The position numbers and the translations under genes were made by a program. Below, in pieces: positions 1 through 38,718 of a stretch of DNA of 38,718 bases. Source of the stretch: Victivallales bacterium (lineage in GTDB: Bacteria > Verrucomicrobiota > Lentisphaeria > Victivallales > GWF2-50-93); the NCBI GenBank assembly GCA_041662825.1, contig JBAZRS010000002.1, positions 1 through 38,718 on the forward strand, in the 5' to 3' direction. The notes under the pieces were generated by a model. The model did not search any database and was not told where the DNA came from. It worked only from the letters and a program-made list of their open reading frames with translations. Position 1 is the first letter of the stretch. The number at the start of each line of letters is the position of its first letter.

Positions 1-2
1 CT

Positions 3-572
3 GCCGAGATAGAAACCGGCTCGATTATCGGTGGATTCGCCCACAATTCAGTGCTGGCGTTGGCCGATAAAGTGGTGGCCGCGGTTAAATCCGGGGCGAT
101 CAAGCGCTTTGTCGTTATGGCCGGCTGCGACGGCCGTCAAAAGACAAGAGGCTACTTCACCGAGGTCGCGGAAAACCTTCCGAAGGATACGGTGATCCTG
201 ACAGCGGGCTGTGCGAAATACCGCTACAACAAGCTCAACCTCGGCGACATTGCCGGTATTCCCCGCGTGTTGGACGCAGGCCAGTGCAACGACTCATACT
301 CCCTAGCCGTCATAGCGTTAAAACTGAAAGATGTTTTTGGCCTGAAGGACATCAATGAACTGCCGATATCCTTCGACATAGCCTGGTATGAACAGAAGGC
401 TGTAGCAGTTCTGCTCGCCCTTCTGTCTCTGGGTGTCAAGGGTATCCGTCTCGGACCGACCCTTCCGGCGTTTCTTTCCCCGGCGGTTGTCAATGTCCTC
501 GTCGAAAAGTTCAATATCAAACCTATAAGCACGGTGCAGGATGACATTACGGCAATGATGGTCGGCAAATAA
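3..572 (+). CDS. hcp: hybrid-cluster protein / hydroxylamine reductase, C-terminal part (5' end lies outside the window)
   Basis: The frame is open from the window edge. The translation ([52 protein letters not shown]) matches the conserved C-terminal cluster-binding region of Hcp. Confidence 0.9.
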
Positions 573-595
573 AAGCTTAGCTGCATATATCCGTT

Positions 596-633
596 CCCGG
601 TACCTTTCTTTGCAAAAAAGGAAAGGTGCCGGG
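596..633 (+). terminator. hairpin downstream of hcp (possible terminator)
   Basis: A 13-bp stem (cccggtacctttc / gaaaggtgccggg, one G-U pair) starts 24 nt after the hcp stop. The 3' T-tract is weak. Confidence 0.4.
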
Positions 634-807
634 CGGTTCTGATCAACCATTCCAAACGCAATTCCTCAAAACATTTTATACCACAGTTGTTACTTTGCAG
701 GTAAACTCAACAAAGACTTCTTCCTAAGTAAGTGAGCTTTTAGGATTTTGCATGGATATACCCTCTTTCAGTTAGTACTAAACATCGATGCCTCTTATTC
801 TTGATCA

Positions 808-855
808 TGTGGAGGGGTGTGATAACTAAGTACCGGAAATCGCGATAAGTGACTT
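808..855 (+). repeat. left prophage end: terminal repeat plus subterminal transposase-binding-type repeat
   Basis: 808-826 (tgtggaggggtgtgataac) matches the reverse complement of 38623-38641 at 16/19 positions. 837-855 (aaatcgcgataagtgactt) matches the reverse complement of 38594-38612 at 16/19, with the same spacing. Confidence 0.85.
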
Positions 856-900
856 ACACGATGCTTTACACTTGCTTTACGAATGATTGATATTGAGTCT

Positions 901-921
901 TAATCAAATTAAATTTGATTA
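901..921. repeat. AT-rich palindrome taatcaaatt-a-aatttgatta near the left end
   Basis: The arms are a perfect 10-bp inverted repeat. The half-site AATCAAAT recurs twice near the right end (38557, 38577), so this is a candidate subterminal transposase or repressor site. Confidence 0.5.
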
Positions 922-957
922 TATAAGAAAAAATATTTTGGCCGTTTTTTATCCACT

Positions 958-1362
958 TTATTTAGCGCTATTTTTATATTTTAAAAAAAGCGATCTAGCT
1001 CTTTCAATGGCCTCCTCAGCCTTTTTATGATTTTCACCATAAACACCTTCTATTAATACCATCTTATAATATAATTCTGCCTCAATCATTGCCCAAGCAA
1101 TTTGTCCCTGATTTCCATCTGGCCACGTTTTTATATACCGATTATATTTTTTCATTACAATATCAAATTCTTTAAGTGATTTTTGGGCATCTAATTTTAA
1201 TGATGTTGAGTCAGAAAAAACAACCTCAACTTTATCTAACACATCAAGAGCTTGTTCTGTTATCTTAATAAAATCATTTTTAGGTATAATATCCGCCGCA
1301 GTAACTATTGTTATTGTTATAAAGAGTAAAATTATAGATACTAAAATAGAAAATATTTTCAT
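958..1362 (-). CDS. small secreted or membrane-anchored protein, co-transcribed downstream of the repressor; function unknown
   Basis: The ATG at 1362 lies 4 nt after the repressor stop and is preceded by GGAGAGGTG. The N-terminus MKIFSILVSIILLFITITIVTAADI is signal-peptide-like. The sequence is very AT-rich. Confidence 0.7.
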   Translation of the reverse strand: MKIFSILVSIILLFITITIVTAADIIPKNDFIKITEQALDVLDKVEVVFSDSTSLKLDAQKSLKEFDIVMKKYNRYIKTWPDGNQGQIAWAMIEAELYYKMVLIEGVYGENHKKAEEAIERARSLFLKYKNSAK

Positions 1363-1366
1363 TATT

Positions 1367-2077
1367 TCACCTCTCCATATCCCTGGCGAACCAAATAACC
1401 TTCCCATTAATTTTTATCTTGTCGGATTCAATTTCATAAGGCTCATATTGTTTATTGTCGCTGATAACGCGAAGTTTTCCATCCGGGAAAACCGGTTGAA
1501 TTCTCTTTATCATAATTTCGTGATTGACAGATATAGCGTAGATACCTCCCTGGGATGCGATATAATTTTTACCGTGATCAACCAAAACCAAGTCTCCATT
1601 TAATAGAGTTGGTACCATACTATCACCAGTGACCTTAATCAAAGACATATTATCCGGGCTTCCCTTATGGATGATCCAATCCTTACGAAAGGCGATACGT
1701 AAATCAACTGTATCGTCAGGTTCTAGACCACCACCTGCGCTGATCTTACCCCGCATTTGTCGGATGAAAATAAATTCATCTGATACTCCATACCCATCGG
1801 CGGAATCATTTACTGTTGGCGCGGCACCAGATTGTCCACCCACATCGGGATATTTTGATTTATCGGTGAATATTTCACCGATTCCATCTAAAAGCCATTC
1901 TTCCCGGACATTAAAAACATGACAAATAGACCGTCTTAATGATGGTTCAACGGGAGATTTATTGTTTTCTATTTGAGATATAGTGCTTTTAACACGGTCT
2001 ATTTTGGCACCGAAAGATTCTTGACTAAGATTTAGTATATTTTCCCGTAACTCTTTAATTCTTTTACCTTCTGACAT
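1367..2077 (-). CDS. phage repressor with XRE-type HTH and an S24 (LexA/cI-like) self-cleaving peptidase domain
   Basis: The N-terminal HTH reads LSQESFGAKIDRVKSTISQIENNK. The C-terminal region has GDSMVPTL followed by IKR, the Ser-Lys dyad pattern. It is divergent from the early operon at the left end. Confidence 0.88.
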   Translation of the reverse strand: MSEGKRIKELRENILNLSQESFGAKIDRVKSTISQIENNKSPVEPSLRRSICHVFNVREEWLLDGIGEIFTDKSKYPDVGGQSGAAPTVNDSADGYGVSDEFIFIRQMRGKISAGGGLEPDDTVDLRIAFRKDWIIHKGSPDNMSLIKVTGDSMVPTLLNGDLVLVDHGKNYIASQGGIYAISVNHEIMIKRIQPVFPDGKLRVISDNKQYEPYEIESDKIKINGKVIWFARDMER

Positions 2078-2174
2078 ATTTTACCTATCTATAAGTTCAA
2101 TAATAAAACAATTTATATTCAAATAATGAACTTTTCTCTTGACAATGTTTTTTAATTGAACTAAAAGTTCAATT
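2078..2174. promoter_or_regulatory. divergent early/repressor promoter region with four AAGTTCAAT-type operator half-sites
   Basis: Half-sites lie at 2093-2101 (+), 2126-2134 (-), 2154-2162 (-) and 2165-2173 (+). The last two form the palindrome aattgaact-aaa-agttcaatt, which abuts the ATG at 2175. TTGACA is at 2139-2144. Confidence 0.6.
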
Positions 2175-2435
2175 ATGAACGCTAAACACTTAACACAAGA
2201 CGACCAACAAAGATACCGCTACATCAAATCATTACTTGCCCTCAAGGGTGACGAAATCGAACTTCAGAAGATTGCCGAAAGGGCCGAGGCATCAGGTGCG
2301 CTCGTCTCTCAGGTTATCCGCGGGCACAGAAAGGGCTTCGCCCGCAACGGTAAAAAAATCGCAAAAATTAAACAATTATTAGCGGCGGCACTCAATAAAC
2401 CAGAGGAAGAACTATTCCCCAGGAAGGCCGCATAA
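2175..2435 (+). CDS. Ner/Cro-like small DNA-binding early regulator
   Basis: It is an 86-aa first gene of the rightward operon, directly opposite the repressor. It has an HTH-like segment (ALVSQVIRGH) and a C-terminal EELFPRK resembling the Ner family tail. Confidence 0.6.
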   Translation: MNAKHLTQDDQQRYRYIKSLLALKGDEIELQKIAERAEASGALVSQVIRGHRKGFARNGKKIAKIKQLLAAALNKPEEELFPRKAA

Positions 2436-2475
2436 CAAAAGGGGTATATCATGCAAAAAAGAACTATCGAAAAGA

Positions 2476-3012
2476 TCATAAACCACCATCCAGTTCATCT
2501 ACGGCTTCATCTATTAACCCGTTTACGTAGTCTTCATCCCGAATATGATCGTATGAATTCAAGTGAGCAGAGGAAAGCGCTAATAAACATGCTGTCGTCG
2601 CGTCGATCTCATAACACCCTACGAGGTGACGCCCAGTGAATAGCCAGATCTGGAATATATCAGTAAGTGTAATGACACCATTTTCAATCTTTTCCGCGAT
2701 CCTTTTCATCGATCCTGCCAAATTTTTAATGCCCTGTGCCCTATCCTCGTCACTCAATGAAGAATATACCTGGGCAATCGTAATGATTGCCTCCATTTCC
2801 TTGTTATTGACTTTTGGCAGAATCATCACCGGATTATTATCCGCATTCAGCATATACAGGCGGAATTCGGCTGCTTCGCAAAATGTATCTATCAACTTCT
2901 TTTTCGGAAATTCAATAAGTTTATCCGGGTCGCCGGTTGTTGCGATCGCGACAAGATTCATCATCTCATTATGGATTGCCTTAAAATCATCTTTTATGGA
3001 ATCCGGCAACAT
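2476..3012 (-). CDS. hypothetical protein encoded antisense to the early operon
   Basis: The 178-aa ORF has a balanced, acidic, soluble-protein composition. The overlapping plus-strand ORFs (2451..2639, 2636..3082) are S/I/F/L-rich, as expected of shadow frames. Confidence 0.5.
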   Translation of the reverse strand: MLPDSIKDDFKAIHNEMMNLVAIATTGDPDKLIEFPKKKLIDTFCEAAEFRLYMLNADNNPVMILPKVNNKEMEAIITIAQVYSSLSDEDRAQGIKNLAGSMKRIAEKIENGVITLTDIFQIWLFTGRHLVGCYEIDATTACLLALSSAHLNSYDHIRDEDYVNGLIDEAVDELDGGL

Positions 3013-3065
3013 AAATTATCCCATCCGATTTTTTCTAGAGTCTATCAAAAATAGCGAGGATTGCA

Positions 3066-3551
3066 ATGTCAAAAAAACCTAAACAAATTGACGAAACACA
3101 AACCAGCCTTTTCGCGCTTCTCGTGCCGGAGTCTCCACCAAAACCAGGCAGCATGGACATCAGTATGCGGCTGCGCCACGCCGTTTCCAACGCGATAAAA
3201 AAATCAGAAAAAGACCGGATCGATATTTGCGCCGAGATTTATAAATTGTCCGGGAAAGAAGTGCCGAAAAGCACGCTGGACGGCTGGAGCGCTGAATCGC
3301 GCGATCTGTCAAACGACAGCATCGATTTTAACGGAAATAAGAGATGGGGCATATCAGCTGACATCCTCGCAGCGTTTTGTTGCGTCACGGGCGACTGGGA
3401 AACACTCTTCATTATAGTCGAGGCCTGTAATTACAAAGCGCTCAAGGGCAAGGATGTCGTCCGCGCGCGCATCGGATTACTCAAGGAAGAAATCACAAAA
3501 AAGAATCAGGAACTGAAGGGTCTGGAAAAGGCCCTGGTCGAATCAGAATGA
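3066..3551 (+). CDS. hypothetical early protein
   Basis: ATG with GAGGA 7 nt upstream; 161 aa; C-terminal coiled-coil-like tail. No family recognised. Confidence 0.65.
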   Translation: MSKKPKQIDETQTSLFALLVPESPPKPGSMDISMRLRHAVSNAIKKSEKDRIDICAEIYKLSGKEVPKSTLDGWSAESRDLSNDSIDFNGNKRWGISADILAAFCCVTGDWETLFIIVEACNYKALKGKDVVRARIGLLKEEITKKNQELKGLEKALVESE

Positions 3552-3555
3552 AATA

Positions 3556-3645
3556 AAGGTACAAGTCCCGCGCGCCTAACGGCGCTGGGATAATTCGCAC
3601 TACGCTTCAGGCGGCGCACAACTTGCCTTCAGCGTGTGCTCATTA
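3556..3645 (+). repeat. bipartite hairpin element, forward copy F1
   Basis: Layout: aaggta, then H1 tccc-gc-gcgcc taac ggcgc-t-ggga, then taattcg, then H2 acgct-tc-aggc (12-nt loop) gcct-tc-agcgt, then ctcatta. An SD and the ATG at 3658 follow. Confidence 0.85.
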
Positions 3646-3657
3646 GAGGAGGTGTTT

Positions 3658-3960
3658 ATGACGGCGAAGAGTTGCAGAAAAATTGAGGTGCTCATCACAA
3701 CGGACGCGATCTTTAGTGTCCTTCAAAACACGAAGGATCCGATCAGTGTAACCGATATCGCCCGCGCGACCGGTTTGAGCGTTGACAGTTGTTTCCGGCA
3801 GATCGGCACGATGGCCGAATTGCGCTGGGTAGAGAAAATTGGCGACGGTTATGTTCTCGGCATGAGACTGGCGGTAATTTGGGCGAAGAAGAAAGCAATG
3901 CTGGAATCAGAACGGGACACCATCGATAAAAAATTAACGGAGATAGGAGGAGATCATTAA
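3658..3960 (+). CDS. winged-helix (IclR-N-terminal-like) DNA-binding protein
   Basis: GGAGG lies upstream of the ATG at 3658. The segment ISVTDIARATGLSVDSCFRQIGTMAELRWVEKIGDGYVLG resembles a wHTH. Confidence 0.6.
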   Translation: MTAKSCRKIEVLITTDAIFSVLQNTKDPISVTDIARATGLSVDSCFRQIGTMAELRWVEKIGDGYVLGMRLAVIWAKKKAMLESERDTIDKKLTEIGGDH

Positions 3961-4967
3961 TGAAGAGAAAAACAGAAACGGAGATTTTTACAGGTGCGGT
4001 TTCAAAGCATGCGGAAGACTCGGAAAAAATGAAGCGCGATTTAGAAAAAAGCGTGGAGCAAAAACAGCAGGAAAAAGAAATTGCCATCGGCGAAATTTAT
4101 GAACTGGCTGGGAAAATTAAAGCCACTAATTTTTCAAAACATCAATCCGATTTTTTTACTCTCTTAATGCTTAAAAAAGTCAAAGACTCCAAAGAATACC
4201 GTGAGCGTTTCGGAATGACTTGGGAAAATTTCTGCGATCATGTTGGCGTAAATTGGCGCACAATTGATCGCAATTTAGAAGATTTAAAGCCTTTTCATCA
4301 GGATTTTTTACAATCTTTTGTAAATTTTACAGGGGTCACAGTAAACAAAATCAAATACTTAGCAATGAACGAATCTGTCACGTTGACAGAAAATGCCATT
4401 ACCTACAACGGCGAAACCATCCCGGTGGATGCCGAGCATGCGGATGAAATCAAAGAACTCCTGGAAACCCTCGAAGAAAACCACAAAAAAGCAACTGACG
4501 AAGCCGACACGACGATCCGCACTAAAGATCGGCTGCTCAAGTCAAAGGACGAAACCCTTAACAAGCTGGAGCGCGAACTAAAGCGCCTGGAACGTACCGT
4601 TGATAAGTCCGACCTCACGGATGAAGAGCAGGACGCCTGCAATCTGCTGCACCAGGTGCAACTCGATTTTCTAACCTGGATTTCCGACATCAAGAAAAAA
4701 ATCAAACCGCATGAAGCCCCGGAGATCGCTCTGCGCCAGTATTATTACCTGCTCATTTTTATATCCAAGCTGGCGATGGAAGAGAGACTGAACCTTCAGG
4801 AATCCTATGCCGCCGCCGAAGAGGTTCCCTGGGAAATTACCGACATGGAAATCCCTCCGCAGGAAGTAATGATCGACAACCTGCCCATGACAGCGGGCAA
4901 GGGCCTGGGCAAAAAAGTCGCGGCAAAAATAGCAGAGCGGAAAGCGAATAAAAAAAATAAACAATAA
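3960..4967 (+). CDS. hypothetical coiled-coil early protein
   Basis: TAATG overlap with the upstream gene; 335 aa; long Glu/Lys-rich helical middle region. Confidence 0.65.
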   Translation: MKRKTETEIFTGAVSKHAEDSEKMKRDLEKSVEQKQQEKEIAIGEIYELAGKIKATNFSKHQSDFFTLLMLKKVKDSKEYRERFGMTWENFCDHVGVNWRTIDRNLEDLKPFHQDFLQSFVNFTGVTVNKIKYLAMNESVTLTENAITYNGETIPVDAEHADEIKELLETLEENHKKATDEADTTIRTKDRLLKSKDETLNKLERELKRLERTVDKSDLTDEEQDACNLLHQVQLDFLTWISDIKKKIKPHEAPEIALRQYYYLLIFISKLAMEERLNLQESYAAAEEVPWEITDMEIPPQEVMIDNLPMTAGKGLGKKVAAKIAERKANKKNKQ

Positions 4968-4979
4968 GAAGGCACAACT

Positions 4980-6782
4980 ATGGCAGTCTCGGAAACCATA
5001 CTTGATCACATTCAAAAGAGTTTAAGCGGCCTCGCGACAGGCGAGATCTCAAAACGGATAAAAGAATTGGCCACGCATTATGGCGTCACAGCGGCCACCA
5101 TCAATCGTTACGCGGCGGCACGGGGAATCCGGTTTCGGAAGGAGCGTAAAACAAAGGGTATGTCCGGCGCATCGCGTGAGATTCTTCTAAACGCCTCTAC
5201 GCTGCTACTTACATCCAGACGCACATCCAACGAGATTCCCCTGCCCGCCTGCGACGCCAAGATGATCCTCGAAGATTCCGGGATGGAGACGGGCAATGTT
5301 TCGACCAGCCGGTTTTTATCCCGCCTGAGACAAGAGCAGATATCCGCAAAGGATCTGCTCCGGCCATCGCCGCACCAGCGGCTTTTGTCAGCCCATCCAA
5401 ACCATGTATGGCAATTTGACGTGACAAACTGCCTCCAGTATTTCCTCGATACAAAAAAAGGCCTGGGCGAACGCGACACCGAAATGACTCTCTACAAAAA
5501 CAAACTCGTGAAGACAGCCAAAACAATCAAAAAAGAATTGCTCCGCTACGCAGTGGTCGATCATTGCAGCGGGGCTTTTTTCTTCCTTTATTATTATGCA
5601 TCAGGTGAGCGCGCCGTGGACGGCTCCGATTTTCTCTTTCGTGCCATGCGTCCGAAGGATGAACTCATCTTGCGCACATGGAACGGGGAGTCGGCTACCA
5701 AACTCGGAAAATACCGCTTCCACGGCGTGCCATTGATGCTTATATCCGACCGTGGCTCAATTCTTACGGCAAAGGCCAATCAGGCGCTCATGGACGCGCT
5801 GCGGGTCGATCTTCAACTGCATATGCCGGGCAATCCCCGCGCGAAGGGCGCAATCGAAGGCCTGATGCATTACATCAACCGTTTTGAAGGCCGGTTGAAG
5901 TTTCAGCGGCCCGCGAGTCTTGACGAGCTAAATCGCTGGGCACTTGACTGGTGCATCTATGCTAACGGCGCGATCAAAATGCGTGACGTAGCGCCCCGCT
6001 CGGTTCTTTGGTCATACATTACAGCGGAGCAACTTCGCCTTTGCCCGGAGCAGGAACTTTACCGCCTCCTGATTAAAGAGCCGACGATCACCAGGACGGT
6101 GGACGGCTCGCGGCTGATCAGCGTGGATAACCGCTCCTATCAGATCCCCGATTCCCAGGCGGCTGGCCAGAAGGTCAACGTTGTGCGGCATCCTTATGAA
6201 TACCCGAACATCGAAGTCCACTTTAACGGCAACGTATGGCTGTGCGAACCGATACCCGAAGACATCTTCGGACGCCTGAGCAACGGCACTCCCTACGGCG
6301 AATACAAGACACCGAAACATACCGAAACGCAAAGAGCCAAGACAGAAATGGAGCAAACCGCCGAAGCCTGGGGCATCACATGGAAAGGCACCGGCGACAA
6401 GCGCATGGGCGTGGCCCCACCTGTCGGTTTCGAGTCGCCGCTTACCATATTCGGCCATCAGGCGGATAAGGTCGGCAACCTCGAATTTATCGAACGCAAA
6501 GGAACGCCGCTGGAAATCAAAGCGCCTGAGCTGCCTATAAACACTGCAATGCCGATGGATGCGGCGCAAGTTTCGCGCGGCATTGCGGTGCGGCAGATTT
6601 CCTTTACTGAATTTTTAAAGAATTTACGCGCGGAGATCGGCGTCATTACACCGGTGATGAACCGGGATCTCCGCATCAAATATGAAAACGGCATCGAAAT
6701 AAAAGAAGCGGAGGAGGTGATCAGGGCAATAGTTGAGGGGTCATGGGTCAAGGGTCAAGAAACAATGGAAGCGATGGGATAA
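4980..6782 (+). CDS. DDE (rve-type) transposase, MuA-like
   Basis: N-terminal HTH (ATHYGVTAATINRYAAARG). Catalytic-core pattern HVWQFDVTN, LISDRGS, NPRAKGAIEG. Located directly upstream of the AAA+ partner. Confidence 0.85.
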   Translation: MAVSETILDHIQKSLSGLATGEISKRIKELATHYGVTAATINRYAAARGIRFRKERKTKGMSGASREILLNASTLLLTSRRTSNEIPLPACDAKMILEDSGMETGNVSTSRFLSRLRQEQISAKDLLRPSPHQRLLSAHPNHVWQFDVTNCLQYFLDTKKGLGERDTEMTLYKNKLVKTAKTIKKELLRYAVVDHCSGAFFFLYYYASGERAVDGSDFLFRAMRPKDELILRTWNGESATKLGKYRFHGVPLMLISDRGSILTAKANQALMDALRVDLQLHMPGNPRAKGAIEGLMHYINRFEGRLKFQRPASLDELNRWALDWCIYANGAIKMRDVAPRSVLWSYITAEQLRLCPEQELYRLLIKEPTITRTVDGSRLISVDNRSYQIPDSQAAGQKVNVVRHPYEYPNIEVHFNGNVWLCEPIPEDIFGRLSNGTPYGEYKTPKHTETQRAKTEMEQTAEAWGITWKGTGDKRMGVAPPVGFESPLTIFGHQADKVGNLEFIERKGTPLEIKAPELPINTAMPMDAAQVSRGIAVRQISFTEFLKNLRAEIGVITPVMNRDLRIKYENGIEIKEAEEVIRAIVEGSWVKGQETMEAMG

Positions 6783-6802
6783 AGCAAAATGATGGTGAAA
6801 AA

Positions 6803-6937
6803 ATGAAATTTAAAACTGAAACCTTGATGACAATTATATGCACGGTGATTGCGACATGTGTGGCCATACTGGTTGGGCATTATGTTTATACGGTCTTCCA
6901 ATCAGTTGCGACCAAAATAGGAAATATTCCCGGATAA
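6803..6937 (+). CDS. possible 44-aa single-pass membrane peptide
   Basis: ATG after ggtgaaaaa; hydrophobic core LMTIICTVIATCVAILVGHYVY. Short, so uncertain. Confidence 0.25.
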   Translation: MKFKTETLMTIICTVIATCVAILVGHYVYTVFQSVATKIGNIPG

Positions 6938-6941
6938 AATA

Positions 6942-6968
6942 CTGGATTCCGGCCTTCGCCGGAATGAC
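6942..6968 (-). repeat. family-C hairpin, inverted copy (C3)
   Basis: ctggattccggc-cttc-gccggaatgac is the reverse complement of the 8246 and 10379 copies, with a compensatory CCCGC to CCGGC stem change. Confidence 0.8.
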
Positions 6969-6979
6969 AGAACAGAAGG

Positions 6980-8239
6980 ATGGTGCGTATGGGAAGACGA
7001 AAAACAAGCAAAGAGACACCCTATCAACTGGCATTCAAGCCAATCATTTTAAAAGAGTTATGTGTGGATTGTGGGATCACTCAGACGCGGATCGGCAAGG
7101 CGACTGACCTCAGCCGGACGTCGATCAATCTCACACTCAATCGGGGATACATCCCCATCGAGCGGCCTGATTTCAAGGCCAAAGTAGAAGCGGAAATATC
7201 AACCGACGAGCGGGCCATGCAATGGCTGATCGAGCGGAATATGAAGGTGCAGGACATCTGGAACCCGCTGGGAAAGGATTTGCGTAATGTTTCACCGGCA
7301 GCGGACAATTCGAAGATGTGGGCAACAAGGCGGCAGGCGGCAATGGTGCCGGGCGATCCTGAACAACTAATTAATAGCGTGGAGGTGGAGATGATAAGTC
7401 AAGAAGCAAAAAAATATTATAAAATTTTTAGAGATCCTTTTACCGACGACATACAAAAAGAGGCGGACGTTTTCATGAGCGATGAACACCGCTATATCAA
7501 AGAGGCAATGCTGGACGCCGCCAAGCACAGCGGCTTTCTAGCCATCATCGGCGAAGTCGGCTCCGGAAAAACCGTTATCCGCCGCATGGTCATGGAGCAA
7601 CTCAAAAAAGACGGCGACATGATTGTAATCTTCCCGAAAATCATCGACAAAACAAGAGTTAATTCCTCGAGCATCTGCGACGCGATCATCATGGATTTGT
7701 CTGAGGAAACACCCAAACGAACGCAGGAAGCAAAATCAAGGCAGGTTCACAGACTCCTGCTGGAACGCGCAAAACAGGGATTCCGCAGCGTTTTAATACT
7801 TGAAGAGGCGCATGATCTCACTACCTTCACTCTGAAGTATCTCAAGCGATTTCAGGAACTAGAAGACGGATATCGCAAACTACTCGGCATCATCCTGCTG
7901 GGCCAGACCGAGTTGAACAATCTTCTGGATGAATCACGGCATATCGAAATGCGCGAAGTGATCCGCAGAATCCAGACGGCGGAAATCAAAGGTCTCAACG
8001 GCAACACAAAAGAATATCTGAAACTGAAATTTAAACGCATCGGCATTAAGATCGAAGATATTTTTGAAGACAGCGCGTTTCCCGCTCTCGCAAAACGTCT
8101 CACGACAAAAGATCGGCGCGACAGGGCAATTTCTCATGCATACCCACTGGTCGTGAACAACTACGCCGCGCGGGCAATGAACTTGGCCTTTGAAATGGGC
8201 GAAAAGAAAGTCACAGCGGACGTCGTGATGGCAGTTTAA
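6980..8239 (+). CDS. AAA+ ATPase transposition partner (MuB / TniB / ExeA-like)
   Basis: Walker A GEVGSGKT, Walker B VLILEEAH, N-terminal HTH-like region. Located immediately after the transposase. Confidence 0.8.
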   Translation: MVRMGRRKTSKETPYQLAFKPIILKELCVDCGITQTRIGKATDLSRTSINLTLNRGYIPIERPDFKAKVEAEISTDERAMQWLIERNMKVQDIWNPLGKDLRNVSPAADNSKMWATRRQAAMVPGDPEQLINSVEVEMISQEAKKYYKIFRDPFTDDIQKEADVFMSDEHRYIKEAMLDAAKHSGFLAIIGEVGSGKTVIRRMVMEQLKKDGDMIVIFPKIIDKTRVNSSSICDAIIMDLSEETPKRTQEAKSRQVHRLLLERAKQGFRSVLILEEAHDLTTFTLKYLKRFQELEDGYRKLLGIILLGQTELNNLLDESRHIEMREVIRRIQTAEIKGLNGNTKEYLKLKFKRIGIKIEDIFEDSAFPALAKRLTTKDRRDRAISHAYPLVVNNYAARAMNLAFEMGEKKVTADVVMAV

Positions 8240-8245
8240 AAAAAT

Positions 8246-8273
8246 GTCATTCCCGCGCAGGCGGGAATCCAGG
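8246..8273 (+). repeat. family-C hairpin (C1)
   Basis: gtc-attcccgc-gcag-gcgggaat-ccagg runs into the SD of the 8284 gene. Confidence 0.8.
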
Positions 8274-8283
8274 AGAAAAAGAG

Positions 8284-8499
8284 ATGCCAAAAATTATAAG
8301 TGAAATGGATAAAAAATTCTTTCCCATCAAATTATCGTTTAACGAGATTGTAGCATTACGCATAATGCTTGTAGGCGGCAGAATGTTCACGAAAGATGAA
8401 TATAAAAAATGCGTTAATGGAGTGATGGCCCGAATTGGAAAAGCTATTGAAGCACAGGGTGTGCCAAGAGCTACAGTCGAACAACTGATAAAGTTATAA
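8284..8499 (+). CDS. hypothetical 71-aa protein
   Basis: AGGAG SD, ATG start, plausible composition. Confidence 0.55.
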   Translation: MPKIISEMDKKFFPIKLSFNEIVALRIMLVGGRMFTKDEYKKCVNGVMARIGKAIEAQGVPRATVEQLIKL

Positions 8500-8513
8500 C
8501 GGGAGACACGATC

Positions 8514-9170
8514 ATGAAAGAGAATATCAATTGCGGCGCAATAAAGGTCATGCTGGTCATCGTTTTGATGATGCTGTCAACGATCAATGCCTGGTCTTTC
8601 GATGTTGATGTCAGGGCCAAACAAGTCATTTACAGTGATAGCCAGACAGAACCAGCGCAAGGCTTAGAGGTAAGAGCCGGAGGAACATTATTTATCTGGG
8701 GTTCAACAGAAAATCCCTTGCTTCGATTAGGCAGCCAGCCGGGAGCAAATGTCATCCTTTTGGGAGTGGGGATAGGGTTGAAACAATCAGTCGGTGACTT
8801 TAACTTTTACATTAAAGGTGGATATTATTTTCCCAAGACGGGTCTTGTCGCAACCTATAGTGAGGGCGTGTATATCCTAATGACGCAGCAAATTCCGACG
8901 TATCCCATCCCATCAGTGGGAGACCCTGAGTTTCCGCATTGGCAGTATGACATTCATGACGCGATCGGCGGGGAAATAGGAGTTGAATATCGGAAGCAGG
9001 TTTATAAAGCGATCTCCATTTATATGGACGCGTCTTACCGGTATTTGCAACTCAGAGAATATTATTCAGTCAGCAAACCTGATTTTACTACTTATTTGGA
9101 AATGCAGGACAACAGGAATTTCTCCGCCTTTACCATAGGCGGCGGGATTTCTATTGAATGGGGGATTTGA
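8514..9170 (+). CDS. outer-membrane beta-barrel-type protein (Lom/Ail/OmpX-like moron)
   Basis: Signal peptide ending INAWS. Alternating hydrophobic strands rich in G/Y. C-terminal FTIGGGISIEWGI. Confidence 0.55.
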   Translation: MKENINCGAIKVMLVIVLMMLSTINAWSFDVDVRAKQVIYSDSQTEPAQGLEVRAGGTLFIWGSTENPLLRLGSQPGANVILLGVGIGLKQSVGDFNFYIKGGYYFPKTGLVATYSEGVYILMTQQIPTYPIPSVGDPEFPHWQYDIHDAIGGEIGVEYRKQVYKAISIYMDASYRYLQLREYYSVSKPDFTTYLEMQDNRNFSAFTIGGGISIEWGI

Positions 9171-9187
9171 GATGATAAAAATATTTA

Positions 9188-9274
9188 AAGGTACTGATCC
9201 CATTCGCATGCGCTCAGGGATAGCTCGCTCTAATGTCCCCGCGCGCTGCGCTTCGGCGACACAAGGACTCGCTA
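9188..9274 (+). repeat. bipartite hairpin element, degenerate forward copy F9
   Basis: Layout: aaggta, tccc-attcgcatgcgctca-ggga, tagctcg, an H2 with the gcgctgcgctt core, then ctcgcta. It overlaps the 5' half of track ORF 9154..9411. Confidence 0.6.
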
Positions 9275-9291
9275 TAACCTGCATCGAAAAG

Positions 9292-9411
9292 ATGCCGATA
9301 AAAAAAAGAGTGCCTTTCCATGCGTGGGCGTTTGAAATCGTATGCTGGGCGTTCATCTGTTACGCGGTGCTCTACTTCACGCCGGTGTGCTGGAGAATAT
9401 TTACAAGGTAG
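9292..9411 (+). CDS. possible 39-aa membrane peptide
   Basis: ATG 18 nt after element F9. One hydrophobic span (WAFEIVCWAFICYAVLYFTPVCW). The SD is weak. Confidence 0.25.
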   Translation: MPIKKRVPFHAWAFEIVCWAFICYAVLYFTPVCWRIFTR

Positions 9412-9496
9412 TTAAGTCCCGCGCGCCTATCGGCGCTGGGATAATTCGTCCTACGCTTCGAGCGGCGTCAAACTTGCTCTCAGCGTGGACTCATTA
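9405..9496 (+). repeat. bipartite hairpin element, forward copy F2
   Basis: Roughly 85% identical by eye to F1. H2 carries the compensatory pair GAGC/GCTC where F1 has AGGC/GCCT. It ends ctcatta, then GGAGG and the ATG at 9509. Confidence 0.85.
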
Positions 9497-9508
9497 GGAG
9501 GTTTTAAA

Positions 9509-9919
9509 ATGGAACGAGATAAAAAGAGAGACATCGATACGTCCGAAAACAGACTGCGGTTGTTATCCGTATTAAACAACCACGTCGGGGAAGTCAACGC
9601 GATCAGCATGACGGCATTGTATGAGGCCGTGTTTGATCGGCCCTGGGATGAAAAAATCAACGACACCCGAAGTCTGCGTACACTCATTACGCTGATGCGT
9701 CAGGATGGTGTGGCGATTTGCTCGGTATCATCACAGAACGGCGGCGGTTATTATATTGCCGCCGCGACCAGTGAATTTCTGAACTTTCTGCGCAAGAATG
9801 AACGCCGGGCGCTGCTCATCCTCATGCGCAATTCGAAAATGAAAAAAATCAGCCTCCCCGAATATCTCGGCCAACTAAAACTTGAAATGGAGACAAACCC
9901 GAATGAAAAAGCAGCTTAA
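9509..9919 (+). CDS. hypothetical protein, probably winged-helix
   Basis: GGAGG SD and ATG at 9509; 136 aa. No family recognised with certainty. Confidence 0.6.
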   Translation: MERDKKRDIDTSENRLRLLSVLNNHVGEVNAISMTALYEAVFDRPWDEKINDTRSLRTLITLMRQDGVAICSVSSQNGGGYYIAAATSEFLNFLRKNERRALLILMRNSKMKKISLPEYLGQLKLEMETNPNEKAA

Positions 9920-10373
9920 AGACACCTCTGTCACTATAGTCCAGGAAGAAGCAAACGAAAAACTCCTTCTTGTGAAACATATCAATGAACGCATAACCGA
10001 TTTGGAAGCAAAGGCGAACGCCGAAATGGAAGCAGTGTTGTTGCCCTATAAAGCATTTCTTGATGCGCTCCAGACCGACAAAGCCGCCCTGGAAAAAGAG
10101 ATCACCACGCTGATGAAGAAAAATAAGGGTGTTCTTTTCGACGGTACCGACGTTGTCAATCTGCCGCACGGCTCCCTGATCCGGAACCTCGGCGATCATG
10201 TCACTATCCCGAAGACCGCGTTGGAAGCCTGCAAGACCAACAAGTTTAACGATGTTATCAAAATTGTCGAAAGCCTAGACCGCGACAAAATTGAAAAATG
10301 GCCGGACGCCAAACTCGTGCTCATCGGAGCGGAACGGAAACCGAAGGAAGAGTTTAAATACACGGTGAAATAA
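9903..10373 (+). CDS. gam: Mu Gam-like host-nuclease inhibitor
   Basis: About 156 aa. An N-terminal coiled coil is followed by a pattern (G.LIRN...V.IP, DVIKIVESLDRDKIEKW, KEEFKYTV) resembling the Phage_Mu_Gam family. It is in the right syntenic position. The start codon (9882 or 9903) is uncertain. Confidence 0.65.
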   Translation: MKKQLKDTSVTIVQEEANEKLLLVKHINERITDLEAKANAEMEAVLLPYKAFLDALQTDKAALEKEITTLMKKNKGVLFDGTDVVNLPHGSLIRNLGDHVTIPKTALEACKTNKFNDVIKIVESLDRDKIEKWPDAKLVLIGAERKPKEEFKYTVK

Positions 10374-10378
10374 TAATT

Positions 10379-10406
10379 GTCATTCCCGCGAAGGCGGGAA
10401 TCCAGG
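10379..10406 (+). repeat. family-C hairpin (C2)
   Basis: gtc-attcccgc-gaag-gcgggaat-ccagg runs into the SD of the 10416 gene. Confidence 0.8.
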
Positions 10407-10415
10407 AGAAAATAA

Positions 10416-10604
10416 ATGAACCTACAAAAGCAAAATCAAAGAATAGGCCATTTATTATTGGAACTGAATCACGACTTGGAAGTGAGAGAAAACCCTGAGG
10501 TTCAAGTCGGTTTACTGGAGATGATCGGGTATGTCGTGGTCGGATTGGTATCCTTTATTCTTATATCGGGGATTCTGAGAGCTTTGTTCTGGAGGTTGCC
10601 ATGA
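10416..10604 (+). CDS. small membrane protein (62 aa)
   Basis: AGGAG SD; C-terminal TM segment IGYVVVGLVSFILISGIL. Confidence 0.5.
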   Translation: MNLQKQNQRIGHLLLELNHDLEVRENPEVQVGLLEMIGYVVVGLVSFILISGILRALFWRLP

Positions 10605-10756
10605 TTAAAATAATAATCGATTTAATTATAGGATTCATTATCGGGTTTGTATGGGGTTTTGGTATCCGGGATATCCTGAGTGGATCTAACAGCAACGGGA
10701 AAATGCAACGCCCTGAACCGTGGCCTGAACCACCGCCAGAAAAGGGTGTTGAATGA
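10601..10756 (+). CDS. small membrane protein (51 aa; below the ORF-track cutoff)
   Basis: ATGA overlap with the upstream stop and GGAGG upstream. Translation MIKIIIDLIIGFIIGFVWGFGI followed by a proline-rich tail. Confidence 0.45.
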   Translation: MIKIIIDLIIGFIIGFVWGFGIRDILSGSNSNGKMQRPEPWPEPPPEKGVE

Positions 10757-10929
10757 GCCCGACGATTGAAGCGCCAGTGGAGAGGATCTGCGCGACGTGC
10801 GCGCATTACGGATTCAGTCTCGGTAATCCCAACGGATGGCGATGGACGTATTGCGCGAAGAAACATGAATGGTTTTCGGACAGCGAAGAGAAGCCGGGAG
10901 AACGAAAGGGGTGTGAGGAATGGCAGTGA
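10753..10929 (+). CDS. small Cys-containing protein (58 aa; below the ORF-track cutoff)
   Basis: ATGA overlap with the upstream gene. Translation MSPTIEAPVERICATCAHYGFSLGNPNGWRWTYCAKKHEWF...GCEEWQ. Its TGA stop lies inside repeat R1. Confidence 0.4.
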   Translation: MSPTIEAPVERICATCAHYGFSLGNPNGWRWTYCAKKHEWFSDSEEKPGERKGCEEWQ

Positions 10930-10988
10930 GCCTGTGACTCCCGAACGGGAGTCCAAAACGAACTGTCCCTGAGCGAAGCGAATGGGAG
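10927..10988 (-). repeat. bipartite hairpin element, reverse copy R1
   Basis: tgagcctgt-gactcccg-aa-cgggagtc-caaaacgaact-gtccc-tgagcgaagcgaa-tggga. Confidence 0.8.
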
Positions 10989-11010
10989 AATGAACACAGG
11001 AGAACGGAAA

Positions 11011-11214
11011 ATGGGAATAAAGAATCTGAAAGTAATAAAAAATGACCGAGCATGGCGGCGGTTTTGCCGGACAAACGACATCGATTACGATTATGTACCG
11101 ACGCCGAAAGAATATCCCTTCCTGATAGATTCACAATATCAGGGGATACAATTAGATTATTATTATTTTGCTGACATCGAAAAACTGCGGAATAAATTAA
11201 TAAAAGCGATGTGA
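11011..11214 (+). CDS. hypothetical 67-aa protein
   Basis: AGGAG lies 9 nt upstream of the ATG at 11011. Confidence 0.5.
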   Translation: MGIKNLKVIKNDRAWRRFCRTNDIDYDYVPTPKEYPFLIDSQYQGIQLDYYYFADIEKLRNKLIKAM

Positions 11215-11885
11215 AAAGGAATGTGAAGAGTATGCGTTTTAACTGCCCACATTGTCACGAGGAGAGTAATTTTATGGATATTCAAATAAGCAAGGATTTA
11301 GAATTCGTCATTGCCGCGCTGCCCTCTTTCGGCACGCGGTACGCGCATCTTGTCATGGGATACGCGCAGTTATTCGGCGTCACGCCCATGCATTTAAAAG
11401 CAAAGAAGTTCAGAATCATTATTGAAGAAATAAAAAAACTTTTTGATTCGCAGTCGTTTGCCTGGGAGAAAAAAGCATATTCCATCAGTCACGCTGGAAT
11501 CGGCGAGGCATTGGACATTATGATTAAAAGAGACTTTCGGAAACATCTCACAAATCACAATTATCTCAAGACGGTCATGATCGATATTTCAGAGCGCGAG
11601 AGAAAAGAGACCTCGCGCACCGAAGAAAAAAACCTACACAAAAAAGAGGCTGATTTAATGATCGGCAATGGACGTCCCGTGGCACCCTCCCTCAATCCCT
11701 CCCGTCAAGGGAGGGAAGTAAACAATGATTCCTCCCCCTTGATGGGGGAGGATGAAGGCGGGGGTGAGAACATTTCGGAAACCCGATCCATTAACGATTT
11801 GCCGTCCGATATCCGTCAGGGGATCGCTAAACTTAAAGACAAATTAGGCCTCGACATAAACAATATCGGAAAGAGGATTGACTAA
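11211..11885 (+). CDS. hypothetical protein with an N-terminal CPHC zinc-ribbon-like motif and an in-frame hairpin-repeat insert
   Basis: GTGA overlap start (an alternative ATG is at 11232); 224 aa. Residues ...PSLNPSRQGREV...SSPLMGEDEGGGE are encoded by two G/C hairpins. Confidence 0.55.
   Translation: MKRNVKSMRFNCPHCHEESNFMDIQISKDLEFVIAALPSFGTRYAHLVMGYAQLFGVTPMHLKAKKFRIIIEEIKKLFDSQSFAWEKKAYSISHAGIGEALDIMIKRDFRKHLTNHNYLKTVMIDISERERKETSRTEEKNLHKKEADLMIGNGRPVAPSLNPSRQGREVNNDSSPLMGEDEGGGENISETRSINDLPSDIRQGIAKLKDKLGLDINNIGKRID
11696..11752 (+). repeat. two tandem G/C-tract hairpins inside a CDS
   Basis: tccctccc-gtcaa-gggaggga (11696-11716) and tcctccccc-ttgat-gggggagga (11730-11752). Confidence 0.8.
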
Positions 11886-12356
11886 ATGGCTTATATGATC
11901 GATCCCAAACAAATAAAAATTATTCATACGGCGATATCAAAATTGGATCTATCCGATGATGAATATAGGGATATCCTCCTGGGCCACTTTAAAGCCTCCT
12001 CTTGCACTGATTTAACCTACATCCAGGCGTCAAATCTGATCGACTATTTCAAGACGCTTGGATTTAAAATCCCCAGGCGGAAAAAATACACAAAAGGAAC
12101 GTCGGCGTTGCAGGATCATTACCCACTGCGAAGAGATATGCCACCGAATGTATTTGTATTGCCGACACGCGATCAACTAAAGATGATAGACGCCTTGGCC
12201 GGTCAGATCACATGGAAGTTTGAAGACGGTTTTCAGCGGTGGATGAAAAAGTTTTACAAAATAGACCGTATCACAAAAGACTGGGAAGCGTCGACCGTCA
12301 TCGAGGGACTGAAAAAACTGCTGGAGCATCAGCAACCATGCGAGGCAAAGAAGTAA
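11886..12356 (+). CDS. gemA: GemA / Mu gp16-like protein
   Basis: The N-terminus IKIIHTAISKLDLSDDEYRDILLGHFKASSCTDLTYIQASNLIDYFKTLGF matches the Mu gp16/GemA (DUF1018) pattern. It lies directly upstream of the Mor-like gene. Confidence 0.72.
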   Translation: MAYMIDPKQIKIIHTAISKLDLSDDEYRDILLGHFKASSCTDLTYIQASNLIDYFKTLGFKIPRRKKYTKGTSALQDHYPLRRDMPPNVFVLPTRDQLKMIDALAGQITWKFEDGFQRWMKKFYKIDRITKDWEASTVIEGLKKLLEHQQPCEAKK

Positions 12357-12676
12357 TGAGCTGGATAGAATACATCAAAGCTGAACAGCTCCCGGAGGAT
12401 TATCAACTCATCGTTGCTGCCATCGGACTGGAGAACACCATCAAGCTGGCGCAGGCTCTGCCGAGTGTGTATGTTTATTTAAAAAGCCCGGACAAACTTT
12501 TCAAACCGGCAAAGATTCAATACGTTCTGGAGAACCACAAAAAATCCGGCCCGGACAATCCATTTAATCCGCGCCGCATGGCACTGGACACCGGCCTGTC
12601 CATCCGCGAGATTTACGACATCATCGAGAACCGCAAAGAACTCTCGAAACAACCCGCATTGTTTGAAGAGGTTTGA
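12356..12676 (+). CDS. mor: Mor/C-family transcriptional activator
   Basis: TAATG overlap start; 106 aa. LPEDYQLIVAAIGLENTIKLAQALPSVYVYLK is typical of the Mor activator family. It is the last gene before the lysis and late region. Confidence 0.78.
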   Translation: MSWIEYIKAEQLPEDYQLIVAAIGLENTIKLAQALPSVYVYLKSPDKLFKPAKIQYVLENHKKSGPDNPFNPRRMALDTGLSIREIYDIIENRKELSKQPALFEEV

Positions 12677-12697
12677 CTTTTTTCGCCGATAGAATTA

Positions 12698-12759
12698 TAA
12701 TGAGCCTGAGACTATAGTCCAAAGCGAATTATCCCGGGAGCGAAAGCGACGCGGGATAA
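12698..12759 (-). repeat. bipartite hairpin element, reverse copy R2 (degenerate H2)
   Basis: taatgagcctga-gactatagtc-caaagcgaa-ttatcccg-ggagcgaaagcgacg-cgggataa. Confidence 0.7.
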
Positions 12760-12908
12760 AGCATTTACAATAACCTGAAGGTCATCTTCGACAAAAAGCC
12801 GTTCGTCCATTAGGAGGGGCGGCTTTCTGCTTTTATGCACGGCGCAAAAGACTTATTCCACAGAATCCCCTAGAGTTTTTCCCAACGCATCTCCTCGCTT
12901 TGCCTGTT

Positions 12909-12957
12909 CCGGCTAGACCTAAGTGATGGCCGCACCACCATCATCCGGTCTAGCCGG
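12909..12957. promoter_or_regulatory. 11-bp perfect inverted repeat enclosing an inner 5-bp stem, upstream of the endolysin gene
   Basis: ccggctagacc (12909-12919) pairs with ggtctagccgg (12947-12957). The inner stem is gatgg/ccatc. It ends 30 nt before the ATG at 12987. Confidence 0.5.
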
Positions 12958-12986
12958 GGCGCGCATAAGGAGAGAGAAGGAGTCGC

Positions 12987-13616
12987 ATGATACGACGACT
13001 AATCATCACAATTATATTTCTTTTAATTACGCAGCAGACAGCCTTTGCTGCTGATTTTTTACCTGTATGGGAAAACACCATTCTTCCGCACGAGGGCGGA
13101 TACAGCAACAATATCCATGATCCGGGCAACTGGACTGGAGGTAAAGAAGGCAAAGGGCGTTTTCTCGGCACCAAGTACGGTATAGCCGCCAGCCAGTATG
13201 GCACACGGTTACTTTCACAAGGAATCATCATTAAACACCTCACCAAGGAACAAGCCCGCGCGCTATTTGAGCGCGACTACTGGTTGAAATATCATTTCAA
13301 CGAATTAAAATCCCAGGGCATAGCCGCTGAACTCTGCGACGCAGCCGTGAACATGGGCGGCGCTGGCGCAGAGGCTTTATTGAGTGAAGTATTCCGCGAA
13401 CTCGAATGGGCGGTAAATATGCCGGTACCTGTACCCGCAAAATTTACAAAAGAAACAATTCAATGGATTAATGATCTCACCTCTTACCGGCCAACACGAG
13501 TGGCCTTTTATAATTCGATCAAAATAAGGCGTGTGCGTTTCTACGTCAAGCTGATTGAACGTAGACCGGCCATGAAGCAGTTTTTTTTCGCGTGGATAAA
13601 TCGGAGCGTGGATTAG
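12987..13616 (+). CDS. endolysin: GH108-type muramidase with a peptidoglycan-binding domain and an N-terminal secretion signal
   Basis: Signal-like N-terminus MIRRLIITIIFLLITQQTAFA-AD. LPHEGGYSNNIHDPGNWTGG...GTKYGI is the GH108 signature. Confidence 0.8.
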   Translation: MIRRLIITIIFLLITQQTAFAADFLPVWENTILPHEGGYSNNIHDPGNWTGGKEGKGRFLGTKYGIAASQYGTRLLSQGIIIKHLTKEQARALFERDYWLKYHFNELKSQGIAAELCDAAVNMGGAGAEALLSEVFRELEWAVNMPVPVPAKFTKETIQWINDLTSYRPTRVAFYNSIKIRRVRFYVKLIERRPAMKQFFFAWINRSVD

Positions 13617-13636
13617 AATAAATTAGAGGAGAGGAA

Positions 13637-13795
13637 ATGCTGAAAAGAATACTTGGAATGTTAGGTTTGGTGATGGCCGGACAGGAAATTAATCGGTTGG
13701 CTATGGCCGACGTGAGTGCACCGGGCGCAGGTTATTATCACCGTTACACCGGCAAGTCGAAGACCTTCAAAAAAAACAGGCGAAAAGGACTGTAA
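13637..13795 (+). CDS. possible small membrane protein (holin-like candidate, 52 aa)
   Basis: GAGGAGAGG SD; short hydrophobic N-terminus and a strongly basic C-terminus (KSKTFKKNRRKGL). Confidence 0.3.
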   Translation: MLKRILGMLGLVMAGQEINRLAMADVSAPGAGYYHRYTGKSKTFKKNRRKGL

Positions 13796-13811
13796 AGAAT
13801 AACCTTAGAAA

Positions 13812-13923
13812 GCCCCTGGGTGTTCCGAACTGAGACGCCGCCCAGGGGCAACCATGTAACTCCTGTGATAGGCCCTGGGCGAGGGTGATGCATCTTCACA
13901 TTGCCCATAAGTAGCCCAGGGCC
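13812..13923 (+). promoter_or_regulatory. two long-range hairpins sharing a CCCTGGG/CCCAGGG core in a 153-nt non-coding gap
   Basis: gcccctggg (13812-20) pairs with cccaggggc (13841-49). ggccctgggc (13871-80) pairs with gcccagggcc (13914-23). Confidence 0.55.
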
Positions 13924-13948
13924 AGCGGGCGGGAATGAGGAAGAGTAA

Positions 13949-14530
13949 ATGAGTAAAACGGAAAAAAGAATAATCGGCGGAATTATCATCTTTGTATCAC
14001 TTGCTGCCGTCTGGGGCTGGTACCATAATCCATTAACGCAATTAACGACAAAATATACAGCGGCACCGGCGATTCCGGCTGCGGCGAAGATTCCGACTGT
14101 TAACTTGCCAGTCAAACAAGTTGTTGCTCTCGAAAAGAAGGCTGCATCGAAAAAGCTCAAACTACCCGACGCAATTTCCAACGACGATAAAAAGCAGATC
14201 ATTGCCACGGCTCAAGTTCCCGAAACGGATACCACCGGGAAAACAGATCTCGTGGCGGTCATGGATACAGATAAAGGCACAACTGAAATCATCGCCAAGC
14301 AGCAGCCCCTTTCTTTTTTTGCATTAGAAAACAAAAGGGCTATCGGTCTGCGATACGGATTCAGTACCCTGAAGGGCATCTCCGACACGGCATCAAAAAT
14401 TAATAACGAGGCTGATATCTATGGACGCTGGGATGTCCTGCGTGTCGGCTCCGTCCACCTGGGGCTTTACGGTGAAGTAAATTCACTAGGCGACGGAAAG
14501 GCGATGATCCAGGCGGAATACAGGTTTTAA
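13949..14530 (+). CDS. membrane-anchored lysis-cassette protein with an OMP-like C-terminal signature
   Basis: N-terminal TM IIGGIIIFVSLAAVWGWY, an Ala/Pro/Lys-rich linker, a Gly/Tyr-rich C-terminal region, and the ending ...KAMIQAEYRF. Confidence 0.6.
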   Translation: MSKTEKRIIGGIIIFVSLAAVWGWYHNPLTQLTTKYTAAPAIPAAAKIPTVNLPVKQVVALEKKAASKKLKLPDAISNDDKKQIIATAQVPETDTTGKTDLVAVMDTDKGTTEIIAKQQPLSFFALENKRAIGLRYGFSTLKGISDTASKINNEADIYGRWDVLRVGSVHLGLYGEVNSLGDGKAMIQAEYRF

Positions 14531-14542
14531 GGAGGATTTCTC

Positions 14543-14995
14543 ATGTGGATAATTATCATCCCGATATTAGGAATACTCGGTTTCATAATCTATAAAGCAG
14601 TAAGCAAAAAAAAAGGAAAGGAAGTTCAAAAGTCGGCAGACCCCTGTGCCGCTGGCGCGTGTGAAGCTGCGAAGCCAGCAGACCCCTGCGCAGCCGGAAC
14701 TTGTGGCGCTTCACCGCCATCAATAGAAGTTACAGTAGCGCCGAATAATCCACCCTATGTTCCCGCAGGCGTTTTTTGCACAAGATCGACATCCATTATT
14801 GCTACGGAGAAATTAACGGGAATTAACTGCGGTGATACCGGCATCAAAAGAGAATGGTTTGATAACGGGATTTTAGTCCCAAACAATAATACGAAAGAAC
14901 TCCCCAAAACATCCCTTCATGTCAACCATACCATTACTTACAAGGTGTCGGCAGAAGGGATAGAAGCGACAAGCAAGCCGATCAGGATTACCTGA
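14543..14995 (+). CDS. membrane-anchored protein with a tandem Cys-rich 14-aa repeat
   Basis: AAGGAGG SD; TM MWIIIIPILGILGFIIY; then ADPCAAGACEAAKP / ADPCAAGTCGASPP. Confidence 0.6.
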   Translation: MWIIIIPILGILGFIIYKAVSKKKGKEVQKSADPCAAGACEAAKPADPCAAGTCGASPPSIEVTVAPNNPPYVPAGVFCTRSTSIIATEKLTGINCGDTGIKREWFDNGILVPNNNTKELPKTSLHVNHTITYKVSAEGIEATSKPIRIT

Positions 14996-15050
14996 GGACT
15001 GAAATATCCTGTCAGTTAGACAGTAATAGGGCGGATGAGATTAAATAATA

Positions 15051-15290
15051 ATGAGCGACATCATCGATCAGGCGCAGGAGAACGATGAACTTTTTCGAAG
15101 GGTATCATTGGAAAAACATTTTGCCCGGCATACGCCGGGCTCTGCCGCCTCCGGGAATGCAGTTAAAATAATTGATTGCGCTGATTGTAACGAACCAATA
15201 CCGGCAAAAAGATTAAAGGCAAACCCACAGGCAACCCGCTGCGTAGAGTGCCAAACGCTGGCAGAAAAGCGAGGCTTTGAGGATGAATAA
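15051..15290 (+). CDS. TraR/DksA-family C4 zinc-finger protein
   Basis: CADCNEPIP...RCVECQ is a four-Cys motif. The protein is 79 aa, a size common in Mu-like phages. Confidence 0.75.
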   Translation: MSDIIDQAQENDELFRRVSLEKHFARHTPGSAASGNAVKIIDCADCNEPIPAKRLKANPQATRCVECQTLAEKRGFEDE

Positions 15291-15311
15291 TAAAGAACGA
15301 GGTTTTTAATT

Positions 15312-15644
15312 ATGACACCTGATCAGATCGCATCGGTACAGGCAATAGCTTCCATTATGTCTCAAATAGGTACCTGGCCCATCGGAACCGTGCTTGTAGT
15401 TATCAGCTTCGGCCCCTGGGTAGTCATGGGTTTCGTATCCCGGTCGATAGAAAAACGTCATGCCGCAGTAATAGAAATGTACAAGAATAATGTCAAACTT
15501 GTTGAGTGCTACCAAAAAATAGCATCGGAGCAGGCCGACACAATACGCCTGGCCACGGCGGCAACAACCGAATTGACCACATATCTAAAAAACAGGATGT
15601 CGTGTCGCGAAATACTGGCAGCCCAATTAAGGAGTCTTGAATGA
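15312..15644 (+). CDS. hypothetical membrane protein
   Basis: Hydrophobic stretch WPIGTVLVVISFGPWVVMGFV, followed by a helical tail. Confidence 0.55.
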   Translation: MTPDQIASVQAIASIMSQIGTWPIGTVLVVISFGPWVVMGFVSRSIEKRHAAVIEMYKNNVKLVECYQKIASEQADTIRLATAATTELTTYLKNRMSCREILAAQLRSLE

Positions 15645-15886
15645 GCCTTCAAAACGAAATGCGGCGTACGCAAAAAATAAACCTGGAATTCAAGGCTAAG
15701 CGCCTGCGCGGAGAGATTGAAAACTTGGCGCGGATCATATGCGTCAATCTGGATTGCAGTTTGCATCGTCCGGAGGATCTGCCAGTTTCCGAGGTGGATA
15801 GCCAGTGGGACGAATTAAAAGACAAATGGGCGGCGCTTAGTATCTGCCTTACTGAAATCAAGAAGCTGGAAGAGGAACTGAAATGA
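15641..15886 (+). CDS. hypothetical coiled-coil protein
   Basis: ATGA overlap with the upstream gene; 81 aa. Confidence 0.5.
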   Translation: MSLQNEMRRTQKINLEFKAKRLRGEIENLARIICVNLDCSLHRPEDLPVSEVDSQWDELKDKWAALSICLTEIKKLEEELK

Positions 15887-15895
15887 ACAATTTTA

Positions 15896-15983
15896 AAGGT
15901 ACACTTCCCGCGTCGCTTCGCTCCTGGGATAGTTCGACTAACCAATCGGACGGCGCTGCGCTTGTCCTCTTGGAGTCTCACTA
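15896..15983 (+). repeat. bipartite hairpin element, forward copy F3
   Basis: Layout: aaggta, tccc-gcgtcgcttcgctcc-tggga, tagttcg, H2 ccaa-tc-ggac (ggcgctgcgctt) gtcc-tc-ttgg, then ctcacta. The final A is the A of the ATG at 15983. Confidence 0.8.
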
Positions 15984-16438
15984 TGGCTGAAAAGGGAGCG
16001 TACGCACAACTGGAACCGGTTGCCCGGCAGATGTTCATCGACGGAAAATCGCTGACCGCCATAGAGGCCGAGCTTAGCGTGTCCCGCCAGACGCTCACGG
16101 CATGGAAAGCGAAGACCAAAAAACCGAACGAAGACCTTGATGAATGGGACAAAGCCAGAACGCGCAAGGCAACATTCGGTCTGCGGATGGAAGCCCTCCT
16201 GGAGCGCGAACTTACCCATGCCGAAGATCGTCTACCCGGCGCGATTGACAGCGCCACGATGGATAGCCTGACCAAACTGGGTTCCCTGGTTGTTAAATTC
16301 AAGACAGCGGAAAGCGCGGGTCTATTTAGAGATAAAGTGAATGCAACTGCGGCGGAAGTCGCCAAAGTCGTCAAGAAAAGTGGAATGACCACTGAACAGG
16401 CGAAGGAAATACAAGATAAAATTTTAGGCATCGTATAA
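15983..16438 (+). CDS. terminase small subunit, Mu gp27-like (DUF1804-type)
   Basis: HTH-like SLTAIEAELSVSRQTLTAWKAK followed by DEWDKAR. TAATG-coupled to the large terminase. Confidence 0.7.
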   Translation: MAEKGAYAQLEPVARQMFIDGKSLTAIEAELSVSRQTLTAWKAKTKKPNEDLDEWDKARTRKATFGLRMEALLERELTHAEDRLPGAIDSATMDSLTKLGSLVVKFKTAESAGLFRDKVNATAAEVAKVVKKSGMTTEQAKEIQDKILGIV

Positions 16439-18000
16439 TGACGGAAGCTAATCAAACAGATTTTGAAAAGGCGCGCAAGTCAACAGGCATCCTTTTGGGT
16501 TATCAGCAGCGCTGGGTAGCCGATCAGTCTGACGTTAAAGTCGGGGAAAAATCCCGGCGTGTTGGATTCTCCTGGGCGGAGGCGGCGGACGATACCCTCT
16601 ATGCTTCGCAGAAAGGCGATGGCGAAAAGCGTAACGTCTGGTACATCGGCTACACCAAAGACATGGCGCTGGAATTTATCAACGACTGCGCCAATTGGGC
16701 ACGCGCCTACAAGATGGCTGTCTCTTCCATTGATGAATATGAAGAACCGGACGAAGATGAAAACGGAATCGTCAAAGAACAAAAGATTCTGGCTTATAAA
16801 ATAACCTTTGAATCAGGCTGGCGCATTACCGCATTATCCAGCAGGCCGACAAATCTGCGCGGCAAGCAGGGGCGCGTGGTGATAGACGAAGCCGCATTCC
16901 ATGACGATCTGCCGGGCCTCCTGAAAGCGGCAATGGCCCTTTTGATGTGGGGCGGGCAGGTTCGGATCATCTCAACGCACTTCGGCGACAACAACGAATT
17001 CAACTCGCTCGTGCAGGACATCCGCGCGGGAAAGAAACCATACAGCCTGCATCGCGTGACATTCGATGACGCTTTAAACGATGGCCTTTACAAACGCATC
17101 TGCCAGGTATTGAAACGCGAATGGTCTCCCGAAGCGGAGGCCACGTGGCGTCAGAGCATCATTGATTCCTACGGAGAAGACGCCGATGAAGAACTCTTTT
17201 GCATTCCTAGCCAGGGCACCGGCGTTTTCCTTACCCGCGCCGTGATCGAGAAATGCCTCAGCGCCGATATCCCGGTGATCCGCTACGAGCAGCTGTCGTC
17301 TTTTGCCGAGGAACCCGATCATACCCGGCATGCCGAAGTTAATGACTGGTGCGAAGAAACACTCAAACCATGTTTTATCGATTTAAACATAAATCAGAAT
17401 TCTGTTATCGGCGAGGACTTTGCCCGCACCGGCGATTTAACCGTCCTTACGCCGCTATTAGAACAGCAGAGCGCCAACTGGCGCGCGCTCTTTCATTTGG
17501 AACTGCGTAATATTCCGTTCCAACAGCAGGAACAAATCTTTTATTATATTTGTGATCGCCTCCCGCGTTTCCGTTATGGCGCATTGGATGCCAGAGGCAA
17601 TGGGCAGTATCTCGCGGAACGTGCCATGCAAAAATACGGCGCGGATCGGATCGCGCAGGTAATGCTTACCGAGTCGTGGTACCGCGAGAACATGCCCGCC
17701 TACAAAGCCGCGTTTGAGGATCAGACAATTACCCTGGCCAGGGACGCCGATGTCATCGAAGACCATCGCGCTTTCAAAGTGATTAAGGGCATAGCCAAAC
17801 TTCCGGAGATCAGACAGAAGGGCAAGGATAATAAAAAGCGCCACGGCGATTCCGGTATTGCCGGTGCAATGGCCTGGTTTGCCACAAGGCAGGAATGGGG
17901 CGGCGGGCCGGTTGAGTATCAAACCGTTTCCAGACGCTGTTTCGCCGGGCCTAAAGATACGAATAATCCAGGCAGTTATATGCAGCGAGGAGCTTATTAA
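16438..18000 (+). CDS. terminase large subunit, Mu gp28-like
   Basis: 520 aa. VVIDEAAFH is Walker-B-like. The N-terminus LLGYQQRWVAD and the overall layout are typical of Mu-like gp28. Confidence 0.85.
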   Translation: MTEANQTDFEKARKSTGILLGYQQRWVADQSDVKVGEKSRRVGFSWAEAADDTLYASQKGDGEKRNVWYIGYTKDMALEFINDCANWARAYKMAVSSIDEYEEPDEDENGIVKEQKILAYKITFESGWRITALSSRPTNLRGKQGRVVIDEAAFHDDLPGLLKAAMALLMWGGQVRIISTHFGDNNEFNSLVQDIRAGKKPYSLHRVTFDDALNDGLYKRICQVLKREWSPEAEATWRQSIIDSYGEDADEELFCIPSQGTGVFLTRAVIEKCLSADIPVIRYEQLSSFAEEPDHTRHAEVNDWCEETLKPCFIDLNINQNSVIGEDFARTGDLTVLTPLLEQQSANWRALFHLELRNIPFQQQEQIFYYICDRLPRFRYGALDARGNGQYLAERAMQKYGADRIAQVMLTESWYRENMPAYKAAFEDQTITLARDADVIEDHRAFKVIKGIAKLPEIRQKGKDNKKRHGDSGIAGAMAWFATRQEWGGGPVEYQTVSRRCFAGPKDTNNPGSYMQRGAY

Positions 18001-18078
18001 TAATGAGCCTGAATTTTTTGAAACGCAGTGCACAAAAAATACTAGAGCGCATTACCCCTGAGCGAAGCGAACGGGGTG
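18001..18078 (-). repeat. bipartite hairpin element, reverse copy R3 (divergent H2)
   Basis: taatgagcctga-attttttg-(12 nt)-caaaaaat...ttacccc-tgagcgaagcgaac-ggggtga, starting directly after the terminase TAA. Confidence 0.65.
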
Positions 18079-18228
18079 ATGACGAAAAGTGGAGAATATT
18101 TTGAAAAACAGAACCGCGTCATTTATGCCCCACAATCGATTTGACGGTTCAGGTGGCTGCAAAGGGGCGGGAGTTTCATTGACACTGTTTATAAACATAA
18201 CGTCGCGCGCGACAGGGGCGAAATAATC

Positions 18229-20403
18229 ATGCTGTTAGACCAATTTGGCAGAGAAGTTGAAATAAAGAAGCAACCGGAGACTCGCGAGATCGCCGTTACG
18301 ACGGTTCGTGACAGGTGGTCGGATTACCCTTCGTCGGGTCTGACTCCTCAACGACTGGCGGCAATTTTCAAAGAAGCCGATATGGGCGACGTTCGCCGTC
18401 AGGCAGAGCTTTTCGAAGAGATGGAAGAAAAAGACACGCATCTCTTTTCCGAATTGCAGACGCGCAAAAACGCCATACATGGCCTTGATTATGAAGTCAC
18501 TCCCTGGGACGAATCCGCTGAAAACAAAAAAATCAGTGAGTTTGTCTCCGATTGCCTGAACTCTCTGGAAAATTTTGATGACGCGATTCTCGACTTGCTC
18601 GACGCCATCGGCAAAGGATATTCCCTGGAAGAGATCAGCTGGGATATCAGCTCAGGTAAAGCGATTATCTCCGGCCTGTCCTGGCTTCATGCTAAAAAGG
18701 CTGTGTTCTATGAACGCGGCGCAGCAAATATGTGGGCAAAGAGCACCGAATGCCCCCGGATCCTGACCGAAGCCGAGCCGTTCAACGGTGAAATCATGCC
18801 GCCCTTCAAGCTGGTTTATCACCGGTACAAAGCGCGCTCCGGATACGATACCCGCGCGGGTGTGCTCCGCGTGTGCGGCTGGATGTACCTCTTTAAAAAT
18901 TACGGCATCAAAGACTGGGTCGCTTTCGCCGAGGTATTCGGCATGCCGCTGCGGCTGGGCAAGTATGATACCAGCGCGAGCAAAGCCGACCGCGACGCCC
19001 TTATTGCCGCGATTCAATCGCTGGGGTCTGACGCTGCCGGAATCGTTTCCAAGAACACCGAGATCGAATTTATCGAGACCACCAAAAACTCAGGGACTAA
19101 TAATATTTATGAGACATTGGCTAATTTCTGCGACAAACAGATGTCAAAGGCTATTTTGGGGCAGACGGCCACCACGGAAGGCACGCCCGGAAAACTGGGC
19201 AACGAAGATGCTCAGGACAGAGTCAGATACGATTTGATTAAAGCCGACGCGGAATCGCTGTCCAAGACAATCCGTTATCAGATTATACGTCCATTGGTCG
19301 GTTATAACTTTGGATGGGATAAGCCCCTGCCCTGGTTTAAACTATTGTATGAAAGGGCGGAAGATCTGGCACAATTAATCACCGTCTACAAAGGCGCTTC
19401 CGATATCGGTCAGCCGATATCCGCCGAGCATATTTCCGAACGCTTCAAGATACCGATGCCGAAAAAAGGAGAGACGCTTCTTGCGCCACGGTCAACAAAC
19501 TTATTTAATCCGCTGCCCGCAAAAGACGCGCTACCCGAACGGCCTGAAACCAGAATCATTGTTGCCTCCGATACAATCAGGCCGCAACTGGACGCCGATG
19601 ATTGGAGGGCGGTTTACCTGAAAAGGCTCTCGCCTTCTCTGCAAAATTCCCGGCTGGGCGCTCTCGATGAAATAGAAGCCTATCTAAGCAAACAAAATAG
19701 GCCGCCCACAGCGACAGAATTCACCGCCGCTGTGCAGGAAATACTCGGCGTTTCGTTAGGGTCTGTAGCCGCAGAGACGGTTCCGGCGACCATCGCCGAA
19801 ATATACGCAACATTTCGCGGGCCGATTGCAGCAGTTGGTTTTGGCGGGCCGGATGTCCGTTCCATGAACTTTCTTTCCAGCCTGGATAACTTCTATGTTT
19901 CCAAATGGATTCAAAACCCTGATGCCGTATCAGCCGTAAAAGACTTTTTAAGCGAACGTTATCTCCAGGATGGAGCAGGATTATTCGGGCGTCAGAATCC
20001 TGAGAACATTCAAGCCTTCAGAGATCTGTTTGGGCAGAAGCTTGCGGATCTGGAAGACTGGCAGGTGGGCCGGATCGTCGATACGAGCGTCACACGTATT
20101 CAAAACTGGGCGGCAGTCGAACAGTATCACAGCGCCGGGATAACCGAAATAGAAATCTACGAACCTACCCAGGAGTGCGAATTCTGCCGCGACATGAACG
20201 GCAGGGTCATCAGCGTAGCAACTGCTTATCAAACCATGCAATATCAGGCGGGACTGACGCCGGAAAAATATTCAGCAGCGATGGCTTCCATTGCGCCGAC
20301 AATAGAGAACGCCGACTCTTTAGTGACTAAAGGCGCGCTGCCTCCCTATCACCCGCATTGCCGGGGAATAGTGATCAAGAAAATTATCGGAGGTGCCGGT
20401 TGA
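18229..20403 (+). CDS. portal protein (Mu gp29 / DUF935-like) fused to a Mu F / SPP1 gp7-like head-morphogenesis domain
   Basis: 724 aa. The N-terminal ~440 aa look portal-like (SGLTPQRLAAIFKEADMGD...). The C-terminal ~170 aa carry ECEFCRDMNGRVISV and PPYHPHCRG, the Mu F-family signature. Confidence 0.8.
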   Translation: MLLDQFGREVEIKKQPETREIAVTTVRDRWSDYPSSGLTPQRLAAIFKEADMGDVRRQAELFEEMEEKDTHLFSELQTRKNAIHGLDYEVTPWDESAENKKISEFVSDCLNSLENFDDAILDLLDAIGKGYSLEEISWDISSGKAIISGLSWLHAKKAVFYERGAANMWAKSTECPRILTEAEPFNGEIMPPFKLVYHRYKARSGYDTRAGVLRVCGWMYLFKNYGIKDWVAFAEVFGMPLRLGKYDTSASKADRDALIAAIQSLGSDAAGIVSKNTEIEFIETTKNSGTNNIYETLANFCDKQMSKAILGQTATTEGTPGKLGNEDAQDRVRYDLIKADAESLSKTIRYQIIRPLVGYNFGWDKPLPWFKLLYERAEDLAQLITVYKGASDIGQPISAEHISERFKIPMPKKGETLLAPRSTNLFNPLPAKDALPERPETRIIVASDTIRPQLDADDWRAVYLKRLSPSLQNSRLGALDEIEAYLSKQNRPPTATEFTAAVQEILGVSLGSVAAETVPATIAEIYATFRGPIAAVGFGGPDVRSMNFLSSLDNFYVSKWIQNPDAVSAVKDFLSERYLQDGAGLFGRQNPENIQAFRDLFGQKLADLEDWQVGRIVDTSVTRIQNWAAVEQYHSAGITEIEIYEPTQECEFCRDMNGRVISVATAYQTMQYQAGLTPEKYSAAMASIAPTIENADSLVTKGALPPYHPHCRGIVIKKIIGGAG

Positions 20404-20843
20404 ATATACTCACAACAATAATACCGGACATCAAGAAACTGACGCAAGGCCTCGAAGGCGATTACAACGGCGCGCGCAGGGCGGGCATGATCAACCTTGT
20501 TGCCACGGTTGAAGCTTTGGCGGTCAAGAAGGCCCCGGTAAAAACATCCAACCTTGCCCGATCCCGGACAACCAGCGTTTCGGAGGACGGCAACAAAGGA
20601 TCACTTAGTTTCACCGCACCGTATGCAATGTTTGTCCATGAAGGCACCGGGCTTTTTGGAATATATCACCGGCGCATAGTGCCGAAAAACAAGAAAGCAA
20701 TGTTTTGGCTGGGAGCGAGACATCCAGTCAAGTCAACGGCGGGTATGAAGGGACGTCCCTGGGTTACCAGGGCTGTCGATGAAGTCAACGCCGCAGCCGC
20801 ATTTCAGGAAGGGATGCGGAATTATCTAAGCAGAAGGGGTTAA
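20400..20843 (+). CDS. virion morphogenesis protein (Mu G / HK97 gp10-like)
   Basis: TTG start with a TTGA overlap to the portal stop and GGAGG 6 nt upstream. APVKTSNLARS...YAMFVHEGTG resembles the gp10/G-type motif. Confidence 0.5.
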   Translation: MNILTTIIPDIKKLTQGLEGDYNGARRAGMINLVATVEALAVKKAPVKTSNLARSRTTSVSEDGNKGSLSFTAPYAMFVHEGTGLFGIYHRRIVPKNKKAMFWLGARHPVKSTAGMKGRPWVTRAVDEVNAAAAFQEGMRNYLSRRG

Positions 20844-20847
20844 AGAA

Positions 20848-21867
20848 ATGAAAAACATTTTATTCGCGGTTTTAAAAGAAATGACCGGCGCACCCGCAGA
20901 GTTTCAGGTCTTGCCGGAAGGAAAAATAGAACTCAATGGCGAAAAGCCGGTGCATCTTGATGAACAGGGAGCGCAGGAAATTATCGCGGCATTCAAAGCA
21001 CGCGGAAACGACATGGTCATAGACTACGAACACCAGACCTTGTCGGACGTTCAGGCTCCCGCAGCGGGTTGGATTAAAGATCTGGTGTGGAAAGGGAAAG
21101 AAGGTCTTTGGGCTCTAGTTGAATGGACGCAAAAAGCCAAAGACTATCTGGATAATCGGGAATACCGGTATTTTTCACCGGTAATGGCGCTTAGGGCAAG
21201 CGATCGCAAAGTTATCAAGATTCTCAATCTGGCGCTTACCAATTCACCGATGACGAATAATTTAAGGCCGATTGTGGCAAAACTGCAAATTGACGCACAA
21301 ACAAAAGATAAGGAGGGAAACATGTTAGAGAAATTGAAAAAAATGTTAGGTCTCGCGGCTGACACCGTCGAGGAAAAAGTAATTGAAGCCATAGAGATTT
21401 CAATTAACAAACTCAAAGCGCTGGAGACAGCCGCGCCGGTCATCGCCTGCAAAGAAGTATTGGACGCCCTGGGCGCTAAAGCGGAAGCGGGCAAAGAAGA
21501 AGTTATTCAGATTGTGGCATCGCTGAAGGCACCGGGCGACGTGGCCCAAAAACTCAGTTTACAAGTGGCTGACCTCACCAAAGAGTTGGCTGGAATTAAA
21601 CAAAACGATCTCATCACCCTCGCCCTGAAGGAAGGCAAGACATCTCCGGATGAGTTGGATAAATGGGGCCGCGATCTGGCGCTGAAAAATCCTGAATCGT
21701 TTAAGACGATTGTCCTGTCACGGCCAGCAGGAAGCGTTATTCCCGTGGCAGATATCATCGACGCCAAAGACAAAGACGGTATAGTTACCGACGAAGTTCA
21801 GGCAAAGGTCAACAAGCAGATGGGCGTCAGCGAGGAAGTTTTCAAGAAGTACAATAAGACAAGCTAG
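20848..21867 (+). CDS. prohead protease/scaffold, Mu gpI-like
   Basis: FQVLPEGKIELNGEKPVHLDE...VIDYEHQTL...AAGWIKDLVWK...YRYFSPV is typical of the Mu-like gpI family. The C-terminal half is Ala/Lys/Glu-rich and scaffold-like. Confidence 0.85.
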   Translation: MKNILFAVLKEMTGAPAEFQVLPEGKIELNGEKPVHLDEQGAQEIIAAFKARGNDMVIDYEHQTLSDVQAPAAGWIKDLVWKGKEGLWALVEWTQKAKDYLDNREYRYFSPVMALRASDRKVIKILNLALTNSPMTNNLRPIVAKLQIDAQTKDKEGNMLEKLKKMLGLAADTVEEKVIEAIEISINKLKALETAAPVIACKEVLDALGAKAEAGKEEVIQIVASLKAPGDVAQKLSLQVADLTKELAGIKQNDLITLALKEGKTSPDELDKWGRDLALKNPESFKTIVLSRPAGSVIPVADIIDAKDKDGIVTDEVQAKVNKQMGVSEEVFKKYNKTS

Positions 21868-21930
21868 TGAGCCTGTGGATCCCGAATGGGATCCCAAAGC
21901 GAACTATCCCTGAGCGAAGCGAACGGGATA
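21865..21930 (-). repeat. bipartite hairpin element, reverse copy R4
   Basis: tagtgagcctgt-ggatccc-gaat-gggatcc-caaagcgaac-tatccc-tgagcgaagcgaac-gggata. Its first three bases are the gpI stop codon. Confidence 0.85.
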
Positions 21931-21958
21931 ACAAATAACAAAAAAAGGGAGGTTACAA

Positions 21959-23149
21959 ATGCACACACATATAATCGGTTTAATTATTATGGCGATATTT
22001 CTCATCGGGGTGATCGCGGTATTGCAAAACCCCAAATTACGGTATGCCGCAAAATGGAAACTGCTATCACAGCGCGGCGCGTTAACGGCGGATAAGAAGA
22101 TTGAATACACAGAGGGCGTAGAGGCGCCTTTCGATGTCATCAATGCGGATATCATTTACGGCGGCTCGCATGTGTGCGTCAATGCAGCGGGTTATGCATT
22201 GCCTGGTTCCGATACCGCAGGATTGATTTATGTTGGTGAAGCGATGGAGAGAGTGGATAATTCTCTCGGCGCGGCAGGAGATAAAAAAGTTATCGTTAGA
22301 CGCAGAGGACTTATTCGAATGGAATTTGCGACCGCGATTTCCATTGCGAATGTCGGCGACAACGTCTTTATCTACGACGATGAAAAAGTAGATGTGACGG
22401 CTAATGTAACCAACGATATTTTTTGCGGGATCATCGCCAGCTATATCGATACAACCCATGCCTGGGTGGATATAGAACCGGCTATCACGCAGGCGGAGGT
22501 CGCAACGCACATTGCCGATACATCAGCCGCGCACAGCGCTTCGGCCATATCCATAGCCGATGCCGGACTCTTCACTTCTCAAACCGAAGTGGAAGCCGCC
22601 TTGCAGGAAATTTATCAGGATCTGGAATCCTCCCAGGGGATCATTCCCATCCCGACGCCGTATTTCAGCGCCGCGGGCGTTGCCCTGGCCGCCTTTGCCG
22701 ATGGCGCTTCGGATGTGCCCGGTTTCTGCGTTACCTCGAAGGGCATGGGAGTGCGGTGGAATAATCACGCCGCGCCATTGCCCGTTGCCACCAAATTATT
22801 GGTTCCGCCCGATGCGGACATTACCGCCAATATGACCCTCCATGTCATCGCGGCAAAAATCGGGGCGACGGCGGAAGATCTCCCGAAGTTCACCGTTACA
22901 GCATACAACAATGTTGTCGGCGCGCTCTATGATGCCGATGCGGATTTCGGCGGTGACACCGACGCCATGACCAACGCCGCCACAAAGACCATCCAGCATG
23001 TGACGCTGACTCTCGCGCTGGCCAACCTTGCTGCTTATCCGGCGTTAATGGAATTAACCATGAAACCGAAAGGCGGAACGCTCGGCACGGATGATCTGAT
23101 TATGTTTGGCGCGTTCATCGCGTACAAGAAGAAACTTTTAACAGCGTAA
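21959..23149 (+). CDS. putative head decoration/cement protein (DUF2190-like core) with a hydrophobic N-terminal segment and an Ala-rich C-terminal extension
   Basis: GGGAGG lies 7 nt upstream of the ATG. The gene sits between gpI and gpT. The core GLIYVGEAMERVDN...VIVRRRGLIRMEF...VGDNVFIYDDEKV resembles small decoration proteins. Confidence 0.5.
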   Translation: MHTHIIGLIIMAIFLIGVIAVLQNPKLRYAAKWKLLSQRGALTADKKIEYTEGVEAPFDVINADIIYGGSHVCVNAAGYALPGSDTAGLIYVGEAMERVDNSLGAAGDKKVIVRRRGLIRMEFATAISIANVGDNVFIYDDEKVDVTANVTNDIFCGIIASYIDTTHAWVDIEPAITQAEVATHIADTSAAHSASAISIADAGLFTSQTEVEAALQEIYQDLESSQGIIPIPTPYFSAAGVALAAFADGASDVPGFCVTSKGMGVRWNNHAAPLPVATKLLVPPDADITANMTLHVIAAKIGATAEDLPKFTVTAYNNVVGALYDADADFGGDTDAMTNAATKTIQHVTLTLALANLAAYPALMELTMKPKGGTLGTDDLIMFGAFIAYKKKLLTA

Positions 23150-23152
23150 TGA

Positions 23153-23240
23153 GAGTAACTCCCGCCCCGATTCTATCGGGGCGGGATAATTCGACCATCA
23201 AGTTTCAGCGCGCTTCGCTTCTAAAACTTGGGTCTCATTA
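23153..23240 (+). repeat. bipartite hairpin element, forward copy F4
   Basis: Layout: a 12-bp H1 tcccgccccgat-tct-atcggggcggga, then taattcg, then H2 caagttt...gcgcttcgcttct...aaacttg, then ctcatta. Confidence 0.8.
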
Positions 23241-23266
23241 AAAAACGACAAGGAGGATTAAATCCA

Positions 23267-24178
23267 ATGTTAGTGAATAAAGCGACCATATTAGCGGTTT
23301 TTACATCGTTAAAAACCACGTTCAACAATGCGTTCGATGCCGCGCCCAGCCAGTGGCAGGAAACCGCCATGCTGGTGCCGAGCGGTGCGGGCCAGAATGA
23401 TTATACCTGGCTGAGTCTCTTCCCTAAGATGAAAAAGTGGATCGGCGACAAAGCCGTCAAGGTGTTTGAAGCCTTCAAATACACCGTCATCAACGACGAC
23501 TGGGAAGCTACGGTCGAAGTCGATCGTAACGATGTCGAAGACGACAGTCTCGGTATCTATAAACCTCAGGCAGAGATGGCGGGGTACAGCGCCAAGCAGC
23601 TTCCGGATGAGATCGTCGCGGATCTGAAAAACAACGCCTTCGCCAACAAATGCTATGACGGCCAGTATTATTATGACTCCGACCATCCAGTTGGCGAAGC
23701 CAAAACTTCAAACTCCAACCTGGGCACAGCGGCTCTTTCAGCAGCGACTGTGGCGCTGGCAAAGGCATCCTACGGCGCGGCCCGCACGGCGATCATGTCT
23801 TTTAAAGATGACGAAGGCCGTCCGCTGGCATTAGTTCCCAACGTCCTGGAAGTTCCACCCGCCCTGGAAGAGGTCGGACGGATGCTCTGTACTTATGACA
23901 AGCTCGAAGACGATAAGCCCAATCCTTACAAGGGCACGGCCAAGCTGATTGTCAATCCCCGGTTAACCAGTACGACAGCATGGTTCCTGCACTGCACACA
24001 GATGCCGGTCAAACCGTTCATCTATCAGGAACGGAAAGCGCCGGTGTTTGTCGAGCAGACAGATCCTCAGGGCGACGATGTATTCAATCGCAAAAAGTTC
24101 AAGTTCGGCGCGGAAGCGCGTGCGGCAGGCGGCTACGGCTTCTGGCAGATGAGCTATGGCTCAACCGGATTGGGATAA
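23267..24178 (+). CDS. major capsid protein, Mu gpT-like
   Basis: AAGGAGG SD. MLVNKATILAVFTSLKTTFNNAF...WQETAMLVPS...YTWLS...MKKWIGDK matches the Mu-like gpT pattern. Located after gpI. Confidence 0.85.
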   Translation: MLVNKATILAVFTSLKTTFNNAFDAAPSQWQETAMLVPSGAGQNDYTWLSLFPKMKKWIGDKAVKVFEAFKYTVINDDWEATVEVDRNDVEDDSLGIYKPQAEMAGYSAKQLPDEIVADLKNNAFANKCYDGQYYYDSDHPVGEAKTSNSNLGTAALSAATVALAKASYGAARTAIMSFKDDEGRPLALVPNVLEVPPALEEVGRMLCTYDKLEDDKPNPYKGTAKLIVNPRLTSTTAWFLHCTQMPVKPFIYQERKAPVFVEQTDPQGDDVFNRKKFKFGAEARAAGGYGFWQMSYGSTGLG

Positions 24179-24188
24179 AACGGAACTC

Positions 24189-24225
24189 GTGAAGCGTATC
24201 TCGCATCTCGTGGGCTACGCTTCAC
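24189..24225 (+). promoter_or_regulatory. 10-bp-stem hairpin immediately 3' of the capsid gene
   Basis: gtgaagcgta-(17 nt)-tacgcttcac starts 11 nt after the stop. No T-tract follows. Confidence 0.5.
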
Positions 24226-24259
24226 GCTTCACAAATAACGAATAACGAGGTGATTTACA

Positions 24260-24454
24260 ATGCCCATAAAAATTAAAAGCAAACAGAACAACTTCCGCCG
24301 CTGCGGCATTCCGCATCCGGATCAGTGGACGGAATATCCCGATGACCGCTTTAGCAAAGCGGAGCTGAAGATCCTGAAAGCCGAGCCGATGCTTCTTATA
24401 GAAGAAGGGATTGAAAAAAAGTCGGCGGCTAAGGATGCAAAAGAAAAAAAGTAA
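24260..24454 (+). CDS. small protein resembling FluMu gp35 / HI1506-type
   Basis: 64 aa. FRRCGIPH...FSKAELKILKAEPMLLIEE fits the R-x-G...L-t-x-x-q-l-x-x-L-k-x-d-P-x-L pattern of that family. Confidence 0.4.
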   Translation: MPIKIKSKQNNFRRCGIPHPDQWTEYPDDRFSKAELKILKAEPMLLIEEGIEKKSAAKDAKEKK

Positions 24455-24473
24455 ACTCATTGACCTCAGCTAG

Positions 24474-24499
24474 AAGCTCCCTCATGGGAGGGAGCTTTT
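24474..24499 (+). terminator. rho-independent terminator after the capsid operon
   Basis: aagctccctc-atgg-gagggagctt is a 10-bp stem followed by a TTTT run. Confidence 0.75.
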
Positions 24500-24543
24500 G
24501 TGGTGAGACCAAAAAATGGGAGTAGAAAAATCAGGAGAAAATT

Positions 24544-24969
24544 ATGTCCTATTGCACTATTGAAAATATCGAAAATCTAATCAATGAAACAATACTTATA
24601 CAACTCACCGATGATGCCGGTGTGGACGCGGTCGATGAAACCCTGGTTAATGCGGCAATAACTGCCGCAGACGCAACTATCGATACGTATTGCCAGAAGT
24701 ATTGGCCAGTTCCGCTTAGTCCCGTTCCCGCGAAAATAACAGAATTAAGCGTGGACATTGCCGTATATAACCTCTATTCCCGATGCGACCTGGCATTGCC
24801 CGAAATACGCAAGGAGCGCCATGAGGCGGCCATTAGATTTTTGGAGAAAGTTGCAGCAGGATCTATTGATCTTGGAGTCTCGACTCCATCGCCCGCGGAC
24901 ACAAACAATTCCGTAGAATTTGAAAGTAATACGCGACAGTTTAATCGAAGTAAAATGAGGGGGTTCTAA
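24544..24969 (+). CDS. head-tail connector protein, Mu gp36-like (DUF1320)
   Basis: MSYCTIENIENLI...LIQLTDD...VNAAITAADATIDTYC is the characteristic gp36 N-terminus. Confidence 0.75.
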   Translation: MSYCTIENIENLINETILIQLTDDAGVDAVDETLVNAAITAADATIDTYCQKYWPVPLSPVPAKITELSVDIAVYNLYSRCDLALPEIRKERHEAAIRFLEKVAAGSIDLGVSTPSPADTNNSVEFESNTRQFNRSKMRGF

Positions 24970-25409
24970 TGGCTGAACCTACTCCCGGCATGTTGGAGAC
25001 TATCCAGGACGACATTATCACTGAGCTGGAAGAAATCGAGGGCATAAAGACTGTAGGCGCATGGCAGGGCGATGTCGAAGCTCTCCTTAAAATGCCGCAG
25101 AAAATGCCATCCCTGCATGTGATTTATCAGGGCGCGAAATTTGAGCCTTTTGATCAGGTGGGAAGCCCTTCAATATCATCGATGGATTTTTTAATCGTCC
25201 TCGTGGCGCAGAACCTGAAGAGCAGAAAGGAAGGATCGGTTGATTCCTATAAAATCATCGAGGCCGTCAGGGATAAATTAATCGGCCATCAGGTCGCTGA
25301 TTATGATTTTTTGAGGCCTATACAGGAAGACCTGCTCATGGCGGAGGGAAGCATCCTTGCCTATGGTCTTACCTATGGCATGAAAAATATATTGATTATG
25401 ACAGAATAG
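24969..25409 (+). CDS. Mu gp37-like (DUF1834-type) head-tail protein
   Basis: TAATG coupling to the gp36-like gene. The pattern IQDDIITELEEI...MPSLHVIYQGAKFE fits the family. Confidence 0.55.
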   Translation: MAEPTPGMLETIQDDIITELEEIEGIKTVGAWQGDVEALLKMPQKMPSLHVIYQGAKFEPFDQVGSPSISSMDFLIVLVAQNLKSRKEGSVDSYKIIEAVRDKLIGHQVADYDFLRPIQEDLLMAEGSILAYGLTYGMKNILIMTE

Positions 25410-25419
25410 AACAAGAAAC

Positions 25420-25488
25420 AAATCCCGCGCACCTAACGGTGCTGGGATAATTCGCTTTGGGATCACTCCGTGATCCACAGGCTCATTA
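25420..25488 (+). repeat. bipartite hairpin element, forward copy F5
   Basis: Layout: tccc-gc-gcacc taac ggtgc-t-ggga, taattcg, ctttg-ggatcac-tcc-gtgatcc-acagg, ctcatta, then GGAGG. It is close to the reverse complement of R4. Confidence 0.85.
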
Positions 25489-25498
25489 GGAGGAAAAC

Positions 25499-25699
25499 AT
25501 GTCGCAATACAAATTAAAGAAAAATGTCGCCGATTTCGTTGTGGTGGATGGAGTGTTCGCAGGTCGAAATTACAAGGCTGGGCAATTATACGATCAGATT
25601 CCGCCGCAGGAAGCAAAAAAGTTTGAAACCGTCGTCACTGAGGAAACAGCCCCTCAGAAAACGGCAAAAAATAAAGATTTAGGAGGGGGTGAAAAGTGA
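25499..25699 (+). CDS. hypothetical 66-aa protein
   Basis: GGAGG SD; coupled to the next gene by a GTGA overlap. Confidence 0.55.
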   Translation: MSQYKLKKNVADFVVVDGVFAGRNYKAGQLYDQIPPQEAKKFETVVTEETAPQKTAKNKDLGGGEK

Positions 25700-26961
25700 A
25701 AAATTACTTAGCGTATCTCGATCTGTTGGCAGTATCCGCGAACACAAAAGAAGCGGCACTGAATACCGAAGCGACGCTGGATACATCCATGCTGGTGGAT
25801 AAAAGCACCATCATCAGACTGGATCCGCGCCGGGAAAATAATAAAGATGAACTTACCGGAAAAGAAGAGGCCGATTCGATCTATGATCTCGGCAATTTAT
25901 CCAGCGCCGAATTGGTTTATAATAAGGCGCAGGCGCAGCATTTCGGTTTCGGGTATGCCTTCGCGCTGGGTGTAAGCACGCCTTCCGCCTGGGGCACCGG
26001 TTATAAGCACGCCATTTCTCCCTCGCTGGATATGTCCATGCCGTCTTTCACCGCGGCCATGCGCCTGGGCAGCACTATCTTCAAGCGACGGTTTGCCTCA
26101 ATATTTATCGATCAGTTAACCGCGACCTTTGCCAGAGATTCCTGGGCGAAGTTGTCCCTGGGCATCAAGGGAACCGGTAAATACACCGACAATATGTATA
26201 AGGAAACCGTCACCGCGGCTTATAACGCCACTTCGTTGACTTTGGCGGCTCTAGGGGTCGAAGGTGCGACCGCGCCGATCAGGCTGGACAATGTCCATCA
26301 GGTGCGCGTTCTGGTCCCGACAACCGGCGAATATGCCGAAGTCGAAGTAACTGCGGTGTCCGCTGCCACTCCGGCTGTTTTGACAATAACCGCGCCCGGC
26401 GTACCGGCAACTTCCACCACGTATGAAATTCTTTACGTGCCGACAGAATCCGGATGGATGACCTTCCCCTCTCGTGTTGTTGAACCTCCCCTCCGGGTGA
26501 CCGATCTGGTTGTTAAATTCGGCGGCAAATGGAGCGGCTCCGCATTTCTCGGCGGTAAAACGCTAGGTCCGGAGATCGAATCCATTGAACATGTTATCAA
26601 TAACGATATGGCGATTGAATACCGCGTCGGCGGTACAGGGACGTATGCGAACTATGCGCTCCGTCAGGGACGCACACAAGCCCTGAAACTTAATCGCCAG
26701 ATGCGCGACTTTATTCTCCAGCAGAGAATCATCGCCAACGAAACTTTCGGTGTGCAGATGACTGCGACCGGCGTCGAATTCGAGACGGGGAAAAGTTATT
26801 ATGTGGATGCCGTATTCCCGAAGTGCGCGGTGCTTTCCGCTCCGATATCGATTTCCGGCAGTGTGCTGGCGGAAGCGGGAGATCTGACGGTACTCCAGGA
26901 CGATACTTATGGCAGTGTTTTGGTTACCGTTGGAAACAAAGTTGCCGGGTACGCGCAATAG
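25696..26961 (+). CDS. putative major tail (tube) protein
   Basis: Assigned by position only: 421 aa, directly upstream of the chaperone and tape-measure pair. No sheath or baseplate set is present. Confidence 0.4.
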   Translation: MKNYLAYLDLLAVSANTKEAALNTEATLDTSMLVDKSTIIRLDPRRENNKDELTGKEEADSIYDLGNLSSAELVYNKAQAQHFGFGYAFALGVSTPSAWGTGYKHAISPSLDMSMPSFTAAMRLGSTIFKRRFASIFIDQLTATFARDSWAKLSLGIKGTGKYTDNMYKETVTAAYNATSLTLAALGVEGATAPIRLDNVHQVRVLVPTTGEYAEVEVTAVSAATPAVLTITAPGVPATSTTYEILYVPTESGWMTFPSRVVEPPLRVTDLVVKFGGKWSGSAFLGGKTLGPEIESIEHVINNDMAIEYRVGGTGTYANYALRQGRTQALKLNRQMRDFILQQRIIANETFGVQMTATGVEFETGKSYYVDAVFPKCAVLSAPISISGSVLAEAGDLTVLQDDTYGSVLVTVGNKVAGYAQ

Positions 26962-27061
26962 AAGGTACGCATCCCGATCAGACCCCGACCAGTCGGGGCT
27001 GACGGGATCAATTCAACTAATAAATTTTAGCGCGCTGCGCTTCTAAAATCTAAGTTTCATT
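26962..27061 (+). repeat. bipartite hairpin element, forward copy F6
   Basis: Layout: aaggta, a long H1 atcccg(a)tcag(a)ccccga-ccag-tcggggctgacgggat, caattca, H2 attttag-cgcgctgcgctt-ctaaaat, tttcatt, then GAGGAGG. Confidence 0.75.
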
Positions 27062-27075
27062 GAGGAGGAAATATC

Positions 27076-27468
27076 ATGCCGAGAATTTTATCGAACGAAC
27101 CTTGTAAAGTAACGTTTCAGGACAACATCGCGGGCGGGAATATCACGCTGGAATATACACTGCCGTCAGCGGAAGACAGAATTAAATATTCCAATTCAAT
27201 GATCTCCAGGAAAGGCCGCAAAGTAGAAGCCGTATACGGAGAAACCCGAATGAAATACGGAGAAAAAATCCTTAGTGGTATTAAGGACGGCGATTTTCTC
27301 AAAAATGACGGGACCAAGTTATCGTCTAATCCGGAGTCGCCCGCGTACAATGCTGACTGGAAAAAGATGATCGTGGATTTCGCGCCGGATGTCATTGCCA
27401 TGCTGGCCATGCACGTTTTTGAAAATGCGTTGACGATTAACGAGACCGAACTGGAGGACCCTATTTAG
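27076..27468 (+). CDS. tail assembly chaperone (gpG-like)
   Basis: 130 aa. Located between the major tail protein and the tape measure. Followed by a start-less overlapping -1 ORF. Confidence 0.55.
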   Translation: MPRILSNEPCKVTFQDNIAGGNITLEYTLPSAEDRIKYSNSMISRKGRKVEAVYGETRMKYGEKILSGIKDGDFLKNDGTKLSSNPESPAYNADWKKMIVDFAPDVIAMLAMHVFENALTINETELEDPI

Positions 27469-27776
27469 CGGATCTGGACGCGATCCGCGAAGGATTATGC
27501 AGCGAAACGCAGCAGGAGAAATGCGAGATCGAATTCGGTGAATTTCTGGAATCCTCCTGTGCGAGATGTGAAAAAAAACGGACACGGGATTTAAGCGAGT
27601 ACACCCACAAAATAGTGCATATTCGCGTACTGAAAAAAGCCGGATATCCATTTGGCAAAAACGATTTAAGCGTTGAGGAGTGGGAAGACCTGGGTAAATT
27701 GGAAGACATCATCAGCGAGAAGGAACGTAGTCAGCCCAGACCGGTATATTTAGTGACAGTAAAAGGTGAAGGGTGA
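27441..27776 (+). CDS. start-less -1-frame ORF at the gpT position (candidate frameshift extension of the chaperone)
   Basis: The -1 frame is open for 111 codons with no ATG/GTG/TTG near its 5' end. It overlaps the last 28 nt of the chaperone gene and ends at the tape-measure start. Confidence 0.35.
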   Translation, partial: RDRTGGPYLADLDAIREGLCSETQQEKCEIEFGEFLESSCARCEKKRTRDLSEYTHKIVHIRVLKKAGYPFGKNDLSVEEWEDLGKLEDIISEKERSQPRPVYLVTVKGEG

Positions 27777-29958
27777 AAAGCAAGTGAATCAAAACACGGT
27801 CACCGTACAGCTCACAGTCAAGGACGACGGCTCCGTCGTGATGAAGCAATTCGGAAAAAACTCCGAAGAAGCTCTCGGTAAAGTATCAACCGCCGCGCCG
27901 AAAGCCACTTCCGCGCTCAACAGTTTAAAATCCTCATATCTTGAATTCGCAGCCAAAGCCGCCACGGCATACATGGTGGTGTCCAAAGCGATAGATCTCA
28001 TGGATCTGGGCGCAAAAGCTATACAAGCCGAAGAATCTTTTAAAATGGTTGCTCGCGCTAATAATGAAAACGTCAATCAAGTATTAGCAGATTTGAAAAG
28101 AGTTTCTGCCGGAGTGATTGATGATTCCGCTATAATGCAAAAAACAGTCAAGGGTATGGTGTTGGGTTTAAGCGGTAATGAACTGGTAAAAATTATGGAA
28201 GCCTCTCGACTTGCCGCGCGCCTCACCGGAGAAGACGTGCAAATAGCCTTCGAAAAAATAACAGATGCTATAGCTACTAATATGCCGAGAGCGTTACGCC
28301 AATACGGGCTTGTTACCAAAGAACAATTGGCTATAGTTAATAAGGCAATCGCTGCGGGCATAGAAGATGTAAATTTATATGGTTTGGCTATGGCTAATGC
28401 TGCTGAACAGGCAAAAAAATTGACGGTAGCAGAGAGAAATCTTGTCGAAGAAATTCAGAGGGGAAAAGCCGCATGGGCGGAACGAAAAGAAGAAGCTGGC
28501 AAATGGCTTGATATATTAATCGTGCTCTATGGAAAGTACGAGGAATGGGAAAAGGAAAGTAAAAATGAAGTCCCATTGTTAGTTAGATGGTTTGGTTCCC
28601 CGGCAGAAATAGCGCAAGTCAAAGACTTGATGAACCAAATAAATCATGTAAAGCCAATGACTTTTGCCCAGAGATTTGATGCGCAAAAGGGTGATCTTAA
28701 AATTGTAAAAACACCGGCAGAATATACGGCAGACATAACTGCAGAAACAAATAAAAGAGAAGCACTTAAAAAAGCACAAGCGGCATTAGAAAAAGCGATT
28801 GAGGACGCAAAACGCCTAAGGGAAGCCTGGAAAGAAGTGCAAATGACGCTCAACGCCAAGATTGAAGGCGGCGGAATGAGTGAATTTCAAAAAGACCTTA
28901 TCGCGAATCAGTTGGAAGCTGACAAACTTACTGAAAAATTCGGCAAGCTTAAAGGCGCTATTGATCTTATACAAAAAGCGCAAGCGGCGGAAGATACGGA
29001 CGCTAGAATAAAAGCCGAGAATAAAGCCCTGGAAGCCTTTGAAAGCCGGATAGAACAAGAAACCGCGAGAGATAAGCAGATCTATGAAAAACGGCAGAAG
29101 GACGCCGAGGAGCGGCTTTCTTCCGAACGCGACATATATCAGGACCTGCGCGGTTATGAGGATAGCTATTATGCCGCGACCGTCGCGTTGATTGAAAACC
29201 AGGCAAAAAAATACCGTGATCAGTTAATATCCGAGGTTGATATTACGGCCTGGGCTACAGAAGAAAAGCTCAAAGCTCAACGGCTATTGGATCGCACCAT
29301 AGGAGGTGGCGATTTCAGCAAAGGATGGTCGCAAGGATTGACTGATTATACTAAATCATTGGGCAATTATTTTACGCAGGGCGAAGAATTAGCAAAGAAC
29401 TCCGCAACCGCGATGCACGATAGTTTTCAGAGTATCTTCTTTGACGGTTTCAAAGGACAACTAAAATCATTCAGTGATTATTGGACTTCTTTTACAGATT
29501 CACTCCTGCAATCGTTTTCCAAGATGCTGGCCGATATGGTTACTAAATGGATGATGAGTCAAATGATGATGGAAGGCGGCTCCATGACGGGCAACCTGGT
29601 AGGCGGCGCGATTGGTCTTGTGGGCAGCGCGTTCTCCGGCGGCGCTCCAGTGGCCCATGCCGGTGGCATGATCGGTTATGATTCGTTTCCTACGAGGATG
29701 ATCCCTTTTCATGCTTTTGCGGGCGCGCCGCGTCTTCATAACGGCCTGGCCTCCGATGAATTCCCGGCCATCCTCCAGCGCGGCGAAAAGGTGCTCTCCC
29801 GCAAAGAAGTTGCCCAGGGAAACGGCGGCAATAGCATCATGATCTCCATCCCCATCACCTCGGACGTGGGTAGTAAAAAGATGATTGTGGACTTAAAAAA
29901 TAGCCTTGAATCAACAGTACAAAATACCGTTGAAAAGGTTATCAAGAGGCATAGCTGA
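27766..29958 (+). CDS. tail tape measure protein
   Basis: 730 aa. Long Ala/Lys/Glu-rich helical body and a Met/Gly-rich hydrophobic C-terminal segment (MMSQMMMEGGSMTGNLVGGAIGLVGSAFSGG). The start codon (GTG 27766 or 27784) is uncertain. Confidence 0.8.
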   Translation: MKGEKQVNQNTVTVQLTVKDDGSVVMKQFGKNSEEALGKVSTAAPKATSALNSLKSSYLEFAAKAATAYMVVSKAIDLMDLGAKAIQAEESFKMVARANNENVNQVLADLKRVSAGVIDDSAIMQKTVKGMVLGLSGNELVKIMEASRLAARLTGEDVQIAFEKITDAIATNMPRALRQYGLVTKEQLAIVNKAIAAGIEDVNLYGLAMANAAEQAKKLTVAERNLVEEIQRGKAAWAERKEEAGKWLDILIVLYGKYEEWEKESKNEVPLLVRWFGSPAEIAQVKDLMNQINHVKPMTFAQRFDAQKGDLKIVKTPAEYTADITAETNKREALKKAQAALEKAIEDAKRLREAWKEVQMTLNAKIEGGGMSEFQKDLIANQLEADKLTEKFGKLKGAIDLIQKAQAAEDTDARIKAENKALEAFESRIEQETARDKQIYEKRQKDAEERLSSERDIYQDLRGYEDSYYAATVALIENQAKKYRDQLISEVDITAWATEEKLKAQRLLDRTIGGGDFSKGWSQGLTDYTKSLGNYFTQGEELAKNSATAMHDSFQSIFFDGFKGQLKSFSDYWTSFTDSLLQSFSKMLADMVTKWMMSQMMMEGGSMTGNLVGGAIGLVGSAFSGGAPVAHAGGMIGYDSFPTRMIPFHAFAGAPRLHNGLASDEFPAILQRGEKVLSRKEVAQGNGGNSIMISIPITSDVGSKKMIVDLKNSLESTVQNTVEKVIKRHS

Positions 29959-30002
29959 GACAAGCTGAGAACGAGTTTAAACGACGTTCGAAGCGTAAGT
30001 CA

Positions 30003-30035
30003 AACTATCCCTGAGCGAAAGCGAATGGGATAGTT
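30003..30035 (-). repeat. bipartite hairpin element, reverse partial copy R5 (H1 only)
   Basis: aactatccc-tgagcgaaagcgaa-tgggatagtt. Confidence 0.7.
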
Positions 30036-30038
30036 AAT

Positions 30039-30128
30039 AAGGTGTCCAATCCCGCGGCGCTTTGCGCCTGGGATAATTCGCTCAGCGAATTTCAGTTCGC
30101 TGCGCTTCTAAAATTCGGAGACTCATTA
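30039..30128 (+). repeat. bipartite hairpin element, forward copy F7
   Basis: Layout: aaggtg, tccc-gc-ggcgc ttt gcgcc-t-ggga, taattcg, H2 cgaattt...gcgctgcgcttct...aaattcg, GGAG, ctcatta. The final A is the A of the ATG at 30128. Confidence 0.85.
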
Positions 30129-30499
30129 TGGCCAACATGGTTTTTGGCACATACACCCTTGTCGCGCAGCCGAACAATCTGCCGATGATTCAAAAAGCAA
30201 GGGAAACGGCTTATCAAAAAACATATTCTTCCGTGGCGCTATTTTCATGGGGCGCGAGTTATATCGGAAAAGTGCTTGAATTGACGTGGACCTACATGCC
30301 GACAGCGCAATACACTGCGCTGCTGGCGCTATATGTTGCCGATGCACCGGTTGTTTTTAATCCGCAGGACGGGTCCGGTAAAACTTTTAATGTAGAAATT
30401 ATATCTCTGGACGCGGATTATTTTGTTACCTTGTCCGATGCCACAGGTCATTACCGCAAAAATATCAAAATGCGGATCCTGATTATGAGCGAGGTCTAA
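30128..30499 (+). CDS. small tail protein (minor or distal tail candidate)
   Basis: 123 aa, located directly after the tape measure. No family recognised. Confidence 0.45.
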   Translation: MANMVFGTYTLVAQPNNLPMIQKARETAYQKTYSSVALFSWGASYIGKVLELTWTYMPTAQYTALLALYVADAPVVFNPQDGSGKTFNVEIISLDADYFVTLSDATGHYRKNIKMRILIMSEV

Positions 30500-30500
30500 T

Positions 30501-33500
30501 ATGGCGCTCACATTGGACGCAACTCTGGCCACGGCTCAGAACAGTCAATCGCGGCATCCACTGGTCGAAATAATATCATCCCAGCGGACGGAGGATATTC
30601 CTTTTGACGGATCCTTCCTGACCGGTGAAACTTTCAATGAGTATGGTCCAAATGTCATTCAGCATTCATCCGGTAGATTAGGCATCGCCTATTGTTACGG
30701 TCCCGATACAGGCAGTATCAGCGGAATAAAGTACGTTTATACCGACACTTCCCGGACAGAATTTACAACCGTCAGCATTCCATTATATATTTCTGTTTCT
30801 TACATAATGATGGGAATTTCTCTTTGTGAAATGACCGGCGGCAATATCGGCCTGACTTACCTGGTCAATGACACCGGCAATCATGTTTACAGGCTTTTAC
30901 GCCGGATCATTACGGTTACAGGTGTGGCGGTTTCTAATGCTGAAATAGCCAACTGGAGTCACGATATTTACACATCCGATCCGTGGGTTGCTACGATTGC
31001 CGAAAACTCTTATCTCATGGTCTATGGCAAGAAATCGGGATCCAATTATTATATTTATAAAAGAACTTCGGCGGACTTCTTAACCTGGTCGGCTGAATCC
31101 GCTTTATCTATTGCGGGACTGACTTCCACAATGCGGCTTTCCAATCCTTCTATCGTCAAAATCAGCACCGGCGATTTATGGCTTTTCTTTGATGTTCTGG
31201 AATCGACCGGGACCGGCGGAGAAGAACTCACAAATATTTATTATTCTATCTCTGCTAATTCCGGCGTAACGTGGGGAACGGCGGTTAAATTGACGGCCTA
31301 TACAAATTACAGTGAAGTTGGCAGTCATCCGGTTCCCATTCAAAAAGCTGCCAATACAATGCACTTGCTTTTTACCCGTATAGTAGGCGCACTTCATGCA
31401 AATGAAAATTCAACCAACTGGCCGACGGGTGATAAGTCGGCCGAGTTATCATGGGATTCGGTTAACCGAAAATTATATGTCATAAATGTTGACGGTGCAT
31501 ATAACGCACTGAAAAGCGTTGTAAGAATAAATGTTGATTCCTGGACAGTGGATAAATATTGGAACACCACAACGACACCTAGTTTTTTAGCGGCAGGAGT
31601 GGATGATGGGATGGGCGTCTGCCGCACCGTGCATGACGGTCATCATATTGTAGTGTTTCGCGGGCAGAACGATTATGAACGATGGCTTTGGCATTTAGAC
31701 GGAGAGAACGATACAATAACACCTTTTTATCTGGATTCAAATTTAGAGAAGGGCATATCCGCAAATGTGTCAAATTGCCCCCCTCACGGTGCAATAATAT
31801 TTGCTCAAGTAAGTGAAGTGACCAATAAAATATATCTGATTACTAAGGATAATTATGTCTACACACATGCAATATATATCGGGTATCTTGATCTAACGGA
31901 AACGTCGGGTTATGAATATCATGCCCTTACAACATATACCGGATTTAATGAAACGGAAATTCAAGGTAATGATGGCCTGTATATTGATACATCCGGCGGC
32001 TACATAGTTATTACAGGCCATACATTACTTGGAGGACCGACGGGTACTTGCGCTGTTTTTGATCTTGCAACCGGCGCTTTGGTTGTTAAATGGCAGGGAT
32101 CGGTAGACGCGGATTTTCCTGCTTATGGATTAAGAAATCCTTTTGTCTATAATGGGAAAATATATGCGGGACTTTACACATATACAAGCGGGTACGGTCA
32201 AAGCGGATATCGCGGACTGGTAGAAATCGACATAACTTCAGAAACGATTAAAACACATCGGCCATCATATTGCAGTGATGATGATCATGCTTTTGGTCAG
32301 CCGTCATTATTACAGGACGGCAAAATAGCTATGGTGCATTGGGGCTATGGTGTTGCTGTATATAGTACGATTGACGACACCTGGGAATTATTCGGTAATT
32401 CTAATATTGCCGGTTTTACGACGGACGGGAATGAGTTAGCGGCTTTTGCCCAGATATGCTACGACGACACCAATGATTTGATCATGGTGGGGGACGCTGC
32501 GGATAAAGGCGTGATTATGTTTTCCGTACATGGTTATATGCGGCAGGCATATTATCGCGTCGGAACCTGTTCCGGCGGCGTCTGGACATTCGCCGCGGCC
32601 GCAGCCTTGTGCCAGGGGTATTTAGATTATAATGCAGGCGCTTGCGTTGAACTTGGATCAACGTCTGCCATGTATGTATTTTGGATCAATGAGGACGTCA
32701 ACGCTGAGAAGTCGATCAAATGGGATAAGGACGGCTCCAGCGTGGATGTTTCAGCTTACATTATCGGAGAAGTCTCCACGGAACACACAATCAGCGGCCA
32801 GCCAGCGAAACTGACTTTTGCCGTGTCTCACGGGCATTTGTTTGATCCTTATAACATATCCAGTCTCTTATCGCCAATCTTGAAAAAAGGCCGCAAACTG
32901 GCCCTGCGCTGGGGTGAAAAAGTATCCGGCACGGATTACTGGCAGACTTCGGGAACCTTCTTTATTACAGGATCGTCGCTTAATTTTGAGCGTGGTGTTT
33001 ATCCGGAAATGAAAGTCGAGGCCGAAGATCAGCGTTGCCTTTGGACGAACGGCCATGTTTACACAACAGATATTTATAATAATCTCCCGGAAGATATTAT
33101 CAAATCTATTTTATATACTCTGGCCAATATTGCCTATGTCGATATGAATGTCCCTGCTTTTGCCGGTGGGACTTTATTGCAAATGCAGTGGATAGAAACA
33201 TCGCTTGATGAAATTTTAAATCAGGTCTGCGAGCGATACGGCTATTATTTCCGTTTTGATTATCAGGGCAAGGCCCACGCCCGTCAGATCAGCAATGTTG
33301 CAACTATCAATCATACCTATACCGACAATACAAAACTGCTTAAATACACTCCAGATGATAAATATTCCGATTTTACTAATCGGGTGACGGTCCGCGGGCA
33401 GGAAATGTCATATACCGAGGTTCAATTCAGTGAAGAGAGAATTACCACTTTAAATGGAACGATAGGATGGTGGGGCTGTAAGCAGGATCATAAAATATAT

Positions 33501-34214
33501 TTTTCCGATGATCGAAGCAGAAGATGTATTTACCCCAGATTAGTTGCTTTAGAATCAGCCGCTACGATAGCAATGGAACTGTCCGGACAAGTGCATGAAT
33601 GGCTTGAAGAGTGCGGAGCCCTGGACGATGATAAATTTTGTACGGTTTGGATCGAAGCGCCTAATTGCATTCCCATTCTTATCGGCGCTCTGGCAACGTA
33701 TGTGGCGGGATTACTTATTGGCGATGGTGTCGTTGCAGCGGTATTTTATGGATATACTATACCAATCGGGAGAACAATCGAAGGCGTCGGCATGGTTCTT
33801 ATCTGTAATGTTCTTGGGAGTATGGCAAATTTCCAATATGATATTTATGCCTGTCCTGTAGGAAATATTCGCCGTAGTGTTCAAGGAACATGGAACGATT
33901 TGGAACATCAATCTGAAATTGATGCAGTTGTTGAACAGGTGATTGATGATCCTCTTTGCTATTCCGTTGCTGATTGCACAGCCGTGGCAGCGCTGGAAGG
34001 CATGACCGCGCAAATGCAGCGTAAAAGGATCATGTTTGAGAAGGTCGCCCACTTACAGGATGAAGACGGTGATACGATTAGAGTGGTTCATCCTTACAGC
34101 GGAAGAAATATTGATGTGTATATCGCGTCTTTGAAACGTAAATTTAAAAAATCAGAAATTGACAGCAATGACGGTTATTTCCTGGATGAAATTGAAGGAT
34201 GGGTTGTGTCGTGA
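30501..34214 (+). CDS. large tail-tip protein: BNR/sialidase-like N-terminal half and hub/tip-like C-terminal half
   Basis: 1237 aa. An Asp-box-like SANSGVTW lies at 31251-31274 within IYYSISANSGVTWG. The C-terminal half (KLTFAVSHGHLFDP...GRKLALRWGEKV...FFITGSSLNFERG...VEAEDQRCLW) resembles tail tip/hub domains. Confidence 0.6.
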   Translation: MALTLDATLATAQNSQSRHPLVEIISSQRTEDIPFDGSFLTGETFNEYGPNVIQHSSGRLGIAYCYGPDTGSISGIKYVYTDTSRTEFTTVSIPLYISVSYIMMGISLCEMTGGNIGLTYLVNDTGNHVYRLLRRIITVTGVAVSNAEIANWSHDIYTSDPWVATIAENSYLMVYGKKSGSNYYIYKRTSADFLTWSAESALSIAGLTSTMRLSNPSIVKISTGDLWLFFDVLESTGTGGEELTNIYYSISANSGVTWGTAVKLTAYTNYSEVGSHPVPIQKAANTMHLLFTRIVGALHANENSTNWPTGDKSAELSWDSVNRKLYVINVDGAYNALKSVVRINVDSWTVDKYWNTTTTPSFLAAGVDDGMGVCRTVHDGHHIVVFRGQNDYERWLWHLDGENDTITPFYLDSNLEKGISANVSNCPPHGAIIFAQVSEVTNKIYLITKDNYVYTHAIYIGYLDLTETSGYEYHALTTYTGFNETEIQGNDGLYIDTSGGYIVITGHTLLGGPTGTCAVFDLATGALVVKWQGSVDADFPAYGLRNPFVYNGKIYAGLYTYTSGYGQSGYRGLVEIDITSETIKTHRPSYCSDDDHAFGQPSLLQDGKIAMVHWGYGVAVYSTIDDTWELFGNSNIAGFTTDGNELAAFAQICYDDTNDLIMVGDAADKGVIMFSVHGYMRQAYYRVGTCSGGVWTFAAAAALCQGYLDYNAGACVELGSTSAMYVFWINEDVNAEKSIKWDKDGSSVDVSAYIIGEVSTEHTISGQPAKLTFAVSHGHLFDPYNISSLLSPILKKGRKLALRWGEKVSGTDYWQTSGTFFITGSSLNFERGVYPEMKVEAEDQRCLWTNGHVYTTDIYNNLPEDIIKSILYTLANIAYVDMNVPAFAGGTLLQMQWIETSLDEILNQVCERYGYYFRFDYQGKAHARQISNVATINHTYTDNTKLLKYTPDDKYSDFTNRVTVRGQEMSYTEVQFSEERITTLNGTIGWWGCKQDHKIYFSDDRSRRCIYPRLVALESAATIAMELSGQVHEWLEECGALDDDKFCTVWIEAPNCIPILIGALATYVAGLLIGDGVVAAVFYGYTIPIGRTIEGVGMVLICNVLGSMANFQYDIYACPVGNIRRSVQGTWNDLEHQSEIDAVVEQVIDDPLCYSVADCTAVAALEGMTAQMQRKRIMFEKVAHLQDEDGDTIRVVHPYSGRNIDVYIASLKRKFKKSEIDSNDGYFLDEIEGWVVS

Positions 34215-35440
34215 GACTTTACAGCGGAAGATTAATAAAAAACAAAATATCCCAGCAGATCACTAATCGTCAGGAAATGCGCGATGCCGTTGTGATGTCC
34301 GTTGATTCGACAAATAAATATGCACTGGTAAAAATTCAAGGATCAAACACAAGCATTAAAGCATGGTATCCGGAAAACTGGGAATCCACTCCTAGTTATT
34401 TAAAACCGGGCAATGCCGTCCGAATTAATCAACCCGGAGGCAACAAGTCACGCATTGAAATTGTGAGCATGGGAATACTCTTGCCGACGGCGGTTCCCGG
34501 CGGTTCTGTCACGCCGACTCCTGTTGAGGAAGAAGATACAATTATAGATGGTTGTGAAATACCTTATGCGCCGGGAGCGGAATATGGATATCAGCCGGTG
34601 CATTTAACAGCCGGAGATCCTGGGGATGCGCCGCTTGGTGACTCTTTTCAATTATATGTCAGCGCCGGTACCTATAGAATAAACGGAGTCACATACGGTT
34701 TAATTTATATACCTAAAATGGATGATGCTACGGTAAAAATGGATAATACTCTAGTGAAGATGACCGGCGCGGATCCTGGTATAACGGAAACTGGCGGAGC
34801 GGTTACTATTGATCCTCCTGTCAATCATGATTTTTGGTATGCCAGCTTAATGATCGGCACGGACGGAGTAGTTGATGTTGTCTATAGTGCACCGTGGAAT
34901 TATGGCGAGACGGTACCGGATCCGCCGCTCGCAACAACAGATCACATAAGAATCGGTTGGCTGCTGGTTGCCGATCATTCCACAAATACGAATGCGGCAT
35001 GGGCAAATATATTATTTAAAAATGAGGACGTTCACCCTTATAGAATATGGGCTTATTGGAATAATTATCGTTTAGAAGGCAATTATAACTGCGGGACAAC
35101 TGAATGTCATTATTATTGGCTTGATATTTATCTCGGTGTCATTAATCAGTGGGGTGATTTTATAGAACCGGGGATAATAGATTGGGATTTTGATATAACC
35201 TTTTTGGATTGGGGCGGGCCAGATCCTGCCGGACGTATATTTTCTTATCCTAGAACTGCCGGGCAGGGATGGCAGTATTTTACTTACGAGACTCCGGTAG
35301 AAGGCGCATGCCTTGCAGAGAATACATGTGCCATTCCTTCTTTTATGCAAATAACTATAAGTGAAGCAGTAATGGGACAAGAAATAGTAGAAGTATTTAG
35401 TTCTGACGGAGATTCCATAAATTCTCCGTTTGGGGGGTAA
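34199..35440 (+). CDS. tail protein, function unknown
   Basis: 413 aa, overlapping the stop of the tip protein. An alternative GTG start is at 34211. Confidence 0.55.
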   Translation: MGCVVRLYSGRLIKNKISQQITNRQEMRDAVVMSVDSTNKYALVKIQGSNTSIKAWYPENWESTPSYLKPGNAVRINQPGGNKSRIEIVSMGILLPTAVPGGSVTPTPVEEEDTIIDGCEIPYAPGAEYGYQPVHLTAGDPGDAPLGDSFQLYVSAGTYRINGVTYGLIYIPKMDDATVKMDNTLVKMTGADPGITETGGAVTIDPPVNHDFWYASLMIGTDGVVDVVYSAPWNYGETVPDPPLATTDHIRIGWLLVADHSTNTNAAWANILFKNEDVHPYRIWAYWNNYRLEGNYNCGTTECHYYWLDIYLGVINQWGDFIEPGIIDWDFDITFLDWGGPDPAGRIFSYPRTAGQGWQYFTYETPVEGACLAENTCAIPSFMQITISEAVMGQEIVEVFSSDGDSINSPFGG

Positions 35441-35442
35441 TT

Positions 35443-35664
35443 ATGTTTAAAAGGGTTCTTATAGCACTGGAAAGCATTGCGGCAAGTTTAACTGCTTTGC
35501 CGATAATATTAAAAGAATTGCAAAATATGAGAGAAGAGCAATTAAGACTGATGCAAAAGGCCAGAGAAGAAACTCAAAATACACCACAGCGTATTGCGGA
35601 GATAGCCGAACTGTTTTCTAAAAAAATTTTGATTGCAGGAGGAAAGAGAGATGCCGGGACATAA
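35443..35664 (+). CDS. hypothetical 73-aa helical protein
   Basis: ATG 3 nt after the upstream stop. Confidence 0.45.
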   Translation: MFKRVLIALESIAASLTALPIILKELQNMREEQLRLMQKAREETQNTPQRIAEIAELFSKKILIAGGKRDAGT

Positions 35665-36424
35665 TTTCCATACTGAATATAGCAACACTCCAGGATCAGA
35701 GACGCTTTTTACCGTAGCTTCAATGGGTGCGCCATTAATACAACTGGATAAGGCCATAACCAAGCTGAAAAATATAGTTATCGGTTGCGCCGGAGTCATT
35801 ACCTATAATAAGACGACGGGCGTGTTAAGCTGGTCAGCAACCTTGACAATTCATTTTAATTCCGATGCGGGATTATCCATTACCAACACGGTTGCGGCGG
35901 GGAGCGTAACCTTGACGGATGGCCAGTTTGCTTATGTTGACCTTTCTGAAACAAACGCGGCGGCGTTGACTGTTACAGCGGCGACCTACCCTTCCGCCGC
36001 GGCCAGTAATTTTATCGCCTATAATAGAATAATATTGGCTTATCGTGATACCACCAGCGATAATATTTATTCCGGATATCTCAACCTGCCATTAAACGAT
36101 CCGGACAAATTAGTGCAGACCTTGACCGATGCCGATGCCGTGACGATTGACTGGAGCAAAGGATCAACGGCGGAGATAACTCTGGACCGGGCGACAACGG
36201 CGTTCACCTTTTCCGGAGCTTACAATGGCCAGCGTTGCGTTTTGATCATCAAGCAATATGCAGGGCCCGGCGCCGTTACATTCGGCGCGGAAGTCCGGGC
36301 AGGAACCGATCTTGCGTCGCCACCCACTTTGACGGCTACGACGGATAAAAAGGATTATCTGGGCTATATTTATAACGGCTCAGATACGAAATATGATTTT
36401 GTCAGTTTAACACAGGGGTTTTAA
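35651..36424 (+). CDS. tail-fibre-like protein
   Basis: GGAGGAAAGAG SD before the ATG at 35651. Ala/Thr-rich and beta-rich composition. Located in the distal tail cluster. Confidence 0.5.
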   Translation: MPGHNFHTEYSNTPGSETLFTVASMGAPLIQLDKAITKLKNIVIGCAGVITYNKTTGVLSWSATLTIHFNSDAGLSITNTVAAGSVTLTDGQFAYVDLSETNAAALTVTAATYPSAAASNFIAYNRIILAYRDTTSDNIYSGYLNLPLNDPDKLVQTLTDADAVTIDWSKGSTAEITLDRATTAFTFSGAYNGQRCVLIIKQYAGPGAVTFGAEVRAGTDLASPPTLTATTDKKDYLGYIYNGSDTKYDFVSLTQGF

Positions 36425-36427
36425 ATA

Positions 36428-37081
36428 ATGAGCTCTCCTTTTGACGATACCTTTACAGGCGCAGACGGTTCGTCTCCTAACCCGATTATATGGACAGTTG
36501 TGGGAACGCCGACTATCCAAAGCAATACTTTGGAAATAGTTAATGATGATGAATACGTTGTTTGTAAATTAACATTTACCGGAGATTTTAATATTCAGGT
36601 TGATTTTGCGACTCAAAGTGAGCCCGCTACAAATTATTGGACTGCTGATTTACTCGCATATATAGACGGGACTCATTATGTAGGAGGAAGGGCTAGCTAT
36701 AATTCAGGGAAAAAATTTCAATCTTTTTATATTAATGGTGGTTCCCTGGCTTACGATACTGCCACTAGGACTAATACCTATGGGAAACTTAAACTTACAA
36801 GAACAGGAAATTCCTTTTCAATATATGATGCAGATGGAGCGGGAGGATTTTCACTACTGGGCACTCATACCATAGGCTCGGCTGGCAATCAAGTATCTAT
36901 CTGGATAAGGTGCCAACATTGGGGAGCTAGCCCTAATATAACTTGCAGATTTGATAATTTTTTAATCAATAGTGGTTATACTTCCCGAACAAATAATTGT
37001 GTGAGTCTTAGTACATGTGACGTCGCCACCGAAGGAGAAGAAACCCCGAGCGGAAAAGACAGGTTTTTTTTAGTGTTTTAG
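36428..37081 (+). CDS. lectin/glucanase-like (ConA/LamG-type) putative receptor-binding protein
   Basis: 217 aa. F.D.F.G....P....W and similar patterns are typical of jelly-roll lectin domains. Its TAG stop lies inside repeat R6. Confidence 0.45.
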   Translation: MSSPFDDTFTGADGSSPNPIIWTVVGTPTIQSNTLEIVNDDEYVVCKLTFTGDFNIQVDFATQSEPATNYWTADLLAYIDGTHYVGGRASYNSGKKFQSFYINGGSLAYDTATRTNTYGKLKLTRTGNSFSIYDADGAGGFSLLGTHTIGSAGNQVSIWIRCQHWGASPNITCRFDNFLINSGYTSRTNNCVSLSTCDVATEGEETPSGKDRFFLVF

Positions 37082-37156
37082 TGAGCCTGTGGCTTCCATA
37101 GGAAGCCCAAAGCGAACTATCCCAGGCGCAACGCGCCGTGGGATCGAGATAATTCA
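37079..37156 (-). repeat. bipartite hairpin element, reverse copy R6 sharing its H1 with a truncated forward-type tail
   Basis: tagtgagcctgt-ggcttcc-ata-ggaagcc-caaagcgaact-atcccaggcgc-aac-gcgcc(g)tgggat-cgag-ataattca, followed by AGGAGG and the ATG at 37175. Confidence 0.8.
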
Positions 37157-37174
37157 AAAAGGTAGGAGGATATA

Positions 37175-37555
37175 ATGGCAAAGAAAATACCCGATGCGGT
37201 TATGGATTTAGCATTGGCTAATATTGCTGATAATGGTGAAACTTTATATTTGTGTTCGGATGAACCGGCCAATTATGCGGGGATAGCGGCGGTGTCTTTG
37301 GGCAGTGTGGCTCTGACAGAAGGCGACGGCAACGGCGATTTTACTATTGCCGATGGCACAACCAGCGGGAGAAAATTAACCCTGGCACAGCAAACAGTAG
37401 CAGGAACCGCGAATGGCACGGCAACCCATGCAGTTATTGCAGATGAAACCGGGGAATTAATTAAAGCGATTACAACGTGCTCCATTGCAGTTTTAAACGG
37501 TTCAAATTCCATTGTTGATGAATATACCGTCTGGGAAATTAGAGATCCATCATAA
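37175..37555 (+). CDS. hypothetical structural/fibre-associated protein
   Basis: AGGAGG SD; 126 aa. It is the last gene of the rightward late cluster. Confidence 0.5.
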   Translation: MAKKIPDAVMDLALANIADNGETLYLCSDEPANYAGIAAVSLGSVALTEGDGNGDFTIADGTTSGRKLTLAQQTVAGTANGTATHAVIADETGELIKAITTCSIAVLNGSNSIVDEYTVWEIRDPS

Positions 37556-37571
37556 GGAAATAAAAAGAAGA

Positions 37572-37590
37572 GCGCGCAGTTGTTGCGCGC
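37572..37590. other. GC hairpin gcgcgca-gttgt-tgcgcgc
   Basis: The stem is 7 bp. The A-rich run lies on the 5' side of the plus strand. It therefore reads as hairpin plus T-tract only on the minus strand. Confidence 0.4.
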
Positions 37591-37731
37591 CGTCATGGAC
37601 AGTAGTCCAGGGAGCGCCAACTCCCCAGACCAGGCGACAGAAACGCCCGACGGGATAACCCGCTACCATTCACTGTAAAGCAGACGTAAAATAGCAGGGT
37701 TAGCCTCATAAAGCAATAAGGGGGCAGTCGC

Positions 37732-38496
37732 ATGAAAAGTTTTTTGTCATATCTTGGAGGAAAATCATTATTAACCGGCAAAATTATCCCTAAAATTCCT
37801 AAACATACCTGTTATTGTGAAGTATTCGCCGGTGCGGCCTGGCTGCTGTTCAAAAAGAAGGAATCTGAAGTTGAAATAATCAATGACATCAATACCGATC
37901 TGACAACCTTATATAGAGTGGTTAAACTCCACCTTGAAGAGTTTATTAAATATTTAAAATGGATATTAGTATCACGCGATGAATATAATCGCTTTATGAT
38001 CGAAGAGCCGGAAGCTCTTACAGACATTCAGCGAGCAGTCCGTTTCTATTATCTCCTGCGGAATAGCTACGGCGCAAAGGTTACTAAACAAACCTTTAAT
38101 ATTAATACCACCCGGCCCTCCGGGTTTAACCTTCTACGGATCGGGGAGGAGTTGGCGGAGGTACACTACAGGTTATCGCGTGTTTATATAGAAAACAAGC
38201 CCTACAATAAGATTATAGAGCGATATGACAAACCGCACACATTCTTTTATCTCGATCCTCCATACTATGGCTGTGAGGGTGATTACGGCCCCGGCATATT
38301 TAGCCAGGAAGATTTCCGGCTTCTTCGCGGAATTTTGGATAAGATTAAAGGAAGGTTTATATTATCGATAAACGACGTACCGGAGATCCGGACTCTGTTT
38401 AAGGGCTTTAAAATTGAGGTCGTCAGCACAAAATACACTGCCGGTGGCGCGAATAGGGCAAAGAAGGTTAATGAGCTGCTGATCCGGAACTATTAG
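37732..38496 (+). CDS. Dam-family (D12 class) N6-adenine DNA methyltransferase
   Basis: YLGGK, then EVFAGAAW (motif I), then FYLDPPYY (motif IV, DPPY). This is the alpha-class motif order. Confidence 0.85.
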   Translation: MKSFLSYLGGKSLLTGKIIPKIPKHTCYCEVFAGAAWLLFKKKESEVEIINDINTDLTTLYRVVKLHLEEFIKYLKWILVSRDEYNRFMIEEPEALTDIQRAVRFYYLLRNSYGAKVTKQTFNINTTRPSGFNLLRIGEELAEVHYRLSRVYIENKPYNKIIERYDKPHTFFYLDPPYYGCEGDYGPGIFSQEDFRLLRGILDKIKGRFILSINDVPEIRTLFKGFKIEVVSTKYTAGGANRAKKVNELLIRNY

Positions 38497-38556
38497 ACGA
38501 CCGACATCGATCGATATGGGGTGAAAGTCCGGATTTTTGTCTTTGGTCGACGGGAT

Positions 38557-38587
38557 AATCAAATGAAACTTGACACAATCAAATGAA
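38557..38587 (+). repeat. two direct AATCAAATGAA repeats 20 bp apart near the right end
   Basis: Copies at 38557-38567 and 38577-38587. They are related to the 901-921 palindrome at the left end and are candidate subterminal transposase sites. Confidence 0.55.
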
Positions 38588-38593
38588 TTTGGG

Positions 38594-38641
38594 AAGTGAT
38601 TTATCGCGCTTTTTGGCTTGCCGCTATCACGCCCCGCCACA
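38594..38641 (-). repeat. right prophage end: subterminal plus terminal inverted repeat
   Basis: The reverse complement aligns with 808-855 in two 16/19 blocks. It ends ...CCACA. Confidence 0.85.
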
Positions 38642-38718
38642 GATAAAAACTTACAAAACATCTGTCATTTTGATTCTGGTGTTGTTTGCATTTCCGTCTT
38701 TCGCCGGGGATCTGCCCG

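Follow-up and report, generated by a model that had tools for sequence, protein, structure and literature searches.

A REP/BIME-like, probably mobile repeat of Smithella chromosomes, with variants adapted to the phages of these hosts

The window analysed here (the whole 38,718-nt stretch) carries a Mu-like prophage in which copies of a short two-hairpin element lie between genes, among them the terminase, protease, major head and tape-measure genes. To locate copies we used a covariance model, R1, to which 58 bacterial copies contributed, together with one from a viral contig and one from the window; run without filters, it gave exactly 14 matches in the window (E ≤ 3.4e-5), the next match having E = 0.34. 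The recurring element is thus real, since a model built nearly wholly from chromosome copies recovers the 14 positions given in a preliminary description of this DNA, although the copies had been counted there as about 15 and its numbering of forward copies leaves out the one at 9188. Eight copies lie on the + strand and six on the − strand, all 14 of them intergenic:

3556–3645, + strand: sense copy (core 3566–3645, AAGGTAC at 3556–3562; R1 62.7 bits, E = 3.8e-13), then GAGGAGG-N5-ATG with the ATG at 3658.
9188–9274, + strand: degenerate sense copy (core 9198–9274; R1 29 bits, E = 3.4e-5), basal pairing TAGC:GCTA; an ORF start lies 23 nt downstream, at 9298.
9405–9496, + strand: sense copy (core 9417–9496; R1 65.3 bits), 86% identical to the copy at 3563–3646; a small upstream ORF ends at the TAG within AAGGTAG, and GGAGG-N8-ATG follows (ATG at 9509).
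10924–10987, − strand: antisense copy of the short-H2 subfamily (R1 30 bits); the element end (CAGTGAG) holds the TGA stop of the ORF at 10753–10929.
12698–12756, − strand: antisense copy, short H2 (R1 46.2 bits), past a stop at 12676 and followed by a host-type mini-hairpin at 12770–12787; the orthologous copy at locus L004 has a different H2 stem.
15896–15983, + strand: sense copy (core 15906–15983; R1 88.2 bits) whose final A opens the small-terminase ATG, with GGAG in the H2 3' arm.
18001–18076, − strand: antisense copy, long H2 (R1 61 bits), past the TAA stop of the large terminase gene; ortholog at L004 6858–6935.
21865–21928, − strand: antisense copy, short H2 (R1 40 bits), its first three bases, TAG, being the stop of the Mu-like protease gene.
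23153–23240, + strand: sense copy (core 23160–23240; R1 67.7 bits) preceding the major head gene, with a degenerate 5' module (GAGTAAC).
25413–25488, + strand: sense copy, short H2 (core 25423–25488; R1 45.3 bits), then GGAGG-N5-ATG with the ATG at 25499.
26962–27062, + strand: sense copy (core 26972–27062; R1 46.1 bits) with enlarged H1 and basal pairing CAAT:ATTG, between a 421-aa ORF (25696–26961) and a 130-aa ORF (27076–27468), called tail sheath and tail tube by position alone, with no family match.
29952–30030, − strand: antisense copy (R1 37.9 bits) whose end (TAGCTGAG) holds the TAG stop of the tape-measure gene (29956–29958).
30039–30128, + strand: sense copy (core 30050–30128; R1 80.8 bits), back to back with the preceding one; start CTCATTA/TG, GGAG within H2.
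37079–37143, − strand: antisense copy, short H2 (R1 48.6 bits), its TAG being the stop of the ORF at 36428–37081; downstream, AAAGGTAGGAGG is the Shine-Dalgarno (SD) sequence of the next gene.

Copies occupy 13 of the 22 window gaps of at least 40 nt and make up 36% of all intergenic DNA; a strict sub-pattern, TCCCGCG-N8-16-CTGGGATARTTCG, has five matches in the window and none in 100 shuffles. As the preliminary description had it, sense copies end 0–26 nt ahead of a start codon (two share the A of ATG; for the copy with core 9198–9274 the ORF is of 39 aa). Antisense copies sit at stop codons, with the upstream stop held inside the element end in four of the six (10924, 21865, 29952 and 37079), directly before the copy at 18001 and 22 nt before that at 12698.

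The unit is about 78 nt long (59–91 nt in the window) and structured throughout, consisting of two abutting, different hairpins in the same orientation: H1, a TCCC...GGGA hairpin of 24 nt, and H2, a long hairpin of about 40–54 nt, which extend to the element boundaries (TCCC... at the left, ...CTCAYTA at the right). The linkers, TARTTCG and CTCAYTA, are not single-stranded but pair through their ends (TART with AYTA) to form the H2 base. AAGGTA, originally placed in the core, belongs to an additional 5' module, AAGGTAC, that lies outside the core and occurs on sense copies only; H2-only modules also exist. The copies at 25420 and 21865 are mutual reverse complements, in agreement with a single family occurring in both orientations. 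Terminal inverted repeats are absent (TCCCGCG... on the left bears no relation to ...GGCTCATTA on the right), as is an unpaired GTAG or CGTC end tetranucleotide, CGTC occurring only within H1 of the main host variant. Identity with an Rfam family was rejected, there being no match at the gathering score for the whole window on both strands, and identity with an intrinsic terminator or sigma-70 promoter was rejected on scans that called no core copy. Separately, a terminator-like call at 21859–21876 (−) and a site at 12673–12701, which borrows the copy-end TAAT, touch copy ends only.

The previously quoted H2 stems (copies at 25420, 21865, 37079 and 10927) proved right, and the compensatory nature of stem changes holds up: across 60 copies, both sides vary at 14 of the 18 H2 pairs, and pairing is kept in 89.5% of cells, against 39–47% in a control over the whole structure with the partner slid by one column. 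Pair 27:76, formed by the R and Y positions of the linkers, is A:U in 38 copies, G:C in 22 and unpaired in none, and for 64 phage copies the paired fraction is 83.5%. That TCCC/GGGA and TTCG...CTCA stay invariant while the stems vary might also mark sites in double-stranded DNA bound by a host or phage protein (a nucleoid protein, gyrase, a transposition cofactor), sites that would organise the topology of the Mu-like genome; some BIMEs are reported to be protein binding sites, and BIMEs are transposition hotspots of a Mu-like Pseudomonas phage (PMC5977238). We regard such sites as very improbable, because covariation means that within-strand pairing is what is conserved, the family is also found in non-transposing phages, and there is no candidate protein.

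The two strands of the element are not equivalent. The reverse-sense strand is the better folder in 51 of 58 host copies (P = 1e–9) and in 30 of 37 sense phage copies, so that the better-folding strand is the same element strand whether transcribed or not. TC/TC mismatches recur in H1 (46 of 60 copies) and H2 (23 of 60), and the H1 loop is TNC in 44 of 60. G:U intermediates are nearly absent, the sole common wobble being a U:G at the short-H2 base, which stays on the same element strand in both orientations and therefore becomes C.A in antisense mRNAs. The scarcity of G:U together with the fixed better-folding strand suggests that the hairpins are maintained at the DNA level, or inherited, rather than selected as phage RNA.

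A pattern scan returned 84 genome loci, of which 78 were from Smithella, Smithellaceae, Syntrophaceae or 'delta proteobacterium' MAGs, with many contigs per genome. R1 found 230 copies in about 100 loci (749 kb of these loci plus viral loci), the source genomes being short-read MAGs, which under-represent repeats, and none in six loci from unrelated taxa. The chromosomal copies are flanked by genes such as those for Der GTPase, TrpE, acyl-CoA dehydrogenase, enoyl-CoA hydratase and sensor kinases, and homology to phage proteins was seen in one host locus only. Of the 190 host copies, 178 fall outside ORFs of 100 aa or more, even though such ORFs take up 82% of the sequence. About 90% of chromosomal copies are antisense to flanking genes: among 49 co-directional host intergenic regions 43 were purely antisense, 5 sense and 1 mixed, and in 12 of the 49 the stop codon is the element's first three bases. 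Scattering through the host with no relation to gene ends, the outcome that the preliminary description had set against its own proposal, was found in its first half only: the element is plentiful in the host, but its copies there keep strongly to the ends of genes.

The element multiplies, as judged from head-to-tail arrays (a tandem array at L081 has a 61-nt period), copies nested in H2 loops, and extra copies placed exactly after a resident CTCAYTA end; chromosomal copies are often nested or arrayed in this way. At L004 the junction orthologous to the window copy at 15896–15983 is empty, with a TGATGG overlap, and at L052 an extra copy downstream of der lies exactly between the last codon and a resident copy common to L094, L060 and L100. 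Nested insertions read TTCAAA/TCCC...CTCACTA/CTTCGCT (slashes mark junctions), without target-site duplication (CAAA/TCCC...CTA/CTTC), a point on which the L052/L094 comparison is ambiguous. An A immediately precedes 65 of 89 copies and CAAA 24 of the 89, and in arrays the preceding sequence is CTCAYTA. These filled and empty orthologous sites, together with the nested insertions, indicate from sequence comparison that the element is mobile, while slippage or unequal recombination could be an alternative route by which arrays grow. Covariation had been offered as an argument against a MITE-like mobile origin, and that argument finds no support: the element is scattered beside housekeeping genes, arrayed, nested, and present or absent at orthologous sites. 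Assignment to the MITEs proper (Correia/ERIC/RUP type) was nonetheless rejected, on the absence of terminal inverted repeats and target-site duplication.

A transposase was sought in several ways. No recurrent non-orthologous ORF was present in 100 loci (L002–L101), no IS200-like TnpA and no RAYT flanked by repeats in all fetched loci (about 0.8 Mb), and no phage-encoded transposase besides the Mu A/B-type pair. With neither terminal inverted repeats nor target-site duplication as a guide, the mode of movement can only be inferred; we suspect that the element is mobile but non-autonomous and depends in trans on an enzyme of the host, which would recognise a folded single strand and would most likely belong to the HUH/tyrosine transposases, as RAYT or IS200/IS605 enzymes do. 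The recognised strand would be the reverse complement of the sense first called forward, on which the recurrent mismatches would become tandem G.A pairs and the H1 loop a GNA triloop.

The closest likeness is to REP/BIME repeats, which are high-copy extragenic hairpins spread across the chromosome. Most REP/BIME copies separate genes that run in one direction or converge, and they lie near the 3' end of the upstream ORF, with termini that often give a TAG stop, clustered module mosaics, probable transcription, and movement attributed to a domesticated tyrosine transposase (PMC3733652). High copy number (230 copies in 749 kb), extragenic position (178/190), proximity to ORF 3' ends and stop-supplying termini (12/49) were all found here. 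However, a REP is a single 20–40 bp palindrome carrying an unpaired GTAG or CGTC tag, while our element has about 78 nt, two different hairpins in the same orientation and no such tag; BIMEs are alternating-orientation mosaics with conserved linkers, while our arrays run head to tail in one orientation; REP/RAYT systems have a RAYT, while none was found in about 0.8 Mb of loci; and, unlike REP/BIME, this element is very dense in phage genomes, which carry their own subfamilies. Absence of terminal inverted repeats and of target duplication is shared both with REP/TnpA-REP and with PATE-like IS200/IS605 derivatives. PATE is an IS200/IS605-derived element inserting 3' of a fixed tetra- or pentanucleotide with a cognate TnpA. 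It resembles our element, which has subterminal hairpins at both ends without inverted repeats or duplication, in bearing a different imperfect hairpin at each end, in having one strand as the better folder, and in inserting beside a short motif like its own end, but here no cognate transposase with matching ends was seen and the target is loosely defined (TCAAA, or CTCAYTA). BOX of Streptococcus pneumoniae and the Correia/ERIC MITEs are likewise modular structured intergenic repeats, found in both orientations, co-transcribed with flanking genes and able to bring translation or transcription signals; they have no sequence similarity to our element, and Correia/ERIC have terminal inverted repeats and a TA duplication where it has neither.

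Taking these observations together, the element is a REP/BIME-like mobile repeat with phage-adapted variants, and of the four roles first suggested for it the data support that of REP-like elements which the phage has in common with its host. We give a probability of roughly 70% to the family being one of short, non-coding, structured DNA repeats in Smithella/Smithellaceae chromosomes and in several unrelated phages that infect these hosts, the Mu-like prophage included.

The phage variants are distinctive. Strict matches number 129 per Mb in phage against 3.0 per Mb in host DNA, about 40-fold denser. The short-H2 subfamily occurs in phage DNA and is absent from host loci, which were ascertained via one H1 variant, so that host subfamily frequencies are biased; the 5' AAGGTAC module hardly occurs outside phage DNA. 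Among the phage copies are variants that bring stop codons, ribosome-binding sites and start codons with them: sense copies can end ...A/TG with an SD inside the H2 stem, and an SD core in the H2 3' arm was found in 14 of 15 ATG-abutting phage copies, compared with 3 of 35 other phage copies and 6 of 105 host copies (P about 1e–8). The antisense reading opens TAR-TGA, two in-frame stops at which an upstream gene can end, and the sense reading ends in an A able to precede TG; in phage variants the H2 3' arm is GGAG, AGGA or AAGG at a spacing of about 7 nt, and the 5' A/T-rich plus TAAAGGTAC module contributes a stop codon. Because its ends carry translation signals, a copy can fit between tightly packed cistrons without destroying either, which would account for the persistence of copies at gene boundaries. 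The 43:5 host orientation bias, the roughly 40-fold phage density and the phage-only subfamilies suggest that the element has some effect; spread by selfishness alone does not predict them, and they count against that reading.

Start-associated phage repeats had been proposed as an analogy, which suits a subset (15 phage copies supply SD and start codon). The SAS of cluster K mycobacteriophages is a 13-bp asymmetric sequence, GGGATAGGAGCCC, lying 3–7 bp before starts in one orientation; the host genome has none, and there is no support for ESAS repeats that pair (PMC3203893). SAS/ESAS are, like our phage copies, repeats right before start codons that hold the SD core and sometimes the upstream gene's stop (PMC3203893), whereas our element forms a double hairpin with covarying stems, occurs in both orientations (8:6 in the window) and has hundreds of host copies. 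REP2/CREN of Neisseria and the PeSL cassettes of T4-type phages also place a 5' UTR, ribosome-binding site or stem-loop at starts, but differ in sequence, size and architecture. To our knowledge, no comparable sharing between host and phage has been described for them.

After insertion the hairpins are probably transcribed within polycistronic mRNAs, with a probable REP-like action: in antisense copies a 3' hairpin would shield the upstream cistron, and in SD-bearing sense copies the hairpin would occlude SD and AUG and so damp translation. It is possible, though we think it doubtful, that the element is primarily a phage cis-acting RNA for mRNA stability or processing and translation-start control, with mobility secondary, sense copies forming a protected 5' end and gated ribosome-binding site (A/U-rich stretch, two hairpins, SD and AUG) and antisense copies a 3' stabiliser directly past the stop codon. 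Such a primary role would account for the exclusively intergenic window copies and their share of the gaps, for the H2 end always facing the adjacent ORF, for the specificity of the SD core to ATG-abutting copies, for the nearly phage-only AAGGTAC module and short-H2 subfamily, for the strong orientation of host copies relative to transcription, and for the copies that flank the major head gene and the two ORFs assigned by position to the tail sheath and tail tube. Yet the transcribed strand of sense copies is the worse folder in 30 of 37, G:U intermediates are scarce, the short-H2 wobble becomes C.A in antisense mRNAs, there is no Rfam match, no U-tract and no terminator-like or sigma-70 promoter-like site at copies in the scans, and the same junctions lack copies in related phages. 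The evidence for RNA-level selection is thus mixed, and any RNA-level role stays a proposal.

Mu-like phages carry the family, and so do phages that have a primase/helicase gene and phages whose large terminase is of a different type. Its presence at gene boundaries of unrelated phage types, and the hairpin elements bracketing the variable region at 10373–11211, might point to recombination linkers, that is, shared boundary sequences of about 80 nt promoting module exchange between Smithella phages. We consider this quite improbable: window copies are pairwise at most 86% identical over 66–84 nt, the clearest gene-content difference between the window and L004 (13616–15051) has no copy at either edge, and chromosomal copies with their orientation bias would be left unexplained. 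Building on the mobile, REP/BIME-like repeat, we tentatively propose that the phages of Smithella possess separate lineages of a host repeat, now turned into portable intercistronic cassettes (stop codon, A/U-rich AAGGUAC leader, two hairpins, SD in the hairpin base, A of AUG), which may move between unrelated phages of one host, set the stability of mRNA segments and gate downstream translation, the antisense, stop-codon copies of the chromosome perhaps being the 3'-end counterpart.

Smithella, a syntroph that is not in culture, plays an important part in the breakdown of alkanes under methanogenic conditions, and a literature search returned no relevant description of its repeats or phages. 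A repeat family common to host and phages is a practical marker for assigning viral contigs to hosts. It is also a clear case of a host-type repeat that is far denser in phage genomes than in the host, and whose form has been altered so that it bears stop, SD and start signals. Should the cassettes govern translation or mRNA decay, they would constitute a transferable expression module; if the element is purely selfish, it shows how a hairpin element may survive in tightly packed phage genomes.

A covariance model of the element (R1), trained on 60 copies of equal length (bacterial genomes supplied 58, a viral contig and the window one each) and run with filters off, matched the window 14 times, at E values from 3e-19 to 3e-5, eight on the plus and six on the minus strand; the next-best match had E = 0.34. 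All 14 positions listed in the preliminary description were recovered at the same sites, and its view of them as one family in two orientations stands, repeat finding having already joined those positions both ways. A strict sub-pattern occurred five times in the window vs. never in 100 shuffles. Every copy is intergenic; 13 of the 22 gaps of 40 nt or more are occupied, and the copies account for 1,119 of the 3,094 intergenic bases. The proposed placement rule also held: sense copies (element reading H1, H2, CTCAYTA in the direction of the flanking gene) end 0-26 nt upstream of a start codon, while the upstream gene's stop codon falls inside four of the six antisense copies and, of the other two, one begins directly after that codon and one 22 nt after it.

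The anatomy required correction. The two supposed conserved linkers are not linkers, since the first four bases of TARTTCG (TART) pair with the last four of CTCAYTA (AYTA), and H2 is thus one long irregular hairpin abutting H1. The basal pairings across the 14 window copies are TAAT:ATTA, TAGT:ACTA, TAGC:GCTA, CAGT:ACTG and CAAT:ATTG, and pair 27:76 in the 60 aligned copies is A:U in 38, G:C in 22 and unpaired in none. AAGGTAC, which had been taken as the start of the element, was rejected as part of the core, since no antisense copy and hardly any host copy has it. In H1 (TCCC...GGGA) the outer four pairs are nearly invariant; the inner stem is fully paired in many phage copies (GCGCC/GGCGC, GCACC/GGTGC, GGCGC/GCGCC), and the commonest host variant, GCGTCGCTTCGCTCC, has two mismatches there. 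Double-sided changes affect 14 of the 18 H2 pairs in the 60 copies, with 89.5% of cells paired; with the partner slid by one column, 39-47% of the whole structure is still paired. Among the window and viral-contig copies (n = 64), 83.5% of cells are paired and double changes occur at 21 of 23 pairs. The recurrent mismatch on the forward strand is TC opposite TC (H1, 46/60; H2, 23/60), and 44 of the 60 copies have a TNC loop in H1. Read on the complementary strand, the mismatches are tandem G.A pairs and the loop is a GNA triloop with a C-G closing pair, both stable motifs, above all in DNA. Of 58 host copies, 51 fold better on that strand, the mean advantage being 3.4 kcal/mol (P = 1e-9).

The family is not restricted to phages. 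A pattern combining H1 and the linker was found in 16 viral contigs and in 84 stretches of a species-representative genome collection, 78 of them from MAGs named Smithella, Smithellaceae, 'Syntrophaceae bacterium' or 'delta proteobacterium', as many as a dozen contigs coming from a single genome; the other six, from unrelated taxa, had no wider resemblance and no R1 match. R1 counted 230 copies in loci totalling 749 kb, the host loci among them having been ascertained via one H1 variant. The host neighbours are ordinary genes (Der GTPase, anthranilate synthase, acyl-CoA dehydrogenase, enoyl-CoA hydratase, acyl-CoA synthetase, sensor kinases), and similarity to proteins of the phage is limited to a single host locus. 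By ORF-based gene calls, ORFs of 100 aa or more make up 82% of the sequence, yet 178 of the 190 host copies fall outside them.

Orientation in the host is strongly skewed: of 49 intergenic regions between co-directional genes, 43 have antisense copies only, five sense only and one both. Across an antisense copy the mRNA order is TARTGAG, H2', H1'. Replication-strand bias alone would be expected to be weaker than this, which suggests that orientation matters, be it to fitness or to how the element inserts with respect to transcription. In 12 of the 49 regions the element opens with the stop codon itself, and in three more it starts on the base after that codon. REP sequences are placed alike at gene ends, and their termini likewise supply stop codons (PMC3733652).

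Several observations indicate that the element moves or multiplies. Where the gene ending at 15886 meets the small terminase gene, the related phage contig L004 has a TGATGG overlap and the window has a full copy. Downstream of der, a copy starting at the stop codon is common to four species, and one of these (host locus L052) has a second copy lying exactly between the last sense codon of der and the resident copy, or, reading along the element in its sense direction, immediately 3' of the resident CTCACTA. Several copies are nested in another copy's H2 loop (TTCAAA|TCCC...CTCACTA|CTTCGCT), many stand head-to-tail without a spacer, the preceding base is A in 65 of 89 copies, and on the left the element most often follows CAAA or another copy's CTCAYTA end. 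Host locus L081 holds, at about 4800-5050, a tandem array of 61-nt period built from incomplete modules (an H1-like part and half of an H2), suggesting growth by slippage besides insertion.

A search for the enzyme responsible returned nothing suitable. All-against-all clustering of 1,407 ORFs from 100 loci (L002-L101) gave only orthologous housekeeping genes as recurrent ORFs; tblastn matches to an approximate IS200 TnpA query were all spurious (an ethanolamine-lyase-like protein, a transporter, an oxidoreductase subunit); and the phage's own genes included no candidate. As no transposase was found, we infer the mechanism of movement: the mover would be a single-strand 'peel and paste' enzyme of RAYT or IS200/IS605 type, the best fit among the classes known, given the two unlike end hairpins, the one better-folding strand, the lack of repeats or duplication and the insertion beside an end-like motif. 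The architecture matches that of IS200/IS605-derived mini-elements, although the element has no known partner enzyme. It differs from MITEs, as neither terminal inverted repeats nor a target duplication was found. REP/BIME repeats are closest in how the element works, but differ in unit size, in their GTAG/CGTC tag and in alternating orientation.

The window itself is a Mu-like prophage with a piece of host DNA, arranged as follows.

51-572: host flank, last 173 aa (C-terminal part) of hydroxylamine reductase (hybrid-cluster protein)
Somewhere from 572 to ~950: left end of the prophage
1367-2077, minus strand: repressor with HTH and S24 peptidase domains
Then, plus strand, early genes in order: rve-type transposase, MuB-type AAA+ protein, Gam, GemA
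Next, plus strand, lysis and packaging genes: lysis gene, TraR-like gene, small terminase, large terminase
Next, plus strand, head genes: Mu portal, Mu protease, gpT head protein
Last, plus strand: tail genes and D12 methyltransferase

Megablast of 23 kb of the window against 50,697 phage records gave no DNA-level relative. The hydroxylamine reductase gene is likewise split (373 + 173 aa) in the related genome L110 (8875-10522), for which an in-frame stop or selenocysteine codon may be the cause; as a marker of host identity the gene was rejected, being too conserved to inform. L110 has one element copy, and the putative host assignment draws on the shared repeat together with this one related genome bearing it. 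Within the prophage, a 42-nt tandem duplication (14621-14704, 71% identical) gives a 14-residue protein repeat in ORF 14543-14995. A small Cys-rich ORF (10753-10929, 58 aa, CxxC...C), missing from the public contig's gene calls, overlaps the preceding stop in ATGA and takes its own stop codon from the element. The window's best sigma-70-like site (12673-12701, plus strand; TTGACT, 17 nt, TATAAT) is just upstream of the lysis/late region, its -10 hexamer partly made from the TAATGAG end of an antisense copy.

A second intergenic hairpin family, TGTCATTCCCGCGnnGGCGGGAATCCAG, has the core ATTCCC-N8-GGGAAT, which resembles the Neisseria dRS3 repeat.

6942-6969, minus strand: TGTCATTCCCGCGnnGGCGGGAATCCAG copy
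8245-8272, plus strand: TGTCATTCCCGCGnnGGCGGGAATCCAG copy
10378-10405, plus strand: TGTCATTCCCGCGnnGGCGGGAATCCAG copy

The plus-strand copies are directly followed by GAG (CCAGGAG), with the next gene's ATG about 8 nt further. With 27 copies in viral loci vs. one in 596 kb of host loci, this family looks phage-borne. A small hairpin module, ATAACCTGAAGGTCATCT (12770-12787), adjoins the antisense copy at 12698; it occurs in 27 copies within H2 loops in host genomes and in none of the other phage loci. Neither hairpin family occupies the two longest intergenic gaps, 13617-13948 (~330 nt) and 27469-27765 (~300 nt), the latter lying upstream of the tape-measure gene and possibly hiding a frameshifted chaperone gene.

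Phage copies of the two-hairpin element have features of their own. Strict matches reach 129 per Mb in the window vs. 3.0 per Mb in a MAG from long reads (2.1- and 0.57-Mb contigs), and the sense:antisense ratio is 8:6 in the window and 36:26 over all phage copies vs. about 1:9 in the host (Fisher P = 6e-4). A short-H2 subfamily (TTCGCTTTGG, variable stem, CACAGGCTCA) has five copies in the window and 18 in viral contigs, whereas host loci totalling 596 kb, with 120 cores, have none; by the same search pattern it is in 9 of 16 viral vs. 0 of 84 host loci. Almost confined to phage DNA is a 5' module preceding H1 in sense copies, namely an A/T-rich stretch, (T)TAAAGGTAC and 3-5 more bases, which often provides the upstream gene's TAA stop. 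Fifteen phage copies end ...CTCAYTA|TG, the element's last base being the A of the start codon, and 14 of these have GGAG, AGGA or AAGG in the H2 3' arm about 7 nt upstream, compared with 3 of 35 other phage copies and 6 of 105 host copies; in such copies both the Shine-Dalgarno (SD) core and the A of AUG lie within the lower H2 helix. In the way they work, sense copies resemble the start-associated sequences of cluster K mycobacteriophages, a family to which they do not belong.

These SD-bearing variants, with the strict gene-boundary placement and the orientation bias in the host, favor an RNA role. Other observations speak against such a role being what chiefly conserves the element. G:U intermediates are almost absent; the better-folding strand in 30 of 37 sense phage copies is the same element strand, not the transcribed one; and the common U:G at the short-H2 base stays on the same element strand in both orientations. 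Upper stems of orthologous copies can be wholly unlike (e.g., GACT/AGTC in the window vs. GGATCAC/GTGATCC in L004), a pattern that suggests replaced stems or template switching instead of compensation step by step. Single copies fold as DNA only modestly better than shuffled sequence (z = -1.2 to -2.9), scans gave no promoter-like or terminator-like signal over core copies, and Rfam had no match at gathering thresholds. G.T vs. A.C mismatches in host copies (8 vs. 18) are not decisive for which strand is selected; the phage count was discarded because short-H2 copies were misaligned in the model-fitted alignment. Full-text literature search for the core motif returned nothing but irrelevant primer matches.

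Two specific functions were rejected: a promoter with TGGGATAAT as extended -10, as no core copy had a sigma-70-like call and constitutive promoters within prophage late operons would be harmful, and a terminator, as a U-tract is absent and no terminator call covers a core copy.

The family occurs in Mu-like phages, in phages with primase/helicase genes and in others whose large terminase is of a different type and which have a protease-capsid fusion; its distribution therefore follows the host, not one phage lineage. We read the element as a mobile, strand-specific DNA hairpin element whose ends tolerate an intercistronic position and in the phage are tuned for it, and which would probably have REP-like effects on mRNA.
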